From the IMG/VR virus record IMGVR_UViG_3300032007_000013: a stretch of DNA of 59,697 bases; one strand, 5' to 3'. A program made the translations under genes and the position numbers. The notes below the pieces were generated by a model. It was not told the origin of the DNA. It worked only from the letters and a program-made list of their open reading frames with translations, and searched no databases. Numbering within the stretch: the stretch's first letter is position 1; every line of letters starts with the position of its first letter. The stretch comes from a virus (lineage: Duplodnaviria > Heunggongvirae > Uroviricota > Caudoviricetes). Positions 1-59,697 of this stretch are shown here, in pieces.

Positions 1-3000
1 ATATTATTATCACCAATAATATCTACATCTTGAGTCATTGTCATTTTTTCTTCATCATAAATCATAAATTCTTCAGCATCATTAATGTTAAAACTAGGAT
101 TATATTCAACATTACCTTCCCACCAAGATTTAGTATAATTATCATAATATTTAAATCCAGGAGTAGTAGAAGGCTCCCACTCACCAGTCTATTTATTTTT
201 AACAAATAACTAAAAAATTAATGAATCATCATTAGAAAATCCAGCTGCTACTAATACCGAATATAAATCATTAGGATTTACTGTGCCAGTCTCTTCCCAA
301 CCTTCATCACTATAATTATTTACATACGGATCAGCATAATTCACTGTTATTAAATGAATTTCAGCTAAAATATTATCAAGGCCAACTTCATTAGTTAAAT
401 TATCTATAAAATTTTTTGAAATTTTTAATTTTGTTAAAGCTGTCTATATTTCTTTTAATGGAATATTAGCTGTCTTAAATACTTCAGACAAATCAAATAA
501 TTTATTTGATAATTCCGCACTGGTCGCCTAAACTACTCCATTAATAGCATTTGATAAATTAGAAGAAATATAATTTTTATTTAAAGCATTAAAAAATGTC
601 TAAACTCTAATTTTTTTACTATTATCATTATCATTCTCAGAAGTATAACTTAAAATATCCTATCCATTAACATATGGCTAATTAAAAGGAGTTAAACCAA
701 AATGAGTATATTCATTTAAATCTTGAGAATAAGCATAAATTGGAATGACCTATCTTTTCCATACATGTAAAATATCAATACTAACTGCTGAAAATTTTTG
801 AATTGAACTATCATTTCCATCTTCATCAATTAATGTTTCAATATTATAATTTAAATGTTTTCTTCCAACAATATCGTCATAAATATGTTGTCGCCCTTCT
901 TCTGGGGTCCAAGGATTTTCCACAATTTGATCCTCACCTGGTCTGCCATAAGCATAATATCTTAAATCATAAGGAGCTAAAATATTTGTTTTTGGACCAA
1001 TAAACTGTTCTGCAGTTCGTGTCATAACTTTTATGTCTGAAATCATATCAAATTTTGTTAAAGTAACAGATGTATAAGAATATATTAATTCACGCTCAAA
1101 ATCATTATAAGTTCTTACAGATGGATTCATTTTAGCCCAAACTTCAATGATATTGCGTTCATCTTTATTTAATTCTAAACTACCAGTAACACCTATTGTG
1201 AAAATAGTTTCTCCATCTTCATCATAAATAACTTTTATCTAATCACCAGGAGAAAAATGCGTTATCATTACACTATTCATTGCAATATTATCTGGAGTAA
1301 TTTTTATAAAACCATCTTCGCTTAATATTTTATTATCACTATACATCATCGCTCTAACATCAATAGAACCCCATTGCTCTTCAAAATTACTAAAAGCTTT
1401 TGGTACAACAATGCCATATTCTACTAAGTTATCATAAGTTAATTCAGCGATTTCATAAGCTGTACAGGAAAAATCATGTAACATACGTCCTAATTTCTAC
1501 TATGGTTTTAACTAAGTTTTTATTAAACGAACTAAATAATTTCCTTCTGTAGCTGAACGGAATAATTTGATTTTTCCATTGGTAAGCCAATCTAATACTT
1601 TTAATTTAAAATATCTTTCACCTTTAATATTTTCTCCAGTTAAATTTTTATCCAATCTAACTAAATCAGGTTCGTCAGTTAATTTTAAAGATCTATCAAC
1701 TTTATAGCCTACTGTAGTATTGCTTACCGCTTGCCAACAGCCACCTTCACGTTCAGTTGTATATCTTAATAAAATAGGTTCATTCTTAGAATATAAATTT
1801 ACTTTAGTAGTTCTATTTAAAAATACTAATTTAGGTCCTAAGTTATTTAATTCTAAAGTAGTTACTTCGTCTCCTTTTGCGGTAGATGGTCTATAGAATA
1901 TAGTTAAATCATCATAATAAGATGCTAAATCTTCAATTTCGCCTAACCATTTTCCAATTCCGTCATCTGTGCCTTCCACAAAAAAAGCATTTTTTACCTA
2001 TGTAGCATAGTCTTGTTTGTTTTGTTTAGTATATACCATAACATATTTAACTTCTGTATATAAAATAGCATTAGTGTATGGATCTCTAATATCAGTTTCA
2101 ACTTTTTTTAATCTAAAATTAGCTTCTCTTCTACTATTAGTATAGCCATCAATACTAGTAAAACCTCTAGCATAATTATATTCAAGAATACCAGCTTCTT
2201 CCATTTCAGCTTGATTTAAAAATAATCTTGCTTCATCCATTTGGTAAGAAATTAATCCAGCAATAGAAAATTCTTTATAAGCAACTGAACCATTCCTAAA
2301 AATAAAAGGATATTTACTACCAACAGTTTCAACTTTCTTTTCAGGGATTGTTGTAGTAAATTTAGCTATTTTTGGATTAAAGCGCACTCTTAATTGACGT
2401 TCACCATCTGATAAAAATACATCTTCAAAATCAGCAATAGTAGTATTATATTTCCCGTTAGCATCACTCTAATATTCTTTTTCAGAATAAACATCATGTA
2501 TATTATATTGCTATAAAGCATATTTATATTCAATCCCCTACTCTACTGTCATATCTCTATGATGAATAGTAGATGGAAACTAACTCTATAAAGTAAATCT
2601 ACTAATTTCAATCCATTCGGTAAAATTAGATTCAGCACTTGAACGAGTAATTACGAATGACCCACTATAGGCTTTTTCTCCCCAATATTCAGATTCAACA
2701 TAAATATAAATAAAACCTAATTTAAATAATTTTTGCCATTCTTCATAAGTCCCTTTGAATTTAACAAACTAATTACCTAATTCATCATTAGCATTTTCTA
2801 AACTTTCATTAAGATTATTCGCAACGATTGCCCCAGTTTCTAAAATTTCATCTAATAAAATTATTAATAAATCCCAAGCATTAGAAGCTTCAACTGCATT
2901 TTCTAATTTAACTTGAAATCCATGTATAGTCCCTTTAGAAAAAAATGAAACATTATCTAATCTATCTATTTCATCCTAAAGAGCTTGATATAAAAGAGTT

Positions 3001-4034
3001 TTTTCAATTCTGTTTTCTTTAGCTGAAATTAATGCTGTTTTTGTTAAAGACCAAGCATTTAATTTTTCTTTATAAATGATAATTGAATTTTTTAAATCTT
3101 CTTGAGTATTTAAACCTGATTTAATAAAATATACAGTAGTTGGATCATAATTTGATAAAATATGTAATCTCTAGTAATTACCACTTTTTAAAGCTTCATT
3201 TTTCTCTAATTCCCCTTCTAAGACTACATCAATATATCCATTATCAAAATTATTATTAGCATGTAGTTTAATATTAAATTCTATTGGAACTGAAATAACT
3301 TTCATAATTTTATATTTCGGACTAGAAATAGTTAGTCCATTTAAAGTAGTAACTGTATACTATAAATAATAAGTTGTCCCATCTTCAAAACTATTATATA
3401 AAAGCCAGCTATCTGATGATCTATCTCCATAAGCATCCTAAGTTGCATCATGTATTCTATCTCCAGAAGTTGCTATTAAATTACCATCACTTTCATAAAT
3501 ACTAAAATTATAAGAATATGCTTTTTCAGTACTATCACCAAAATAAGTATTCTATACATAATTTCCTGTAAATGTATTATTAAACATATTAATCTATCCT
3601 ACATCAAAAGGCTACCCATCAGCACTAGCACTAATATAGGCGCTTGGTTTAGCAATACATTTAATAATTCCAACAGTTGAATAATATCCAATATCTCCAT
3701 TTAAATCAACAAAAGCAATCTATACACGATAATATTGACTTTCATTAAAATAACTTTTTCCATCTTTATAATAAAAAGTAAAAATAGCATTACCAGTTTC
3801 AAAATCACACTAGGTAGCAAATTCATCTGAAACTAAATAGGTATTAGTAGATGTAGTTCGTATTTTAATAGCTACGTTAGCTATACTATTTACACTTACA
3901 GCACGATTAATCCCAAAAGGAATTTTTAAAGTTGTACTAATAACAATTTTTTTATCTTCATAAAAAGTATCATAAGTGTTTACAAAAGCTGGTAAACTTC
4001 CTTCCAACTGAGGGGGATATAATTTAACTGCCAC
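1..4034 (-). CDS. Large tail/baseplate-associated structural protein (>1340 aa, TAG=Gln, runs off window edge)
   Basis: GTG start at 4034 with AAGGAGG SD. Code-11 ORFs 3810-4034, 1998-2387, 1512-1979, 1239-1484 and 750-1130 are all in one frame, and those checked end at TAG. Frame is still open at the window start. Lies downstream of the tape measure gene. Confidence 0.7.
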
Positions 4035-4425
4035 TTTCCTCTTCCTCCTTTTGCCCTTTAATTAATTCATTAACAGTATTAATTATCCGCTAAACTGTAA
4101 TCGGGATATCTTCTGGTATTGTTGTCTATATATTTTCTGGAATATAACGACCTGTAATTACTTTCTATTTGGTATAATCGCCGCCTGGTATCCTTATATA
4201 AACTTTATCATTTAATTGATAAGTAGTAATATCAGCATAAGCGGTAAAAATAATATTGCTGTCAGTAGTGACCTAATATCGTCCATAAATACTTTTGGAT
4301 ATATCAGTTACTGTAGCAACTATCGTTTTATCAAAGTCTAAACGTTTTAAGCGTTCTTTTACGATAGCATCAATTGCTTCGAATAATTGTTCTGATAACT
4401 CTGAAACGTCTTTATCTTCAGGCAT
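4024..4425 (-). CDS. Hypothetical tail protein (133 aa, TAG=Gln)
   Basis: ATG at 4425 with AAGGAG SD (MPEDKDVSELSEQLFEAIDAIVKERL...). Contains in-frame TAGs (e.g. 4090). TAA at 4024 overlaps the next start. Absent from the ORF track. Confidence 0.7.
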
Positions 4426-4504
4426 TTGCTATCTCTCCTTTAACTCAAAAATCTTCTATATAAATTAAAAAGATAATAAAGAAAAATTGTTTATAATTGA
4501 CCAA

Positions 4505-4541
4505 AAAAAAAGATGTGAGTATAAAAAACTCACATCTTTTT
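4505..4541 (-). terminator. Intrinsic terminator after tape measure gene
   Basis: Inverted repeat AAAAGATGTGAGT...ACTCACATCTTTT with a T-run on the minus strand. Confidence 0.75.
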
Positions 4542-4544
4542 ATA

Positions 4545-7500
4545 TTATTCATCTTTACGATTGATATATTGAATAGCTCTATTTGCTAAATTATCAAATG
4601 CCTCTTCAATTTCTTCTCTGTCAGTAGCATCAGGAAATTCAGCATTAATATTAACTTCTTGCTATACTGTAATATCCATATCACTTAAATCTGGAATCTA
4701 TAATTGGCCAATACCGCCAGACATTAGATCAGTTGACAAATCAATTTTTCTAAGTATGGTAGCAGCATCTAATAAATTCTCTGTATCTTCGGCATTAAAT
4801 ACATTTTCTTTTTCATGTAATATAGCAAGTTTCCCTTCACTGCCCCAACTACCAGTATAGCCGCCAGTATCATATGGAGTAAATGTAGTATCTGTTCCTG
4901 TGTATTTTGTAGCTTGATAATATTGCTGAAAAGCCTATTGAGCATCGGCCCAAGACCCATTTCCAGTAATAGCAGCAATAACAGAATTAAAGAAGTCTTC
5001 TTCTGTCTATTTTGCTGGATTATAAGAACGCACCTAAGTCAAAATATAAATTAACTAATTAATATTTTCAACTAAATGTTCAGTCTAAGCAACAGTATCA
5101 GCAATAGATTCTGAAAATTCATTTTGCCAAGCAATAGCAGCCTAAATAGCAGAGCCAAAATTATTGTTTAATACATCAGCTAAAGTTACTATTTCATCCT
5201 AAGTCTAATGAGCAGAATCTAAAATAGATGACATAGCTGTATTAACAGTATCACTAAAACCTCCTATTGAAGTACCAGTAACTTCAAGGACATCCTAAAA
5301 CATATGCGTTCTTTGATTTAATGCTTCTTGAAGTTTATCTTGATAATCTTGACTTGATTCAGCCCAATGAAGAAGATATGAATCAAAATCATTTATACCA
5401 GTTAATTGAGATAATAATGTTTCACTCCATGAATCAATTAATTCAGCATTAGACGCTTTATAAGTATCTAACATTCTCTGTAAAGTACCAGCCTAATTCT
5501 CAAATACTACTTCTGACTATTGTTCAAAGAAACCTATTTGCTACTATAACCAAGCATTAATTTCTTCAATACGAGCCTAACGCTCATCATCTGTTAAAGT
5601 AACATCAGTCATGATTTCTTGAAGTATATCTTTATAAGTAGACTAAGCTTCTAATGCTTTCTCTTGTAAGGTCTAGATATATTCTGCATTTAACTGTTGA
5701 TATTCATGTAATTTATCTTCATATTCCTATTCAGCCTGAGCCACTTCATCTTCATTAGCAGTAAATACATAACCCCAATTACCATCCATATCTCTCTATA
5801 AACGAACAGTCTATTTAGCTTCTTCTGCTAGCTATAAATCATTATAAGCCTACTATAATTCAAATTTAGCTCTTAAAGCATCAACTTCATACTAACTTAA
5901 ATCTGCTCCTTTTTCTTGATATTCTGTAATCTATTTTTGTAATTCAAGAATTTCCTATCTATTAGTAACTCCACGAGTATCAGTTAATAATTTATTAATT
6001 TCTCTCTATAATTTATTTAATTCATATAAAGTATCATAATCTTCTAAATAATGAGTATCTTCATCACTAATTCTATTAAAAGCATCCTATAAATATTCAA
6101 GAGAACCAAAAGCTCCAGATATAGCTTTATCAAATTCTGCTACAATATTATCCATCATAGTTTCAAATATTTCTTGAATTAAATCAGAAGTTTCTTGCCA
6201 TCTATCATAATATTCTTCATGAGCATCATTTAAAGCCTCCTAGGTTGACTACAAGGTCTCTTCCCACTTATGAGCCATATCTTCATCACCATTAGCAATA
6301 GCATTATTATAGGCTGCCTGTGCCATAGCATAACTTTCCTGTAAAGCATTATATCTATCTTTAGCAGTTTCTAACTAAATTTTTGATGATTCTAACATAG
6401 CATCATTTAACTAAGAAATTAATTTTAACTAATCTCTATTAATCTACTATCCCATTAAATCAGTAATATCCTTAAATGTTTCTAATACTGTATTATAAAT
6501 ATCAAATTTATCATAAGCATTTTCAACTTTTTCATTGAAACTATCAAAAGCATCATTCACTTTATCAACAATATTTTGTTTAATTTCTAACAATGCTTGA
6601 TTTGCTTCTAAAAGGCCATCTCGCCATTCTTTAATAGCATCTATTTGCTCTTGAGTAAAATCACCATGCATAATTTTTCTTAATACATCTGGATCAGTTA
6701 AATGATCTAAATCATCCATAGTCATTCCACGAAAACGATTTCCACCAAGTTCTTGTCCTAACCAATCTTTAATACCTTGATTATAGGTAGAAATCTTACT
6801 AAATAAATCTTGGACTTGATTTCCAAAAATACCTATAGCTTTTGAAGCTTTATAAGCATCATCTTCATACTTAGATAAATAATATTCCAAAAGGGCCATG
6901 TCATCATCATTAATTTCAATCTTCATATCAACAGTAGTCTAAATTTTTTCAAAAAAAGCATCAGAAATTTCATCCATCATTTGACGAACTTTATTCATTT
7001 CTTCTTCAAATTTATTTAAAGTTTCTTCATATCTCTCAATATATTCACGAGCATCATCAATAGCCTATTGCCACATTTCAAGATAAATTTTTAAAGCATC
7101 AGGCATTTCTGCCCCAGTAACACGAAATTGATTTTCAATATCTATAATCTAATTTTCCATATCAAGTAACTGTTTTTCAATTTCATCATAATTCTTAATA
7201 ACACCATTATCATCAATTTCAACGCCTATATTAAAAAATCCATTATTGCCTAATGCTTCTCTCATTTTTTGTAAATCTTGTGGAAGTTTTTCAGCTATTT
7301 CTTTTGTATATTCTTGCTATAAAGCCAAAGACTATTTTCTTAAATCAATTTCTTTTTCTAACTAATAAATTTTTTCTTTTCCAAAAGCTCGTTCTTTTTC
7401 TCGTTCTGCTTCATCCTATTTTCTTTTAGTATCACCAATACGTTCTTTTACACGATGGTATCGTCTGCCCATATCTTCTTTTTTGTGAGGTTTAGGAGCT

Positions 7501-10500
7501 TGTGGATGGCCTCCGCCTCCACCACCGCCTCCACCACCGCCTCCACCACCGGCGGTTTGGTTACCTCCAATTTTACTCGCAGATTTAATCTAAAACTATG
7601 GTACTTCATACTCTCCAGTTTCTACTTCTACACCATCAGGTACATAATAATAAAATGTTTGATTGCCATCTAGTCCATAACATAACTCAGAAGCTTGTCT
7701 AAATTTTACGGCTGCTCCCTAAACTTCCTCTGTTTTAGGCCCTAAATCATCAACTTCAACTCTTAACCCAAATAATTCAGCAGCTAATTGCTAAAATTGT
7801 TCACCACTTGTTGCAAACTGATTCAAGAAACTTTGAACCTAATCTAAAACTGCCTAATATTCTGAGCCAACCAATTCAGCATCAGGAGCTACATCCATAT
7901 TATCAACTAAAGCGTTAATTTCAGCTATCTAAGAACCTAAAGTCTAAATAGCACTATCAATTTCCCCTCGCATTGCTTCTATTTCTTTTTCTGTTTTTCC
8001 TGATAAAGTTGTTGCTGCCAATAGACCAGCAGCCTAAATCTGACCGAAAGCCTAAGCATCACCATTTAAACTTTTTTCTAATAAACCATTCTTTCTAATT
8101 AAGTTTGTTAAAGGAGTTGGCATATTTTCTATTACACGAGAATATTTACCTAATTGACGATTTAACCTTTTGACAGTTTTTTCATCTTTTTGGTCCTAGG
8201 TAATATTTTTCCCCTTCTATTTTTCTAATCTATCTAGAGCTTCTGTATAAGTATCTAAATTTTGCTCTAAATCTTCTACTGCTTCAGCCTGTCCAACAAA
8301 CATTTCAGCAAAGTCTAAAGCCTATAAGCGACTTGTGGCTGCTCCAATATCTTCTAAATAATCTGCCATTTCTTTAACTGCTTTCCAATCAGTATCATTT
8401 GGTAAAGCATCTTTAAAAGCTCTTTCAGCCTCTGCCCCAAAATCTTTAGCCTTCTCTTTAGCTCCTTCAATGGCTGTTTCTAATTCCGCTATCTTATCAG
8501 TAGTTTCAGATACAGTATCACCCATGCTAGCTGCTAAATCTAGATTTTCATCAGAAATAGCTCCGCTTTCTTCTGACATACCTTCTTCAATACCAGACAA
8601 ACTAGCATCATACTCATCGGCAGATATATTTCCTTCGGCTCTTTCGGCATCTAAATCTGCTTTTTGCTACTATAATTCTAATACTCTTTCTAAAGCAGCA
8701 ACTTCTGCATCTGCCGCTTCAGCTTTAGCAGCTGCTTCATCAGCAATTGCATCAGCTCTTTCTTGTAAAAATTCTAACTATTCATCAGAATCCATATCTC
8801 TAAAATCTGAGTAAGAAGTGTCTTCTTCATCCCAATCAATAATCCCTTTAGCATCTTGAGCGAATTTATCCCAGTCAGCACTGCTCATATCTTCTTTTAA
8901 ATCGCCCATTAAAGTTTCTAATCCATCAAGTCCTTCTCGGATAGGGGCCACAGGATCGTTAAAGGTATCTTCTGTTTGCCCTAAAATAGCCATTAACTAT
9001 TCTGCTTCGCTAACAGCTGAAGCTAATGCGTCTACTATTTGGTCAAAACTTTCTGTTCCTACTCCTTCTAATAGAGCTTTTAATTCTTCAGATAATCCTT
9101 TTCCATTTAATAAATCATCTACAATTTCTTCATATGTTTTTTCTGGATTGTTTGCCTATTCTTGAGCTATTGTTTCTTGCAACTACTATAATCCAGTAAT
9201 TTTATTCTAAGTTGCTGCTAACGATTCTTCTGCCTAACTATACTAATCATTTCCCTATGAACGTAAAAATTCTTTGCTAGTTTTAAAATTAGCCTGAATA
9301 AACTAATTATATAAATCAGTTGGTATACCATTATTATCAATTAATCCAAAATCTTTACCATGCTCTCTAGCCCATTTAGCTTTATCAGTATCAGAAGTAA
9401 ATTCTTGAAAAGCAGATTCCATACGAGACAAAACTGGATCAAGTTGGCGTTCCCAAGTCTATCCTTTAGCAGCGTCAATTTTACCCTAAGTAGCTTGTAA
9501 ATTAGCATAAGCATTATTTTTATCATATACTCCACTAATAAATTCATCATAATTATTTCCTAAAATTTCTCTTAATCTAGAATCTGCCTAAGCATTAGTT
9601 CCAGATTTTTTACCTGCTAATAAACGTTCTATTGTTCCATCTTCAAAAGCATCAATCTACTTCTAATACTAATCAAGTTTTGCTTGATCAACTTGAATTG
9701 ATTGCTGTAAAGCATTGCGATTCCATTCTGCTCTTTCACTATCAGTGACTTTATAATATCTGCCAACTGCATCCCAATCAGGATTTTCGCCATTTGGTCC
9801 AGATAAGCCTAAATATTCTCCACTTTCTTGTAAGAATTTAATTAATTCATTGCCACTCATAGTAGTGGAAAAACTATCTAATGCAGATTTCAGATTTTCA
9901 AATTCTAATTTCTACATAGCTTCCATTTGTTCAGCAGCTGCTTTCAAACGTTCTTCTATCTCTGCTGCTGAGACAGCTCCACCTTCAAGAATATCTTGTA
10001 AAACCTATAGTTTATCAGCCGTTGTTACTGCCGCTTGTAATTTTTCTAATAAATTATCTGCTGAAACATCAGATAAAAATCCAGATGAACGTAAATTATC
10101 TATTTCACTTTGTATAGCTTTATCAAGTTTATCTTTATCTTCAATTTTTGTGGCATCTTTTAATTTACTTTGAGATTCTTCCCAAGAATCAATTTTTCCA
10201 TGATCAGCAACCATTTGTGCTCCAATGGCTTTTTGCATCTATTCCTATTGATTCTTATAAGAACTAAGAATAAAATCGGCCGCAGCTGTCCCTCCACCAG
10301 CCTTATATTTACCAGTCTTATCAGTAAATCCCAATACTTCTCCATACTCTTTAATAAAACTATTCCACGCATCTGGGTTCATATTTTCGGATAAAGCATT
10401 CGCCGCTGACATAATAGTACCTAATTTATTAGTATCAAAAATTTCTGCATAAGCATTTAATATATATTTAATATCAGCTATAGCTTCTGCTCTTTGAAGT

Positions 10501-13500
10501 TTTAATTCACCAATAACTTGTTCTCTATATTTATCATCTGATTCAAGCTTTTTCTATTCTTCTTCGGTATATCCTAATCCAGCTAAACTATTCTCTTCTC
10601 CTGTAAAATTTTCTAATTTTTCTAAAATAGCGTCATATTGGTCAACTGCTTCCTATAGCTTATCAGCTTTAGAATAGCCAGCAGCTCTAATAATATCCTA
10701 CTAAGTTTCATAATCAGAATTAATAAAATTAGCTTTAGCTTCATCAGTATCTAATCCTAAATCAGAACCATAATTTCCAAGAAAAGTAGCCCACTCTTTT
10801 CCGCTCATATTTTCTTTGAAATCTTTTTTGGCTTTATCAATATTTTCAATCTAAGTACGAATCATAACTGGATCAGCATCAGCAATTTTCTAAAGTTCAG
10901 CTATAAGACCAGCAAAATCTAACTATCCATTCTAAATAAATGATGAAATATCCCCGAAATCAAACATTTTTTGCCAAATATTTGGAGTAAATTTCATTAA
11001 TTTATCAAAAGCTTCTGTCCCAAAATTCTTAGGATCAAAAATAGAATTAAATATATCTTGAGAAAATTCTGGTAGATTCTATTCTTTAAATATTTTTTCT
11101 ACATTAAACATCTATTGAGCTAATGTATTTAATTGCTATTCATTAAACTAATCCAGATTTCCATTATCCCAAAGATCATTCCACTAATTTGCCCCATAAT
11201 GAGGATTATTAGTATCAAATCGATATAATGCTGGAGAACCATTTCGCACAGCTTCAGCATAATCTGTATCTACTCTTCCATAAATCTTATCTTTACTTTT
11301 TGAAATAAAATCAGAAGCCGCACTACGAATGCTATCATCAGCAAAACCGCCGAGCTCTTCTAACATTTGATTCATAATAGCATTTAAGCCAGTATCTTTT
11401 CCATTTAAGCCTAATAAAGTTCTAATATCACTACCATTTTGTCCTAAATTTCGCATCTATTCTAATGACATAGAACCAATTATATCTTCATAATTAAATT
11501 TTTGATCCTTTACATCATAAAATGGTAAAATTTTACTTAAACTAGACTACTAATCAGCATTTAAATCTTTATACAATGAATCAGCTTTTTTAGAAACTTC
11601 TTTCGCCTATTTTATAGCTTCTTGTTGAGCAAACCAATTTGCTAAACCTTCTTGGCTTAAATCTAAAGCTTCATTCTTTAATGTTGTTGGATTAAAAGTA
11701 CTAAAATGATATCCATTATCATCTCTTAATACTCCATTAGTAGATGCTCGAACTGTATTATCGTATTGCTACATCTAAGCCAAAAGCCACTGACCTTCAG
11801 TTGAGTTAAATTCTAATTTTTCTTTTTTAGCAAATTCAGAAATAGTCTAATAATTAGAACGCCCAGGGGCAGCTCCCATAGGGCCTCCACCATAATTTTC
11901 GATATAAGTTGGAATATTCATTCCAGAAACAATTTCTCCACCTAATACTCGGTTCCATAAATCAATTGTTTCTTTATTTTCTTCGCTACTAGCCTACAAA
12001 GCCCTTATTTGTGCATAATCAGAACTATCTTGTCCAATAATATCTTTTATAGATAATCCGCCTAATAAAGCTAATTTTTCACTAGCAGTAGCAGCATTCT
12101 AGCCCATTTCGAGAATCTTCTATTGCCATGTTTCAATAGAACCTTCTGTTGCGTCACAAGATCCAACTAAACGAGTAAAAGCTTCTTCTAAGGCAGCAGG
12201 AGACTCTTTCGCAGCATTAAATAATTCTGAAAGATTATCATTTATTTTAGTTTTTATCTCATCTTCTGTCAATTCTCTATTTTCAGATAAATCAGTTCCA
12301 GAAGTCATAACTCCTAATTGACCAACATCTTTTATTACCTAACGAACAAAAGTAGTCATATCAGCATTTAACTAAGCATCAGCAGCTGCACTATCAGATA
12401 AAATAGAACCAAATTGGGCTTCACTTTCTCTTATATCTGCCCTTTCCTATGCCTGTTTTAATAAAGTCTCATTTAAACGTCCAGTTTCCTAATACTCTCT
12501 ACGTAACTATTTTAATTCATCTAAATTTAAATTATTACCAATAGAACTAAAGACAGAACGGACAGAAGATTCTGTCTACTATAAAGCATTATTCCATTCT
12601 TCAGTGCCGCGTACACAACTATCTAAAGCACTAGTAGCATTTTTATATCCATCAATCGCAGTTTTTAGACCTTCAGCAGACTATTTAGCTTTATCATATG
12701 CGGCGGCCATCTAATTAGCAGCTTCGGCGGCATTTGCTGCTTGCGTATAAGGTAAATTTCGAGCAGCTTCAACGGCTTCATATAAATGGATGCCTAAAGC
12801 TACTACTGCTGCAGTAATTGCTATAATAGCAGCAGCTCCACCCATACTTAATCCAGCAAAAGCTCCACTAAGATTTTTAACTGCTCCAATTAAATTAGGT
12901 ACTGCCATACCAATGCCCATTAAGCCTGCTAAAACTTTATCAGTAGCTGAAGCACTATCATCTCCCCAAGTTTTAAACATTGAACGCAAAGAGTTAATAG
13001 CAACATAAGTTTGCATAGCAGCAGCCCCAACCTTAGCCATTGATTCTATTGGACTTGTTTCATGTTTTGGGTTATGTTCATCAATTCTTTGTCTTATAGT
13101 ATTTTCTTTGTCTTTAGCATCTTGATTAGCTTTATCTCTCTAAGCTTCAGCATCTTTTACTGCCTTATCCTAAGCTTCATATTTTTCTTGAGCATCTTTT
13201 AATTCTTTATTAACACCTTTTAATTGTTCTTTCTATTCTTCAGTTAAATCTTTATTACTTTCTAACTTAGTTTTAATCTAATTTAATCGTTTTACTTCTT
13301 CTTGTGTGTTATCTCTAGTATTTCTAGCTTTTTCTAACTGTTTAGTAATAGTATCTACTTCTTTATAAGCTTTCGATAAATCTTTTAATCCCTATTCATC
13401 TATGCCCAAACCTTTTAAAATAGACTTACTTTCATTTGTTCCAACGGGCATTTTTTCAATATTAGTACGTAAAGCTTTTAACTAATCATTAAATTTTGTT

Positions 13501-15836
13501 ATATCAGTTTCTTGAGTTAAATCTTTAAAAGCTTTCTATAACCCAGCATTATTTTTCAATATTGGTTCATAAGCTTTATTTATAGCATCTAATTTCTATT
13601 TAGCATCTTCTAAAGATTCTTCACTCTAAACTTTTCCTATTGAACCAAGTGAACTTTTAAAGACAGAACTTACATCAGTCTTATTCTAAGCTCCTACAGC
13701 TGTCTATAATAAATTGTTAATTAAATTATCATTAGCTGACTAAATAGTCTATTGTCTTGAACTTGAAAATAATGGATTTGAACTTAAACTATTAAAAGCT
13801 GATGGAGTAGTAGCTATTTTATTAATAGCAGTACCATATAATGAATTATAATTAGCCTAAGCAGAACGCTATTGGCCAAAATATGTTTTTACATCATCCC
13901 TTGAACTTTGTAATCTATTTTGGGCATCTCTCTATGCCGCTTCAACAGCTTCCTTTCTATTATCAGCAGCACTTTTTCGAGCTTCCTTAGCTGCTGTTAC
14001 TTTTTCTTCTGCTTTAGTAGCATCAGCAATCATTTTAGCATACTCTTCATATTCTTTTTGCAAACCAAAGATATATAATTCTTCTTGAGCTCGTTCTTTA
14101 TCATTCATCTAATCACTAACAGCACTAAATTTTGTACGGGCAGTTAATATTCCAGAATATCCAGTTAATTCTGCTTTAGTAGTAGGACTAGCATTCTACC
14201 AATTGCTTTTAATGATATTATTCATTTCTTCCTACATACCGCCATATACTTTCTATGCTCCGCCGCCCAATACTTTCATATTTTGAATCATTTGGCTTAT
14301 AGCAGGAGTAATTTTATTAGCAACATTAGATAAAAAAATAGAACTTAATCCTGTTAAAATAGTTTTAATTCCACCTAAACGTTCGATAAAATTATCAATT
14401 CCACTAAGAGTATCTGATAATCCATTATTAAAAGAAATAAAAAATTTATCATCTAATAAAGTCTAATATAAACCTTCTGTAGCAACCTTTACTCTATCAC
14501 GAGCTGCTTCCCAAGATTCGGCATATATATCCGCCTGAGCCTATAAAGTGCCTTCTGAATTTTGGGCTGTCCCTAAATTAACTTTAAATACATCCCATTT
14601 ATCCATTAATGCTACTAAATTAGTATATTGGCGAACACCACCAACTGTTTCTGCTAAAGCTACCTATTGAGCTTTTGTTAATCCCTACCATTTAGATGCC
14701 ATTTCATCTAAAATAGTGTCCATATCCTTTAATTCGCCAGTTTGAGTCTATATATCTACTCCAATAGTTTTTAATGCCTATGAATACTTATTTAAAGTAG
14801 TACCATCTTCTAAAGTCTCTCCAAGAGATAATCCTTGTAAACGAGAGAAAATAGTTCTTAAAGAAGTACCTACTTGATCAGCACTCTAACGAGTTTCAGC
14901 AACTAATGTTGCTAATGCAGAAGTAGCATATTCATAACTTAAACCAATTGTCTTGGCGACAGCTGAGAATTTGCTTAAACCAGTAGCGATTTCTTGTGAA
15001 CTTGAAGCAGTAGAAGCACCTAATGCTGTAATAACATCAATATAAGATTCTAATGATTTACTACCATTATCAAAGTTATTCCAAATAGCAGTCATTTGAT
15101 CAGATACAGCTTCGGCACTTTGACGAGAAACATTAGCTAATTTTAATGTAGCAGCTGTTCTTTCTGCAACCTATTTATCATCTAAACCCTATTGATAATA
15201 AATTAATGAAGCTTTTGTATAATCTAATGTAGTAGCATTTAATTGTTTAGCATTCTTATTTGCTTGTTCAGCAAATTTACTCATTTGTTCTATACTCTAA
15301 CCAGTAACAATACGAATATTATTTAATGATTCATTTAAATCCTATGAATAGTTCATAGCTGTCTATATACCACCTATTAAACCATGCATAATACTAGATG
15401 ATAACTAGAAACGAGCTACATTTTTTAATGTAGTAAACATAGTATTTAAATGACTATTAACACTTAAAGCAGGCTGATCAGCCATAGAAATAGATTTAGC
15501 TAAAGCGGTAAATGCCTATTGTCCAGTACTACCAGCATCCTTAAAACTTGCAGTTAATTGAGTTAAGCTTGTTCCACTTGCTTTTAAACTAGAATTTAAT
15601 TTACTTAAATCTAAATTTCCAGTTTTTATATTAAAAGCATTATTTAAATGCATTGCCAATTCACGAGCATTAGCAGATGCCTCTTTAAATTTCTATGGAT
15701 CTAATACACCTATTGATTGATTTGCTGATCCATATCCTAATTTCTAAATAGCTGACTATAATTCGTTAATAGCAGATTTAGCCTAAGAAGTGTCAGCTGT
15801 AAATCTCATATCTACATTTAGATGTTTTCCACCCAT
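4545..15836 (-). CDS. Tail tape measure protein (~3763 aa, TAG=Gln)
   Basis: ATG at 15836 with SD. N-terminal TP901/PhageMin_Tail-like region (LNESLNNIRIVTG...KASLIYYQQG...TAIWNNF...VGTSLRTIFSRL). Nine code-11 fragments share this frame. Ala-rich helical repeats, hydrophobic segment near 12.7-13.0 kb, C-terminal YDTGGYTG...LAILHEKE motif, TAA at 4545. Not every codon was checked for TAA/TGA. Confidence 0.85.
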
Positions 15837-15869
15837 TTATTTGTCTCCTTTCTCTCTTTACATATATAA

Positions 15870-15905
15870 AAAGAAAGGGAAAGAATATAATTATTCTTTC
15901 CCTTA
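15870..15905 (-). terminator. Intrinsic terminator
   Basis: Hairpin AAGGGAAAGAAT...ATTCTTTCCCTT followed by a T-rich run on the minus strand. Confidence 0.6.
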
Positions 15906-15965
15906 TATATTAAAATCATATTCTTCTATAAATAAGTAATTATTTAAATAGAAAAATTAATGTAA

Positions 15966-16493
15966 TTAGACCATATTATCAACAATCTTTTTTAATGTAC
16001 CAACATTCTCATCATCAGCTAATTTTTGACGAAGAGTTTCTACATTTAAATCTAAATCACTATAATCAGTCCTTAAAGCATCTAAAATACCATAAATTGA
16101 ATTACGATATTTCATAATACTAATAATACTAGCATTAGCATGTCTTTCAAACCAATCACGATCATCTTCTGGAATTAAATCCCAAATTTGTTTCATCAAT
16201 CCAGAAGCAACAAAATTATCATATAATTTCATTGGATTTTCTTTTTGTTTTTCAGTAAATTTAATATTAGTATAAGCATATAATACTTCCATTTTAATAT
16301 TAAAATCAATTCGAGCAGTATTATAAAATCCTCTTTCGTCGATAGAGTTATTAATAATATTTGTTAATACTTCTAATTTTTTTTCTAATGGAAGAAATTG
16401 CTTTACTTCAATTTGCTCATTACCACAATGAATAATTGTAATTTCATCAAAATTTGGTTTTAAACCTAATTTAGTATATGTAACTTGTGCCAT
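15966..16493 (-). CDS. Hypothetical protein (possible tail assembly chaperone), TAG-free
   Basis: Intact 175-aa ORF with GGAGG SD and TAA stop, immediately upstream of the tape measure gene. Confidence 0.7.
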   Translation of the reverse strand: MAQVTYTKLGLKPNFDEITIIHCGNEQIEVKQFLPLEKKLEVLTNIINNSIDERGFYNTARIDFNIKMEVLYAYTNIKFTEKQKENPMKLYDNFVASGLMKQIWDLIPEDDRDWFERHANASIISIMKYRNSIYGILDALRTDYSDLDLNVETLRQKLADDENVGTLKKIVDNMV

Positions 16494-16528
16494 TTTTTGG
16501 CCTCCCTTATCTCTTTATAATTAATTTT

Positions 16529-16557
16529 ATTATATAATATTTTTTTATAATTGTCAA
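16529..16557 (-). promoter_or_regulatory. Consensus sigmaA promoter for the 15966-16493 gene
   Basis: Minus strand TTGACA (16557-16552), 17-bp spacer, TATAAT (16534-16529). Confidence 0.7.
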
Positions 16558-16561
16558 TAAT

Positions 16562-17677
16562 TTATACTAAATTATTAACAATATTATCTATATCAGACTA
16601 TATGGCCCCAATATCATCTGATAGTTTATTACTACTAGTTTGACTAACAACTGTAGCATTGAACTAAGCCATTACTTCATCTAATGACTCTTTTATCTTT
16701 TTTTCTAAAGCTCTTTTTACAGAAGGTTTCGCCTTATTTAAAGCTACTTCTAGCTATGTAAAATTTAATTTATCAGTAATATTTATAAATTTCTATAATT
16801 GATTACGAATTGTACTAAAATCAAAAATACTAGCTCCCTCACCTTTAATTTGGCCTTCTTTCTCTGTATCTCCGCCGCTCCAGAAACCACGAGAATTAGT
16901 TTGAGCTTTTAAATCATTAGCTAAACGTTGCAAATCAGAACTTAATTTACCATATCTATATCCATGTAATGCTTCCTATTGAGCTAAAGCTACTCGTTCT
17001 GCTATGCTCTATAATACATTAAATTTATTTTGCATTCTATCATGTTTCTCTAAAAAACCAAAATATCCTTCTAAAATTTGTCCAGTATTATATTGAGCAA
17101 TTTCTACACTGACATTATCTTTTGCCTAATTAACAATTCCTTTTGCATAATTAATTGAATTTCGATAATTTTCATACATCTATTGATTATAAATATCATC
17201 TTTATTATCCCATTTTTTACCTTCAATCTGCATTTTTCTCATTGTTTCTAATAAAGTACTTTTAGTATCAATTAATCTAAAACTTCCTAAATGCCATTCT
17301 CCTGTTTGTAAAAATTGTTCTTCGGTTAAATGGAAAGTTATCATTTCTCCATAATAACTAATTGTAATAGAATATTGCCAATCACCATTAAAAGCATGAC
17401 CTATTTCATTTAATAACTTATATCCTTGAATATATAATTGTTCTAACTAAAAACCAGCACGAGCTTGTAATAACTATTTATGAGCAATTCCTGATTGCTC
17501 AGTCATTTTTTTCATAGTAGAAAATTGAAAAATCTCTGTGGCCATTGCCTCATTATATTTATCCTCTTGAGTCTAAATATTTGATAATAATGTTTGAGCC
17601 TATACTTTATATAATAATAGTTTTTCAATAATTTCTGTCTAGGTTAAATCTTTAAAATATTGAAATGTATCTCCCAT
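16562..17677 (-). CDS. Hypothetical protein (371 aa, TAG=Gln)
   Basis: ATG at 17677 with AGGAG SD (MGDTFQYFKDLT...). Many in-frame TAGs, TAA at 16562. Fills an otherwise empty 1.1-kb gap. Confidence 0.7.
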
Positions 17678-17699
17678 AATATATATAAACTCCTAAAAA

Positions 17700-17738
17700 A
17701 AATAAGGAGAGAAATATTTAAATATCTCTCTCCTTTTA
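17700..17738 (-). terminator. Intrinsic terminator after major tail gene
   Basis: Hairpin AAGGAGAGA...TCTCTCCTT with a T-run on the minus strand. Confidence 0.65.
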
Positions 17739-17744
17739 ATTTAA

Positions 17745-18803
17745 TTAACCATTAGCGGCTTTAATTCTATCGCTAAGTAAATCTTCGTGGAATTCTACAC
17801 CTTCAATACCATCAACAGCATAAACACCATTAGGAGTTGCTCCACGATGGACGTCTAAAGAGCTTTCCTCTTCAATAATTTGAACAATAGCAAGAACTTT
17901 CTTACTATGATCAAAACGAGTATAATCAGGGAATGCGTCCATAGTGAAAGTAAAGCTTGAAGGATCACCAGTAGAAGCCATAGTAAATGTAAAGTTAGAT
18001 TGGATCTTACAGTTAGGAATTACAAATTCAGCAGGCATATCTACACCAGCTTCATTACGGAAGAGGGTAGAAGCTTCAAGATAGAAGTTACCACCAAATT
18101 TATCAGGTGTAATTTCAATTTGTTGAGCAGCAGCAGTACGAGCTACATAGAAATCAACAAGAACGCTATCAAATTTTACATCATCAATTTGACCTACAAT
18201 ATAACCAGGATTATCAGCTCCATCATGCATATCATCATAACAATCATGAGCAGTAACGGTAATTACATATTTACCATTTTCATCTGGCTCAATATCGTCA
18301 TTATGAACTGGAATATAAGGTTCAGTTACAATAGTGCCATCACGCATAAACATAACATAAGCAAAATTTTCACCTTTATTACTTGGTAAATAAGGCATTT
18401 GACTCAATGGAATAGAAACAGTAGAACTAGTATTATTTCCATCAGTAGCAGTAGATTTTACTACATCACTTGCATCAACAGTTTCAGTAACATGTTGATA
18501 AATTGGCTTACCAGCAGTAGCGGTGACAAGACCAGCACCAGAAAGAATCATGAAACCTTCAGGAGAGATAAGAGCATCTTCCATTGTAAAGGTAATAGTA
18601 CGTTCACCTTCCCAAGCTACTAAACGAGCATTACCGCGTCCACCATTAGCATAAACAGTAGTAGCAGCACCTTCAAGACTAGAAGTCTTTAATGTATCGA
18701 AATAAATAACTGGTTCATTCTTATAAAAGATTTTGTTACCAACCTGCATGCGGTTCTTAGCACGAAGAACTACATCACAAATTTCGCGAACACCAAATTT
18801 CAT
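17745..18803 (-). CDS. Major tail (tube) protein, TAG-free
   Basis: Intact 352-aa ORF with GGRGNARLVAWEGE and FTFTMASTGDPSSFTFTMDAF motifs typical of phage tail tube proteins. Position fits. Confidence 0.75.
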   Translation of the reverse strand: MKFGVREICDVVLRAKNRMQVGNKIFYKNEPVIYFDTLKTSSLEGAATTVYANGGRGNARLVAWEGERTITFTMEDALISPEGFMILSGAGLVTATAGKPIYQHVTETVDASDVVKSTATDGNNTSSTVSIPLSQMPYLPSNKGENFAYVMFMRDGTIVTEPYIPVHNDDIEPDENGKYVITVTAHDCYDDMHDGADNPGYIVGQIDDVKFDSVLVDFYVARTAAAQQIEITPDKFGGNFYLEASTLFRNEAGVDMPAEFVIPNCKIQSNFTFTMASTGDPSSFTFTMDAFPDYTRFDHSKKVLAIVQIIEEESSLDVHRGATPNGVYAVDGIEGVEFHEDLLSDRIKAANG

Positions 18804-18822
18804 AGTGTATTTTCCTCCTTAA

Positions 18823-19554
18823 TTAATTAGTATGGATATTTTTCATCCAATTATCAGGTTTAGAGTCTGGCTTTCCGCCAGCCAAGCGAGAACGCACATC
18901 TAAATCCCATGCGATCCATAAGTGGTATCTCTCCACTAGATCATATAACTAAAACATAGTTAAATTTACCATAGACTCTATTGGCTACTATAGTCCAACT
19001 GCGAGTATTGATAAATACTAACTTAAAGTACTAGCATTACTACTTCCCTTCTCCGCAGCAATGCGTTCTCTTCCCCTCTATAGCTTTTTTGCTATTTCGC
19101 GGGCTTTGTCTCCACCTGGATTAAATGCTTGCTAATCCATAGGCCCGATAGTTACACAAAAGATATGGCGTAATACTTCCTATAAACTTTCAAAATTATT
19201 TACATCTATTATAACAGGAGACTACTCCTTTTCATTCAATAATAATGAATTTGGTGTAAATAAAATTTGTTTTTTAGGAAATAATAAACTTAAAGTTTGC
19301 TATACTGCTTCTTTTTTATCAGCAGCTTTCTTTTCTTGTAATATCGTCATAAATATCTAAAAATTGTTTATTTGTGATAGAAGATTTTTGTCCTCAATGA
19401 ACATTTCTTTATGTAAAGAAAGACACTAAGCCCCAGTAAAATAAACCTTCTCTCCAATCATAGAAATTTCTTGAATAGATGGCTAATGTATTGTAACCTA
19501 ACATTCTGGGACTGGAATATCACTCCCGCACATTAAGGCTAGCCTATAATCCAT
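18823..19554 (-). CDS. Conserved neck/tail-region protein (243 aa, TAG=Gln)
   Basis: ATG at 19554 with AAGGAG SD (MDYRLALMCGSDIPVPEC...WMKNIHTN). Only TAG interrupts it. Confidence 0.7.
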
Positions 19555-20161
19555 GAGGATACTCCTTAGCCTATTCTTTTTGAATTTCCATCATTTCTTT
19601 AAAACTTTCTTCAAATGATTCTTGTTGCGATGGATTAGGCATCAATTTCTTATCTTCTTCTCCATGATAGGTCTTATACATTAAACAAAGTCCAGCAAAT
19701 TCATCATTTAAAATAATCTAATTAGCTCCTAAAAATTCAATTTTGCCAATCCCTGTTAACTTTTCTCCATTTAGCATTGAGTCAATCTCTGCGGCAATTC
19801 GATAAGGGCGTAAGTCATAATCTCTTAACTGCCACTAATCAAAATGACAAATTATATCAAATTCAATAATATTATCTCTAAACTCTGGATTACCAGATTC
19901 AACAAAATTATCAAAGCTAATAATAATATAACTTAAAACACTTTTATCTATATATAATTTAGGAACTATTTTAATTTCTTTACCGAATAAATTAATTTTT
20001 TCATCAACGGTTAATTTTTTACCATTTAAAGCATCTCTATCTGTATACTTTAAAAGTTTACATAACCTATCATTACTTAAAAATTTATCTACTAATAAAC
20101 GCATATCTTTATTAATAGATAAAAAACTACTTTTTGGTGGATGATAATTTTCAATTTTCAT
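19520..20161 (-). CDS. Putative tail-completion/neck protein (TAG=Gln)
   Basis: ORF 19835-20161 continues through TAG (IICHFD-Q-WQLRDYDLRPYRIAAEID...) to TGA at 19520. Confidence 0.65.
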
Positions 20162-20182
20162 TCACATAATCTCCTTTAACTC

Positions 20183-21319
20183 TTAAAACAATGATTCAAC
20201 AACAATTGTTTTCTAGAAATTTTTCATATGACCGCTGTCTTTTATCCCATACCATAAAGTAAACTATCCACTATAACTAGTATTCCATTTAACTTTTACG
20301 CCAGGAGTCCCACGCTATGTTTTAAATTTTTCTAATGTAACAGGAACTTTCGGTCCATCAATATACCAATCTCCTAATTTATCACCAACAGCCTCAACGA
20401 AATATTCATATTCAACTTTAGGTTTAATAAATGTAGGTCCCACTATATCTTCTTTTGGATTGATTTCTGGCTCTATATTACGTTTAAGGTAAGCTCCAAC
20501 TAATCCTTCTTCAATATTATCTTCTGTTTCATTAGCATAATATTCTTCAGCGGTTATTTCAAAAATTCCTTTTGTGCTAATTGAATCTGTAGCTTCTACT
20601 CTCCAACAAATTTTATTATCAGGAGTATCAGCATCTTTTAAATAAAATTTCTTATATCTCTAAAACTATTTCATAACCTATTCATTTCTTGGTAATAATA
20701 TATGTAAAGTGTGATTTGGTTCATCAACACTAATACCATGTTTTTGAATAAAATTAATTTTAGTTTCAACAGGACCACGAATAGCAGCGTAAGTGCTTTG
20801 TTCATTTCCATCTTCATCAAGCCAATTAATCTAATAATCACATCTACGAATTTCAGCTCTGAAATAAGCTATTTCATCTAAATCCTATAAAGTAATTAGC
20901 CATTGGCTATTTGTGCGACACCATTCAAATACATCGCCTACCTCAAATCCATGTTCAAACCCAATTGAAATAATCTTATCATCATAATCAAACTTATTTT
21001 TATCTGGATTAATGAGTGCTCGCACCGGCAGCGAACGCATATCCTCGTTATCCAGATTTTTTACACTTTGGATTTTTTTTACCCAAGCCCCTTGATAAGA
21101 ATACAATGTTGCTTTATCTAATGACCTTCTTTTATCTCGAATCATTCTTTCTTGCTATGGGAACCCTCCATGATAATGCAATGAAGTAGCCATCTCATTG
21201 GCACCATCAACAGTATCTTTATAATATTTAGGAAAACCTAAATTTCCCATTCTAGCTCCCATTAATTTCATAGCCATATTAGCTCCAATACCAAAGCTAT
21301 GTGAAGCATTACTTTTCAT
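20183..21319 (-). CDS. Putative head-closure/neck structural protein (378 aa, TAG=Gln)
   Basis: ATG at 21319 with AGGAG SD. Includes fragment 20885-21145. Ends ...KTIVVESLF at TAA 20183. Confidence 0.65.
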
Positions 21320-21624
21320 TCTGGATCTCCTATAAATTCATTTATTAAATTTATACATTCAAAAACAGTTTTTCTATAAATAGAAAAATCAACTTCTACT
21401 ACACGTAATCCTTCTAATTTTGATAATAACTATAAAAAAAGCGAGTCATGACAAAAGATTTCATATTTACCAGCTATATCAATAATTACTGTTTCTAGCT
21501 GTTTATCCCAATCTTCATCATTTTCTCGCATTGGAATTAACTTCCATAATTGATTTGTTAATCTAATAGTTTCTTTTTTTATATCTTTATCATCAAAATT
21601 AAATTTATATTTTGTCTAAATCAA
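21316..21624 (-). CDS. Hypothetical protein (102 aa, TAG=Gln)
   Basis: TTG start with GGAG SD (...RLTNQLWKLIPMRENDEDW...YRKTVFECINL). Start and stop overlap both neighbours by 4 bp. Confidence 0.65.
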
Positions 21625-22205
21625 TAGTATACTCCATGACCCACCATATCAGTCCAATTAGACTAATACATTGAATCTTTTTTATTTACTTTTCTACGTT
21701 TATATAAACGCTACATATGAGTAGACTACCTTTGACATTCAGACAAAAGAGTCAACAATTTTTGTAAATGATTAGCTTGTGAAGTCATTTTAAAATCTGC
21801 TCCACTATATTTCATACGTGTATTTTCAATAGAAGTAACTTGTCTTTGTGTCCAATTTATCATCATTAATATAGCAAGAATATTAATTTCTTCGGATGTC
21901 AAGTCAGCAGAAAAAGATGATTTTTCAACCATCACCAATGGTGCACGGCCAAAATCATCTTCTTCAATAGTATCATCCCATAAGATACCAATTATAAATT
22001 CATCTTCAATAACTTCATCTTCTGGTTTAATTTCCTAATCAATTGTATAATCATAAAGATTAAAACGAGGAAATTCAAAATGAGGTAAAGCATCGATTAA
22101 CATCGCTCTTAAATCTTTAATAGTATCTTCTGGAGTTAATTCAACATACATATCATCAGTAATTTTACCAAGAAAGCGATTGTAAATATCTGTGAATAAA
22201 GTCAC
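21621..22205 (-). CDS. Putative head-tail adaptor (194 aa, TAG=Gln)
   Basis: GTG start with AGGAGG SD (MTLFTDIYNRFLGKITDD...DFKMTSQANHL). Includes fragment 21726-21938. Confidence 0.65.
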
Positions 22206-22227
22206 AAAATAACGCCTCCTTCTCTAA

Positions 22228-22776
22228 TTACCCCTAATTTACAACCTTATAATTAGTCTAAGTTCTACGTCCAGTTGCTGGAGCAGCAGCTTTTTGTTCA
22301 ACAGCTTTTTCTGTTGCTTCATCTGGCTCTTGGCCAGCATTAGCAATAGCTTTATCAACATCAAAACCGGTTTTAGCTTTTAAAGCAGCACGTTTTTCAA
22401 AATCAGTTAAAGGTAATTCAACAGCAAACTTTTTAATTAATTCTTGAACTCCAGTAGGAGCAAAATCAAGACAATCAAGAAAAGCATCTAATGTGCCATT
22501 TTTCAAAAGTTCAATAACATCATTTTCTGACATATAATATTCAGGTTCTGTATTAATTCCTAAACTTTTAGGAACACCTTCACTTTGAATTTGTAAGAAA
22601 TTTTGCATCATTTCACGTCCGCCAGGCTGATAACTTAAATGAAGAAGCTCTTCATAAGAAATTCTCTTTGTCTCTCCTGGTGTGAAACGTCTTCTTACTT
22701 TATCCTCTGGAATTGTATATAAAATTACTCCAGCACTACGATTTTTTACATTATAATAATATTTCTTATCTACCAT
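22228..22776 (-). CDS. Hypothetical head-region protein
   Basis: The 172-aa ORF ends at TAG 22258. Readthrough adds QTNYKVVNQG to TAA 22228, which abuts the next SD. Confidence 0.7.
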
Positions 22777-22804
22777 TATTAAATTATCTCCTTTTACTCA
22801 TAAC

Positions 22805-22844
22805 AAAAAATAGGGGAGTGGGAGATTTACTCCCTCTCCCCTTT
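22805..22844 (-). terminator. Intrinsic terminator after major capsid gene
   Basis: Stem AGGGGAGTGGGAG...CTCCCTCTCCCCT with a T-run on the minus strand. Confidence 0.7.
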
Positions 22845-22875
22845 ATCTCAAAAATTATTTAATTAATTTTCTAAA

Positions 22876-24084
22876 TTATGGATTAGTTGTTCCGCCTTGT
22901 GCAGGAGTGGTATTTCCACCTTGTGCAGGAGTTGTATTCCCACTATCAGCACCGCTATCAACACTAGAGCCATCTTCATTAACGGCACCATCGAAACGGC
23001 CATCATAAGTAATAACATTACCAGTGATACCATTAAGGTTCCAAGTATCCATTTGTCCCATGAGAGAAGTATCAACATAGCAGCAAATATCATTAGTTAA
23101 CATAGCAACTACGCCAACCTTACGGTAAACATGAATTTCCTTGCTCCAAGTACCACGGTTATCATCTTCACGAACAAGAGTATTGCCCTCGAAGGCAATC
23201 TTAACAGGCTTGCTGTTAGCACCAGCAGGGATAATCCAGCAATAGCCTGGATCAATAACCTTGCGGCTATTAGTTTCATCTTCAAAGCCTTGGTCAAGAA
23301 TAGTTACTATATGACCCTTGTAATTAGCAAGACGACCTTTTTCCCAAAGTTCTTGCTTCATACCCTCAGTATAACGCCAAGCTTCTTGAGGAATCATTTT
23401 TACAGCAAACTCATAAGTGCAGTAAATAGCAGGAACGCCATAAGCACTAGCAATATAAATTAAACGATCAAATTCACTTTCATCAAAACCGTTAGCAGCA
23501 ACACGGTTTGCTGGAGGAAGTTGATTAATAGAAGCTTTAAGAGCATGAGCAACTTCTTTTGCGATTAACTCTTCCATGCCCTCGTAAACAATACGAGTAA
23601 CTTCTGCGAAATCAACACGACCATCAAGGAACTCTTCAAATCCAATTTGAGCAGCTCCACCGATAGCACTAGTGCGAACTTCGAAAGCCTCTTCAGCTTT
23701 ACCAAGCTTAAAGACTTCATAAACACCAGCAAGACCAACACGAGTAATGAATTGTTTTGCACGATTATTTGAATTGAGCTTACGACGGAAAATAGGTTTA
23801 TCACCTTGACCAAAGGTCTTTACTTCAGCAAACTGCATATAGGTTTCAGTAACCTTACGTGGAAGAACCTCATCAAGAGTTTGTTCAATAAGACTAAAAA
23901 TAGTATTCTTATTCTCACGGTAAGCAGCGTTGGTACCAGCAAGTTCATTTAACTCTCTACGAAGAGTTTCATTTAAAGCATCATAGCTAAGATTCTGCCC
24001 GTTAAAACTATAAGAAGTAGGAGCAGAAGCATCTGCCTTAGCAGTTACTTTCATTAATTGAAGTAAATTATTGAAATCTAACAT
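22876..24084 (-). CDS. Major capsid protein, TAG-free
   Basis: Intact 402-aa ORF downstream of the protease/scaffold and a decoration-like gene. Strong codon bias, followed by a terminator. Confidence 0.8.
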   Translation of the reverse strand: MLDFNNLLQLMKVTAKADASAPTSYSFNGQNLSYDALNETLRRELNELAGTNAAYRENKNTIFSLIEQTLDEVLPRKVTETYMQFAEVKTFGQGDKPIFRRKLNSNNRAKQFITRVGLAGVYEVFKLGKAEEAFEVRTSAIGGAAQIGFEEFLDGRVDFAEVTRIVYEGMEELIAKEVAHALKASINQLPPANRVAANGFDESEFDRLIYIASAYGVPAIYCTYEFAVKMIPQEAWRYTEGMKQELWEKGRLANYKGHIVTILDQGFEDETNSRKVIDPGYCWIIPAGANSKPVKIAFEGNTLVREDDNRGTWSKEIHVYRKVGVVAMLTNDICCYVDTSLMGQMDTWNLNGITGNVITYDGRFDGAVNEDGSSVDSGADSGNTTPAQGGNTTPAQGGTTNP

Positions 24085-24105
24085 TATCTTCTTTCTCCTT
24101 TCTTA

Positions 24106-24912
24106 TTATTGTACACGCATAACCTTAACACCTGGTTGATGGTCAGGCATTGTATAAACCTTAACAACTTGCCATACCATACCAGTAGCGGGCTTAGAAG
24201 CTTTCTTTTCAAGAATACCAGTTGTACCAGGAACTAAATAATCCTTAAGAGCAACAGAAGCATCCTTAATCATATTTGTAGTCATAATATCGCCAACATG
24301 AGTCTTAACAAGACGTGGAACCATAGTAGTTCCTTCTGGCATTAATTGTTCGGTGTAAGGCCCAACAATATGGAATGGATCTTCATTGTAATGAAGTTCA
24401 TACATATCAGGAGCAGCAGTTACATCATCAACAGGCCAACTGTTATTACCAACAGTTACTTTTCCATTAGCAAAAGTAATGGAACCATCTTTAGCATCAA
24501 CGCCATTACCATTGTAATAACGAGATTGTCTATCCCACATTTCATCGGGTTGAAGATTACGATTCTTATCATAACCGCCACCAAATGGGCTATATACACG
24601 AGCTTGATAATTATCCTTAATCATTGCGAATTCAGCATCAATTTGATGATCGCGATAAAGTTTAATTTCATTATATACTAATAACCATTCGCCAGGACCA
24701 GTAAAGTTTACAACACCCTCGGCATAGTCATACTTTGCGAATTGACCATTTTCAAGAATTTGAATATCAGCAGCGGCTGGGAGTTGAGCATATACCTCTT
24801 TAGTAGCTTCGCCAGAGAGGTGGTTAGCTTCAACTTGGCCGTATCCATAACCATTAGCAACAATATAACCAGCTTGGCTTGTAATATTTTTCTTTAAGAA
24901 ATCACTAAGCAT
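24106..24912 (-). CDS. Capsid decoration/cement-like structural protein, TAG-free
   Basis: Intact 268-aa ORF between scaffold and MCP with GYGQVEANHL and VVKVYTMPD motifs and a GAGGAGG SD. Confidence 0.6.
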   Translation of the reverse strand: MLSDFLKKNITSQAGYIVANGYGYGQVEANHLSGEATKEVYAQLPAAADIQILENGQFAKYDYAEGVVNFTGPGEWLLVYNEIKLYRDHQIDAEFAMIKDNYQARVYSPFGGGYDKNRNLQPDEMWDRQSRYYNGNGVDAKDGSITFANGKVTVGNNSWPVDDVTAAPDMYELHYNEDPFHIVGPYTEQLMPEGTTMVPRLVKTHVGDIMTTNMIKDASVALKDYLVPGTTGILEKKASKPATGMVWQVVKVYTMPDHQPGVKVMRVQ

Positions 24913-24931
24913 TTTATATTATCCTCCTCAA

Positions 24932-26644
24932 TTAAAAATTTCCTTCTTTTTGAACTTCAATAGCACGTACTAACCAAGCAGGCATATTATCATACTCGGT
25001 AACAGTACTATCGAGATTATAAGTTGTAGTAGGCTTTTCCTCTTGTGGAGGAGTTGGCTCATCAACAAAACTTACTTTATTACGAACACAAATTACTGAT
25101 AATTTAGCTTCAATTTCATCAAGACTATAAGTATCAATATTGTCAACGCAATCTTTCTTTTGTTCATCAGAAAGCATAAAGAATGTATTATTTATTAATT
25201 CTTTTTTCTTTTCTCTCTCAATATCATTTTTAAATTTAACTAATTTTTCTTTTTCGTCCTTTAACTAATCAAATTTAGTTTGAAGGGCAGAAAATTTTTG
25301 TAATAATTCTTGATATTCAATTACTTCATCAAGATTATACTTTGCCTTTTTCTTTTTTTTCTTATCTTCTTCATCTTCATCTTCTGAATCAGACTTAGAA
25401 TCATCTTTCTTCTCAGGAGCAGGCTTTTTATCTTCTTCTTTCTTTTCTTCAGAAGTTTTACCTTTTTCATCAGCAGGTTTCTTTTCTTCATCCTTCTTTT
25501 CAGCAGGCTTGTCTTCTTTCTTTTCAGAATTAGATGTTTTTTCCTCTTCCTTCTTTTCAGCAGGCTTTTCTTCTTTTGTTTCAGAATCTTCTGGTTTCTT
25601 ATCTTCAGCAGTCTTTTCCTTAGACTTTTCTTCTTCTTCTTTCTTTTTCTTAAACTCAATCTCAAACTTTTGGACATCTTCAAGAGCGAATTGAGCATTA
25701 TCAGAAGGATTAAAATCTAAAGTTACCTTTTTCATTTCTGCACTAGGCATAAATCCTTCTTCATCAGTTAAAGAAAAATCTAAACGATAATATGTTAAAT
25801 CTTGACGATTTTGAAGAATAGCAAATTTTTGGCCACCCTTGTCTTCGTAAATTCCCGCAATTATGTAATCTAAATCGCAATCACAGCGGCAATTTTTCCA
25901 CATATAATCGTAAATAGCATCCCAAAGACGGCCACCAATTTCAACAGCATAAGTATTAAACACTGGTGTTCCTCCTTCATTACTCAAAATTTCTTTCATT
26001 GTAGTCATAAAAGAAAACAATGAATTTTTAAAATTATCCTCAAAAGAGAATTGTACTTTAGATATTGACGCTCCTTCAAAACAAGGTTCAACATCTTCAC
26101 CTAAAATACAAAGTTTTGACATAATTGCTTCGTTAATAATGAAAAACTATGGCTTTCCATTATTATCTTTTGTCCAAAACGCATCTAAAGTATTTTCATC
26201 CAATTCCATAGATTGATTATTACCTTTATCAATAATACGCTAAGACTCTGGATACTAACCAGTCCATATATATCCTTCAGTCATAAGATATTCATGAGGA
26301 ACCCCATCATCTTCAAACCATTGGAACCAAACTTTAGCATCCATAGATACAAAACCATAAGGTTTTGTAGTATCTTTTATATTAATCTTACCATTAGCTA
26401 TTTCAATAACTTTATTATGCTCTTCATAATCGCCTTCTGCATCATTAAAATATCCAACGATAGGACAGCCGGGGATTGAATTTGCTAAGTCTTTCGCAAC
26501 TTCTTTAGTAATTACACTTCTATTGCGATTTGGCTATTGGCCGACATAGCAAACTTTAATCTAACATTTTGAAATAAGAGGATTTACAGGAGTAATATCT
26601 AATACTTCAATTGGCATATCATCCATATTTATACTAACATGCAT
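24932..26644 (-). CDS. Prohead protease-scaffold fusion (570 aa, TAG=Gln)
   Basis: ATG at 26644 with AAGGAGG SD. N-terminal protease-like domain (NRNRSVI...QSMEL...LCILGEDVEPCFEGA), E/K-rich linker, coiled C-terminus. Joins fragments 25265-26122 and 24932-25177. Confidence 0.75.
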
Positions 26645-26668
26645 TTGAAATTACTTCCTCCTTTCTTC

Positions 26669-28348
26669 TTACATAGCTTCTCGATTTTTAATAGTCTTCT
26701 CAGATTTCTAATCGTCAGGTTTTTCTGGCCTACCACCAGAATTATTACCTTCTGATGTTTTTTGTGAATTATTCTAAGAAGTTTTATTATTTGTGCCCAA
26801 AACATCTTGTCCATTAATAGTATTACTACTAAGTGGAGGAATCATTAAGGTCGGCAAATCAAGAATTTCATTTTCAAAATAAGCTAAATTAACAACAGAA
26901 CTTTGTGAATGTCCAAGTGCCACTACTGGTAAAAACTTAGACTAACCATTAGCAGTTAATTCTTTATAGTACTTAGATAAATCTTTATAATTATACTAAG
27001 TTGTTTCAAGCATTGAAAACTTAAAATTAAATTTTTTATTCTAACTTTTTCTGTCTACTATTTTATCAAAAAAAATATCGAATTGCAAGAGTAAATTACG
27101 CATAGTAGATTCGTCATCTAAAATAGATTTTTCTAAAGATAAATTATTATCACTATTAAATATATTTCGTGAAATACCAAGAGCATCATAAACTGCTCTT
27201 TCTACTTTTGCTAAATCATCTGTTTTTGTAGTTGTATTTTTATCGCTAATATCAATAGAATTAACATCAGCAAATGTAGTAACTACATCAATTCCAATAG
27301 CTCGACTTAACATGGCAACCATATTATTATGAATGTCTCTTGCTTCTTCCATATCAAATAATAAATCACCATTCTTATCAGTAGGTAATTTCTATACTAA
27401 TATTTTTAATAGTTGCTACATCTATTTTTTTCTATCTAATTCCTAGGCAGCATCTAAATCAATGATGGCCGGAATAGCATTTAAGAAGATAGGGAAGTCA
27501 TTTCCATTTATATTAAATTTGACAGTGCTACCTGGTTCTAATAAATACCATCCTTCTCTTCCTTTATAATAACCTTTATCTACTTCAAAACCATCTATTT
27601 CAAAATTAGTTAATTTTCCTTGTTTATATAAAACATATCCTTTTGAAAATTCATCAGGAAATAATTTTATAACCTTCATTCTATAAGCTGGATCGGCAAA
27701 TTTATCATCAAAAAATGCCATATTAAATTCTACTACTGGGCAACCATCCGCAGTAAAATGTGAACGACAATAATCTGGAGGCAATTCTTGTATCTATATT
27801 CCACGACTACCATCAACAATATATCCATAATAGCATCCATACTTAACTACTTTTAAAGCAATATCACCGCATAATTTCTTAATATATGAATTATCTAAAT
27901 AAGTGAGTATCTTTGTATACTCTTCTAATACTTTTTCTTTTTTAGCATTATCTTTTACATTCTCAGGATAAATATACCAATCATATCTATATAAAAACGC
28001 AAAATAATTACAAACTGTTTGATAAATGCCACTAGCATTATAGAAGAAATCAGAGATAGCTCGCATAGTTTTATAATCCTTTTTTACAATTGCCTACATA
28101 ATAGCAGCTTTATTGCAGAAAGGTAATTTTGCCTATTTTAAAGTTCCTAAGTCCAATAGAGCATCCTCTAATGTTTTTACCCCTACTCGAATTTTTCCAT
28201 ATTCTGCTATCTTATCTTCCTCTGAAGATTGCCTAATTGGGAATCCAAAATTAAATAAGTCAAAACCTTTACTATGAATTAAATTCTATCTGACCGCAGA
28301 ACTAAAATTATCATTATGGATAGTTTCATTATTTTCTTGTATATCCAA
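26669..28348 (-). CDS. Portal protein (559 aa, TAG=Gln)
   Basis: TTG start with AAGGAGG SD. Joins in-frame fragments 27794-28066, 27443-27784 and 27041-27352. C-terminal GGRPEK motif. Lies between terminase and protease. Confidence 0.8.
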
Positions 28349-28361
28349 TTCACTATCCTCC

Positions 28362-28718
28362 TTAGTAGCCGGCTTTATGCATTATATAATCATAAGTTAT
28401 TAAATTTTCATCTGTATAAGGAATTTCTAATAACTTAAAACCATGTAAAGCACAAAAACGACGTTTTTTATTATCATTATATTGTTGCTAATAAAAACCT
28501 TTTTTCCCGCCAAATTTAGCAGTTGGTTCATAATGCTAACGTCCTTGATATTCAATAATAAAATCAATTTTTCCATCATCATCAAATATTACAAAATCAA
28601 AACGTAAAGGACGCCCATTATTACTACGTAATTCAGGGAAGATATATTCTTCTTCAAAATTTAATCCAGCTGCATCAAGGATTTCTTCTATTTTAATTTC
28701 TCCTCTACTAGATCTCAT
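28362..28718 (-). CDS. PD-(D/E)XK (Vsr/DUF559-like) endonuclease (118 aa, TAG=Gln)
   Basis: S.GE..I...L, LRFDF, IEYQGR-Q(TAG)-HY, D..K...C...G.KLLEIPY motifs. Confidence 0.75.
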
Positions 28719-28732
28719 TTCTATTCCTCCCT

Positions 28733-30490
28733 TTAAGTTATAAACATACAATCTGAATATTTAAATTTCTTTTTCTTCTTTTTATTTTCTTCTTCTAATT
28801 TAATATATAATAATCCATATTCTGCCGCAGAAAATTTATCCTTTCGGATACCTTTATTAGCCTATTTTAAAATAATGTTAAAACCTTCATTTTCTTCTCG
28901 AAGATTCATCATTTCCTCTTTTAATATAGAAGTTAAAGTGAATGGTTTTAAATATTCTGCCCTTTGCTCAGGAGTCATTTTCTAACCTTTTGTAGTATTT
29001 AACAATTTAGACTTAGCAATACGTTCATCAATTAAGAACTTTACTTTACCAGCATTTAACATAGTCTAAAAATTAGCATGTGCCTCAGTATTCTCTGGAG
29101 CCTATGCTTTCATTAAATACATCGCCTCTTCTTGTGTTTCATCTGTTTTATATTTTTTATATTCATCAACAGCATCAGATTGAGTTCCACCATAAACACC
29201 AAAATCAGCAAAATGCTCACCAGTCTCTTTATCATCTTGTGATTTTACCATATAATCAACTAATCCAATACCAAGACCGTTAGCATCAATAACTAAACGT
29301 CTAGCATTATATTTATAAAATAATCTTTTTAATTTAATAGCTTGATCCTCAAAATGAGTATCATTCATTGTATAAATATTCACTAATGATTTAATAGCGG
29401 GTCCAGTAGACTATGGACTTACTTTCCAAACACATACTACACTATCGCATCCTTTACGACCTACATCAACTGAAAGAATATAAAAAGTCTTAACAGTCGA
29501 ACGTCCAGAAAATTCATATTCTGGTTGATTCAAAACACGATGGCGATCAAATGTTTCTCCATTAAAGAAAGCATTTTCAGCCGTACCGCTCCATTTACTT
29601 TCATATTCACGATCAAAAGATGCTTCATTGTAAGTACCATCTCGCTATAAGTCCTATAAGAACGTTCTATCTAATAATTTCATTAATACTGGAATACGCC
29701 AAGTACCACCCATAATAAATGCTTTTTCTGGTTCAGTTATCATCCAAACTAATAACTAAATTAATTTATCATATGCGAAAGTACCTTTCCATCCAGCTGT
29801 AGTTACATATATCTGACTCTTATTTAATGTTTCTTCTGGATACGACTATCCATCCATTGCTAATCTTGAAACATTCATTGTAGGAATAATAACTTCTGAA
29901 AGAATTTGTCCATCAACACCGACACATTCTTCTATTAATCCCCCATGACGACGTTTACCACGAGATTTTTCTGTCGCTGCTATATTGTCAAAGTAAGAGC
30001 CATTTTTAAACATAAAAATACAATAATCTTTACTAATTCTTGTTTTACCAGGTCTATGGTCTAACTCTTTATCAAGTGCTGGAACTAAACGACAAAGTTC
30101 ATCTACTTTTTCTTTTATGATTCCAGCTGCTTGTTCTTTACCACCTGATGTAACAAATAATTTAGCACGCGGGTATAAAATACATCTAATCATTAAAACT
30201 AATACAGAAAGAAAAGATTTTGAATAAGCACGTGGGAATACCATATAAACATATTTATATCGCATTGCCGCACGCAAGAAAACACGTTGATAAAAGAAAA
30301 ATTTTAATCCATCTTCTGGTATGTCTCCATCTAAACCTGTCTATAAAAAATCAATAAACATATCTGGATATTCTCGCCAATAACTTACATATTGACGAAT
30401 AATTGGTTTTAATGGAGATATACGTTCTTCTGAAATACCAATTTTACGTGAAGCACTTGTTGAAAGATCTAATAAGTCTTCAAGTACCAT
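28733..30490 (-). CDS. Terminase large subunit (585 aa, TAG=Gln)
   Basis: Adenine-binding FYQR, Walker A-like PRAYSKS, Walker B-like GGLIEE, coupling motif VTTAG, nuclease motifs LSVDVGR and IDANGLG. Joins fragments 29846-30277 and 29102-29383. Confidence 0.85.
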
Positions 30491-31713
30491 TATGTATTTC
30501 CTAGAACTCCTTCATCTAAAAGTGATGCTAAATATTCTTCATCATCCATAGCTTCGTCTTCAATAAATTCTTTCAACTATGAAAAGTCTTCATCATTCAT
30601 AAATGCTTTACCATCTTCATCAAATAATTCTGCTTCAAAGGCATCATCATCACCGGCCGCATCGGCATCACGCATAGCTTCTTTTTCTTTATCAACTTGA
30701 ATTTGCTTAACAGCACTTTCAATTAAATTACCAAGGTTCATTTCTTCTGTAACTAATGTTCTAGTATATTTCTATAAATCCTATAAAGTTCTATCAACTT
30801 TATCTTGTGGGCCATCAGTATAGTAACGTGGGAAAAATCCATCACGTTCACACATTGCTATTAATTCACTAATAGAATCAACAGCATTACCACTATCAGT
30901 CTTATTTTGAGCCGCAGTAAATTTACCACTTTTCATTAACATATCATACATTTTACTTGCTTTTTGGGCACCATCAATATCACCTATATCTAATAATTGA
31001 TTAGTTTTTAATGATGCCTTACAAATCATCTTTAATGTGTCAATATGGCCAGCTGATTGAATATCATATGAATCCATCATTTGTCTATATAATGTTTCTA
31101 AATATACCCATTCTTCTGGCTTATAAGTTTTTCCCCATTTTAAACGATATTTTAATTTTTCTTCATCAGTTAATGTATCATCAATTAAAGTATCATTGTC
31201 TGCCTAATATTCATATTGAATTTGATCATTACTAGAATATACAGGATCAGGTTCTTTTAGTTCTTCTGTTGGAACTTCAAAGCTTGCTTCTTGAATAGCT
31301 TTTGCTATTTCCTAAGCATCATAGCCTTGACGTTTCATACTTTCTTCTATATTATAATTTTCTTGTTCTTGTAAAAATGCTGTGTCTTTCCATCTCCACT
31401 TTCTATATTGGTTTAGTTTCATTTTACCAATATAACGACCAATAATTGTCATTCCAGTAACAGATTCTTTGTCTTTACCATATGACATTAATAATTTATT
31501 CCATTCTTTTGGTACATATGGAACATCACATTCTTGCAAGATCCATAAAAAAGTATCTGAATTCCAATTATCTACATGCATTGTTAAACATTCTTTACAT
31601 ATATTTAATCGTCCTTCTGGATATTTCTCTAAATTATTTGAAGTGTAAAAGTTATCTTCACTTTTAGTACGACAACATTTTTCACAATATAATTGTTTTT
31701 TAGATCTAGCCAT
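30490..31713 (-). CDS. Zn-finger protein upstream of TerL (candidate terminase small subunit; 407 aa, TAG=Gln)
   Basis: N-terminal CxxC...CxxC. Joins fragments 31312-31713 and 30781-31080. TAA overlaps the TerL ATG. Confidence 0.6.
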
Positions 31714-31777
31714 TTTCCGACCTCCTTTTATATTTCTTATAAAAGGCTAATATAAATTTTCTTTTTTTGGCCTAAAA

Positions 31778-32665
31778 TTATTTTGGAATACATCCGCTAA
31801 TTATAATATCATTCTTATGTTCTAATGCATATTGTTTTCGCTAATATATTAATTCTTTTTTAGCATCTAACAAAGTATCATAATTATTTAAATCTATTAA
31901 GTTATAACATCCAAAGCATCCTGTAGCTTTAAAGTCTGGAGTAATATCAACGACAGGATTTAAACATGGCGGAATATATTGATAATATGGTAAAATAATT
32001 TGTTTTTCATAATTACTAAAATATTTTAAAGGAATCTAAGAGCAATCTAATTCTAAAATTACCTAATATTTTTTACTTAATTTTATAAATTCTATAAATT
32101 TAGATTTTAAATTTAAGTAATAATTATCTTTATTAACTAAATTGATTGGAGCCGCGATAGACACTCTTACGTATTTAATACCATATATTAATACTGCTTT
32201 CCAAAAAAAATCATAATCATTAATCTAATTACAAATATTACAGCCTAATGCAAAATCATAATTATAAAAACTTAATAATTCTAAAGACTATTTTAATTCT
32301 TCTTGCTATAATTTTGTTAAAATTAAAGGAGAATTATAATTTATTAATAATATAGTCTTTTCAGATAAATGCTCTATATACTAATATAATTTTATCCCAT
32401 TAGTAAATAAAATATATTGATTTTCATATTCATTACTAAAATTAGTAATAATATTTAATATTTCTTCAAATTGCGGATGTAATGTTGGTTCTCCCCCAAT
32501 AATGCCAATTCTAGTTCTATCTGTCATAGTTGGTCTTAACCAATCTAAAATATGATTTAACTATTCTATTGTAATATCCTATTTTTTTTCTGTATTTTTT
32601 AATGTTGTAGCAAAACAATATGGACATGATAAATTACAATATGTATTTATAATAATATTTGGCAT
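31778..32665 (-). CDS. Radical SAM enzyme (295 aa, TAG=Gln)
   Basis: ATG at 32665 with AAGGAG SD. MPNIIINTYCNLSCPYCF contains CxxxCxxC, followed by GGEPTLHP and FTNG, with C-terminal Cys residues. Invisible in the code-11 track. Confidence 0.85.
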
Positions 32666-32770
32666 TATAAATAAAAAACTCCTTTTTCTCTTATCCAAAT
32701 CTGCCCAAGCACATTTCCCACCCAAGCAGCATATTTTTCTTTTAAGTCATTTAACAACTTTTGCCCAAGC

Positions 32771-33814
32771 TCATTTTTTCTTATTTCGGCAGCATTTACA
32801 GATGGAGTAAAAGCCATCTTTACTTGTTTTATTTTTACTGAAATATTTATTATGAGCCAATTTGACTTGACCGCATCGACTGCATCTTTTATATTTTCCT
32901 GGCTTTACTTGTGTATAATACCAATTTAAATATTCATCTTCTGCGGCACAAGCAATTAAAGTAGGAATTTTACGACGCCATAAACTAGAAATATATTCAA
33001 CACTATGTTTAATTCCAAATTCTTGTTGAAGGGTAGTTTGAATATCAATATTTGACATTCCATCAATTTTACATTCTACAAGTCTTTTGTATAATGGATA
33101 AGCTTCTAAAGCTTTGTCACATATTTTTTCAAAATCATAAATTAAATACCACATATCATTTTCAAAATAGCCCCAACTATCTTCTTTTAATTTTGAATAA
33201 TTACATAAAATACCAGAGCAAACAGCGGGGTCAATTAAAGTAATTCCTTTTGAATGTAAATTACCTTCTTCATCTATTGTAATTTCTCCTTCTAATGGAG
33301 ATACATTTTTTGAATGAGTAATTTTTGTAAGGGTAATAGGTCTACGATACGCATTTTTGATTATATACTAATCTTTACGTAATTCTATTAATGTAGATTT
33401 AATAATATATGCTTCTCTACCTTCTGTGGTTTTTAATTTAGCTTCCCAAATACTTATGGCTTCTTTTAATTGTCGTAAAGGTTGTATTTCTTCTATATCT
33501 CGTTTAGTAATTGTTATCTTTGGCTAAAATATTACATTTTTATTCTCTGTTATTAAATTATAAATTCCATCTTCGCCATTTTCAAATTGGGACACAAGTC
33601 CTTCAAAAGAGGTTTCTCGTTTATTGACAGTAGTCATGCGGTTGTCAGTTAGAATTTTTCGTTCTTTACGTTCTTGTTTTTCCATACAAAGAATTAAATA
33701 GTCAGCTAGAATTTCAAGATACTTTTCACCAGGGTCTGGATTATCTTGAAGAATTTGTTTAACCAATTCATTTCTTTCTTCTGGATTATCAAGCGTATAG
33801 TCTAATTTTATCAA
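32771..33814 (-). CDS. Putative transcription regulator: sigma region-4-like HTH plus C-terminal Zn finger (TAG=Gln)
   Basis: Fragments 33524-33829 and 32771-33154 are in frame. Likely TTG start at 33814 after GGAGG. C-terminal CSRC...CKCC. Confidence 0.55.
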
Positions 33815-33850
33815 ACTATCAACCTCCACTTAACGATTTCTCTAACACAA

Positions 33851-33879
33851 ATTTTACCAAAAAAAATTTACTTTGGCAA
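33851..33879 (-). promoter_or_regulatory. sigmaA-like promoter for the 32771-33814 gene
   Basis: Minus strand TTGCCA, 17-bp spacer, TG-extended TAAAAT. Confidence 0.55.
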
Positions 33880-33937
33880 ATTAAAATTTAAATGATAAAA
33901 TTATTATAGAAAAAATAAAAAAAGAGGTATTAAGTCA

Positions 33938-34201
33938 GTGAAACTTTTTAAAGAAAACGCAACAAGAAAAGTAGATACATTAGGACGCGTAAGTATTCCA
34001 AAAGGTATGCGTGATAGATTAGATATTAAAGAACTAGATGAAGTAGAATTCTTTTTGCTGGAAGATGATAGCGGCGAACGGTATGTGGCTTTAACTAATC
34101 ATGCGGCCAGCCGAAATAAATATGCAGAAGCTGCTGATGTTCTAATTGAGTTGGGTCTTGAAATTCCTGATGAACTTGCGGCACTCGTAAATAAAAAGTG
34201 A
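33938..34201 (+). CDS. AbrB/MazE/SpoVT-family DNA-binding protein
   Basis: RKVDTLGRVSIPKGMRDRLDI motif. Confidence 0.85.
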   Translation: MKLFKENATRKVDTLGRVSIPKGMRDRLDIKELDEVEFFLLEDDSGERYVALTNHAASRNKYAEAADVLIELGLEIPDELAALVNKK

Positions 34202-34545
34202 AAATTTATACTAGTTATTTTGCTAATTATAGAAATTTCAAAGAAAATTAGTTGCCTATTGGAATTACTCGATTTCCACCAAAAAGTTGGAAAGGAATTA
34301 ATTTAAGTGAACTGGCTCCTAGTGAGACTTTATTAAAAGCCTTCAAAAATCATAGCATTGATGAATATATGTTTAAAATTAAATATCAAGAAGAACTAAG
34401 TGGAATTAATATTAGAGAAAAATTAGAATCAATAGCAAATGGTAAAGATGTAATATTGTGTTGTTATGAAAAACCAAGTGATTTTTGTCATCGACATATA
34501 TTGAATGATATGATTAACGGAGACGGAGAACTGAATAACGCATGA
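34198..34545 (+). CDS. DUF488-like protein (TAG=Gln at codon 18)
   Basis: GTG overlaps the upstream TGA. MKIYTSYFAN...LAPS...LCCYEKPSDFCHRHIL. The typical IYTSYF N-terminus is joined only by readthrough of TAG 34249. Confidence 0.75.
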
Positions 34546-34559
34546 AAGAAAACTGGGAA

Positions 34560-35450
34560 AAGAATGGAAACTTTTCTCAGTTTTTCGTTTTCCCGAATTT
34601 AAAATCGTTTTAGAAGGAAAAATGGCCAGACCAAGCCTTGTAACAATTTTGTAACTTTTTTTGGCCGAAACCCACCCCCCGGGTATGAAAGTCAAACGCA
34701 ACTCAGCCGCCAACCGCAACACATCGTACATTTTTATCTCATGATAACGTGCTAAAAGTATTGCCGACCCTCTTGGCGACTGTCTCGAAACCTCAGCCAG
34801 CACCCTCCTATTTGCTCGCCCCGCAAACGCTCAATGCGGGGCGAGTTTCGCGTTGTAACCCTTTCGTAAATTTTTTGCGTAAAATGTTACAAAAATGTAA
34901 CACGCTGTAACATCCTGTAACCAAGAGCACTAAACACACAATTAGTTATCTCGGTTACAAAATGGTTACAAAATGTAGCACTACTGTAACCCTGATGACA
35001 AAATACATGTTTGCCTCTTTCAGCCAGCCAAGAGTTAGCACACACTAACAGTGGTTGACGTGCACTTTAACACGCTAAATCGTTGAAGTGCACAAAACAT
35101 ACGATTGACGCACTCTTTAACACAGTAAAGTATTAAAGACCAAGAGCAACAGACCAAGGCACATGCGGCAAGCAGGCAACGAGCCAAGGCCATCGACCAA
35201 GGCAGAGGCAGAGAGGACGAGCCAAGGACAGCAAGCGATGAGAGAGAGAAGAGAGAGAACAATAAATAAAATAAAAGAATAAATAATAATAAATAAATAA
35301 TAATAATTAAATAATAATAATAGTATAGTATACTACTATGATATGGGTAGGGTAGGGGGTACCCAGGGGGGTGGGGGGAGGGGGTGGGGTACCCACCTAT
35401 AGGGTAGCATGGAGTAGGCAGGTAGGGCAAATAGTTACAAAAGAAAGACA
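34560..35450. other. Non-coding junction (candidate genome terminus, terminal-repeat edge or origin)
   Basis: No credible SD-led ORF. Contains hairpins, TGTWAC repeats, a purine-skewed tract, (AAT)n and G-tracts. Separates the late and early modules. Confidence 0.5.
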
Positions 35451-35612
35451 TTGACAAACCACACAACCTGTGGTATAATAGAAGTGGTGCCTTGCAATAA
35501 GGTAAGCGACGACCTTTGTTAAAAAAATAACAATCTTTTTTATAAAATAACTCTTGACATTTGCCCGGGCATGTGGTATTATAATACCAGAAAGAGAAAA
35601 GGAGATACAACA

Positions 35613-35813
35613 ATGAACCACATCATCTACATCGACAGAACATTCGACAGCAACATGAACACTATCGAGACTCAGTGCAAGAGCAAAGTGTATGGGACTT
35701 TCTCCGCACGTTATCCCAGCGGCGTCAAGAAGATGGCTCGCGTGTGGAATAAAAGACTTAATAAGATGATTGCTATTCGGTTAGACCACGATCTGGTCAG
35801 CATCATTGACTAA
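35613..35813 (+). CDS. Small early protein
   Basis: Own promoter, AAGGAG SD and downstream hairpin. Confidence 0.7.
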   Translation: MNHIIYIDRTFDSNMNTIETQCKSKVYGTFSARYPSGVKKMARVWNKRLNKMIAIRLDHDLVSIID

Positions 35814-35888
35814 TAAGAAAGACTTAAAAGTCTTTCTTTTTTTTATAAAAAACTCTTGACAGATTGGCACATCCATGCTATAATACAA

Positions 35889-35940
35889 TCACAGGTTGAG
35901 GGAAACCACACTCGGGTAGCAGAGGGGAAAGACTAACTAA
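35889..35940 (+). ncRNA. Repeated small RNA candidate, copy 1
   Basis: Promoter at 35856 followed by CACAGGTTGAGGGAAACCACACTCGGGTAGCAGAGGGG with no ORF. Confidence 0.55.
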
Positions 35941-36040
35941 ATAGTAACAAAAGAAAGACAAAAAGTTTCTAAAAATAGTTGTTGACAAATAACATCCTTT
36001 ATGTTATACTACAATCAGAAAGAGACAGGAGGACACAGAG

Positions 36041-36241
36041 ATGCTCGAAACTATCACGATCAGAAGAACAAAGAAGTCAGAAGCAATCATTAATGCTTGC
36101 GTCATGGCTTATGGTTGCTTGATGGTGGAAAAGAAAACGCGTGTTTATCTACACGCCTTTAATGGTGACGGTGTTATCATCGAAGAGATTCTACGTGATG
36201 AACAAGTGAATGTGCTGTCTCGCAAGCCGTTCAGTCTTTAA
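36041..36241 (+). CDS. Small early protein
   Basis: Promoter, AGGAGG SD, terminator. Confidence 0.7.
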   Translation: MLETITIRRTKKSEAIINACVMAYGCLMVEKKTRVYLHAFNGDGVIIEEILRDEQVNVLSRKPFSL

Positions 36242-36366
36242 GAGATAACAGATACAAGAACTTAATTAAAAAAGTTCTTGTATTTTTTTTTGAAAAGGGT
36301 ATTGACAAATCATTTTTCTTGTGCTATACTATAATCACAAAGGGAAGAGAAAAGGAGATAACAAAG

Positions 36367-36675
36367 ATGATTAACATTAGAACGATTAACAAACTCACTG
36401 AGAATGATGGACTTACTCTTAAAAATGGCAAGCCAATCACTTATAAAAGTGGTTGGCAGGTTGCCACCGAGGGCGTGGAGTGCCACACCGCACGGGAAGC
36501 CATCAACGCGGTTAAGGCTTACGCTGGTAACTGCGGGGTGTGGTTCGCTGGTGGTATCTACTACATCGACAAAAGCCACCGCGTAAACACAAAGCGGGAA
36601 GCACTGGAAGTCGGCAGGGCTTGCAATCAGATTTCCGTACTCGGTTGGCGTAAAATGGCTTTAGCGTACTGCTAA
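36367..36675 (+). CDS. Hypothetical early protein
   Basis: SD-corrected start MINIRTINK. Own promoter. Confidence 0.75.
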   Translation: MINIRTINKLTENDGLTLKNGKPITYKSGWQVATEGVECHTAREAINAVKAYAGNCGVWFAGGIYYIDKSHRVNTKREALEVGRACNQISVLGWRKMALAYC

Positions 36676-36890
36676 AGCCATTTTGTTTTATTGGAAACTC
36701 ACAAAGCGGATTTTGCCCGGGCAAAATCGTCAATCCCGAAAGGCCCCGGACTTCACCACGCTAAAGTGGCAAAGTAAAAAACGCGAATGATTGTTAAACA
36801 AATAACAATAAAAAATGTCCCGAAACTACTTGACAACAGGCACAATGTGTGTTATAATACAGTTACCAAAAGGAAAAGAGGCAAATAATC

Positions 36891-37295
36891 ATGATAGTTA
36901 GATTTGCAACACCAGCCGACACTATCCGCATTATTCGGGCTATACAGAATAAACGCATGGACTACAACACGCCGCAAGATGTACGGGAAGATGTGAATGT
37001 GGGGCGGTTGATTGTAGCAGAGGAAAACGGCAAGCTTTTGGGGTCTGTGGCTGTCGTGTATAAAGCCCATCGTGGTTATTATGCTATCATGAGAATGTGC
37101 GTGTATTCCAAAGCCAGCAAGGGAAAAGGTGTAGCAAGTGCGTTAATTGACTACGTGTTAGCTCTTGGCCTTGGCACTTATGGGGCAACGCCTTGGAATG
37201 ACAATCCGGCCATGATTCACATTTTTGTCAAAAGAGGCTTTAAGTATCAATACACATTCAAAAATAAATACGATTTTTATAAAAAAGGGGCTTGA
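36891..37295 (+). CDS. GNAT-family acetyltransferase
   Basis: VRFAT..D, VAEENGKLLG, motif A (KGKGVASALI) and N...F.K.GF. Confidence 0.8.
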   Translation: MIVRFATPADTIRIIRAIQNKRMDYNTPQDVREDVNVGRLIVAEENGKLLGSVAVVYKAHRGYYAIMRMCVYSKASKGKGVASALIDYVLALGLGTYGATPWNDNPAMIHIFVKRGFKYQYTFKNKYDFYKKGA

Positions 37296-37350
37296 CAAAT
37301 TCAAGCCCTTATGTTATAATACAATCACAAAAGGAAAGGAGATCAAAAAA

Positions 37351-38254
37351 ATGTTTAATGTTTATTACATCCGCAATGAGTATGAACTCAACGCTAAATT
37401 TGAGAAAAGAGGAAGTGCTCTTTTATTTGCTCATAATTTTGTATCTATGTTAGGCGGAGATTATGCCGCTGTTACTGATACAGAAACAAATAAAACTATA
37501 CAAATTTATAGCAGATACTAAAAAAGGCTGATACAGCCTTTTTTATTTACATTAAAAAAATTGAAAAAAAGTGCTTGACAAATCGCCCGGGCAGTGCTAT
37601 ACTATAATCACAAAGAGGGAAGGGAAACCCAAACAAACCGGAAAGGAAGAAAAAAATGGAGTTTTACAGCATGGAGCAGTTCGAGATCATGGGCGACCTG
37701 ATGGAAGATTATCAAGAGTGGCTGGACTTTGAAGAGGACATGAAGTCCAATCCTTGGGGCTGAAAAAGCCCCAAGGAAATTAAAAAAAGTGCTTGACAAA
37801 GCAAAAGGCTTATGGTATAATACAATCAGAAAGAAAGAAAAGGAGATAAAAAAAATGTACATCGTAACTGCTTATAAGATTTGGGAAGAGTTTGAAGACT
37901 ACGACAAAGCCGAACTGTACTTCGCCGCTTTGAGACATGGCGGGTATAAGTACGTGGAACTGAAAAAGAAAACCACGACCGATAAATACGAATACTTTGA
38001 AAGTATCAAAATCTTTGTGAAATAATTAAAAAAGGGGCTTGACAAATCAAGCCCTTTATGTTATAATGTAATCACAAAAGAGAAAAGGAGATAAAAAAAT
38101 GAAAGTAATTCAGAACATCGAATGCGGCAACATCTTTCCCTACACCCTTGAGGGATTGATTGAAATGAGAGAAGAAGCCCGCGAACTTTACGATATTGAA
38201 GATCCCACCAATACGGTGAGCATTTCCGAATACTATCAGATAATTACGCTGTAA
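37351..38254 (+). CDS. Four small early ORFs (37351-37521, 37656-37763, 37855-38025, 38099-38254)
   Basis: Each has its own promoter and SD. 37656-37763 is highly acidic. Confidence 0.65.
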
Positions 38255-38315
38255 AAAGCGTAATTTTTTTTTGAAAAAGGGCTTGACAAATCGCCCGGGC
38301 AATGCTATAATACAA

Positions 38316-38368
38316 TCACAGGTTGAAGGAAACCGCACCGGGGCAGTGGAGGGGAGAGACTGACTTAA
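38316..38368 (+). ncRNA. Repeated small RNA candidate, copy 2
   Basis: Promoter at 38283 followed by CACAGGTTGAAGGAAACCGCACCGGGGCAGTGGAGGGG. Confidence 0.55.
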
Positions 38369-38468
38369 TAGTTACAAAAGAATGACAAAAAATTTCTAAA
38401 AAAAACTCTTGACATTTGCCCGGGCTTATGCTACAATACAATCAGAAAGAACAAAGGAGGACAAAAAA

Positions 38469-40955
38469 ATGTTCGACATCAATGTTATCAATGACTGGTA
38501 CGCAGAGCAGGAGTTAAACTGGGAAGAAAACCCGGTTGAGGATTGGCCGGACGATCTGTGGGACGATTAAAAAAGTCCCACAGAAAAATAAAAAAAAAGA
38601 CTTGACAAGCCCGGGCATGTATGCTATAATGTAATCACAAAAGGAAAAGGAGATAAAAAAAATGAACGCTAACGAAATCAAAGAAAGAATTGAAAAGCTG
38701 GAACGCTGGTGCTGGTTTGAGCAGATGGCAGATTTTATGAACTGGACAGCCTACGACAAAGCACAGGCCGAAATCAAAGAACTTAAAAAAAAGTTAGAAG
38801 AAATTGAAAAAAAGGCTTGACAAGCAAAAGCCAATAGTGTATAATGAAATCACAAAAGGAAAGAAAAGGAGAATAAAAAAATGAGTTATTTTATGGGAAA
38901 TGGTCGTGCTGATACCTGCCGCAATGGTGAAGCCTACAAGGGCAAGGCGGTTGAAATGGTGATTGATGTGCTGGAAATCCGCGACGGCTTTGAACTTCGC
39001 AAGGCGAGCGATAGCACCGGAACAGCGGCAAAGTTCCGCATCTTCTGGGATGGTGAGTGCATCAGCACCGTCTACAATGAAAAGGAAGCACGGGCACTGT
39101 TTAACGACTTCGCCCCAGCACCCCAGCGGAAGGCGGGACGCCCTAAGAAGAACGCGGCTTAAAAAGCCGCTTCTTTATCGCCCGGGCAAAAGTTACAAAA
39201 GAAAGACATTGACAAATAGCTAAAAGCATGTTATAATGTAATCACAAAAGAGAAAAGGAGATAAAAAAAATGACTATTTACAAGGTTGCTGCGTACAACA
39301 AATTTGAAGATGAATGGTATTTGGATGGGTACTATGTCCATTATAAAAACGCTAATGCAAGAATGGATGAACTTGATAAACCTTGGACAAATGCCAACGG
39401 CATTGAATTTCATACTGCCACGCTCGAAATAATTGAAACTAAGGATTAAAAATCCTTAGTTTTTTTATTAAAAAATGCTTGACAAAACAAGTCACTTGTG
39501 CTATACTATAATCACAAAAGAGAAAAGGAGATAAAAAAAATGACTTACGAAGAAATGTATGACCTGCTGGCCGATACTCTCGGAATTGATGAAGACGCTC
39601 TCGATCTGGCATTTGCCATTGGCGGATGCAACGAAGAAACCGCCGAAAGAATTTTGTTCTACTACACTGGCTGGCATTCTTTTGAGGGCTGGCTTGGTGA
39701 ACAGGAAGAGGACTGAAAAAGTCCTCTTCCGCCCGGGCGGAAAAGTTACAAAAGAAAAACATTGACAAGTCCAACAGAGTATGCTATAATAAAGGCACAA
39801 AGAAAGAAAAGGAGAATAAAAAATGAAGGTCAAGGAGTTAATCAATGTTCTTAATAACTATAACCCTGATGATGATGTCGAGGTCGTAGGTAATAGTGAT
39901 GGAGCAGTAATCCAGATCGGCAATTATAGGCCCTGCGTTGGCCTTTATGGCAAGAAGTATTTTATCTTTGTTTCAAAGGATGAAATCACCACTTAAAAAA
40001 ATAAAAAAGGGGCTTGACAAAACAAGCCCCGCATGATATAATACAATCACAAAGAAAGAAAAGGAGAAATAAAAATGACTACCTGTGCTGAGTGTCTGTG
40101 CCATGATGAGTGCCCGCTGTATCGCGGTGAAGATACCGACCAATGCTGGTATGAAAAAATCAGAAAAGAAAAGGAGAACAAAGAAAATGAAAAAGTTTGA
40201 AACCAAGATTACCCGCGACAATGCAGAAGTCAAGTGCATTGTGGAAGCTATCGACAAAGACCACGCCGCCCGCCGCTTCTTTGAGATTCTGGGAGAGCAC
40301 GGCCTGAAAATCAAGGAACTGTAAAAAGTTCCTTGACTTTTGCCCGGGCGATTTACCTCAAAAATTTTAAGTAAAAAAATTAAAAAAGGGGCTTGACAAA
40401 TGCCCGAGCTTGTGCTATTATAATACCAGAAAGAGCAAAGGAGATAAAAAAAATGAACATGAATGAGAAAATTAAGGAACTGGAAGCCAAAGGATATAGC
40501 AAGCATGACTATGAAGTAAATGAAGCTGCTGACAGTGGATGGATTATCACAGTTTATACCAGTCTGTGGAGTTTTGAAGAATATCTGTATGATACAGATG
40601 GAAATCCCATTGAAGCAACAGAAATCAATCTGTATGGCAAGCCCCAAAAAATTTATTAAATTGGGGCTTGACAAATAAAACAAAGCATGTTATAATAAAT
40701 ACAGAAAGAAAGAAAAGGAGAAATAAAAAAATGATTATTGAAAAAATTGAGATCGGCAAAATCTGGGAAGGTGGATTTAACGATTATCATTTCCAATGCC
40801 GCCCTGCTGGAAGCACAGAACCTTTTGATGTTGGGACAATGTACTTTGAAGACTTTGAAGCGTGGAGAGAAGGCGTAACCACCATTGAAAAAATGAAAGA
40901 TGTCCTTTTCCCCGAGGTCTATAAAATGTTAAAAGAAATGAAAAAAAGGGCTTGA
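38469..40955 (+). CDS. Ten small early ORFs (38469-38570, 38662-38820, 38881-39162, 39270-39449, 39540-39716, 39823-39996, 40075-40200, 40187-40324, 40453-40659, 40731-40955)
   Basis: SD-led ORFs, nearly all behind individual promoters. Several are strongly acidic or Cys-rich. Confidence 0.65.
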
Positions 40956-40984
40956 CAAGTTCAAGCCCTTATGTTATAATGTAA

Positions 40985-41037
40985 TCACAGGTTGAGGGAA
41001 ACCGCACTCGGGCAGAAGAGGGGAAGGACTGACTTTA
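40985..41037 (+). ncRNA. Repeated small RNA candidate, copy 3
   Basis: Promoter at 40952 followed by CACAGGTTGAGGGAAACCGCACTCGGGCAGAAGAGGGG. Confidence 0.55.
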
Positions 41038-41139
41038 AGTTACAAAATAGTAACAAATAGTTCCAAAAGAAAGTTGTTGACATAATACAGTTGACATGCT
41101 ATAATGATACCAGAAGTTAGGAAAGAGAGGAAATAAAAA

Positions 41140-41220
41140 ATGTATCAGACCGCTATTGCCGCCGCCCTTGTTGTTATCTTTGCCGTAGCACTTGCCGCAA
41201 TTTATTTAAGAAATTTATAA
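41140..41220 (+). CDS. 26-aa hydrophobic membrane peptide
   Basis: MYQTAIAAALVVIFAVALAAIYLRNL, with promoter and SD. Confidence 0.55.
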   Translation: MYQTAIAAALVVIFAVALAAIYLRNL

Positions 41221-41293
41221 AAAAGGGCTTGACAAGCCCGGGCATGTATGCTATAATGTAATCACAAAAGGAAAAGAAAAGGAGATAAAAAAA

Positions 41294-41515
41294 ATGGAAA
41301 AGAAATTCATTTATGACGTTGCGGGCTACACCTTTGAAGATACCGAAGCCTTTGGCAAGGCTTGGAAGGCCGCAAAGGAAAAGGCCACCGCTCTCCACTG
41401 TGCGATTTATCGCACTGTCCGCAAAGGTGAGACGGAACGCCGGGAAGTGTTCTTCAAGGCTGGGTGCTTCAACAATGTGGAGTATGCCACTGTCCACGAA
41501 GTGATGATTTTCTGA
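41294..41515 (+). CDS. Small early protein, paralog of 47812-48030
   Basis: Shared KKF.Y.VAG...AFG.AWK.A..KAT.LH..IYR...GCF. Confidence 0.75.
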   Translation: MEKKFIYDVAGYTFEDTEAFGKAWKAAKEKATALHCAIYRTVRKGETERREVFFKAGCFNNVEYATVHEVMIF

Positions 41516-41613
41516 GGGATAAAAAATCCCTCAGAAAATTAAAAAAAAGTATTGACAAGTAAAACAGATTATGCTATAATACAGACAGAAAGAAAGAAAA
41601 GGAGAATAAAACA

Positions 41614-42769
41614 ATGAAAGTTAAAATGAATCAACTAACCTACCACGCAAAAGAAGAGAGACGCGACAGACGCGAAATCGTCAAACAAGTAGGAATTGGC
41701 AGACCTATCGCACAGGTTAAGAAATTCAGTGATAACGACAGAGAAAAAACTGAAATGCTCACTGATACAGGCTTGATTGTGGTGATGGGTGATGATAACA
41801 AGATTATTACTTTGTATCTCGCAAGCACCGCAAAAGCGGCGGCAGTTTATAAGTCAGCCCATGGGGCAAATGCAATGATGCCTGTACAAATCTTTGAACA
41901 AATCAAAATCAATCGTATCATGTTCCCCGCTGATTAAAGCGGGGAATTGATTTTTATAAAAAAAAATGATATAATAAATTATAAAATAAAATAAAGGAGG
42001 CCGAAAAAGTTATGGATTTAATGCTTGCCCGGGCACTTTTAGCAATCGCAAAATATTGTGCTTCTTGTGATGATTGTGATAAATGTGTTTTACGCGATTT
42101 CTGCGGGAAAATGCCATTAGAGTGGTAATTAACGCGGCGACCGTACCCAATCGGGGCGGTTCGAACTTTCGCACGGTAAAGCGTTGAAGAATTTTTCGGC
42201 CATTGAGTCGGGCAAAACTTTTAATACTTTTTGCCCGAAACCTATTGACAAATAAATACATTTGTGTTATATTATAATTGTTCCAAGAGAGAACAACAAA
42301 AATAAAAAAGGAGAATACAACAATGTATAATGTGCGATTTGTTGACACTGTCCATGGCGAAATCGAGGAAAATTTCGAGACCTATGACGAAGCGATGGAA
42401 TACTGGAATGACTATGCGGATACCGAGTCTTGCGTGGCTGGTGTTCTGATGGATTTGGATAACTGCGAAATTCTTTGGAATTTTGACGATAGGGAGGCAG
42501 AATAAATGAAAAAGATTCTTGCTTTTATCCTTGTCTTTGTTCTTGTTCTGTCTCTTGCTGGATCAGCATGGGCTGATTTTAACATGAGCCTATTTGACAC
42601 AAAGTATAGTTTTAATTATGCTTATGTGGGTTTGCCTAATGGTAAAACGATCGAGGGCGAAGTCAAGAACTGGAAAGACTGGGATGATTCGGACATGTTG
42701 CAGGTAACTTTTGTAGACGGCTCAACCTATTATACCCATTCGTCTAACATTGTACTGATTTCAAAATAA
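41614..42769 (+). CDS. Four early ORFs (41614-41937, Cys-rich 42012-42128, acidic 42323-42505, signal-peptide-bearing 42506-42769)
   Basis: SD-led ORFs. The last begins MKKILAFILVFVLVLSLAGSAWA. Confidence 0.65.
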
Positions 42770-42842
42770 TAATAAAAAAGGGCTTGACAAACAAGCCCTT
42801 TTGTGCTATTATAATACCAGAAAGAGAAAAGGAGATAAAAAA

Positions 42843-43307
42843 ATGACTACTTACAGAGAACACCTCATCGACCGCATGACTCACATTTATGGACTTGAAA
42901 ATCCTATTGTGATTGAGTTTTGCCGCTACTGCGAAGACTGGGCCGATAATGATTGGAATAACAAAATGCTAAAGTGGCTTGTAGACGCCCATGCAGAAAA
43001 CCCCGTCTTTGAGGAAGATTAAAAATCTTCCTCAATCGCCCGGGCGGAAAAGTTACAAAAGAAAAACATTGACAAGTAAAGCAAAATGTGGTATTATAAT
43101 ACCAGAAAAGGAAAGGGGAATAAAAAAATGACTATTTACAGAGAACATCTTGTTGACCGCTTGACTCGTATTTATGGCCCCAAAAACCCCATCGTGATTG
43201 AGTTTTGCGGCTACTGTGAGCGCTGGGCGGACAGTGAAAAGAATGATATGTTGTTAGCCTTGTACGTAGAAACCGAGGGGAGATATCCCGCGATTAAGAA
43301 AGATTAA
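42843..43307 (+). CDS. Tandem paralog pair (42843-43022, 43128-43307)
   Basis: Both read MT.YREHL.DR.T.IYG..NPIVIEFC.YCE.WAD, each with its own promoter and a trailing GCCCGGGC. Confidence 0.8.
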
Positions 43308-43411
43308 GTATCTTTCTTAATCGCCCGGGCGGAAAAGTTACAAAAGAAAGACATTGACAAATAAATCATGATGTGCTATAATAAAGGCACAAAAAGAAAA
43401 GGAGAAAAACA

Positions 43412-43849
43412 ATGAATAAGGTTTTAAAAAAAGTAAAGACATGGGCTGGACCTGTGGGCGATTGGTGGTATTTCCATTGGGAAGAAGTGCTGGTGATTGG
43501 TTCAATGCTTCTTCTGGTGGTTGGGATGGTTTTCCTTGCTCTGTGGTCAAACGGGGCTTTTTATGATGAGGTCGAAAATTATGACTTCACCGCCCAAGTG
43601 TATGATAAAGACCATTATACTACGACTTCAACCTCTTATATTAAAAGTGGAGATAGCCGCATCCCTGTGACTCATACTCACCATCACTACAAAGTAATGT
43701 GGGAAGATGGTGGAGAGCGTGGCACATTTGAAATCGGTGAAGACCATTATGATTTAATTAAAATCGGAGACTTTATCAATGTCCATTGTTCTGTGAGAGC
43801 AGACAAGCAAGGGGAACTTCATTATTATTATAGTTTCAAGGGATATTAA
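43412..43849 (+). CDS. Membrane-anchored early protein
   Basis: Single hydrophobic segment followed by a beta-rich domain. Confidence 0.7.
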   Translation: MNKVLKKVKTWAGPVGDWWYFHWEEVLVIGSMLLLVVGMVFLALWSNGAFYDEVENYDFTAQVYDKDHYTTTSTSYIKSGDSRIPVTHTHHHYKVMWEDGGERGTFEIGEDHYDLIKIGDFINVHCSVRADKQGELHYYYSFKGY

Positions 43850-43940
43850 AATCCCTTGAAATTTTTTTCAAAAAGTGCTTGACAAGTCCAGAAGAGTATG
43901 CTATAATGAAGGCACAAAGGAAGAAAAGGAGAACAAAAAA

Positions 43941-44411
43941 ATGAATGATGAAGTAATTAAGGCAATGAACAAACAGCCCCGCAAAGAAAGCGACCTCAAA
44001 AAGTGGTGGAGGAAAAACAGTTATAAAGTTTGGCGTGTCGTGCTGTTTCCCATTTGGGCTTATGTGTGGAGCAGAGACAAGATTAAAAATTATCTCAATT
44101 CCCGCACTGAGTGGAGCGAAACCAGAGCGAATGAGATTCTTAATTATTACATTCCTCGTCGTGCTGACTGGAATAATGAAAATAAAACCTTTTATCTTTT
44201 TGATAATGGGTATGGGTGGTCGATGGGCTTCGCTAAAAAGTATCTGAAACTTAAAGACCGCAGATTTTGGAAACTTTACGCCAGTTGGTGCGGTGGGCGT
44301 GTCCGCAATTATCTTATCAATAATTTTGAACTGGAAGGATTCACCAAAGAAGTCGGTAACTGCTGGGATGGCTGGACTGAAATCACTTTCAGAATGAAAA
44401 CAGAGGATTAA
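43941..44411 (+). CDS. Trp-rich hypothetical protein
   Basis: SD-corrected start MNDEVIKAM. Confidence 0.7.
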   Translation: MNDEVIKAMNKQPRKESDLKKWWRKNSYKVWRVVLFPIWAYVWSRDKIKNYLNSRTEWSETRANEILNYYIPRRADWNNENKTFYLFDNGYGWSMGFAKKYLKLKDRRFWKLYASWCGGRVRNYLINNFELEGFTKEVGNCWDGWTEITFRMKTED

Positions 44412-44473
44412 AAAAATCCTCTGTTTTTTTAAAAAAGGGCTTGACAAATCGCCCGGGCTATGTTATATTATAG

Positions 44474-44523
44474 TCACAGGCGGAGGGACGCCACACTCGG
44501 GTAGTAGAGGGGGAGGCTTTTTT
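44474..44523 (+). ncRNA. Repeated small RNA candidate, copy 4 (covariant stem)
   Basis: Promoter at 44441 followed by CACAGGCGGAGGGACGCCACACTCGGGTAGTAGAGGGG. Confidence 0.55.
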
Positions 44524-44657
44524 ATTTGGAGGATGAGGGGGAGGTCGCCCGGGCGGCAACAAAAGAAAAACAAAAAGTTACAAAAGAAAGTCATTGACAA
44601 ATGCCCGGGCCTGTGGTATTATAATACCAGAAAGAGAGATAAAGGAGGATAAAAAAA

Positions 44658-46196
44658 ATGTACTTCGTTCTTGACATTGTCAGTAATAAAACCGTAGCAA
44701 TGACCGCTTTTAAGGATGCCGCTGAAATTATCGCCGCAAACTTCCCCGCAAAGTGCGTTGTTCGCTACGCCGCTGAAATAGTTAGCGGATACTCTAAGGA
44801 CAGCATGTTCTTTGAGAATGAGCAGGAAATGGAAAAAGGGGCTTGACAAAATAGCCCCTTTGTGATAGAATACCAATAGAAACAGAAAAGGAGAAATAAA
44901 AATGATGTATGACATTTATCCCTGCGATCTCGACCCCTTCGGTGAATGCCCGAAGCATTGTCAGGATTGTGCCCATTGCGTGGGCTGGTTCATGAATGAA
45001 CCAGAGGACGACGAAGAAAATTAAAAAAGGGGCTTGACAAATACAGCCCCCTGTGCTATAATAAAAACACAATGAAGGAGATGAAAACAATGAAAGCACG
45101 ACCGCCGCCCGCAAGGGTATGTGATTGGATTACTAATAAATTAGATAGTAATGTATAGGAGAATAAACTAATGAATAGAATTAGAGATGAGACGAAAACC
45201 TTTTAAGGTTTTCTAATAGATAGTATAGAATGATAGTAAAAAAATGAGGAAAAACTAATGAATAGAATTAGAGATGAGACCAAAACCATTTAAGGTTTTC
45301 GATGAATAGATTAGAATGATAGTAATAAAATAGAATAGAAGTAAGTGCCAAGGGGCGGCTCGGTTGGAGGATGGAAGTAGCCGAAAAAATTTTTCAATAA
45401 ATTTTGAAAAACCCCTTGACAAATGCCCGGGCATTTGCTATAATACAATCACAAAGAGAAAACAAGGAGGAAAAGAAAATGATGAATAGTGATTACTGGG
45501 AAGTCCACGAGGCCGAATGGCTCGCCGCGCAGGAGTGCATGGAATGGCTCCTGTTTGAGGCCGACATGGCCACTGACCCCTACCGGGATTAAAACCCGGT
45601 AGGGAGAAAATACTTGACAAGTCCAAAAGTGTATGATATAATTAAGGCACGAAAACAAAGGAGATAAAAAAATGAGAACTTGTAAAAATTGCGGTTGCTA
45701 TCTTCCCGATAATTGGACTACCTGCCCCGCATGCTTTACAAATGAAAATGAACAGCAAGAAATAAAAAAGGTTGTTTATAAAGAAACTAAACCACGTGAA
45801 TCTCTTTCTTTTAATGTTTGCCGTGTGGATATTCTTCATAAAAACAACACTAAATCTTCTAATATTTTTGCTTCTTATGAAAATGCTGTCAAGTTTGCTC
45901 ACCACATGACTTGTCGTGCTGATGTTGCTATTGTTCTTGTCGTTGATAGCCGTAGCGGAAAAATAATTGAAAAATTTTCTCGCAAAGGGTATTGACAAAT
46001 CCAAAAACGTATGGTATAATTAAGGCACAAAAGGAAAAGAAAAGGAGATAAAAAAATGTACGAATACACAATCCGTTATCTTGAAAATGGCGAAGAGGAT
46101 TTCCTTTATGGCTATTCTCGTCAGGATTTAGCAAGACGCTATCCCGAAATCCCGACTGACAGTTATGTCATTGTTTGCCGCGAGTACATCGACTGA
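44658..46196 (+). CDS. Small early ORFs (44658-44846, 44902-45024, 45479-45592, Zn-ribbon 45672-45995, 46056-46196)
   Basis: SD-led and promoter-linked. 45672 has CKNC...CPAC. Confidence 0.65.
45165..45335 (+). repeat. ~87-bp tandem duplication in a non-coding purine-rich tract
   Basis: AAACTAATGAATAGAATTAGAGATGAGAC-AAAACC-TTTAAGGTTTT...TAGAATGATAGTAA occurs twice. Confidence 0.85.
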
Positions 46197-46518
46197 TTAC
46201 TCGCGGTTTTCTATTCATTTTTTTAGAATGGTTATGCATTGTATAAGCATACATTATAAATGAATTTTATACGGGCCATTTTTGGCGCGCCGCCCCTGGT
46301 CGATGCGGCGCGTTTTTCGCTGTAATAATTCTGCCACAATTTTGTCATCAATTTGTAACACATTCGTATGAACAAGTAAAGTCCCGAAATGAATAATTAT
46401 ACAATAAATAATGAATAAAAATTCAGAAAATTTTTTTGAAAAAATTAAAAAAAAGTGTTGACAAACGCCCGGGCATCTGCTATAATCATAGACAGAAAGG
46501 GACAAGGAGGACGAAAAA

Positions 46519-46926
46519 ATGACTAACTACTACTTCGACATGGACGGCGTTCTGGCTGACTTCCATGGTGCTTATACTGATAGGGCACAGGCTTTTCAGT
46601 ATGATTTTATCGCTAACCTTGCCCCGTTTACCGCAAATGTTGAGCTGGCAAAGTCCCTCATGGCACAGGGCAATCGGGTTTACATTTCCACCATTGCCGC
46701 AAGTGAAGAAGCAAAGCAGGCGAAAATTGATTGGCTTGCAAAGTATCTCCCGGAGATCCCCCGTTATCGCATCATCATCATCGTGGGGCATGGCAACAAG
46801 GCCGAACACATGAAAACGAAGACCGGAATCCTCATTGATGACAAGCGTGCCAATTGCCGCCAGTGGGAAAAGGCTGGACAGCATGCGGTTTGGCTGGAAA
46901 TCAAGGGGGGAGCAATCTCCCTTTGA
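46519..46926 (+). CDS. HAD-superfamily 5'(3')-nucleotidase-like protein
   Basis: YFDMDGVLAD, K..WL..YLP, K, ILIDD...N...W. Confidence 0.8.
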   Translation: MTNYYFDMDGVLADFHGAYTDRAQAFQYDFIANLAPFTANVELAKSLMAQGNRVYISTIAASEEAKQAKIDWLAKYLPEIPRYRIIIIVGHGNKAEHMKTKTGILIDDKRANCRQWEKAGQHAVWLEIKGGAISL

Positions 46927-47021
46927 TTCTAAAAAAAAATTATTTTGTAATCATTTTGTAGTTGATTTTGCCCGGGCTATTTGCTATAATTAAGCCAGAA
47001 AGAAACAAGGGGGACAAAAAA

Positions 47022-47456
47022 ATGTACGCTATCGCTTATACAAACATCATCACCTGCAAGAAGTCCGGCGACACCGCACAGCAGACCGCAAACTTCTATC
47101 ACACCGGACGGACTGAAAGACATGACGATCGCCCGTGGTATGAGGGAAGCGACATTGAAGAAATTCACGCTTCTGTTAAGTCCAACGGCTTCAGCCTTGC
47201 CGATGGCCGCACCAATCACGGCGATACTCTGGAAGAAAAATGGAATGACTTCCGCACTCGTACCGCTTCCAATCTCTTTATTTATGTAACAAATGACTTT
47301 ATCGGCTATTATATGACGATTGAAGAATTTGAAGAGTTTGTAAAAATGTGGTGCTATGTTAGCACAGAATCCGCAAAAAACGGCGGGCGGTCTAAGATTA
47401 GATGTAAGCATGAAAGCCAAAAAATGCGGAATTGGTTAGCTCACAGGGCGGGATAA
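47022..47456 (+). CDS. Hypothetical protein, paralog of 49205-49660
   Basis: Shared SDIE...SVK...F.L and F.YV...M...EFE.FVK..C....ES......K.R.K. Confidence 0.7.
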   Translation: MYAIAYTNIITCKKSGDTAQQTANFYHTGRTERHDDRPWYEGSDIEEIHASVKSNGFSLADGRTNHGDTLEEKWNDFRTRTASNLFIYVTNDFIGYYMTIEEFEEFVKMWCYVSTESAKNGGRSKIRCKHESQKMRNWLAHRAG

Positions 47457-47563
47457 AAAAACCCGCCCAAAATAAAAAAAGTTCTTGACAAATCCGGATT
47501 TGTAGTGTATAATCCTAAGTGTAAAGGGGTTAAGGAAAGCCCCAAGAGAAAGGAGAAAAGACA

Positions 47564-48030
47564 ATGTTCTTTGAAATCGTTGAAATTGCTGAAACCGCAT
47601 GGGGCGATGATGATGTTATTCGTGGCCGCTTTGATACTCTTGCCGAAGCCGAAGCTTTTATCGCTGAAACCTATGGCGATGATGTGGATGACATTTATGT
47701 GCAGGATTCTATGGGAGAAGTCGTCTGGGGCTAAAAAAAGTTCTTGACAAATCCGGCTCTATAGTGTATAATCCTAAGTGTAAAGAAGAGATACGAAAGG
47801 AAGTAAAGAAAATGAAAAAGTTCGTTTATCAAGTAGCAGGTTTTGAGTATGTCGGCTTTGAAGCTTTTGGGGATGCGTGGAAGCAGGCCAGAGCCAAGGC
47901 CACCGAACTTCACGCGGGCATCTATCGTCTGGTTATCAAGGGCGAAATTGTCAAGCAGGAAGTGCTGGTAAATGGTGGGTGCTTCCTCTCCGTGGATCGC
48001 GTACAGCCTGAGCAGGTGCTCATCTTCTAA
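47564..48030 (+). CDS. Two small ORFs (acidic 47564-47734, and 47812-48030)
   Basis: Each is behind a near-identical promoter GTTCTTGACAAATCCGG....TAGTGTATAATCCTAAGTGTAAAG. Confidence 0.7.
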
Positions 48031-48297
48031 GGGACTTGAATAAAGTCCCATTTTTTTTGGCTATTTATGCATTGTATACTCATTCATTTTCAATGAAACT
48101 TTATTCATTTCGGCGTGCCGCTCCTGGTCGACGCGGCACGTTTCCAGTATAACATACGCTGGGCAAAAAATCAATAGGCAAAATGCACAAAATTTTAACC
48201 TCGGCGGTTTCCCGAAAATTCCTTTGTGCAAAATGACGAATCGCTCAAAAATTGAAAAAAACTCTTGCAATCTGTGTTATAGTATGGTATTATAACA

Positions 48298-48792
48298 GTG
48301 TCAGGAGGGGTTGAGAGAATCCCCCACCCGACCCGGCGGTTCTTAAGGGTTCATCCTTAAAGCCCTTCCCCAATGGCGGTTCCCGTGAGTAGCCCCGCCC
48401 TCGGCCTTCGGGCAAACAAAAGCTAACACCCCACGCAGGCGGTGGAGTTAAAAAACAGCCGCTGGTTATGGTTCCAGAGTCAACAAAACAACCAACCGCG
48501 TACACGCGAAAGGCTTCCCACCATCGAAGCCGAGTAGGACAGGCCGCCACCTGACACCGCGGGATAGAAATAGAGGCCAACGGCTTCCCCAAGTGGCAGG
48601 GAAGCCAAGCCCAACGGAGCCAGCAGTAAATCGCCTGTGAGCGTCGTAAGACTGGCAAGAGCCGAGGAGCCGCACGCCGAAGTCCTACTGTGCGGGATAT
48701 AAATGTGGAGGCAACATGCGGGGAGCTTCTGGAACCCCCAGGCTGGTAGGATGGAAGCAACGGGACGGGAACAAAAAGCCCGCCCCATTTTT
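48298..48792 (+). ncRNA. Large structured ncRNA candidate (~490 nt)
   Basis: Promoter TTGCAA-17-TATTAT at 48265-48293. GC-rich, no SD-led ORF, nested long-range helices and multiple hairpins. Confidence 0.6.
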
Positions 48793-49204
48793 ATTACTCT
48801 CTGTATAATGCATTTTATACATTAAAACCTGTATAAAGATTCATTTTCGGCGGCCCGCTTCCAGACGCTGCGGGCCGTTTTTCGCTTTAACACGCTAAAG
48901 CGATAAATTGTTAGCGATTTAGCACGCTAAAGTGCTACCACGGTAAATCCCTAAACCTACTGGGTTAGTATACTTTAGTACGCTAAATCGTTAAACCTAT
49001 ATGCCCAATAGGTATATATACTTTAACACATTAAATCGCTAATATACTAAAACCTATATAGCCAGTAGGAGATTACAAAATAGTAACAATATAAAACAAT
49101 ATGGATAATTAGTATTGACATGTGCGGGATATGGTGTTATACTAATACTGTAAGTAAGAGAAAGAGAACAAGAAACAAAGAGATTACAAAGGAGTTACAG
49201 AATT

Positions 49205-49660
49205 ATGACAACCATGTGCGTTCCTGACGTGTTCCCCACTATCAAGAATAAGGGTATCCGAGCACAGGCTAATATGACCGCCGCTTGCGGACAAAAGTAC
49301 CTTGCCCATGACGGCAAGGCATATGACCATGCTTCTGACATTGAGTATATGGGCTATCATATCAGCGTTAAGGCGTACCACTTCACCCTTATGAGCGGTA
49401 CGCTGTGCGAAGGTAAGGACACTATCAACGACATATGGGATGTATATGCTCGCTCCACTCACAGCGACCGCTTCGCATATGTCCTCGGTGAGACAGCATA
49501 TATTATGAATATCGTTGAATTTGAGAAGTTTGTCAAGCTGTTCTGTGAGATTGAGCGTGAAAGCAATCACAGCGACAGACAGCATACTGGTAGCGTCAAA
49601 GTTCGTGCCAAGCGTTGCGAAGGCAATATGGCGAAGTGGTTCGCCCATATGATGGCCTAA
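49205..49660 (+). CDS. Hypothetical protein, paralog of 47022-47456
   Basis: AAGGAG SD and sequence similarity as described for 47022-47456. Confidence 0.7.
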   Translation: MTTMCVPDVFPTIKNKGIRAQANMTAACGQKYLAHDGKAYDHASDIEYMGYHISVKAYHFTLMSGTLCEGKDTINDIWDVYARSTHSDRFAYVLGETAYIMNIVEFEKFVKLFCEIERESNHSDRQHTGSVKVRAKRCEGNMAKWFAHMMA

Positions 49661-49786
49661 TCCATATGCCCGGGCGGCAACATATACAAAGCCGCCCGCT
49701 CCAATTTGTGCAATATGCTGACTTGACAAATATAAAAAAATTTGGTAAAATATATATACAAAAGATAAAGAAAGGAATTGATAAAA

Positions 49787-50221
49787 ATGACGATTTGGTT
49801 TGATATGGATGGAACGATTGCCGACCTGTATGGTGTGGAGAATTGGCTCCCGATGCTTCGGGCAAGCGATCCTACCCCCTATATGGTCGCCCGTCCGCTG
49901 GTAAATCTGTCTATTCTGGCAAGGATGCTGAATAAGCTCCAGAAACAGGGCTATGAAATCGGCGTGATTAGCTGGACTTCCAAGACTGGCACTCCTGACT
50001 ATAATGCCGCTGTGACTGCCGCCAAGTATGCGTGGCTGTCTAAGCACTTGCCGTCTGTGGATTTTGACGAAATCCATGTTGTTCCCTACGGCACTCCCAA
50101 GCAGGTCTTTGCCCATTCTGACGATGATATTTTGTTCGATGATGAAGCAAAAAACCGTGAAAACTGGACTGGATTGGCTCTGGATGTTACCGATATTATT
50201 GGTGCTTTGAAAGCCCTCTAA
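49787..50221 (+). CDS. HAD-superfamily nucleotidase-like protein
   Basis: WFDMDGTIADL, K..WL.KHLP, K, ILFDD...N...W. Confidence 0.8.
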   Translation: MTIWFDMDGTIADLYGVENWLPMLRASDPTPYMVARPLVNLSILARMLNKLQKQGYEIGVISWTSKTGTPDYNAAVTAAKYAWLSKHLPSVDFDEIHVVPYGTPKQVFAHSDDDILFDDEAKNRENWTGLALDVTDIIGALKAL

Positions 50222-50336
50222 GCCCCTTAAATGGGGCTTAAAAGCCCGGGCACTCTTCCCCATTTTTGTGCATTTTGCCTAATTGACAAATTCCAAAAGT
50301 AAGAGTATAATGAGGGTACAGAAAGGGGATAGAGCA

Positions 50337-51169
50337 ATGGACAAAGAAAAGCAGATTTTGAACTACATGCAGAAACTCGGTCTTACTCGTAAAGAGGCTG
50401 AACAACTCTATAAAGACGAAGAGGAAGACAATCTTCCCGAACTGACCGCAGACCAGAAGAAAGTGGAAAAAGAAATGCGGCAGGCTGACCGCAAAAAGGA
50501 AACCACTCCACGCAAGCGGGAACGCAAACCCGATGAAGATAAAATTGCGATTATCCAGCAAATCATGCTTGCATTACAGCATGATGTAGATGGACAAACT
50601 ATCACTGTTGTAAATCCTGAGCGAGAAATTGAATTTGACTTTTTAAGTAATCATTATCGCCTTGTGCTGATGAAACCAAGAAAGGAAAAAGAAAAATGAA
50701 AGTTGTTGAAGTAGGTAAAAAAGCCAGAGAAGTGCCGCTTTCTTCTCTGAAATTAGGGGATACGTTCATTTTTGATTCGAGAATTGGCATGGTTGCTTCC
50801 CGCAATGGACATGATTTTCCACTAGATTTAGTTTTCGGTCGAGAATTTTGTTTGCCCTTTGAGGGAAGAGAATGGATACCCCATGACCAGCCCGCTATGC
50901 TCTCTCCTTCTACAATGGTAACCCCTGTTGATTGCGAATTACAGTATCGGCTTAAATATTAAGCCGATACATTATTTAACAAATAAAAAAAGTTAACATA
51001 ATAAAGTTTTCATTTCATTATTGACAAAGCCATTTTCTTATGTTATAATTAAGATGTTCCAAAAGGAAATGAATTTTTGAAAGGAGTTTTTGAAATGACC
51101 ATTTGGCTATGGGGAATTGCGGGCGGAGTTGTTGTTATCCTTCTCTACATGTGGCTGGGCGATAAGTAA
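50337..51169 (+). CDS. Three ORFs (50337-50699, 50696-50962, membrane peptide 51095-51169)
   Basis: SD-led. The first two overlap by ATGA. Confidence 0.65.
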
Positions 51170-51263
51170 GCCCAGCCTAACCGCCCGGGCAATTTGTTAA
51201 GAAATTATCAAATGATTTTTTGAAATACCCTCTTGACATTCTCTAAATCATTTGCTATAATAT

Positions 51264-51437
51264 AATTGTTCCAAGGGAAAGCGAAGAGAAGCGAGAAGCC
51301 CATAGAAGCCGGCGAGATGGGTGATGCAGTCGCCATACCACTACCCTATGGGATCAAGGGGGATTCTCTTGAATCGCGAGTCAAGCGGAGAGAGGGAAGA
51401 ATGTTCCCGCCGATAAAAAGAAACCCCCTTGTTTTTT
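51264..51437 (+). ncRNA. Structured ncRNA candidate
   Basis: Promoter at 51233. Stems CCCATAG/CTATGGG and CAAGGGGG/CCCCCTTG followed by a T-run. No ORF. Confidence 0.45.
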
Positions 51438-51513
51438 GAAATGAAATTCAAAATGCCCTCTTGACAAATCCTAAAAAGTATGCTATAATGTAAATGTAAG
51501 TAAGAAATGATAT

Positions 51514-51600
51514 GCGTGGGTGCTGGAACTGGTATACAGATTGGTCTTAAAAACCAATGCCCAAATGGGATTGGGGGTTCAAATCCCCTCCCACGCACCA
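51514..51600 (+). tRNA. tRNA-Leu (anticodon UAA)
   Basis: Acceptor stem GCGTGGG/CCCACGC plus ACCA. Anticodon arm TTGGT-CTTAAAA-ACCAA, long variable arm, GTTCAAATC T-loop. Own promoter at 51461. Confidence 0.95.
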
Positions 51601-51691
51601 ATTTAAAAAGGTAGACAAATTTTTTGGCAGACTAAATTAATAAATTAAAAATAATTTTCATAATAAAATAGAAAAGGATGTGATTTTTATT

Positions 51692-52189
51692 ATGAAAAAA
51701 TATACAAAAGAATGGTTAACTGAATTATGTCAATCAAGCTATTCGTATGCTGAAGTTTTAGCAAAAGCTGGTAGAAAACCAGGTGGTGGGAATCAACAAA
51801 CATTAAAGACAAAAATTCAAGAATTTGGCATTGATATTTCTCATTTCACTGGCCAACGATGGTATGATTCACCAAATCAAAATGCTGAAACATTACATAA
51901 AAGTCATGAAAAATATACTTTAAAAGAAGTATTTACAGAAAATAGCCCTGTAACACAAAAAATATTACGAGGCTATATTGAAAGACACAATTTATTAGAA
52001 TATAAATGTGAAAAATGTGGTTGTAATGGGGAATGGCAGGGTGGAATTATTTCATTAGAATTAGACCATGTAAATGGAAATAATACTGATAATAGATTAA
52101 GCAATTTACGATATTTATGTCCCAACTGCCACGCTTTAACTGATACCTATCGAGGGAAAAATAAAGCCCTCAAAAATCAAAATAGATAA
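51692..52189 (+). CDS. HNH endonuclease (putative homing)
   Basis: CEKCG...LELDHVNGNNTDNRLSNLRYLCPNCH. AT-rich, directly after the tRNA. Confidence 0.9.
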   Translation: MKKYTKEWLTELCQSSYSYAEVLAKAGRKPGGGNQQTLKTKIQEFGIDISHFTGQRWYDSPNQNAETLHKSHEKYTLKEVFTENSPVTQKILRGYIERHNLLEYKCEKCGCNGEWQGGIISLELDHVNGNNTDNRLSNLRYLCPNCHALTDTYRGKNKALKNQNR

Positions 52190-52439
52190 CCTCCTATCTC
52201 CTTTCTTTCTCTCCTTTCTCTTTTTGTACGGTTCCTACCCTATGGGTAGGAATTGTGCCCGGGCGAAAGATTGTGAAATAAATAACTTTTGAAAAAGGTA
52301 TTGACTTTTAGAGAAAAAAGAGTATAATAATAATTGTCAAGAGGAAGGATATAGCCCAAAAAAATAAATGACCGCGTGGGTGTTTCGTGCGGGATATAAA
52401 AACTCTTGATATAAAAATAATGTAAAAGGTGACAAAAAA

Positions 52440-53728
52440 ATGAACATTATTGGTGGAATCTGGCTTATGACGACAGTTTTGGTTTTCTCTTTATTTACTT
52501 CTGTATTTCTTACAGCCAAGGAGAAGTTCAAAACAAAGCATCCAACAGCAAAAATAGAAAAGAGTCTATTTGGAGAAAAAATCTACGGGTATGTAATGGT
52601 TTTTGTTATCATAACTGTACCGATTTTTCATCTTCTTGCTTTATTCATCTTAGCTACTCAGTATGATGATATCGTAGAAGGTACGATTTCTAAAATAGAA
52701 AATAAAATTATTTCAGAGGAATAAGGACTATTTTATTAGTCCTTATTCTTTTTTGGTTGAAAATTTTAAAAAAAAATTATATAATTATTATAGAAAATTA
52801 AAGAAAAGGAATTGGTAAAAAATGATTGTTACTATTAAAGACCAGAAGAAAGAATTTAACGCTCACATTGATAATCTTGTGGCAAAGTGCCCGGGCGATA
52901 AGACTAAGGCTGAACTTTTTCATGAGTTTATGGCTAATGAAATGTTTAATTGCTCTGTTGATGAGAACTATTTTTATGAATTTACTCTTGCTTTTGAAGA
53001 GTTTCTGTATTTTGCTTATCGAATGGATCCTACGAATTTTAAGTATTTTGATTTAGATAGATTTTATTTTTGATTTCCTATTGACAAATGTCTTTCAAGA
53101 TGTTATACTATGATTGTCAGGAGGGATATTGATGGAACTAAAAGAAATGATTCAAAAACTTGCCAATGCACTTGATAAAGAAAGTGATTATTGGTGTAAT
53201 TTTGCGGTAGCGAATACCACCAATCCGAATAAAATGATGTATGGTGCGGCGGTTGGCCGAGGAGCAACATACACTGAGGTTGTAATGCTGCTTAAGTTTA
53301 TCCTTAATAATGATACCGATAAATTTGAAGATTTTCTGGCTTCTTATAACGATATTAAAGAAAAAATATCAGGAATTAAATGAAAGGAGACAATAAAAAT
53401 GGATATTAGAAACATGCCTGCCAAAGCGGCTTATTATGAATTTGTCGTAGCGATTCCTAATGCTGACCATTATACTTTTCTCGGTATGTATGCCGATGGG
53501 CACCAGGCCGAAAGAACCGCTCTTGAATACGGTGGAATTGTGATCCACAATGTGCGGATTCACGGCTATCAGCCGCCTAAGCGTGAAAAAAAGTATTATA
53601 TTTTTAGTGGCTCTTGGTCTTGGGGATGCTGGGCTACTGACGTAGAAGATGCTGAAAGACAATTCTCTGAAGCCTATGATGAAGAGATAGATATTGACTA
53701 TAAGCATGAAATTGAGGTAGATGAATAA
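52440..53728 (+). CDS. Four ORFs (membrane 52440-52724, 52822-53073, 53132-53383, 53399-53728)
   Basis: SD-led ORFs from the supplied track, with starts adjusted. Confidence 0.65.
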
Positions 53729-53821
53729 TCTACCTCGATTGCCCGGGCGCGCGTTCACAAAAAGTTCATAATTTTTCGGCAAATACCTGTTGACATTCGC
53801 GCGCCTATCTGCTATACTATA

Positions 53822-54022
53822 ATTGTTCCAAGGGAAACGCACAAAATACCTTGTGAACAGTGAGGATTAGCAAAACATGTGACTCAAAAACTCACTATAA
53901 TAAAGAAGAGAAAAATGTTAACTTTGGCACGCTTCCCATCTTTGGTGCTTGTTTGAATTGAGAAACAAGGGGATTAGGATGGCGCTTGGGCGAGGTTAAG
54001 TGCGTAACGCTCGCCCAACGCG
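53822..54022 (+). ncRNA. Structured ncRNA candidate
   Basis: Promoter at 53789. Stems AGTGAG/CTCACT, CTTGTTT/AAACAAG and TTGGGCGAG/CTCGCCCAA. Confidence 0.45.
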
Positions 54023-54103
54023 AGAAATTTTATAAAAAAGACTTGACAACATCCAAAAGGTATGCTACAATAAATACAGAAATAAGGAAAAGGAGAAAGT
54101 AAA

Positions 54104-54334
54104 ATGAAAAGAATGAATTATAAGGAAGTTTGCGTTTCTATCCAGTGCCCTTTCTGCGGCAGAGGGCATGAGGTCGAAGTCAATGAGATTGATTATCTCA
54201 ATTGGGAAGATGGCACGCTCGCACAGGATGCTTTCCCCTATCTGTCTGCCACTGAGCGTGAGCAGTTAATTAGTCACCTGTGCCCCGCTTGTCAGGGTGG
54301 CATTTTCTTTGGAACTACTGGTGAGGAGGAATAA
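54104..54334 (+). CDS. Small Zn-finger protein
   Basis: CPFCG...QDAFPYLS..ERE.LIS..CPACQ. Confidence 0.75.
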   Translation: MKRMNYKEVCVSIQCPFCGRGHEVEVNEIDYLNWEDGTLAQDAFPYLSATEREQLISHLCPACQGGIFFGTTGEEE

Positions 54335-54336
54335 AA

Positions 54337-54606
54337 ATGAAAACAACTGGAATTGTGCGGCGTGTGGATGACCTTGGGCGTATTGTTATCCCCAAAGAGA
54401 TTCGGCGGGCTCTCCACATTAAAGAGGGCGACCCCCTTGAAATCTATGTTGATGATAACATGGTGTGCTTTAAGAATTATAAGTATCAGGCCGTTGAAGA
54501 TGCTTTTCAGCAAGTCCTTAATGCTTCTGCTGATTTGATTAACACTGAACAGCGTGATGCTATTATGGCACACATTAACGCTATCCGTCAGTTGGTATTT
54601 GAATAA
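54337..54606 (+). CDS. AbrB/SpoVT-family transcription regulator
   Basis: MKTTGIVRRVDDLGRIVIPKEIRR.L.I.EGDPLEIYV is the canonical AbrB/SpoVT N-domain. Confidence 0.9.
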   Translation: MKTTGIVRRVDDLGRIVIPKEIRRALHIKEGDPLEIYVDDNMVCFKNYKYQAVEDAFQQVLNASADLINTEQRDAIMAHINAIRQLVFE

Positions 54607-54711
54607 GCCGAGAGTTAATCTCGGCTAACCGCCCGGGCGGATTGTTAACAACTTAACAATCTTTTTTTGAAATAGTTATTGACAAATGCTATCTGCTATG
54701 CTATACTATAA

Positions 54712-55068
54712 TTGTTCCAAGGGAAAGGGAAGTGGTACCCCCTGAGTAACGGAAGAACTGGACAGCAAGCTTTCAGTGGTTAGGACTGTCAAGTACAAAA
54801 AAATTTCGGACTGATGACTTTTGAAGTATCGTTTTACCAAGTGACGAGAGATAGTTTCAAAGAAAACTGTCTACAAGTGAATTGGGTGACCTTTAGTTTT
54901 ATGGTTAAAGGTGGGTATTCCTTGGGGTGACAGGTTTTGGTTTCCAAAAAAGGAAAACGAAAATAGACAGGAACCCTAAAAAATCCAAAAAAGTTTTGTC
55001 AGAGGGAAGAATTATGAGGCATTAGTAGTAAGTCCTCCGAAAGGGTTTAACCGCCCTCTGACAAAATT
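54712..55068 (+). ncRNA. Structured ncRNA candidate (~350 nt)
   Basis: Promoter at 54679. Serial hairpins, ending in a 13-bp stem TTTTGTCAGAGGG/CCCTCTGACAAAA. No SD-led ORF. Confidence 0.5.
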
Positions 55069-55143
55069 TCAAAAAGCTCTTGACAAGCATTACATCATGT
55101 GTTATAATAAATCCAGAAGATGAAAAGAAAAGGAGATTTCAAA

Positions 55144-55452
55144 ATGAGAGTACACATTGAACACTTTGCCAGTTCTTACAGCATTACTTTCCACTCTGAT
55201 GAAAGTGAGTATGATGTTGAGAACTTCAGTTCTCTGGATGCGGCACTTGCCTATGCTGAGGAAGAGATTGACGTGCGGTGTCAGGCCACTTTCGCCACCA
55301 TCTGGGATAGCAACACCGGTGAAGTTTATGCTTCTTGCTCTTGGGATGATGAGTCCATCCCCGAAGAAGACTATGGAGCATGGGATGACTGGAACTATAA
55401 TGAGGATGAGGGCTTTGACCCCTACCTTGGCGAGTATACTTGGGACTGCTGA
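55144..55452 (+). CDS. Highly acidic small protein
   Basis: D/E-rich, ends GFDPYLGEYTWDC. Confidence 0.75.
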   Translation: MRVHIEHFASSYSITFHSDESEYDVENFSSLDAALAYAEEEIDVRCQATFATIWDSNTGEVYASCSWDDESIPEEDYGAWDDWNYNEDEGFDPYLGEYTWDC

Positions 55453-55643
55453 AAAACAGCCCCAGATTTTTTTATAGTTCCAAAGAATTCCAGTGAGCCC
55501 GGGCAAAAAGATTGTTAAAGAAATAACTTTCTCATCGTGAGAAAAAAATCTTGACAAATTTAATCAGATGTGTTATTATAATAATGCCAAGAGGAAAGGA
55601 CCTCTTGATAGAAAATAAAAAAATATAAAGGAGTAAAAAAATT

Positions 55644-56539
55644 ATGATGATGGTGTTTGGTGTGTGCGATAATGCTATTGATGCTTACCGTATGATGGAG
55701 TATGCGATGGAACTGATTGCTGCGTATAGCGGCGGCATTGACATCTATGATGATGATGACGACGATTGGAGATGCGGCACCTGAGTTCGATGTGGGGCAA
55801 TTACTTCAAAAACTTGAGGTAATTTGCCCGGGCGGATTGTTAAAGAAATAACTTTCAAAAAAAGTATTGACTAATGCTATATAATGTGGTATTATAATAA
55901 TGCCAAGAGGGAAGGAGATAAAAAGATGGATTATGTGTATTTAATCTGGGAAGATGTTGATAATTGGGCCGAGGATGGTGGCGGCACTTATCTTGTTAGC
56001 ATTTATGCTAATAAAGAAGATGCTGATAAAGAATGCAGAAAACTCAACGAAAATCGTCCTGCGAAAAATGTTGAGTATTTTGTAGATAAAGGAGCTGTAA
56101 AATAATGGAACTTATTTGCCCCTATTGTATTAAGCCCCTTGAATGGGATGATACGATAGATTATGATATTGGCATTGACTATGCTGATACTAAGGATACA
56201 GGCCATTGCCCTCAGTGTAATAGACACTTTCACTGGTATACACATTTTGTATTTTCTCGTTATGAAGACTTGACAGAAGACTAAACCTGTGCTATAATAA
56301 ATACAGAAAATAAGAAAGGAAGTAAAAAAATGGCGATTGTAATTGGACTTTTGATTGGGTACGCTATCAGTTTTCTTGCTAATGCTGGCCTTGTGTGGCT
56401 GCTGTGCTGGGGTCTGAAAGCAGTTGGTATCACCACTATCGGTGGTTGGACTGTGGCTTTTAGCTGGCCGCTGGTGTTGATTTTCACCGTTGCCTACATA
56501 ATTCTTCATGGCATCTTCGGTGGACACAATAAGAAGTAA
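55644..56539 (+). CDS. Small ORFs (55644-55784, 55926-56105, membrane 56330-56539)
   Basis: SD-led and promoter-linked. Confidence 0.6.
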
Positions 56540-56551
56540 GGAGGAACAATT

Positions 56552-56770
56552 ATGAAAGATAAGATTACTTATAGTATTGTTGAGGAAATCGCTGTTCTCT
56601 CTGTCCGTGGTAATTGGGCCCTTGAACTTAACCGCGTGGCATGGAATGGCGGCCCACCCAAGTATGATATCCGCTCATGGGATGTAGACCACACCAGAAT
56701 GGGCAAGGGCGTTACCCTCAATGATGATGAGATGGAGGCCCTGCTCGATGCAATGGCGGCAAGGAACTAA
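56552..56770 (+). CDS. YdbC/PC4-like ssDNA-binding protein
   Basis: W.LELN.V.WNG.PPKYDIR.W..DH..MGKGVTL..EE-like signature. Confidence 0.85.
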   Translation: MKDKITYSIVEEIAVLSVRGNWALELNRVAWNGGPPKYDIRSWDVDHTRMGKGVTLNDDEMEALLDAMAARN

Positions 56771-56885
56771 CCTTGCCCAATCGCCCGGGCAGCTTGTTAA
56801 ATAAATAACTATTAAAAAAGATATTGACAAATTTAATTAAGTATAGTATTATAATAATACCAAAAGAAAAGGAGAATAAAAAAAA

Positions 56886-57607
56886 ATGGATTGGAAAGAA
56901 AAAATTGCGGCAGGAATGAAAATGATTATAAAAGGGTGCGACCAGGAAGGTCTTCATTATGGCTGTAAAGGGTGCCCTTTTGACTCTATCTGTGATACCA
57001 TTTTAAAAGATGAGGAAAGCAAGTATTCTACTCCCGATTGTTGGGAAGAAGAAGGAATTTTCAAAACCCCTCTTGACACATTGTAAATCTTGTATTATAC
57101 TAATACCAGAAAAGAAAAGGAGATAAAACAATGAATCTCAAAAATATGACTATGGAAGAGCTTTGCCAGATGAAAACCGAACTCTATGATGAAATAGAAC
57201 GTCGTGTTAAAGCAGAGGAGCAAGCGGCCATCAAAGAATTTATAGAGGCTTTCACTAAATTGGCTGAAATGGCAGTAACTGTCACTTATGAAGATTATGA
57301 TGATACCTATACCTTAATAAACCCTGACAGATTCCATTTCACATCTCTTTAACCCTTTTAGGGTTAAAGCCCGGGCACCGAAAAGGGGCTTGACAAGATG
57401 TAAAAGATGTGCTATAATTAAATCACAAAAAAGAAAGGGAGAATAAAAATGATTACTTATACTGAGACTGAACTTAAAACTTGGTTCTTGAAAGAGGTAC
57501 AAAAGTATCCTCATTCTAACACTGAACAGCATTTGAAAGCGGTGTTTCATTTGATGTTTAATGAGGATGTAAAAGATAATTTGAAAAAAGTGCTTGACAA
57601 GGAATAA
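56886..57607 (+). CDS. Three small ORFs (56886-57086, 57131-57352, 57449-57607)
   Basis: SD-led and promoter-linked. Confidence 0.6.
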
Positions 57608-57654
57608 AAAGTGTGCTATAATAAAAGCACAAAGAACGAAAGGGGAACTTAAAA

Positions 57655-57804
57655 ATGGAAAACTTCGATAAAAGAATGTTGAAGAAATCTCCTGAAGAGC
57701 TTCAACAATATCTCGCTTTCCGCCGCAAGGCTGGTCGCGTGCCCGCTAAAAAGGGCAAGGGCGCGAAATATAATCGTAATGATTTCAAGAAAGAGGTGGC
57801 GTAG
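57655..57804 (+). CDS. Basic 49-aa peptide with ArfA-like KKGKG..YNR motif (ends at TAG; readthrough extends it to 57831)
   Basis: MENFDKRMLKKSPEELQQYLAFRRKAGRVPAKKGKGAKYNRNDFKKEVA. Own promoter at 57594. Confidence 0.55.
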   Translation: MENFDKRMLKKSPEELQQYLAFRRKAGRVPAKKGKGAKYNRNDFKKEVA

Positions 57805-57805
57805 G

Positions 57806-58826
57806 ATGAAGAGTCCAAGATGGCAGATTGAATACCACTGGATAAACGATGAGGGCATTTGTGAGACTTATCGTTATAGCCATGTCTTTACTAATCTTGA
57901 TGCCGCTGTCAAGGCTTATGAGGATTATGTAAGACTTGAAGGCGGTGGATGGTATGACCTGATTGAGATTACTGAAAAAGTAATTTCTCTTTAAGAAAGG
58001 AAATAAAAATGTATAATGAATTACCTTTTTATATCCTATGGGGGAAATATTATAATCCTGTTTTAGATGCCTATACTGAAAAAATGTTAGGCTGTTATAG
58101 GGAAGAGAGTAATGCCAACAGAATGGCTAATACTCTGCGAAAAATGAAACCTGTATGTGAATACTTTGTTTCTACTGAATTTTTCTGTGATTAAGAGGGC
58201 GCAAAGCCCTCTTTTTTGCCCGGGCGCATGTTCACAAAAAATTCATAAATTGTCTATTGACATTCTCTTAATCCAGTAGTATAATACAATTACCAAAAGG
58301 AAAGGAAATAAAGAAAATGGATGAACAGCTTATAAGAGATTGCCTGCGGATGTTACGAGATCGCAAAAATTATTACCAAAATACTATTAAAAATGGCAAA
58401 AGTCTTAATCTTGATGCTGACTATGCCGCGGCTGGGGCTTATAGTTCTGCCGCAACTATGTTAGAATATGCTATTAAGAAAGATAAAGAAATTCTTGCTC
58501 AATTTGATTACTACAAAGAAAATTAAGGAAAGGAAGTAAAAAAAATGAATGAAATGTCTAAATTGATTGCCCTACTTGAAAACGCGCATGTCCCTTATGA
58601 AACTCGTCCGCATTGGAGTGGTAGTATTCAGGTTGGTTATCCCAATTTTGAAAATACTATTTGTGATGTTATCTATTTTCCTGGCAGTTATGGCTATGGA
58701 CAGGGACTGCTGGAAATTATGGGCCTTGTTGATGAGGAAGAAGTTGGAGAAGGCGTTGAAGGTTATCTGACCGCAGTTGAAGTTTTTCAGCGCATCTTCA
58801 AACATTATAGATACGGCACGATTTAA
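57806..58826 (+). CDS. Four small ORFs (57806-57994, 58009-58194, 58317-58526, 58545-58826)
   Basis: SD-led ORFs. Confidence 0.65.
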
Positions 58827-59222
58827 GCCTTACGGGGCTTAATCGCCCGGGCGGATTGTTAAATAAATAATTATTAAAAAACCTATTGACTTTTTAGAAA
58901 AAGAGAGTATAATAATAATTGTCAAGGGGAGAAAGAAAACAACCTCTCTCAGGCACATAACCTGATGTAAGTAAAATCAAATCTCTTCAAAAAAATAAAA
59001 AAACCCCTTGACAAATTGCCCTCTCTATGATATGATGTAAGTACAGTAAAGGAAGAGGACAGAGGCATCAAGAACGGTTCAAAAAAAAGATAAAAACCCT
59101 CTTGACAATTCGCTCAACCTATGCTATAATAAGTATGTAAGGTAAAGGAAAAGAAACGGAGCCTTGTCCTACTAAAAGGCTTTAGAATCTGGTAGGTAAA
59201 TCTTTTGAAAGAGGTAGATACT

Positions 59223-59627
59223 ATGTCCCGTAAGCTGTCCTATGTTTCTGCGATTGATTTCGCTCTGTCCGTCCTGTCCCAGATTGATGCCGCTCAGGTG
59301 GCTATCCCCGCAGCCAAGGAAGAGGACGCTCCTGTGTCTGTCGGTGAGGTCGTGGAGAAGCTGACCGCTCTCCGTGAGAAGCAGGCCGCTCGTTCGGCTA
59401 CTAAGGCCGAGGGGCCGACCAAGGCCCAGCTTGAGCGTGCCGCCCTTGCCTCCCGCATCGGTGATGCTATGGAGCCGGGTGTGACCTACGGCAACGCTGA
59501 GATTGCCGCCCTCCTGCCGGAGCTGGCTGGTGCTACTCCCCAGCGTCTGTCCCCCCTCATGGCTCTGCTCGGTGAGCGGATTGTGACCTCTAAGGTCAAG
59601 GGCAAGAACTACTACACTCTTGCCTGA
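59223..59627 (+). CDS. Putative winged-helix DNA-binding protein
   Basis: GAGGT SD. C-terminal helix-turn-helix plus beta-wing (T.QRLSPLM..L...IVTSKVKGKNYYTL). GC-rich biased codons, three tandem promoters upstream, terminator at 59633-59663. Confidence 0.6.
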   Translation: MSRKLSYVSAIDFALSVLSQIDAAQVAIPAAKEEDAPVSVGEVVEKLTALREKQAARSATKAEGPTKAQLERAALASRIGDAMEPGVTYGNAEIAALLPELAGATPQRLSPLMALLGERIVTSKVKGKNYYTLA

Positions 59628-59697
59628 TTCCAAATAACCTACCCAATCGGGTAGGTTATTTTTTACCTCTCGGTTAGCAAAGGCTAACCGCCCGGGC

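Follow-up and report, generated by a model that had tools for sequence, protein, structure and literature searches.

Candidate Rex- and HisR-type operators repeated across the early region of a TAG-recoded phage

In the SPO1 host-takeover module and the promoter-early stem-loop cassettes of T4, dense, strong host-type early promoters each serve a small gene, with stem-loops in between. The phage early array analyzed here resembles both in layout; we know of no description of arrays of host repressor operators in either system. The virulent Bacillus phages phi29 and Nf carry boxes for the host global regulator Spo0A at their early promoters, which tie phage development to the physiological state of the host (PMC2731898). 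As in these phages, candidate sites for host regulators lie at early promoters of a phage whose host is probably Gram-positive. In contrast, the candidate regulators here, Rex and HisR, are metabolite sensors, and the sites number about 10-20 per genome, with many in promoterless arrays and the operator types mixed. Rex senses NADH/NAD+, and HisR is the histidine repressor of Firmicutes.

On the chromosomes of Clostridia and other Gram-positive bacteria, the reported Rex operators (ROP) share with the phage boxes an 18-bp inverted repeat, T/G degeneracy and an A/T-rich 4-bp spacer, but lie in promoter regions of redox-metabolism genes (PMC5367854, PMC9600882, PMC2883068). The phage boxes are instead found either upstream of consensus promoters or at a distance from any promoter. 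The clostridial consensus is TTGTTAANNNNTTAACAA (PMC5367854, PMC9600882), and that of S. aureus is TTGTGAA-W4-TTCACAA (PMC2883068). Operators of Firmicutes HisR, a TrpR-family protein, follow the consensus cacTTTAnnnnnnTAAAgtg (PMC9413887), that is CACTTTA-N6-TAAAGTG, a 20-bp palindrome whose TTTA-N6-TAAA core is flanked by cac and gtg. Relatives of the phage contain perfect matches to it. Unlike those operators, the phage boxes, including those in the window, have conserved inner six bases, which the published consensus does not demand, often lack gtg in the right flank and form arrays before histidine-unrelated genes.

Early promoter cassettes and their repeated boxes

The window is the whole stretch of 59,697 nucleotides that was analyzed (IMGVR_UViG_3300032007_000013), of which 34-59.7 kb represent the early-gene module of a TAG-recoded phage; relatives, retrieved with the phage sigma factor as anchor, are contigs of ~120-190 kb. 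The early region is laid out as ~65 single-gene cassettes on the same strand. A consensus sigma-A promoter drives each cassette, and downstream of it comes either a small ORF preceded by a strong ribosome-binding site or a non-coding leader. Boxes occupy the DNA that separates gene ends from -35 hexamers, or two gene-free islands (34.6-35.45 kb and 48.8-49.1 kb). Here and below, features listed without a strand have none assigned.

32771..33829, minus strand: phage sigma factor, first gene of the TAG-recoded late strand and retrieval anchor
33938..34201, plus strand: AbrB/MazE-type DNA-binding protein, 87 aa, beside the island
35451..59130, plus strand: 65 near-consensus sigma-A promoters, all on this strand (TTGACA, 17-nt spacer, TATAAT, mostly with a TG extension)
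54337..54606, plus strand: second AbrB/MazE-type DNA-binding protein, 89 aa, directly upstream of the perfect Rex-type box
35563..59697: palindrome GCCCGGGC, 33 copies

The earlier note had described at least four repeated box classes in early intergenic DNA, and all four were recovered at the positions described, in excess of AT-matched background. Compared with 500 dinucleotide shuffles of early intergenic DNA (10.0 kb, GC 36%), Rex-type matches comprised 1 perfect and 4 at up to one mismatch (0.00 and 0.01 expected), HisR-type matches 5 at up to two mismatches (0.09 expected) and TGTWAH-N5-TGTWAH 7 perfect copies (0.08 expected). The ARG 18-mer yielded 1 perfect match and 2 at up to one mismatch (0.00 and 0.05 expected); the shuffle expectation takes no account of paralogous copies, and several ARG-like near-matches lie within three copies of one ~110-nt element. 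None of the 500 shuffles attained the observed counts at these thresholds, and all box classes also exceeded shuffles of the whole early region. The late region (33.8 kb) contained no perfect or one-mismatch matches, or two-mismatch matches for the HisR type, except a single one-mismatch ARG 18-mer; at looser mismatch levels, box matches do appear there.

The phage Rex-type consensus is TTGTTAA-N4-TTAACAA, an 18-bp, 7-4-7 dyad. Scored against the Rex operator pattern TTGT(T/G)AA-N4-TT(A/C)ACAA, the window holds one perfect and three one-mismatch boxes, and the right half is degenerate in most copies.

35516..35533: one mismatch, 20 bp before the -35 at 35554
36791..36808: one mismatch, 21 bp before the -35 at 36830 of a GNAT acetyltransferase gene
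51194..51211: one mismatch, 3 bp downstream of GCCCGGGC and 21 bp upstream of the -35 at 51233
52271..52288: degenerate, left half good; 12 bp upstream of the -35 at 52301
54642..54659: perfect (14/14 positions), 3 bp downstream of GCCCGGGC and 19 bp upstream of the -35 at 54679
55512..55529: degenerate, 21 bp before the -35 at 55551
55837..55854: degenerate, 12 bp before the -35 at 55867
56794..56811: two mismatches, 12 bp before the -35 at 56824
58856..58873: degenerate, 12 bp before the -35 at 58886

At characterized Rex-repressed promoters, the Rex site generally lies over or adjoins the core promoter. In the phage, the distance from the end of a Rex-type box to the -35 is 12 or 19-21 bp, and other boxes are over 120 bp away from any promoter. 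This placement, upstream of a UP-like tract and not over the core promoter, fits poorly with simple repression.

The HisR-type dyads are degenerate in the window, matching cacTTTA-N6-TAAAgtg at 12 of 14 positions at best.

35063..35132: first gene-free island, two dyads (35063-35082 and 35113-35132)
36749..36768: dyad upstream of the -35 at 36830 (61 bp) and of the Rex-type box (22 bp)
42164..42183: degenerate dyad 61 bp before the -35 at 42245
48883..49038: second gene-free island, cluster of four dyads (48883, 48915, 48971, 49019) upstream of the promoter at 49115

The remaining repeats are as follows.

34639..34990: TGTAAC/GTTACA repeats (WalR-like class), direct and inverted, in the first island
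41039..41055: GTTAC-N6-GTAAC palindrome before the promoter at 41077
49072-49088: second copy of this palindrome, with one mismatch in the left arm
46388..46427: ARG-box-like tandem pair with a 22-bp period, ending 30 bp before the -35 at 46458 of an NT5C-like gene
46205..46330 (plus strand), 48045-48160 and 48785-48900: three copies of a paralogous ~110-nt element
35434..44593, plus strand: 17-nt box GTTACAAAAGAAAGACA, eight copies
53754..53771, plus strand: TTCA direct-repeat box after GCCCGGGC, with a second copy at 58231-58248

The TGTAAC repeats are spaced 10-11 bp apart, in helical phase, and TGTWAH-N5-TGTWAH recurs with the 11-bp period of WalR/OmpR repeats, albeit as a degenerate consensus with hexamers in both orientations. 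G-rich and A/T-only tracts lie near these phased island repeats. ARG boxes (ArgR/AhrC) usually come as a tandem pair; the 18-bp ARG consensus WNTGAATWWWWATTCANW is matched perfectly by the second box of the ARG-like pair, at this single locus. Most ARG-like near-matches are located inside the three ~110-nt elements, each of which has a GC hairpin with compensatory changes, and a T-run, at its end. The A-rich 17-nt box takes the place of the proximal UP subsite, abutting the -35 hexamer in six of its eight copies (35434, 39192, 39745, 43052, 43337, 44577) and lying 21 bp upstream of it in the other two (35944, 38371). All 33 copies of GCCCGGGC fall in the early region (0.19 expected) and none in the late region; 11 are inside promoter spacers and most of the others are sandwiched directly between a gene-end hairpin and a box that follows.

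Box conservation in relatives and other phages

The phage Rex-type consensus is identical to the published clostridial Rex operator. Four relative genomes each carry 7-14 Rex-type sites at up to one mismatch, many of them perfect and all but one in early regions, as compared to 0-1 matches for a reversed-pattern control. Among 100 distinct sites collected from the window and 91 loci, the 4-bp spacer is A/T-rich, as in Rex operators; 13 of the sites are followed by a -35 after 19-21 bp, and for 54 any promoter is more than 120 bp away. One-mismatch variants in relatives are mostly T-to-G/C changes in the left half or A-to-C/G changes in the right half, including the classical TTGTGAA/TTCACAA, and T/G (A/C) variation is tolerated at the fifth position of each half, again as in Rex operators.

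In IMG/VR, tandem perfect Rex-type pairs occur in 48 stretches for the T form and 18 for the G form, versus 2 and 0 for permuted, composition-matched palindromes. One carrier unrelated to the clade is a phi29-like phage with a protein-primed polymerase and SSB, a cultured relative of which lacks the Rex-type box; further carriers are a 47-55 kb group at GC 46% and one GC 65% contig, set apart by size and base composition only. HisR-type dyads give 20, 18 and 14 exact pattern matches in three relatives, each set confined to one 8-12 kb block, with no control matches; some of the copies in relatives are perfect 14/14 sites.

The other classes are conserved more narrowly. The 17-nt box and TGTAAC repeats are largely restricted to close relatives, the latter being present only in the closest ones (L004, L006 and L081) and not clade-wide. 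The ARG-like pair is absent before five related NT5C-like genes (49-55% identical), and ARG matches in four relative genomes are few, with none in the early region.

The earlier note had proposed a mosaic of operators for four regulators. Its likening of one class to Rex sites proved exact and robust, from the published consensus, clade-wide occurrence and fixed promoter spacing to unrelated phages and near-empty permuted controls. The TrpR-like (HisR) likeness holds at the clade level (14/14 matches, 14-20 copies in relatives), but less well for the window's own copies. The repeats read as WalR/OmpR-type sites are real, but match only a loose, degenerate consensus and are limited to the closest relatives, and the ArgR/AhrC likeness comes down to one tandem pair with one perfect box, at a locus that is not conserved. 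Of the proposed mosaic on early DNA, two host-regulator operator types, Rex and HisR, are plausible.

Candidate binders and competing explanations

That the boxes exist, are enriched and conserved, and where they are placed, is observed; what binds them and to what effect is inferred. Our best explanation as a whole, to which we give about an even chance, is that the phage is virulent and TAG-recoded and infects Bacillota of the gut or rumen, that its early region is a host-takeover-like module, that the repeated boxes there are protein-docking sites maintained by selection, and that those of Rex and HisR type are sites for host regulators, which the phage would probably read or soak up. The absence of a cognate regulator from the window, as claimed previously, holds among the 30 largest early ORFs scanned, of ~65; most of these were assigned no family, and Pfam would miss a novel fold. 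A search for the Rex wHTH (PF06971) in four relative genomes gave no matches, no TrpR/HisR protein (PF01371) exceeded the cut-off in five, and a conserved XRE HTH looked for in the relatives' genomes was not found; host proteins are therefore favored as binders, and the most likely candidates for the Rex- and HisR-type families would be host regulators absent from the phage.

A possible, though less probable, alternative is that all boxes are operators of phage-encoded early proteins, serving temporal control or early shut-off, and that their host likeness reflects convergence on easy A/T-rich dyads. The ~65 small early ORFs are mostly without a family, and the window encodes a PC4-like protein in addition to the two AbrB/MazE-type binders. 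Moreover, relatives differ in array type at the homologous island (TGTAAC repeats in the window, Rex-type or HisR-type arrays in relatives), as expected if phage binders co-vary with their sites, and in a metagenome-assembled genome (MAG) a CI-like repressor gene (HTH and S24 peptidase), probably of a prophage, lies beside very similar palindromes. However, in those parts of the relatives that were fetched, genes of AbrB type and Rex-type arrays are not found together, and the missing Rex, TrpR and conserved XRE-like genes likewise count against this alternative. Two independent box families match two published host consensus sequences exactly, and the Rex-type dyad is arrayed in both its T and G forms in unrelated phage groups, where permuted controls are nearly absent. 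For the 17-nt box, TGTAAC repeats and GCCCGGGC, no host site offers a convincing counterpart; their binders, and that of the ARG-like pair, may be phage proteins.

It is unlikely that the main role of the gene-free islands is that of a replication origin or packaging/injection-control region with the repeats as iterons. The islands sit at the late/early strand divergence, where the GC skew flips sign, but this change is uninformative on replication, as it coincides with the coding-strand switch. The helical phasing with its neighboring G-rich and A/T-only tracts, and the 54 Rex-type sites distant from promoters, would fit such a role; on the other hand, the same boxes recur at fixed distances from many promoters across ~23 kb, and within the window the islands have no replication or packaging gene as a neighbor. 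Least probable is that the boxes have no specific binder and are relics of duplicated promoter-terminator cassettes and A/T-rich UP-element DNA: although the cassettes are clearly paralogous (common leaders and ribosome-binding sites, tandem genes at 42843 and 43128), the ARG-like near-matches belong to copies of one element and the 17-nt box fills an UP subsite, perfect dyads are kept in relatives at 58-73% sigma-factor identity, where box flanks and island are unalignable, and the Rex-type box keeps a fixed distance, clear of the UP-like tract, and is also found in unrelated phages.

At a subset of promoters, the Rex-type box ends 12 or 19-21 bp ahead of the -35, directly before the A/T-rich UP-like tract. 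If host regulators do dock at the Rex- and HisR-type boxes, a dimer bound at this position could tune polymerase recruitment by host redox state. The copy number of the promoterless island arrays would rise with genome replication beyond that of the few chromosomal sites, and the arrays could pull Rex- and HisR-type repressors off host regulons. More tentatively, a widespread gut/rumen phage clade and some unrelated phages may carry libraries of host repressor operators (Rex, HisR and, in some lineages, response-regulator-type repeats) that would gate early promoters by redox and amino-acid state and act as post-replication decoys. Repressors would then be stripped from the chromosome, and fermentation, NAD+ regeneration and histidine supply derepressed for the phage.

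Rex-type sites in candidate host genomes

Rex is encoded in two out of five MAGs holding clade contigs, for which binning is unreliable; G007 and G009, both holding such contigs, encode Rex as well as a TrpR-family protein. The host link is weak because the bins span inconsistent taxa. Rex-type density per kb is far higher in the phage than in the two MAGs checked, with 1 site in 2.2 Mb and 9 in 1.5 Mb; the 1.5-Mb MAG contains only 3 HisR-type matches. In one Rex-encoding MAG, perfect Rex-type sites precede an operon of a class-V aminotransferase and an NAD-dependent dehydrogenase, and a class-V aminotransferase is reported as a Rex regulon member (PMC6391272).

Repeated boxes of the early region

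Late genes occupy positions 1-33829 on the minus strand (GC ~30%), with the phage sigma factor as their first gene and portal, large terminase and a virion protein among their products. Their ORFs are open only if TAG counts as sense, a recoding described for late genes of gut phages (bioRxiv 10.1101/2021.08.26.457843). From ~34 kb to the end of the window, GC is 35-46% and the genes lie on the plus strand, using the standard code. Scanning with up to two mismatches to TTGACA/TATAAT revealed 65 plus-strand promoters between 35451 and 59102, nearly all with a 17-nt spacer, versus 2 matches in the late half under the same criterion. In a tool scan of the last 20 kb, 26 promoters were perfect (12/12) and 46 matched at least 11/12, all on the plus strand. 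Early promoters lead into a strong ribosome-binding site and a small ORF (~65 in total, 26-165 aa) or into a non-coding leader. A megablast search of cultured phages with 11.6 kb of early sequence returned no match.

Genes and repeated boxes referred to in the text
33938-34201 and 54337-54606: two AbrB/MazE-type DNA binders
34252-34545: DUF488 protein (early)
36891-37295: GNAT acetyltransferase (early)
46519-46926 and 49787-50221: two NT5C-like 5'-nucleotidase paralogues (early)
56552-56770: PC4-like single-strand DNA-binding protein (early)
nine promoters, 35516 to 58856: Rex-type boxes resembling TTGTTAA-N4-TTAACAA
35063, 35113, 36749 and 42164, plus four copies in 48883-49038: HisR-type 20-bp dyads (CACTTTA-N6-TAAAGTG)
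~46.2-46.4 kb and 48.1-48.8 kb: ARG-like boxes
34639-34990: TGTAAC/GTTACA repeats spaced by 10-11 bp
six -35 hexamers: each abutted by a 17-nt box, counted in one class with the TGTAAC/GTTACA repeats

The earlier note had described four classes of repeated operator-like boxes here, and this description holds, as all four exceed the shuffled intergenic background. None of the 500 shuffles reached the observed counts, and shuffling the whole early region gave an outcome in agreement.

Box counts against 500 dinucleotide shuffles of 10.0 kb of early intergenic DNA (expectations ignore paralogy; several ARG-like near-matches lie in three copies of one ~110-nt element)
Rex-type, perfect / up to 1 mismatch: observed 1 / 4, expected 0.00 / 0.01
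HisR-type, up to 2 mismatches: observed 5, expected 0.09
ARG 18-mer, perfect / up to 1 mismatch: observed 1 / 2, expected 0.00 / 0.05
TGTWAH-N5-TGTWAH, perfect: observed 7, expected 0.08

A GC hairpin with compensatory changes closes each copy of the ~110-nt element. The late region, proposed earlier as background, was empty at stringent levels except for one ARG 18-mer with one mismatch, but gave matches at looser levels. The Rex-type signal is confined to two or fewer mismatches and to the early region; with three mismatches, the pattern is not enriched over the whole window (34 versus 30.9 expected).

Rex-type boxes end 19-21 bp (five promoters) or 12 bp (four promoters) upstream of the -35 hexamer, with an A/T-rich, UP-element-like tract in between. 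Seven of them start 3-7 bp after a copy of the palindrome GCCCGGGC, which itself follows the end hairpin of the upstream gene. This palindrome occurs 33 times in the early region (35563-59697; 0.19 expected), and the late region lacks it. Of the HisR-type boxes, two are placed exactly 61 bp upstream of a -35 hexamer and the others are clustered in two gene-free islands; about two thirds of the 65 promoters carry none of these boxes.

Several smaller regularities accompany the boxes. Eleven of the 33 GCCCGGGC copies fall within promoter spacers, and most of the remainder separate a gene-end hairpin that has no T-run from the next box; the palindrome is conserved in part of the clade (loci L004, L021, L037, L051 and L056) and absent from other members. 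A TTGTGCA/TGCACAA family, sometimes forming a 17-bp palindrome, lies 10 bp upstream of two -35 hexamers (49706, 50266) and recurs in many relatives (18700-18800 of L006; L056; L063). TTCA direct repeats are present at 53754 and 58231.

Distribution among related and unrelated phages

We retrieved 80 related viral contigs carrying the sigma factor, the longer ones spanning ~120-190 kb; the dense promoter array beside the sigma gene is also found in longer related loci. Rex-type sites were counted in four relative genomes, of which three are at least 96% complete.

The likeness to Rex sites proposed earlier was confirmed: the dyad TTGTTAA-N4-TTAACAA is identical to the published clostridial consensus (PMC5367854, PMC9600882) and is a clade-wide element. 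With at most one mismatch, the four genomes hold 7-14 sites each, all but one in early regions, while the reversed pattern gives 0-1. One-mismatch variants are mostly T-to-G/C in the left half or A-to-C/G in the right half and include TTGTGAA/TTCACAA, the form seen in the classical motif TTGTGAA-W4-TTCACAA (PMC2883068). Across the window and 91 loci we counted 100 distinct sites. Thirteen end 19-21 bp upstream of a -35 hexamer, whereas for 54 the nearest promoter is more than 120 bp away; these 54 are often grouped into arrays of 3-5 perfect copies in the sigma-adjacent island. One relative carries about seven tandem copies upstream of an NT5C-like gene (49-55% identical to those of the window).

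Tandem perfect Rex-type pairs occur in 48 IMG/VR stretches in the T form and 18 in the G form, compared with 2 and 0 for two composition-matched permuted palindromes. Among the carriers is a phi29-like phage unrelated to the clade (L100), which has a protein-primed polymerase and a single-strand DNA-binding protein. Judging by size and base composition, a 47-55 kb group (GC 46%) and a contig of 65% GC also look like unrelated carriers. A relative of L100, Clostridium phage CS229P2 (host C. symbiosum), was considered as a cultured model and set aside, its genome having no Rex-type box within two mismatches.

The HisR-type dyad is likewise clade-wide, but weak in the window. The TrpR-like resemblance is good among the relatives, two of which (L025, L107) contain perfect 14/14 copies of the Firmicutes HisR consensus cacTTTAnnnnnnTAAAgtg (PMC9413887), and is poorer in the window, whose best copies match 12 of 14 positions. 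Exact ACTTTA-N6-TAAAG matches number 20, 18 and 14 in three relatives, each set within one block of 8-12 kb; a control pattern gave none. A 1.5-Mb bacterial metagenome-assembled genome (MAG) holds 3 such matches, two of them on its phage contig.

The ARG-like and TGTAAC classes are weaker. The ArgR/AhrC likeness rests on one good pair at 46388-46427 (a perfect 18-mer and a neighbour at a 22-bp period) that is not conserved, being missing upstream of five related NT5C-like genes; the four relative genomes contain 1-5 ARG-type matches each, none in the early region, and we rejected ARG boxes as a clade feature. Of the proposed OmpR/WalR-type repeats, the enrichment in the window survives; however, the TGTAAC repeats and the 17-nt box match a degenerate consensus in both orientations and are shared with the closest relatives only (L004, L006, L081). 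Perfect TGTWAH repeats are no commoner than control in the four relative genomes, and WalR-type repeats were rejected as a clade feature as well.

Island families vary between relatives: where the window and its closest kin have TGTAAC repeats, others have Rex-type or HisR-type arrays at that position. Genome G001 has 14 Rex-type sites and 1 HisR-type site; G010 has 20 HisR-type matches, and its 16-kb sigma-adjacent locus (L025) a single Rex-type site. The first island of the window (34660-35430) begins with a CCGAAAC...CCCCCC motif and also contains CCAAGG-type repeats, a pure A/T tract and a G-rich tract (35340-35420); a similar motif (CCCGAAA...CCCCCC) stands at the inspected island starts of four relatives (L004, L013, L022, L065).

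Candidate binders and hosts

The most likely reading, which we hold with middling confidence from sequence, is that host regulators dock at the Rex-type and HisR-type boxes. A six-frame profile search of the relatives' genomes found neither a Rex winged helix nor any TrpR/HisR family protein or conserved XRE-type HTH; two weak matches to the TrpR model were traced to a GIY-YIG endonuclease and to a DUF6291 protein whose HTH is generic. Two MAGs that include clade contigs (Acutalibacteraceae, Oscillospiraceae) encode both Rex and TrpR-family proteins. In one of them, perfect Rex-type sites precede an ECF transporter component and an operon of a class-V aminotransferase and a 2-hydroxyacid dehydrogenase, in line with a class-V aminotransferase being a reported Rex regulon member (PMC6391272). 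Phages of this uncultured clade carry, in ~25 kb of early DNA, more sites of the Rex or HisR type than either MAG checked has in its entire genome.

It is less likely that phage proteins instead bind all box families. A CI-like repressor gene adjoins very similar palindromes in the MAG with the operon-linked sites, so these palindromes could serve a phage repressor as well, and the window itself encodes two AbrB/MazE-type DNA binders and the PC4-like protein. The AbrB-type genes, however, do not track Rex-type arrays among relatives, and for want of this co-occurrence we rejected their products as Rex-type box binders.

Under docking by host regulators, promoter-coupled boxes would modulate a consensus promoter rather than block it, because they sit just outside the UP-like tract. 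Promoterless arrays would outnumber chromosomal sites once the genome replicates and could titrate repressors. Host-regulator boxes on lytic phages are known chiefly as the Spo0A boxes of phi29 and Nf, the nearest precedent for those of the window (PMC2731898); full-text literature searches turned up no description of Rex operators in phages. Should the boxes indeed be bound by host Rex and HisR, virulent phages of anaerobes would read or rewire central redox and amino-acid regulation through DNA alone, without a phage-encoded regulator. This would be a simple, testable mechanism of metabolic takeover, and the operator dialect would help in guessing which hosts uncultured phages infect.

Searching bacterial contigs yielded only MAG bins of discordant taxa (Erysipelotrichaceae, Methanosphaera, Bacteroidales, Alphaproteobacteria and others). 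Because these bins are taxonomically inconsistent and span unrelated phyla, we assign no host and regard the link from MAGs to the true host as weak. The clade contigs L081-L091 were assigned to MAGs from widely differing phyla, an archaeon among them, probably through binning error.

Other elements of the window

The late minus-strand ORF at 4545-15836 (3763 aa) contains 148 in-frame TAGs. The window holds no suppressor tRNA; its sole tRNA, Leu(UAA) at 51514-51600, is also the only Rfam match at gathering thresholds. It is directly followed, within the early array, by a low-GC HNH endonuclease gene (51692-52189) that looks like a mobile insertion.

At 48250-48792 lies a GC-rich stretch of ~500 nt (55-60% GC) that has a promoter of its own and finishes in a terminator-like structure. 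It contains no ribosome-binding-site-led ORF of at least 60 aa and no Rfam match at gathering score, and is a candidate for a large structured RNA. Conserved leaders of ~90 nt, lacking a ribosome-binding site, follow four promoters (35856, 38283, 40952, 44441), each with the next promoter ~125 bp beyond; they are small RNA candidates, and a further copy lies upstream of an NT5C-like gene in locus L162. At many promoters between 37283 and 45060, the -35 hexamer is held within a GC hairpin (for example, 40009-40030) that reads on the minus strand as a canonical terminator with a T-run, so that minus-strand terminators overlap plus-strand promoters.

Follow-up and report, generated by a model that had tools for sequence, protein, structure and literature searches.

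The 8-bp palindrome GCCCGGGC in the early region of an uncultured gut or rumen phage is enriched, positioned relative to promoters, conserved in related phages and under purifying selection as an exact word. Our preferred explanation, held at a probability of roughly 45%, is that it is the site of a two-fold symmetric DNA-binding protein, which would mark and regulate the boundaries of the early gene cassettes; the protein would bind the word, and binding would repress or insulate.

The phage and its early arm

The analysed DNA (the window, 59,697 nt) is a section of a large, TAG-recoded, siphovirus-like phage, in which the TAG stop codon is read as an amino acid; the host is a Clostridia-type Gram-positive bacterium. 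The motif is confined to the standard-code early arm, where all genes share a single (+) orientation and canonical + strand terminators are scarce. The sigma-factor gene served as the anchor for finding relatives.

32771-33829, minus strand: TAG-recoded gene for the phage sigma factor, heading the divergent late arm
33873-59697, plus strand: early arm, small standard-code genes, GC ~39-43%, ~67 consensus sigma-A promoters

The window ends on a copy of the motif, as an earlier sequence-only reading had pointed out, though a 241-kb contig of the same phage carries further + strand genes beyond this point, so the end is an assembly or windowing effect and not a genome terminus. The stretch 54793-58928, with its six copies, is reproduced at 100% identity by an independent assembly (Logan SRR9008756, L272).

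Occurrence of the motif

There are 33 exact copies, all within 35563-59697 and none before 35563; dinucleotide shuffles yield 0.14 copies on average and never more than 2. The counts of the sequence-only reading, including the empty first 34 kb, and its claim of enrichment beyond chance thus hold; the empty 34 kb itself is uninformative, because the chance expectation there is far below one copy. The hexamer CCCGGG occurs 34 times in the window (33 of these inside the motif), and only two one-mismatch variants are present, at 39088 and 40402. The copies lie in at least 20 unrelated contexts on the left and at least 20 on the right, and therefore are not duplicates of a few modules. The flanks are biased in mirror fashion, with Y at -1 matched by R at +1, and A at -4 by T at +4. 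Their complementarity is only 32-47% per position, therefore most copies cannot fold; the few with complementary flanks that permit a hairpin with a CCGG loop are those at 36715 and 45425. The sites are listed below (copies of GCCCGGGC without assigned strand, unless otherwise indicated; distances are to the next -35 downstream).

35563-35570, spacer of promoter 35554
36715-36722, intergenic, centre of the 20-bp perfect palindrome 36709-36728
37585-37592, spacer of promoter 37575
38293-38300, spacer of promoter 38283, GCCC half pairs with GGGC just 5' of the -35
38418-38425, spacer of promoter 38409
38609-38616, spacer of promoter 38602
39180-39187, 3' of hairpin, -35 at 39209 (21 nt)
39731-39738, directly 3' of hairpin, -35 at 39762 (23 nt)
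40342-40349, 3' of hairpin, -35 at 40393 (43 nt)
40402-40409, decayed copy GCCCGAGC, spacer of promoter 40393, intact in the matching L118 and L121 promoters
41236-41243, spacer of promoter 41229
42027-42034, plus strand, in ORF 42012-42128 (Ala-Arg-Ala), copy found in L118 and L121 as well
43038-43045, 3' of hairpin, -35 at 43069 (23 nt)
43323-43330, 3' of hairpin, -35 at 43354 (23 nt)
44451-44458, spacer of promoter 44441
44547-44554, -35 at 44594 (39 nt)
44603-44610, spacer of promoter 44594
45425-45432, spacer of promoter 45416
46467-46474, spacer of promoter 46458
46970-46977, spacer of weaker promoter 46962 (TTGATT-17-TATAAT)
49668-49675, 8 nt past ORF 49205-49660, -35 at 49723 (47 nt)
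50244-50251, 3' of hairpin, -35 at 50283 (31 nt)
51183-51190, 3' of hairpin, then Rex-type box at 51194, -35 (42 nt)
52257-52264, 3' of hairpin, Rex-type box at 52271, -35 (36 nt)
52889-52896, plus strand, in ORF 52822-53073
53741-53748, 3' of hairpin, -35 at 53790 (41 nt)
54631-54638, 3' of hairpin, near-perfect Rex-type box TTGTTAACAACTTAACAA at 54642
55497-55504, intergenic, Rex-type box at 55512, -35 (46 nt)
55826-55833, 3' of hairpin, Rex-type box at 55837, -35 (33 nt)
56783-56790, 3' of hairpin, Rex-type box at 56794, -35 (33 nt)
57369-57376, 3' of hairpin, -35 at 57390 (13 nt)
58218-58225, 3' of T-run hairpin, -35 at 58257 (31 nt)
58845-58852, 3' of hairpin, Rex-type box at 58856, -35 (33 nt)
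59690-59697, directly 3' of hairpin 59671-59689, final bases of the window

The 20-bp perfect palindrome, noted before, is real.

Placement relative to promoters and genes

As the sequence-only reading had estimated, 11 of the 33 copies lie in -35/-10 spacers, ten of them in promoters of the TTGACA-17-TATAAT type and one in the weaker promoter 46962. A further 18 copies precede a -35 by 13-47 nt, and in 16 cases the copy begins 0-6 nt 3' of a strong hairpin. The hairpins, which the earlier description took for terminators, are not established as such, because most have no U-run. Only two copies, as already remarked, are in ORFs (42027 and 52889) and 31 are intergenic, at a coding fraction of 0.55 (binomial P = 2e-9). 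Because they sit in the spacer or just before the promoter, the intergenic copies fall past the previous hairpin but ahead of the point where the next transcript begins.

The offset of the word within the 17-nt spacers shifts by 1-5 nt between related promoters, with the word still intact. The distance between the upstream sites and the -35 varies, so no single geometry explains the action. About half of the ~67 early promoters have no copy, which counts against a binding protein.

Conservation in related phages

The suggested count in related phages gave 4-12 copies in the complete related genomes, all in an 11-18 kb early arm adjoining the sigma gene, and none in three other complete relatives. 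Relatives carry the motif unchanged or not at all. Across 45 pairs of homologous sites the eight motif positions are 96-100% identical, compared with 44-78% at positions +1 and -1 to -3. The same two contexts (spacer and upstream of the promoter) are reused in relatives with sigma proteins ~60-98% identical, and when the window was pooled with 10 relatives, 36 of the 106 distinct sites were in spacers. The earlier view of a conserved core within variable flanks stands; the unrelated flanks, the conservation peak and the reuse of contexts support the 8-bp core, and not its flanks, as the unit that is conserved and under selection. Related phages keep the word at matching positions, which makes a docking site for a putative DNA-binding protein the most likely reading.

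The gene content of the early arm differs strongly between relatives and promoter modules recur. In G001 and G002, 8 of 10 and 7 of 9 copies, respectively, have a TTGTTAA-N4-TTAACAA box no more than 12 nt away, in some cases on both sides; this box is the published Clostridial Rex consensus (PMC9600882). No copy in either genome follows a perfect hairpin.

Search for a binding protein or enzyme

The following early-arm genes were considered.

33938-34201, plus strand: AbrB/MazE-like early protein, candidate binder, homologues in a motif-free relative
54337-54606, plus strand: second AbrB/MazE-like early protein, candidate binder, homologues in motif-free relatives
51680-52189: HNH endonuclease gene

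The AbrB/MazE-like pair, a putative wHTH protein and the HNH protein are all present also in motif-free relatives, which counts against them as binders of the motif. Comparison of five motif-positive with three motif-negative complete genomes revealed no DNA-binding gene that tracks the motif. The earlier proposal of an operator that shuts off the early region has the best fit to the anatomy, but no binder was found for it. Five complete relatives show neither a tyrosine or serine recombinase nor a match to the C5 or N4/N6 DNA methylase families, and the ParB_N domain is likewise absent from them; the phage group has no integrase. Bacterial genomes scanned for promoters with the word in the spacer gave only scattered matches in GC-rich Clostridia, and these matches share no downstream gene, hence no sign of a host regulon.

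Comparison with known systems

No described system was found in the literature for the exact word, in agreement with the sequence-only reading, which had overlooked, however, a known GC-rich element in the same positions. The closest known systems are the PeSL (promoter-early stem-loop) cassettes of the T4-type phages RB49 and phi1, together with the GGGC/GCCC deletion hotspots of T4 (PMC2839356). These mobile promoter cassettes carry elements rich in GC, either within the spacer or ahead of the -35, and the authors speculated on a specific DNA-binding protein as their reader; T4 deletions end at GGGC, sometimes paired with GCCC (as PMC2839356 also notes). Here, as in the PeSL cassettes, there are dense strong host-type promoters, AT-rich upstream regions, small orphan genes, a hyperplastic early region, cassettes that differ between close relatives, and a short GC-rich element of G-runs and C-runs between -35 and -10, around or upstream of the -35. 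In contrast to PeSL, the element here is one invariant loop-less 8-bp palindrome, by itself unable to form a terminator stem-loop and often fused to a separate hairpin or Rex-type box; the exact word is conserved across phages with sigma proteins only ~60% identical, and the phage is TAG-recoded, with a Clostridia-type Gram-positive host.

The repressors of Cluster A mycobacteriophages (L5 gp71 type) act on operator and stoperator arrays (PMC9283540, PMC6550527). As here, a single short conserved site recurs tens of times, at an early promoter and in short intergenic gaps; in those phages the copies shut down initiation and stop elongation over a region of the genome. Stoperators, however, are 13 bp long and asymmetric, follow the direction of transcription and are recognised by the monomeric immunity repressor of a temperate phage, with which they co-vary from one sub-cluster to the next, whereas here the site is palindromic, the word is identical or absent in relatives, the phage group lacks an integrase, and a cognate repressor gene was not found. 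The KorB/KorA operators of plasmid RK2 and ParB/Noc sites also comprise a dozen or more near-identical palindromes at varied promoter positions and serve global repression, and the Noc site has a CCCGGG core; however, those sites span 12-16 bp and require a ParB-family protein, of which the five complete relatives show no ParB_N domain, and the flanks here are unlike those of the Noc site. Integron attC arrays similarly have one gene per cassette and a recurring boundary element of palindromic character, but their cassettes usually lack a promoter and depend on the tyrosine recombinase IntI and on attC sites that are long and structured, whereas here each cassette comes with a promoter of its own and there is no tyrosine recombinase.

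Alternative explanations

It is possible, although unlikely, that the motif is a recombination hotspot or linker, at which early cassettes are exchanged, deleted or duplicated, alone or with promoter modules of ~80-100 bp. The process would resemble PeSL shuffling and the T4 deletion endpoints (PMC2839356) and might be started by a sequence-specific nuclease or DNA-binding protein. The variable gene content and recurrent promoter modules agree with this, some homology blocks between the window and L121 begin 2-4 nt from a copy (36711 vs 36715; 40340 vs 40342), and left and right flank families combine differently (e.g. at 44603 and 45425), giving chimeric promoters. The recombination core proposed by the sequence-only reading thus has an analogue in the literature, but five complete relatives lack the recombinases and the predicted breakpoints at the motif were not observed in G001 and G002, where the blocks end 35-114 nt from the nearest copy, in promoter modules. 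Moreover, with the 1-5 nt offsets a motif-centred exchange would often yield non-functional spacer lengths, the early genes all have the same orientation though the palindromic core has no polarity, and the shuffling is accounted for by homologous recombination between the long repeated modules, with no need of the 8-mer.

The motif may instead require no dedicated protein, being built from the GGGC/GCCC arms of promoter stem-loops used by the phage family, either as a GC clamp limiting the spread of melting or supercoiling between very AT-rich, highly active promoters, or as an arm remnant; we consider this improbable. GGGC or GGGGC directly 5' of the -35 pairs with GCCC or GCCCC in the spacer of 11 of the 67 window promoters, similar pairing occurs in 7 of 22 promoters of the motif-free G005, three times the motif's first half supplies the GCCC, and these stems score as minus-strand terminators; copies 36715 and 45425 can also form a hairpin. 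A physical role, however, needs GC richness and not the exact word, whose eight bases are conserved beside variable flanks with one-mismatch variants nearly absent; in addition, most copies cannot fold, and none follows a perfect hairpin in G001 or G002.

Very little weight is given to the motif as the target of a restriction-modification-type enzyme, other nuclease or methylase, of the phage or host, acting as an epigenetic mark, programmed cleavage site or decoy. The word is the SrfI recognition sequence, with a SmaI/XmaI site inside; an exact 8-bp palindrome with free flanks and scarcely any degenerate copies is characteristic of type IIP recognition sites, and the HNH gene is in the early arm. 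Nevertheless, the methylase families have no match in five complete relatives, HNH homologues are also present in motif-free genomes, phages normally avoid restriction sites while here the word is >200-fold enriched, and the strict placement relative to promoters is left without explanation. Hardly credible is an RNA-level signal that would tag read-through RNAs to be cleaved or to pair with a second copy: the word, being 3' of hairpins and 5' of transcription starts, is kept out of correctly started and ended transcripts, so that only read-through transcripts contain it, and read-through is likely given the few canonical + strand terminators, but a signal in RNA needs neither a perfect palindrome nor a mirror-symmetric bias of the flanks, transcripts would include the two in-ORF copies, and eight base pairs are, to our knowledge, too short for RNase III.

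Proposed role

For the preferred reading as a protein-binding site, the near-total lack of degenerate copies is a difficulty, since it is unusual for a transcription-factor operator. The motif would be a cis-acting double-stranded DNA site read by a symmetric sequence-specific protein, encoded by the phage or the host. On the spacer copies (11 promoters) the protein would exclude RNA polymerase and switch the promoter off. The ~18 copies between a hairpin and the next promoter (at ~-50 to -90), which often adjoin a Clostridial Rex-type box, may act as co-operators or as a barrier between transcription units. The motif would thereby mark the untranscribed boundaries of one-promoter-one-gene early cassettes.

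Architecture of the window

Up to ~33.8 kb the window carries late genes on the minus strand, which are open only if TAG codes for an amino acid. They encode a portal, a large terminase, a radical-SAM protein, the phage sigma factor, and a tape-measure-like protein of 3763 residues with 148 in-frame TAGs. The early arm, from ~33.9 kb, comprises ~60 small plus-strand genes in the standard code, and its GC content is about 10 points higher (39–43% vs ~30% in the late arm). Between 35451 and 59130, ~67 near-perfect TTGACA-17-TATAAT promoters are found on the plus strand (approximately one per 350 bp), most of them with an extended -10 (TG). Early genes with family matches include the following:

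34252-34545, plus strand, DUF488 protein (active N3 subclade)
36891-37295, plus strand, GNAT acetyltransferase
46519-46926, plus strand, NT5C-like 5'-nucleotidase
49778-50221, plus strand, NT5C-like 5'-nucleotidase
56552-56770, plus strand, PC4-like single-strand-binding domain protein

The segment 48000-50300 (46% GC) is ambiguous in coding, with minus-strand ORFs of 156 and 359 residues overlapping plus-strand ORFs; apart from the NT5C-like ORF at 49778-50221, its ORFs have no Pfam match. A tRNA-Leu gene (anticodon UAA) in the early arm, at 51514-51600, is the sole Rfam/ARAGORN match in the window.

Abundance and placement of the motif

The 8-base palindrome GCCCGGGC occurs 33 times in the window, always within 35563-59697. 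This recount bears out the sequence-only reading; dinucleotide-preserving shuffles contain 0.14 copies on average and at most 2. The hexamer CCCGGG is present 34 times, in 33 cases within GCCCGGGC, and one-mismatch variants of GCCCGGGC number only two across the whole window. The first 34 kb are free of copies, as had been noticed, but this absence is uninformative because far fewer than one copy is predicted there by chance. The motif-bearing sequence is not an assembly artefact, since 54793-58928, with six copies, recurs at 100% identity in an independent Logan assembly of run SRR9008756. The window does end on a copy; however, its last eight bases are not the end of the genome, because a 241-kb ENA contig (ERZ27256887) encoding the same proteins continues with further plus-strand genes. 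The Logan contig also breaks within repeated promoter modules near motif copies, which suggests that assemblies break at such modules. No near-identical phage is present in the INPHARED collection, and exact probes from the window end match no viral or metagenome contig.

Eleven copies, the number estimated earlier, are located in promoter spacers, offset by 1–5 nt from the -35 box (spacer class), and 18 are located 13–47 nt upstream of a -35 box (upstream class). Only two lie in ORFs, again as first read, even though the coding fraction is 0.55 (P = 2e-9). About half of the early promoters have no copy. At least 20 distinct flank contexts are found on each side, with nothing but the 8-mer common to the copies, in agreement with the proposed conserved core and varied flanks; a perfect palindrome of 20 bp is centred on one copy. 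The intergenic copies had been described as mostly following terminators. Indeed, 16 copies start 0–6 nt 3' of a strong hairpin, but most of the adjacent hairpins have no U-run and canonical plus-strand terminators are few, so that "after a hairpin" is the preferable description. A role of GCCCGGGC as a substitute for the terminator U-run is not supported, as many hairpins have neither. GTTAG-N-CTAAC palindromes are not a feature of the window.

Conservation in related phages

With the phage sigma protein as the query, 80 related loci were retrieved from IMG/VR, many of them on contigs of 140–190 kb. A subset of these loci shows an enrichment of the motif in the early arm, which lies upstream of the sigma gene (locus L121 with 13 copies in 10 kb, L118 with 9, L123 with 7, and L154 and L168 with 6 each). 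A count in related phages, proposed with the first reading as a check, finds the motif clustered in the early arms of five complete relatives (10 copies in G001, 9 in G002, 6 in G003, 4 in G004, and 12 in G010), all copies falling within an early arm of 11–18 kb; some of the six copies of G003 may be due to chance, its early arm being 47–51% GC. Three other complete relatives (G005, G007, and G009) have zero copies genome-wide. In the sigma tree, the motif is concentrated in the clade of the window and is also present in two other clades, at sigma identities down to ~59%. The clustering is confirmed and extends to a phage clade. Both the spacer and the upstream contexts recur in relatives; when the window is pooled with 10 relatives, 36 of the 106 distinct sites are spacer sites. 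A loose promoter-plus-motif pattern searched in IMG/VR gave mostly chance matches.

In 45 homologous site pairs (below 97% identity), the eight positions are 96–100% conserved, compared with 73–76% at -1 to -3 and 44% at +1. Because the sites were picked in one genome per pair and their counterparts located by BLAST, the values are biased towards conservation, yet the contrast between the core and its immediate flanks is clear. Relatives have GCCCGGGC either identical or absent, not varied. A decayed copy, GCCCGAGC, is found in the window where L118 and L121 have the intact word, and four further losses are seen among homologous sites. The flanks show a weak mirror bias (pyrimidine at -1 and purine at +1, A at -4 and T at +4), part of which may be accounted for by the promoter context. 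By these comparisons, selection acts on GCCCGGGC as an exact palindromic word, a sign that it is recognized sequence-specifically in duplex DNA.

Other GC-rich words are also found in the relatives. Further 8-bp GC palindromes, GGCCGGCC or GGCGCGCC, directly follow the motif once each in L158 (3669) and L161 (5288), and the corresponding 10-kb arm contains 11 copies of CTTTAAAG in L142 and 7 of GAATATTC in L179. GCGCCA/TGGCGC occurs ~345 times per genome in G001 and G002 vs 27–74 for controls of the same composition, genome-wide, also within genes, and with no strand bias; TGGCGCCA occurs 26–30 times in these genomes. G010 and G005 favour GCCGCA instead. The GCGCCA excess may stem from codon usage or from a modification motif.

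Rex-type boxes and the host

A Rex-type box (TTGTTAA-N4-TTAACAA), the published Rex consensus of Clostridia (PMC9600882), is located directly downstream of seven copies in the window:

51194, Rex-type box
52271, Rex-type box
54642, Rex-type box
55512, Rex-type box
55837, Rex-type box
56794, Rex-type box
58856, Rex-type box

Such a box lies within 12 nt of 8 of the 10 copies in G001 (where boxes are observed at 141.5–156.7 kb) and of 7 of the 9 copies in G002. In these two genomes a box is sometimes found on both sides of the motif, 2–3 nt away, the downstream one centred near -63.5. The boxes are frequent in motif-positive early arms (27–32 in G001, G002, and G010) and rare in motif-free relatives (6–7 in G005 and G009). 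Together with the promoter and ribosome-binding-site types, they point to a host of the Clostridia type; a weak additional hint is that a 1.9-kb piece of a related phage falls in the bin of an Acutalibacteraceae MAG. The coupling of motif and box suggests that early transcription of the phage is wired to the redox sensor of the host.

Search for a protein recognizing the motif

When the gene profiles of five motif-positive and three motif-negative complete genomes are compared, a nucleoside deoxyribosyltransferase and a permease are the only genes to follow the motif, and neither is DNA-binding. The binders put forward in the sequence-only reading, two AbrB-like proteins (33938 and 54337; AbrB/MazE-like 1 and 2) and a putative wHTH protein (59223, for which the Atlas leads are weak), are not upheld, as all have homologues in motif-free relatives and none tracks the motif. 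An HNH protein was rejected on the same ground, and the PC4-like protein because it does not track the motif. Of 41 small early proteins compared with Pfam, none matched a ribbon-helix-helix or HTH family.

The most conserved early gene (36367-36675, plus strand) encodes a protein of 102 residues with 86, 76, and 73% identity in G003, G004, and G001, respectively, exceeding that of the sigma factor in each. It is common, not universal, in motif-positive phages and loosely associated with the motif; its single-sequence fold (pLDDT 40) is too low for use. In bacterial genomes, promoters whose spacer contains the motif are found here and there among GC-rich Clostridia, and the genes that follow them are unrelated, which gives no sign of a host regulon. 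The reader, if any, may be host-encoded or a conserved phage protein.

Comparison with described systems

No paper linking the exact word to a phage was found in a literature search, and to this extent the earlier statement that no described phage system has the motif holds; related systems have nevertheless been described. Closest among them are the PeSL cassettes found in T4-type phages, each a strong host-type promoter with a GC-rich (GGGG...CCCC) stem-loop in the spacer, around the -35 box, or upstream (PMC2839356). PeSLs occupy hyperplastic regions of orphan genes, where inter-cassette recombination shuffles genes and gives rise to insertions, deletions, and mini-circles; T4 deletions frequently have GGGC at their ends, in some cases paired with GCCC, and a specific DNA-binding protein has been speculated on (PMC2839356). 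The likeness lies in repeated strong promoters with an AT-rich upstream region (~67 in 24 kb here) in a variable early region of orphan genes, whose content differs strongly between relatives. The difference is that the PeSL element is a stem-loop serving as terminator or attenuator, whereas GCCCGGGC is loop-less and invariant as an exact word.

In 11 of the 67 window promoters, GGGC/GGGGC just 5' of the -35 box pairs with GCCC/GCCCC in the spacer, including:

37286, plus-strand promoter with GGGC/GCCC stem
38032, plus-strand promoter with GGGC/GCCC stem
40009, plus-strand promoter with GGGC/GCCC stem
40946, plus-strand promoter with GGGC/GCCC stem
42776, plus-strand promoter with GGGC/GCCC stem
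44843, plus-strand promoter with GGGC/GCCC stem
45034, plus-strand promoter with GGGC/GCCC stem

These stems, which place the -35 box in the hairpin loop, score with the upstream A-run as minus-strand terminators, and are also present in 7 of 22 promoters of the motif-free G005. With separate hairpins next to 16 copies and GGGC/GCCC stems around 11 of the -35 boxes, the array is PeSL-like overall, but the motif is not its stem-loop.

The operator/stoperator arrays of L5-type mycobacteriophage repressors, in which one short conserved site recurs many times at promoters and between genes, are a functional analogue. There, however, the phages are temperate and the stoperator is asymmetric, orientation-biased, and co-varies with the repressor, whereas GCCCGGGC is a perfect palindrome, identical or absent, with which no gene co-occurs, and the five complete relatives have neither a tyrosine recombinase/integrase (PF00589) nor a serine recombinase. 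Integrons differ by their IntI-type tyrosine recombinase and attC sites, and every cassette here has its own promoter. The ParB/KorB/Noc-type centromeres or global operators, whose sites come with a ParB-family protein, differ as well, ParB_N (PF02195) being absent from the five complete relatives.

Interpretation of the motif

In the reading that we consider most likely, with a probability of roughly 45%, GCCCGGGC is a site bound by a protein, by which the boundaries of cassettes are marked and regulated. A protein bound to a spacer-class copy would occlude the promoter, while an upstream-class copy would act as a barrier or as a co-operator with the Rex-type boxes.

The main rival, which we consider doubtful and on which the evidence is mixed, is a recombination hotspot. 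Homology breakpoints fall in or near promoter modules, and some homology blocks begin 2–4 nt from a copy, but the G001/G002 breakpoints are 35–114 nt away from copies and the variable spacer offsets argue against motif-centred exchange. A purely physical or stem-arm origin is rather improbable. By itself, GCCCGGGC folds to a stem of at most 2 bp closed by a CCGG loop, and its flanks are complementary at only 32–47% per position. There is a slighter chance that a single factor reads GCCCGGGC, both insulating or repressing early units and targeting cassette gain and loss, which would amount to integrase-free exchange. A target of the type IIP restriction-modification kind (SrfI/SmaI type) would share the exact short palindrome and unconstrained flanks, and is very unlikely; C5 and N4/N6 DNA methylases (PF00145, PF01555) are absent from the five complete relatives. 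An RNA-level signal, which would not have to be a perfect palindrome, is the most improbable.

Arrays of strong promoters before tiny orphan genes are the route of large virulent phages to host takeover, and are the fastest-changing parts of phage genomes. To our knowledge, the reader, if any, of the promoter-associated GC-rich element of T4-type phages has never been found. The GCCCGGGC array varies a known design: an unrelated, uncultured group of TAG-recoded phages, probably of gut/rumen Clostridia, has at these same positions a single exact palindrome of 8 bases, under clear purifying selection. If the motif is only a repressor operator, it would be a tidy new example of that design in a poorly known phage group. 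Should a single factor both insulate or repress early units and target cassette gain and loss, the T4 GGGC/GCCC deletion hotspots and the PeSL GC element would gain the protein and the mechanism that they have lacked, and the device would have arisen in unrelated phage lineages. As a sharply defined probe for isolating its reader, GCCCGGGC offers an unusually clean experimental handle.

Follow-up and report, generated by a model that had tools for sequence, protein, structure and literature searches.

Four copies of a 42-base element, which the sequence evidence supports as a structured RNA rather than a gene, were found in the early array of a phage genome. The explanation that we favor, with a probability of roughly 45%, is that the element is an untranslated Shine-Dalgarno (SD)/GGA mimic on a compact scaffold, which would capture the 30S ribosomal subunit or the regulator CsrA and serve as a stabilizer in cis, a decoy in trans, or both. 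The window (the whole stretch of DNA analyzed, 59,697 nt) derives from an uncultured phage in which TAG, normally a stop codon, encodes glutamine (Gln), and its host probably belongs to the Clostridia. For the relative phAss-1, a Clostridia host is itself only guessed (PMC10607447).

The window has exactly four matches to the pattern CACAGGYKGARGGAMRCCRCAC, which begin on the + strand at 35890, 38317, 40986, and 44475, with none expected by chance (100 shuffles of the window). Under a covariance model of the family, the four copies scored 67–78 bits, compared with 8.8 bits for the next best site in the window. Consecutive copies are separated by 2427, 2669, and 3489 nt. The element is ~42 nt long (columns 1–42), and conservation drops beyond column 42. 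These results confirm the four promoter-driven copies that a preliminary description had placed at about 35889, 38316, 40985, and 44474, each coordinate being 1 nt low. They also bear out its report of an ANGGA loop (the window loops, GAGGGA or GAAGGA, contain A-N-G-G-A) and of a copy 4 stem changed from GGTT/AACC to GGCG/CGCC with the loop GAGGGA retained. The features of the window are as follows:

35815-35838: terminator hairpin, accompanied by a T-run, upstream of the copy 1 promoter
35856..35884, + strand: promoter P1 of copy 1 (TTGACA-17-TATAAT, TG-extended, 12/12 match)
35890..35931, + strand: element copy 1, columns 1–42 (covariance model, 73.2 bits)
35894-35907: proposed hairpin P1 of copy 1 (GGUU/AACC, loop GAGGGA)
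35908:35917 (A:U) with 35909:35916, and 35911:35922 with 35912:35921 (U:A): proposed pseudoknot pairs of copy 1
35922-35931: purine tract of copy 1
35982..36010, + strand: second promoter (P2) after copy 1, driving a 66-aa gene at 36041-36241
38242-38265: terminator upstream of the copy 2 promoter
38283..38311, + strand: promoter P1 of copy 2 (12/12 match)
38317..38358, + strand: element copy 2 (72.5 bits; hairpin GGUU/AACC, loop GAAGGA; 19:28 is G:C and 23:32 is C:G)
38409..38437, + strand: second promoter (P2) after copy 2, driving a 33-aa open reading frame (ORF) at 38469-38570
40952..40980, + strand: promoter P1 of copy 3 (overlap of the -35 hexamer with the stop codon of the gene at 40731-40955)
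40986..41027, + strand: element copy 3, the window copy nearest the family consensus (78 bits; hairpin GGUU/AACC, loop GAGGGA; 19:28 is G:C and 23:32 is U:A)
41039-41054: GTTAC-N6-GTAAC box in the spacer after copy 3
41077..41105, + strand: second promoter (P2) after copy 3, driving a 26-aa hydrophobic ORF at 41140-41220
~44401-44431: terminator hairpin and T-run upstream of the copy 4 promoter
44441..44469, + strand: promoter P1 of copy 4 (TTGACA-17-TATATT, 11/12 match)
44475..44516, + strand: element copy 4 (66.9 bits; hairpin GGCG/CGCC, loop GAGGGA; tail GAGGGGGAGG; 19:28 is A:U and 23:32 is U:A)
44517..44523, + strand: C and T6 run directly after copy 4
44594..44622, + strand: second promoter (P2) after copy 4, driving a 62-aa gene at 44658-44846

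The array is also rich in other DNA palindromes, namely CGCCCGGGC in promoter spacers and GTTAC-N6-GTAAC boxes.

A metagenome scan recovered 142 instances of the element (97 of them distinct) on >100 contigs, with 4–7 copies per genome. The presence or absence of the cassette differs between close relatives; in one of these (L003), there are two additional units and one downstream gene is missing. The element is amplified as a promoter-plus-RNA cassette, as had been proposed. Covariation across the 97 distinct sequences, which formed the alignment, points to a hairpin followed by a pseudoknot. All cells of hairpin P1 are paired (100%, four stem variants), with pair 7:16 being CG in 52 sequences and UA in 45, pair 8:15 UA in 68 and GC in 29, and pair 6:17 GC in 96 and UA in one. 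The preliminary description had named a failure of this stem covariation in a larger alignment as grounds for its own refutation, and the covariation holds. Pairs 19:28 (GC 42, CG 36, AU 16) and 23:32 (UA 43, CG 40, GC 13) cross each other, and their covariation supports a mini H-type pseudoknot in which each stem would have only 2 bp. Overall, 99.6% of cells in the proposed pairs are paired, compared with 79% in shuffles and 41–61% in slid controls, and 19 haplotype combinations of the pair states are seen. Folding-energy predictions are unremarkable (z-scores of +1.2 to -2.1). The earlier account was correct about the hairpin and recorded a purine at column 19 and a pyrimidine at column 28; it left the two unlinked and missed the pseudoknot.

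The motif A-R-G-G-A lies within the hairpin loop in 97/97 sequences, as well as in two divergent classes (C and E). Divergent classes have other P1 stems (CAAC/GUUG, GCUG/CAGC, GUGG/CCAC, and GUAG/CUAC) and retain the core, while the hairpin is lost in class B (at least 10 contigs). The pseudoknot core is the most conserved part of the element, although many "invariant" columns had been fixed by the search pattern. Both the making of the RNA and its fold are what we infer from these sequences. A signal acting in DNA would suit the fixed distance to the -10 hexamer and an array full of other palindromes such as the two types above; it could be the operator of a phage regulator, lying at +1 to +40, or an initial-transcribed sequence through which promoter escape is tuned. 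Nonetheless, crossing Watson-Crick pairs are senseless in duplex DNA, the palindromic (nested) alternative, 19:32 with 23:28, is paired in just 20% of cells, and the P1 stem varies freely in sequence around a fixed loop and core, which is the pattern of an RNA hairpin and not of a half-site operator. We therefore regard a DNA-level signal as hardly credible.

Each window copy is preceded by a near-perfect sigma-70/sigmaA promoter and starts 5 nt beyond its -10 hexamer. Across the family, 125 of 132 testable instances have a promoter matching TTGACW-N16-18-TAnnnT whose end lies exactly 5 nt ahead of column 1, and the element would therefore form the 5′ end of the transcript. Ordinary mRNA units of the same array share the start ACAAT-CACA, and transcription most likely begins at A2, which would leave 3 unpaired nt ahead of the hairpin. 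No SD sequence with a start codon follows the element itself in the window copies, in agreement with the earlier view that it stands in place of a gene; a second promoter, an SD sequence, and an ATG are found 90–120 nt past each one. In 106/132 copies, a complete second promoter separates the element from the next gene, so most mRNA of that gene would lack the element. The first downstream ORF belongs to at least 53 protein families, no ORF occurs within 400 nt downstream of 30/142 copies, and some copies are followed by hairpin arrays or larger structured RNAs. On three contigs (L002, L014, and L028), the element has no same-direction gene after it and faces a convergent gene instead. The module is thus independent of the gene that follows it.

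A T-run of its own follows the element in only 19/132 copies (in the window, only in copy 4). Read-through into the next promoter unit is therefore likely for the remaining 113, and the discrete small RNA of the preliminary description is not evident. The T-run subclass does invite an attenuator or riboswitch-like reading, in which hairpin P1 plus the pseudoknot and a terminator hairpin (columns 16–24 with 35–43, then a U-run) would be mutually exclusive and a ligand or protein that stabilizes the fold would decide whether transcripts from promoter P1 continue. In this subclass, the two structures have near-equal predicted energies (-6.4 to -7.7 kcal/mol for hairpin P1 and -5.7 to -10.1 kcal/mol for the terminator-like hairpin). 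Copy 4 is an example, with -6.1 kcal/mol for the terminator-like hairpin vs -7.7 kcal/mol for the competing P1; its hairpin with the C and T6 run was not flagged by a simple terminator scan of the window. Moreover, 11 of the 12 GGCUU-tailed sequences (among the 97 distinct) have a GC-rich P1 in which the 3′ arm (GCC) is able to pair with the GGC of the tail, the twelfth (L094) having GGUU/AACC. Such a switch is very improbable, given the rarity of the T-run, a second promoter that would leave little for switched read-through from promoter P1 to control, a terminator helix that lacks covariation support because the tail of the subclass is invariant, and the lack of a riboswitch match in Rfam.

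The position of the element is also compatible with processive antitermination of the nut/put type, in which polymerase would then pass the terminators of the early array, the nascent RNA remaining on the enzyme alone or together with a phage or Nus protein on the purine loop. Like lambda nut (boxA plus boxB) and HK022 put, the element is promoter-proximal at several early units with intrinsic terminators downstream. It occurs in multiple copies per genome, always at the head of early transcription; the window has about ten + strand terminators from 35.8 to 48 kb, where the four copies are 2.4–3.5 kb apart, and the T-run subclass places a terminator-like hairpin directly after the element. Its covarying stem and conserved purine-rich loop resemble lambda boxB. 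RNA-only antiterminators of phages and Gram-positive mobile elements (put, EAR, conAn2, and canT) offer a precedent (PMC9378689, PMC11658703). Even so, nearly every array gene, including those downstream of the element, has its own consensus promoter, which is unlike nut and put and makes read-through unneeded. With a single hairpin plus a pseudoknot in just 42 nt, the element is also small beside put (~70 nt, nearly twice its size, with two stem-loops) and EAR (~120 nt). The antiterminator canT is larger again, at 452 nt (PMC11658703). Unlike nut, the element has no boxA-like part, and none of the protein families common to the loci stood out as basic, arginine-rich, and N-like. The copies that face a convergent gene likewise argue against antitermination, and it would leave the SD-strength tract and the start-codon depletion described below unexplained; we consider it unlikely.

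Those two properties are what the SD/GGA mimic would account for. A purine tract, GAGGGG(R)(R)(R)G, lies on the 3′ side of the pseudoknot core and is invariant; in it, GAGG does not vary, although its columns were set by the search pattern. Because column 32 changes together with column 23 instead of being a fixed G, only ~40% of copies have GGAGG, the best SD core. Nonetheless, with an assumed, generic Firmicutes anti-SD sequence, predicted pairing of the tract averages -13.0 kcal/mol (worst, -9.1), compared with means of -10.3 kcal/mol for real SD windows of the phage and -3.9 kcal/mol for random 18-mers of the region. The tract is hence predicted to match or exceed the phage's real SD sites in pairing with the 3′ end of 16S rRNA. 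ATG, GTG, or TTG occurs at columns 40–58 in 26/123 distinct copies (21%) vs 69% of shuffles, which is a depletion of start codons. Together, SD-strength complementarity and depleted start codons lend indirect support to the SD decoy suggested in the preliminary description, whose interpretation as a whole is partly supported. Additional GGA motifs are found in the single-stranded purines of the tail, 18–30 nt from the hairpin loop.

According to the mechanism that we propose, the ~42-nt RNA would be made as the first nucleotides of early transcripts by host RNA polymerase (sigmaA-type). It would consist of the 4-bp hairpin P1, whose purine loop has A-R-G-G-A in every case, a mini H-type pseudoknot of two stems stacked immediately on P1 (19:28 and 20:27; 22:33 and 23:32), and the purine tract as a single strand. 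The scaffolded purines would capture a host factor, either the 30S subunit via its anti-SD or CsrA as a GGA-binding regulator. In cis, the bound factor and the 5′-terminal hairpin may block 5′-end-dependent decay (RNase J type) of the downstream RNA, the mode of action of STAB-SD, the SP82 polypurine stabilizer, and the aprE leader; in trans, RNA from the 4–7 consensus promoters per genome may soak up the captured factor. Both the partner and the effect are putative. The copies on L002, L014, and L028 have no same-direction gene, and therefore no downstream mRNA to stabilize. Conservation of the pseudoknot core exceeds the needs of a stabilizer or a plain SD decoy, which counts against the mimic reading, and a simple CsrA hairpin site leaves that core unexplained.

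The element is absent from known RNA families. An Rfam 15 scan of the whole window found just a tRNA at the gathering threshold, and permissive searches with copies 3 and 4 gave only chance-level matches (E of at least 1), none of the ToxI or CRISPR-repeat type. No match to the element was found in GenBank phages, and the core pattern had 15 chance matches in 185,579 cellular species genomes, all in high-GC genomes and without a promoter, hairpin, or array. These searches bear on the idea of an anti-defense decoy, made early and in bulk, that would mimic a host RNA restraining a defense protein, such as the pseudoknotted antitoxin of a type III toxin-antitoxin system (abortive infection) or another guide or repeat RNA. 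A small, pseudoknotted, multi-copy RNA expressed early from strong promoters would fit this role, as would the differences in cassette copy number among relatives. Phage pseudo-ToxI RNAs, which neutralize ToxN as counter-defense, and the 45-nt CptI repeats of gut Clostridia are precedents, and ToxI, CptI, and TenpI share with the element a pseudoknotted unit of 36–45 nt. However, those RNAs are tandem repeats beside a toxin gene and are processed by the toxin, whereas the element is dispersed, 2.4–3.5 kb apart, with its own promoter at each copy. It resembles no cellular sequence found in the genome scan, and thus no host template for mimicry was found, though a diverged one may exist. The ten neighboring proteins tested included GNAT, NT5C, and HNH domains and no toxin (ToxN-like) or other partner. 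Anti-defense mimicry is accordingly quite improbable. A more ambitious form of the mimic reading, that a 42-nt pseudoknotted mimic of a ribosome-binding site, made from 4–7 consensus promoters in the first minutes of infection, constitutes a new viral RNA class that titrates a master post-transcriptional factor of the host (CsrA or free 30S subunits) or disarms an RNA-binding defense protein, seems doubtful to us.

Among known systems, the T4 gene 32 mRNA operator is similar in being a small H-type pseudoknot with which a phage transcript begins and after which comes an unstructured, protein-coated tract. The operator's tract is A/U-rich, whereas the tract of the element is a G-rich purine sequence, and the operator is a single-copy, autoregulatory site of one gene, whereas the element is multi-copy and gene-independent. 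Like CsrB/RsmZ sponges, the element has A-R-G-G-A in a short hairpin's loop (all hairpin-bearing classes have it), additional single-stranded GGA motifs, untranslated SD look-alikes, and a high gene dosage. The sponges differ in carrying many hairpin sites, compared with one per module here, and most copies of the element lack a terminator of their own. We are not aware of any CsrA sponge RNA in Firmicutes, in which FliW, a protein, takes that role. If CsrA were the target, the element would be the first RNA sponge for it in Firmicutes, and a phage-borne one.

Untranslated SD-type 5′ stabilizers of Gram-positive bacteria and phage SP82 are listed in a review (PMC3997798, its references 106, 109, and 179). 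The element differs from the STAB-SD of cryIIIA, the SP82 polypurine stabilizer, and the aprE leader, which combines a 5′ stem-loop with ribosome binding, in the conserved pseudoknot that separates its hairpin from its tract, in its 4–7 copies per genome, usually with a second full promoter before the next gene, and in sometimes standing alone or heading non-coding RNAs. With these three, it shares a 16S-complementary polypurine tract near the 5′ end that is not used for translation, a 5′ hairpin (here starting at column 5, ~3 nt from the putative 5′ end), and a setting in a phage early region with a probable Firmicutes host. As in a STAB-SD, the SD-complementary tract is untranslated, is followed by few start codons at initiation distance, and would lie at or near the 5′ end of its transcript.

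The preliminary description of this phage DNA had proposed four promoter-driven copies of a small RNA. Its degenerate 22-mer pattern indeed occurs at exactly four plus-strand sites, each behind a consensus promoter, and is absent elsewhere in the window, with no occurrence expected in shuffles. The four sites are copies of a 42-nt element (columns 1-42).

Copies of the element in the window (start, strand)
35890, plus strand: copy 1
38317, plus strand: copy 2
40986, plus strand: copy 3
44475, plus strand: copy 4

A covariance model of the family scores these copies at 67-78 bits; nowhere else in the window does the score exceed 8.8 bits. Column 1 of every copy lies 5 nt past the -10 hexamer of a consensus TTGACA-17-(TG)TATAAT promoter, none of the four is followed by a Shine-Dalgarno (SD) sequence with a start codon, and 90-120 nt past each stands another full promoter with its SD and ATG. 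A terminator hairpin lies upstream of three of the four copies, and the -35 hexamer of copy 3 overlaps the stop codon of the preceding gene. The CACA at the element start belongs to the generic start region of all array units, since ordinary units show the same leader start.

The window is a phage, with a minus-strand block of late genes and a plus-strand early array. Bases 1-33829 have 30% G+C, and the late genes there, which include virion proteins (PHROGs), open only when TAG is read as Gln.

Other features of the window (coordinates, strand where noted)
4545-15836, minus strand: 3763-codon frame with 148 in-frame TAGs
26669-28348, minus strand: portal (PHROGs)
28733-30490, minus strand: terminase (PHROGs)
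32771-33829, minus strand: phage sigma factor, first late-strand gene (phrog_5767, E 1.5e-49)
51461-51600: tRNA-Leu (anticodon UAA) with its own consensus promoter
51680-52189: HNH endonuclease gene, 3' of the tRNA-Leu

The sigma-factor gene contains two in-frame TAGs, so the full-length factor would need TAG suppression; ARAGORN found no suppressor tRNA in the window. From 35451 to 59130 the G+C content is 40%, and about 60 near-consensus TTGACA-17-TATAAT host-type promoters are spread over 24 kb, including 30 that match at 12/12 positions (all within 33.8-53.7 kb). Most array promoters carry a TG extension and an upstream T-run/A-run UP-like element, and nearly every small array gene comes with a promoter of its own and a stereotyped leader (ACAAT-CACAAAAG..AAGGAGAT-N8-ATG), while some promoters drive non-coding RNAs or a tRNA instead of tiny genes. 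Genes at 36891-37295, 46519-46926 and 49787-50221 encode a GNAT acetyltransferase and two NT5C-type 5'-deoxynucleotidases; Pfam assigned GNAT, NT5C and HNH domains among ten early proteins, and NT5C is the most widespread protein family on element-bearing contigs (40 loci). The portal protein shares 40% identity with its counterpart in phAss-1 ('Caudoviricetes code 15 clade'), for which Clostridia (Eubacteriales) are the host guessed by its authors (PMC10607447). A protein atlas look-up for the host of the window returned viral clusters only.

Several further sequence features accompany the array. Between the late and early blocks, positions 35130-35425 hold a T-poor run of purine/CCAAGG repeats, an (AAT)n stretch and a G-run block (GGGTAGGGGG...GGTGGGGGGAGGGGGTGGGG), which could be a genome end, origin or packaging region. 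Many promoters contain the palindrome CGCCCGGGC between -35 and -10 (e.g., 38289-38305 and 44447-44463), and in others the -35 hexamer lies inside an inverted repeat, AAGGGCTTGACAAnnTCAAGCCCTT (e.g., 40946-40970); these could be operators or bidirectional hairpins.

In IMG/VR, three further contigs carry the element (L001-L003). L003 is syntenic with window positions 35430-44991, has two promoter-plus-element units more than the window, and lacks the gene that follows copy 1. A single scan of the metagenome collection, using a pattern left free at stem and variable positions, returned 103 loci, which together with the window and the IMG/VR contigs gave 142 instances and 97 distinct 52-mers. 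The covariance model added more diverged copies on contigs already found, each of them immediately downstream of a consensus promoter. One contig can hold as many as six or seven copies (L104, L108), and both orientations of the element occur (L070, L049). Judged by their JGI/WGS names, the contigs suggest an origin in many separate gut or rumen assemblies. GenBank phages had no match to the element (megablast, and blastn of the element), the covariance model detected none in phAss-1, and no Rfam 15 family matched. Genomes of 185,579 prokaryote species, one each, gave 15 matches, which we attribute to chance because all were in high-GC genomes and without promoter, hairpin or covarying pairs. 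A literature search found no paper describing the element, and the phAss-1 paper is silent on promoters and non-coding RNA. Looser IMG/VR patterns yielded only chance matches: coding repeats in four contigs (L004, L005, L006, L008), an unrelated site (L007), and the SD region of a high-GC phage (L128).

Mutual information in the alignment singles out column pairs 7:16, 8:15, 19:28 and 23:32. The first two belong to a 4-bp hairpin, P1 (columns 5-8 with 15-18), and the covarying stem put forward in the preliminary description was borne out in this larger alignment, with P1 paired in 100% of cells, three covarying pairs, and the stems GGUU/AACC, GGCG/CGCC, GGCU/AGCC and GUCG/CGAC. The other two lie 3' of the hairpin: 19:28 is G:C 42 times, C:G 36 and A:U 16 (A:U, G:C, G:C, A:U in window copies 1-4), and 23:32 is U:A 43 times, C:G 40 and G:C 13 (U:A, C:G, U:A, U:A). 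They adjoin the C:G pairs 20:27 and 22:33, respectively, both invariant in four columns that the search pattern fixed. Overall, 99.6% of cells are paired, compared with 79% in shuffles and 41-61% with slid partners, and the 19 combinations of pair states imply that changes arose repeatedly on different backgrounds.

Because 19 < 23 < 28 < 32, pairs 19:28 and 23:32 cross. A signal read from the DNA itself is contradicted by this crossing, which leaves it hardly credible, and a DNA palindrome or operator was ruled out on the same ground. A nested hairpin of columns 19-23 with 28-32 was also rejected, as only 20% of cells pair. The simplest fold would be a mini H-type pseudoknot, with stem 1 at 19-20/27-28, stem 2 at 22-23/32-33 and loops of 1, 3 and 3 nt, which stacked on P1 would give about 8 continuous base pairs. 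We infer pseudoknot formation from the crossing covariation; the stems are no longer than 2 bp each, and nothing stands out in the nearest-neighbour energies. The search pattern fixed many of the 'invariant' columns; in diverged copies, C20 is sometimes replaced by U, which still pairs with G27, A21 by G, and G25 and G26 by A. Diverged classes have other P1 stems (CAAC/GUUG, GCUG/CAGC, GUGG/CCAC, GUAG/CUAC) and loops of 5-10 nt; the A-R-G-G-A loop motif is kept in classes C and E, and class H has AGGA only. One diverged class is without P1 and has AGGGA and the entire core. Information content drops past column 42. With 97 distinct sequences and three hairpin plus two pseudoknot covarying pairs, assignment to a new structured-RNA family is well supported.

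Other readings of the conserved sequence were dropped. A small peptide could open at a TTG in column 7 of copies 1-3, and TAG, CAG and GAG alternate at columns 28-30; copy 4 and many other members have CGG or CTG at column 7, there is no upstream SD, and coding cannot account for the 19:28 covariation. A G-quadruplex would have only three conserved GGG runs, one reduced to GG in GAAGGA loops, and was rejected also because the Watson-Crick covariation points elsewhere. For an antisense role, the pyrimidine complement occurs in the window only opposite the elements themselves.

Directly 3' of the putative knot, columns 33-42 form a purine tract, GAGGGG(R)(R)(R)G. Against a generic Firmicutes 16S rRNA 3' end, columns 29-46 have a predicted pairing energy of -13.0 kcal/mol on average (worst, -9.1), compared with -10.3 for the phage's own SD windows and -3.9 for random 18-mers of the region. 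ATG, GTG or TTG occurs at columns 40-58 in 26 of 123 distinct copies versus 69% of composition-matched shuffles, a contrast that is not a probability since the copies are related. The strong predicted pairing and start-codon depletion together imply that the element presents a site of SD strength kept free of starts.

The sequence downstream is variable. A second promoter follows at 90-170 nt in 106 of 132 copies, the first downstream ORFs fall into at least 53 unrelated families, and for 30 of 142 copies the next 400 nt contain no ORF. Clustering of about 1,500 ORFs from the loci revealed no RNA-binding candidate for a co-occurring partner protein. On three contigs (L002, L014, L028) the element faces the terminator of a convergent gene. 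Only about ten of roughly 35 genes in this array part have terminators, so a missing terminator after the element is normal here and is by itself no argument for action in cis. A T-run at columns 44-52 marks 19 of 132 copies. Members of this subclass, copy 4 among them, can form a helix between columns 16-24 and 35-43 immediately ahead of the U-run, at an energy similar to that of P1 and with no covariation bearing on it. The helix could be a weak terminator or switch; attenuation, proposed for this subclass, is very improbable.

On five contigs (L040, L091, L106, L023, L054) the element is followed by arrays of GUUAR-N6-YUAAC hairpins, and larger structured sequences follow the element or its hairpins directly in L054 and L070 and lie behind the next promoter in L077. 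As DNA, the arrays are inverted repeats GTTAR-N4-8-YTAAC, up to six in a row (e.g., L040:1133-1290), in which the fifth stem position covaries (G:C, A:T, C:G). Related GTTAC-N6-GTAAC boxes stand upstream of many -35 hexamers, with one at window 41039-41054. These repeats may act as RNA hairpins or as protein-binding palindromes. At window 48300-48329, a large GC-rich non-coding RNA opens with a purine-loop hairpin, GGGG-UUGAGAGAAU-CCCC, then CACCC, a layout that matches P1 and the core start; this RNA (from 48298) and the element may share a 5' module. An mRNA leader, CACAAAGAGGGAAGGGAAACCCAAACAAACCGGAAAGGAAG..ATG, conserved between contigs (window 37604-37650; L010 after its second promoter), is similar to the element's 5' half (GAGGGAAGG..AAACC) and may connect ordinary leaders with the element in evolution.

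Taken from its sequence, then, the module is an RNA, gene-independent and linked to the 5' ends of strong early transcripts, and its conserved surfaces are purines, kept untranslated, that resemble sites for ribosome or CsrA binding. On these properties rests our preferred reading, held tentatively at a probability of about 0.45: a compact scaffold displaying an untranslated SD/GGA mimic, which would capture the 30S subunit or CsrA, as a stabiliser in cis or a decoy in trans. Weighing against it are a pseudoknot core more elaborate than a stabiliser or decoy needs, the use of column 32 in pairing rather than as a fixed G of GGAGG, the second promoter usually found between element and next gene, and the class without a hairpin. 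A mimic directed against host defence, for example one resembling a type III antitoxin, would suit a small pseudoknotted early RNA; the copies are dispersed rather than tandem, and no cellular counterpart occurs among the 185,579 species genomes, making this improbable. Nut-type or put-type processive antitermination, a somewhat less improbable but still unlikely alternative, suits the promoter-proximal, multi-copy layout and the terminators and clashes with the one-promoter-per-gene design and with how small the element is.

We regard the element as a promoter-proximal structured RNA module of a phage, bearing an untranslated SD mimic. Its source is a phage clade that recodes a stop codon and has hardly been studied, and the early 'takeover' arrays of this clade set RNA cassettes beside tiny protein genes. 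As a portable 5' stabiliser it would be a compact part usable for Firmicutes expression, and as a decoy it would point to a host factor that these phages have to disarm immediately; in either case the partner is directly testable with a 42-nt synthetic RNA. At 42 nt the element is small for an antitermination RNA, given the roughly 70 nt of put and 120 nt of EAR. The canT element is larger still, at 452 nt (PMC11658703). For the SD/GGA mimic, action in trans as a decoy would draw on the four to seven consensus promoters per genome. Its action in cis would resemble that of established Gram-positive 5' stabilisers, namely STAB-SD, the polypurine stabiliser of phage SP82, and the aprE 5' stem-loop with ribosome binding (works cited in PMC3997798).

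Follow-up and report, generated by a model that had tools for sequence, protein, structure and literature searches.

Positions 48298-48795 (+) of the window, by which we mean the whole 59.7-kb stretch of phage DNA analysed here, are predicted from comparison with homologues to encode a single non-coding RNA of ~495 nt. This RNA appears to combine, in one transcript, three modules that relatives carry as separate transcription units. Its 3' module is a C-type unit that, judging from the copies collected, recurs, normally with one copy per genome, across a broad lineage of gut and rumen phages, most of them stop-codon-recoded. The best explanation of these data, and one that we consider probable, is a promoter-driven, three-module RNA with a recurrent C unit; an early, trans-acting role for it is a more tentative proposal.

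Phage setting and boundaries of the RNA

The window has a GC content of 34.6% and nearly lacks long ORFs in the standard code. Reading through TAG raised long-frame coverage from 0.31 to 0.84 and brought out frames of 3763 and 1353 aa. The late genes at 3-33829 (-), which encode terminase, portal protein, a capsid-like protein, a sigma factor and giant tail proteins, need this read-through, and the early genes at 33.9-59.7 kb (+) are small, lack in-frame TAG and form a series of promoter-gene-terminator cassettes. The capsid-like protein is 52% identical to the capsid of phage phAss-1, which is labelled 'Caudoviricetes code 15 clade' in GenBank and whose probable hosts are Clostridia (PMC10607447); IMG/VR holds 47 relatives that are nearer to the window phage than phAss-1. 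The window phage is a stop-codon-recoded (TAG) phage of the gut or rumen.

The RNA lies in this early region. The original prediction had described a GC-rich island with its own promoter and no translatable ORF, and this description held. GC content is 0.57-0.61 at 48300-48800 (58% for the island overall) vs 0.346 window-wide, and the plus strand of the island is A-rich, contains only 15% U and shows no G-over-C bias. The following features delimit the transcript:

48265-48293 (+), predicted sigma-70-type promoter (TTGCAA, 17-nt spacer, TATTAT, with an upstream TG)
near 48298-48301 (+), transcription start predicted from the promoter position
48762-48795 (+), 3' end, a likely intrinsic terminator: hairpin GGGACGGG/CCCGCCCC followed by UUUUU

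The promoter and its flank are conserved in the homologue L073 (87% identical). The terminal hairpin (48762-48786) forms 7 of 8 pairs around a 9-nt loop ahead of the T5 run, and it is not listed under stricter terminator-scan criteria.

We found that the letters of the window by themselves leave the question of an RNA unsettled: there is an excess of helices, with six Watson-Crick helices of at least 8 bp in the region vs a mean of 1.83 in 200 dinucleotide shuffles, but the region as a whole folds with an ordinary energy (z = -0.65, plus strand). This unremarkable z-score could suit GC-rich foreign or coding DNA with chance helices and no RNA gene, as could the long minus-strand ORFs (48290-48760, 156 aa, and a second frame of 102 aa), the BLASTP clustering of the antisense ORFs of homologues, and the fact that the other GC-rich stretch of the window, 59224-59627, is an ordinary gene. 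The protein-coding signature that had been named as a refutation was looked for and not found. Stops occur throughout all plus-strand frames and leave no credible ORF, both minus-strand translations are low-complexity and junk-like without a Pfam or PHROG match, and the island failed the test for a frame kept open in homologues with indels in multiples of three, the homologues differing by 1-2-nt indels within the conserved core. Hence, the island is not coding, and the antisense similarity is the RNA's own conservation. Since helix substitutions are also compensatory and consensus promoters face the plus strand at a fixed distance, the chance that there is no RNA gene here seems negligible. 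Several helices are held by G-U pairs that would give A-C on the opposite strand; together with the U-poor, A-rich composition, this places the RNA on the plus strand.

Modules A and B and their split forms

Scanning metagenomes for the motif CCGCGG-N-AUAGAAAUAGA gave short forms, window-like loci (L073 and L078) and a third type (L077 and L080); a second conserved motif, GCGGGAUAUAAAUGUG, with a composite pattern, gave more copies in viral contigs and metagenome-assembled genomes. Virome and metagenome homologues delimit three modules in the RNA, A (48298-48490), B (48491-48607) and C (48608-48795), the first two with the following features:

48298-48490 (+), module A, a lineage-specific 5' domain that occurs in close relatives only
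within 48298-48490 (+), module A helices: 5' hairpin GGAGGGG..CCCCC, hairpin AAGGG/UCCUU, stem GGCGG/CCGCC and UUCG hairpin GCC/GGC
48491-48607 (+), module B core, 139.8 bits with model R2
48512-48517/48526-48531 (+), hairpin H2 of module B, GGCUUC/GAAGCC, with compensatory changes
48544-48547/48559-48562 (+), hairpin CCGC/GCGG, part of the B core
48563-48576 (+), conserved segment GAUAGAAAUAGAGG of module B
48582-48589/48599-48606 (+), hairpin H4 of module B, GGCUUCCC/GGGAAGCC, with compensatory changes
48298-48305/48550-48557 (+), candidate long-range pairing of the 5' end GUGUCAGG with the B hairpin loop CCUGACAC, a perfect 8-bp helix

Module A is 90% identical in L078 over 48300-48491 and 87% identical in L073 over the first 85 nt. 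By eye, the UUCG hairpin of L078 shows a compensatory change from GCC/GGC to CCC/GGG, and one G-U pair of its AAGGG hairpin becomes G-C. Module B was found in the near relatives of the window only. Its hairpins H2 and H4 have nine pairs changed on both sides, and 96.3% are paired vs 83.5% after shuffling (0/500 shuffles), where, here and below, the counting alignments are fitted to the models and so biased toward structure, and many sequences are related, so that shuffle counts are strong support and not probabilities. H4 contains the local hairpin GGCTTCCC/GGGAAGCC of the original prediction, which these compensatory changes bear out.

The modules occur both fused and apart. L078 and L073 have an insertion of a consensus promoter plus ~100 nt that separates A from B, and another ~100 nt separate B from C. 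The B and C units of L077 and L080 lie apart, each under its own promoter, and G001 (locus L062) has B-type and C-type RNAs 8 kb from each other. The close relatives G001 and G002 have a 61-nt stretch in common with the window, inside a shorter promoter-to-terminator RNA of ~310 nt. The long-range pairing GUGUCAGG/CCUGACAC would be kept with one U-G pair in L073 and L078, which carry CCUGACGC; L077 and L080 have no equivalent, and the candidate is not general.

Fold and distribution of the C-type unit

The C-type unit is 170-200 nt long, and 28 distinct copies were collected overall; covariance model R1 gathered 27 full-length matches. The features of the window's copy are as follows:

48608-48760 (+), module C, a member of the C-type unit; R1 match at 48593-48716 (68.1 bits, E 1.8e-17), partly by construction, the window sequence being among the 13 seeds of R1
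48619-48623/48652-48656 (+), P1, GCCAG/CUGGC, examined by the cognate test
48632-48634/48641-48643 (+), P3, CGC/GCG, with loop CUGUGA; family covariation
48644-48651 (+), junction UCGUAAGA of module C
48670-48675/48690-48695 (+), P4, CCGCAC/GUGCGG; family covariation
48694-48708 (+), invariant GGGAUAUAAAUGUGG, adjoining P4
48720-48723/48735-48738 (+), P5b, GGGG/CCCC, a conserved local hairpin
48682-48689/48744-48752 (+), pseudoknot between the P4 loop GUCCUACU and UGGUAGGAU; covariation

We read the fold from the alignment and from per-sequence folds. From the outside inward, P0 leads through an internal loop (3' strand CGAUAAAG) and P1 to a three-way junction with joining strands CA(A/G)A and GUAAGA, whose arms are a variable hairpin, P2, and a 3-bp stem, P3 (GAC/GUC, CGC/GCG or GCC/GGC), closing the conserved loop CCACGAGA. 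The 3' part consists of P4 (CCGCA/UGCGG), the invariant GGGAUAUAAAUGUGA-ACCAG, a variable P5 region and a strand complementary to the P4 loop, with which it forms a pseudoknot of 8-9 bp. The invariant GGGAUAUAAAUGUG adjoins P4 in C-type units. The window has P1, P3, P4, the P4-loop pseudoknot and the invariant GGGAUAUAAAUGUG; in it and in L073, P2 is missing and the P3 loop is shortened to CUGUGA. Other members carry the P5b stem in inverted form (CCCC...GGGG), with a conserved UGGAA at the end of the loop. R3, a model seeded from four other members without the window, did not list the window at E <= 0.01; its close relative L073 scored 38.7 bits.

Covariation backs this fold. In the R3 alignment, 94.9% of the cells of P0, P1, P3 and P4 are paired vs 78.9% after shuffling, and slid controls give 28-51%; changes on both sides are seen in 13 of 19 pairs and 75 cells, and 0/500 shuffles reached the data on all five measures, counts that carry the bias and relatedness noted above. 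The independent R1 alignment is in accord, with P3 and P4 96.1% paired vs 83.9% shuffled and 20 double-change cells (0/500, read likewise). When 5' and 3' strands were exchanged between sequences, the cognate strands of P1 beat 5000 of 5000 permutations, and the cognate pairings of the pseudoknot did the same. The pseudoknot strands change together across the family (GUCCUG/CAGGAC, GUCAUGC/GCAUGAU, UCGCCACGG/CCGUGGUGA, UCUCCCAUUG/UGAUGGGAGA and GGGAUACU/GGUAUCCU), and the partner strand lies 33-62 nt beyond the invariant motif in most units. Hence, by covariation, a fold with P0, P1, a three-way junction, P3, P4 and the pseudoknot is strongly supported, and the structured non-coding phage RNA that had been proposed came through the check suggested for it. 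A sarcin-ricin loop at CCACGAGAG was considered and dropped, because the covarying 3-bp stem (GAC/GUC, CGC/GCG, GCC/GGC) that closes the loop is incompatible with that geometry.

All the helices of the original prediction lie where it had placed them. Its picture of one domain closed by long-range helices gives way to a three-module fusion in which the best-supported tertiary pairing is the local pseudoknot of the 3' module. The proposed helix AGTAGGAC (48533)/GTCCTACT (48682) is better explained by the covarying pseudoknot 48682-48689/48744-48752: AGTAGGAC of module B stays constant while the P4 loop varies, and the pairing persists only through G-U pairs. When the loop becomes GUCCUGUU, for example, AGUAGGAC (48533-48540) is unchanged and pairs only via two G-U pairs. 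Pairing of AGUAGGAC with the P4 loop may therefore be a competing alternative to the pseudoknot. CAGGCG/CGCCTG, suggested as a crossing pairing, is present at its positions but is weakened, its end pair being lost in L078 (by eye). The 9-bp helix GGTTCCAGA/TCTGGAACC, with GGTTCCAGA as its module A arm, overlaps the conserved hairpin GGGG 48720-48723/CCCC 48735-48738, and its two arms occur together in no homologue; TTCCCGT/ACGGGAA shares bases with the 5' arm of the terminal hairpin. Two further candidates were set aside: the helix CCTCGGC (48399)/GCCGAGG (48661), which has two mismatches in L078 (by eye), and a 16/17 complementarity between an upstream hairpin at 48109-48125 and 48665-48681, which is not conserved in L073.

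The promoter was checked for 25 units, and in 21 of them one matching 10-12 of 12 consensus positions ends 9-13 nt before the model start. The C modules of the window, L073 and L078 failed this test for a promoter of their own; they are fused behind B, and the fused RNA of the window uses 48265-48293. In ~40% of units a T-run lies 57-144 nt beyond the core (in the window, 72 nt past the end of the R1 match), and other units adjoin the next promoter without an intervening ORF. Six loci (L089, L097, L104, L113, L072 and L125) have a Shine-Dalgarno sequence and ORF, or tRNAs, directly downstream with no promoter between; the small downstream ORFs are mutually unrelated, with their Shine-Dalgarno sequences 50-70 nt after the core. 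The link to tRNAs is loose, few members having them directly downstream and the tRNA-Leu of the window, at 51514, being 2.7 kb from the island.

Searching 24 loci for a partner protein gave no family at a fixed position beside the RNA; it brought up only early genes that are shared but lie at varying distances, such as that for an NT5C-type nucleotidase, along with spurious antisense ORFs. The proteins encoded beside the window's RNA at 49205-49660 and 46962-47456 had no IMG/VR relatives by the pattern method.

Fourteen viral records were searched whole, one of them a 115-kb genome that is 96% complete, and each has exactly one C copy; nine near-complete relatives of 150-185 kb have none. All eight large RNA-bearing records carry a capsid homologue 31-74% identical to that of the window. 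Six of these eight are TAG-recoded, G049 looks TGA-recoded and G056 (a 46-kb fragment) fits the standard code, and the last two rule out an exclusive tie of the RNA to TAG recoding. By blastn, the region matched none of 50,697 phage records, and an exact 20-mer of module A had no match in IMG/VR; phAss-1 has no similar DNA by blastn and no R1 match. The 17-mer GAGTAGGACAGGCCGCC, tried as a lead, gave only chance matches in coding DNA.

Relation to known RNAs and proposed role

The Rfam scan suggested as a check was run and gave no family match for the RNA: with Rfam 15 at the gathering score, cmscan of the window found the tRNA-Leu only. A permissive scan of 48000-49100 (E <= 10) returned eight unrelated chance-level matches with E of 0.03-9.8, far below gathering scores, and no ROOL, GOLLD, OLE, HEARO, raiA, tmRNA, RNase P, intron, ribozyme or riboswitch. 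Nor was there a match for 6S, SRP, phi29 pRNA or group I/II introns, and tmRNA was also absent by ARAGORN. Ten loci with typical C-family members likewise gave no Rfam match at E <= 1. The C unit thus appears, from these scans, to match no Rfam 15 family, and we found no description of it in the literature on large phage RNAs, viral structured-RNA discovery or recoded phages.

The original prediction had offered ROOL or GOLLD membership, or a new class, and only the second option stands, as something that the RNA looks like. The first ROOL sequences came from rumen metagenomes (PMC5737381, PMC12286853). Like the window RNA, ROOL (RF03087) and GOLLD (RF01998), which occur in prophages and phages of Firmicutes, are large (500-800 nt) and GC-rich non-coding RNAs with many helices; the phages that carry them infect gut, rumen or lactic bacteria, and some copies lie near tRNAs. 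Unlike them, the window RNA chains modules that also exist as separate 170-310-nt transcripts, and its conserved core is a three-way junction with a pseudoknot; the ROOL and GOLLD covariance models do not match in either permissive scan.

The put RNA of phage HK022 and the operon-internal EAR element are promoter-proximal, structured antitermination RNAs with conserved unpaired nucleotides, and EAR is pseudoknotted. The two stem-loops of put bind the beta' subunit of RNA polymerase. The C unit shares the promoter-proximal position, the structure and the conserved unpaired nucleotides. The hallmark of put and EAR is cis-dependent read-through of downstream terminators; in many C units there is no cargo ahead of the next promoter or terminator. 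EAR, which we take to be among the Rfam families, gave no match in the permissive scan. We know of no Rfam model for put, which by its description is set apart by its ~70 nt, two stem-loops and lack of a three-way junction.

phi29 pRNA is ~170 nt long and has an early promoter, and its loop-loop pairings covary between relatives despite sequence divergence. The C unit is likewise phage-encoded, of similar size, under an early promoter and with covarying loop pairings, but it does not match the Rfam model and the window phage has a terminase-type packaging module. Since the two strands of the C-unit loop pairing lie at a fixed distance within the same molecule, we read it as an intramolecular pseudoknot. 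Riboswitch aptamers with a three-way junction and pseudoknot also start right after the transcription start and are compact, with an invariant junction and variable helices, and some C copies do precede an ORF; unlike in riboswitches, no known class matches, the downstream genes are unrelated and many copies have no downstream ORF. Covariation mining of IMG/VR has yielded 8,495 unnamed structured-RNA candidates, each <=151 nt (Fremin et al. 2023, PMC10690425). Pieces of the C family could be among them, although the text of that paper, on which we based the comparison, describes no such motif.

We propose that host RNA polymerase would transcribe 48298-48795 (+) from the early sigma-70-type promoter and stop at the hairpin and U-run, and that the RNA would act in trans as a stand-alone early product. 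Its invariant unpaired nucleotides may bind a host or phage factor and thereby sequester it or serve as its scaffold, much as early accessory genes for host takeover or anti-defence do; A and B would be accessory domains, present either in the same RNA or as transcripts of their own. Complements of the two conserved single-stranded segments (13-14-mers) showed no enrichment in the window. Our best guess, and a tentative one, is an early RNA that works in trans by binding a factor. A stand-alone gene is suggested by the single copy in each of the 14 records, by the T-run ends in ~40% of units or a next promoter without an ORF, and by the lack of a fixed protein neighbour, and an accessory character by the absence from the nine near-complete relatives. 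It is unlikely, though conceivable, that the C unit is a new functional RNA class (aptamer, ribozyme or RNP core) deployed early, with A and B fused to it or assembling in trans; if true, it would be a naturally split, modular RNA machine, perhaps for taking over host translation or countering RNA-targeting defence.

Units followed directly by a Shine-Dalgarno sequence and ORF or by tRNAs fit a cis leader as well as a trans-acting RNA. By analogy with HK022 put and EAR, the C unit might be a promoter-proximal antiterminator, or else a ligand- or protein-sensing switch, acting on downstream read-through or translation. That 21 of 25 units start at a set distance behind a consensus promoter would suit such a leader, as would the diversity of the cargo (small ORFs, tRNAs, cassettes) and the location in an early region of promoter-gene-terminator cassettes, where read-through control would matter. 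Switching is conceivable in L089, where the Shine-Dalgarno sequence is an alternative to the pseudoknot partner for pairing with the P4 loop, and in the window, where GUUCCCGU (48379-48386) could pair with ACGGGAAC (48765-48772) and disrupt the terminal hairpin. The L089 alternative, however, is absent in other members, the downstream gene is inconsistent between units, and the units that end at a T-run or the next promoter have no cargo at all. Behind the window's own unit lie 400 nt of non-coding repeats, and the gene beyond them is served by a strong promoter of its own at 49115. We therefore think a cis leader rather improbable.

Phage genomes are known homes of small ribozymes, and a compact, pseudoknotted RNA with highly conserved unpaired nucleotides, in some units directly upstream of tRNAs, might be modelled as a self-cleaving or catalytic RNA in which the junction, with its invariant nucleotides, and the pseudoknot make up an active site for processing the transcript, freeing downstream tRNAs or mRNAs for instance. 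However, no Rfam ribozyme family matches, no conserved cleavage-site context was recognised, and a promoter for each unit leaves nothing upstream to cleave off, which makes catalysis very unlikely. An origin or primer RNA, for which ColE1 RNA II and the origin transcripts of phage T4 are precedents, seems more improbable still. Here the transcript, ending by an AT-rich block of repeat boxes, would prime or activate replication, and an AT-rich stretch with several ACTTTAGC..GCTAAAGT-type boxes does lie within ~100 nt of the RNA in the window, L073, L077, L072 and L076. These loci are close relatives, so the shared synteny is not independent evidence; the boxes recur at several other early-region sites and are absent beside the RNA in G059, G062, G052 and G054, and the island has no G-over-C bias that would favour an R-loop. 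We rejected a link between the RNA and the boxes, which are general early-region features.

Few classes of large or complex structured phage RNAs are known, and ROOL and GOLLD are structurally remarkable but functionally unexplained. The C family has a clearly defined fold, with a three-way junction, a pseudoknot and ~40 invariant nucleotides; its transcription start is defined, it occurs naturally both fused and split, and its sequences are diverse enough for structure work. Its 170-200 nt suit biochemistry such as ligand binding, self-cleavage, cryo-EM and pull-downs. It belongs to a phage lineage that mostly rewrites its code for late genes and whose early takeover functions are almost unstudied. 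Adding the family to RNA databases could improve the annotation of gut and rumen viromes.

A 16-base motif around AUAGAAAUAGA also matches an unrelated jumbo-phage element upstream of tRNA arrays (L065, L066 and L068); kinship is unproven, given the shortness of the resemblance and an R2 score of only 13 bits (E 0.054). One Clostridia metagenome bin has six C copies, each on a contig of its own and several at contig ends, which probably reflects mixed phage strains.

Parts of the RNA in other phages

The C unit, the recurrent 170-200-nt RNA that forms module C of the RNA, consists of two separable halves, since a locus in record G048 (L113, 1501-1609) holds the 5' domain alone: P1, P2, P3 and the GUAAGA junction are present without P4 and without the pseudoknot. 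This 5'-domain copy is the leader of an ORF for a 59-aa membrane protein.

We also found a resemblance to module B in three unrelated phages (IMG/VR contigs L065, L066 and L068 of 336, 50 and 11 kb), in each of which AUAGAAAUAGAG comes after an ACCGCG..CGCGGU hairpin; this element adjoins large tRNA arrays and lies just upstream of them. The AUAGAAAUAGAG 12-mer is identical in module B and in the three contigs. Because the element scores only 13 bits with R2, the covariance model of module B, its kinship with module B is unproven.

Further GC-rich, ORF-less units were seen in related phages. One is promoter-driven and occupies positions 1-297 of locus L077; the other is a second promoter unit located 3' of a C unit (L133, contig 25 of G065). 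These additional units span 100-300 nt and have a GAGGG../..CCCUC closing stem and D1-like CAAAG / UAAGC junction strands. The related phages may carry genes for a broader set of small structured RNAs.

Surroundings of the RNA gene

The RNA gene lies among repeated elements and between two paralogous genes:

46277-46325, 48105-48153 and 48842-48890: a 49-nt element in three copies, each holding a GC-rich hairpin and a T-run
48883-49041: a ~23-nt box of the ACTTTAGCACGCTAAAGT type, present at least four times, in direct or inverted orientation, in the AT-rich spacer immediately after the RNA
46519-46926 and 49778-50221: NT5C/HAD-type 5'-nucleotidase genes, one on either side of the RNA locus

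Two of the three 49-nt copies flank the RNA gene. The hairpins of the copies differ from each other by compensatory changes, and each copy is preceded by an AT-rich block with TGTATA.. boxes. Sequences similar to the ~23-nt boxes also occur elsewhere in the window, at 36659 and at 54891, and distant relatives have them in their early regions, with arrays of 3-6 in record G063. A DNA-binding protein probably uses these boxes as operator or iteron sites.

In the GC hairpin upstream of the RNA, the 5' arm (48109-48125) is complementary at 16 of 17 positions to the P4 region of the RNA (48665-48681). This match is probably due to chance, because it is absent in the homologue L073.

In 14 of about 24 loci the RNA has a nucleotidase homologue no more than 6 kb away, with a spacing that differs between loci, and this proximity indicates common early-region gene content.

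GC content, genetic code and tRNAs

At 59224-59627 the window has another GC-rich stretch, with up to 65% GC, and this one is an ordinary gene for a 134-aa protein; GC richness alone does not mark the RNA genes of this phage.

We found that the late genes (3-33829, minus strand) require TAG as an amino acid, with 148 in-frame TAGs in one giant minus-strand ORF (4545-15836, 3763 aa), and that in-frame TAG is almost absent from the early genes (34-59.7 kb). The window holds a single tRNA, tRNA-Leu(UAA) at 51514; a suppressor tRNA was not found within it. Among RNA-bearing relatives, TGA read-through gives the largest gain in long-frame coverage (0.24 to 0.64) for G049 (IMG/VR 3300028887_000164, 49 kb), and G056 (46 kb) reads well with the standard code (coverage 0.79). 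The lineage may include several genetic codes.
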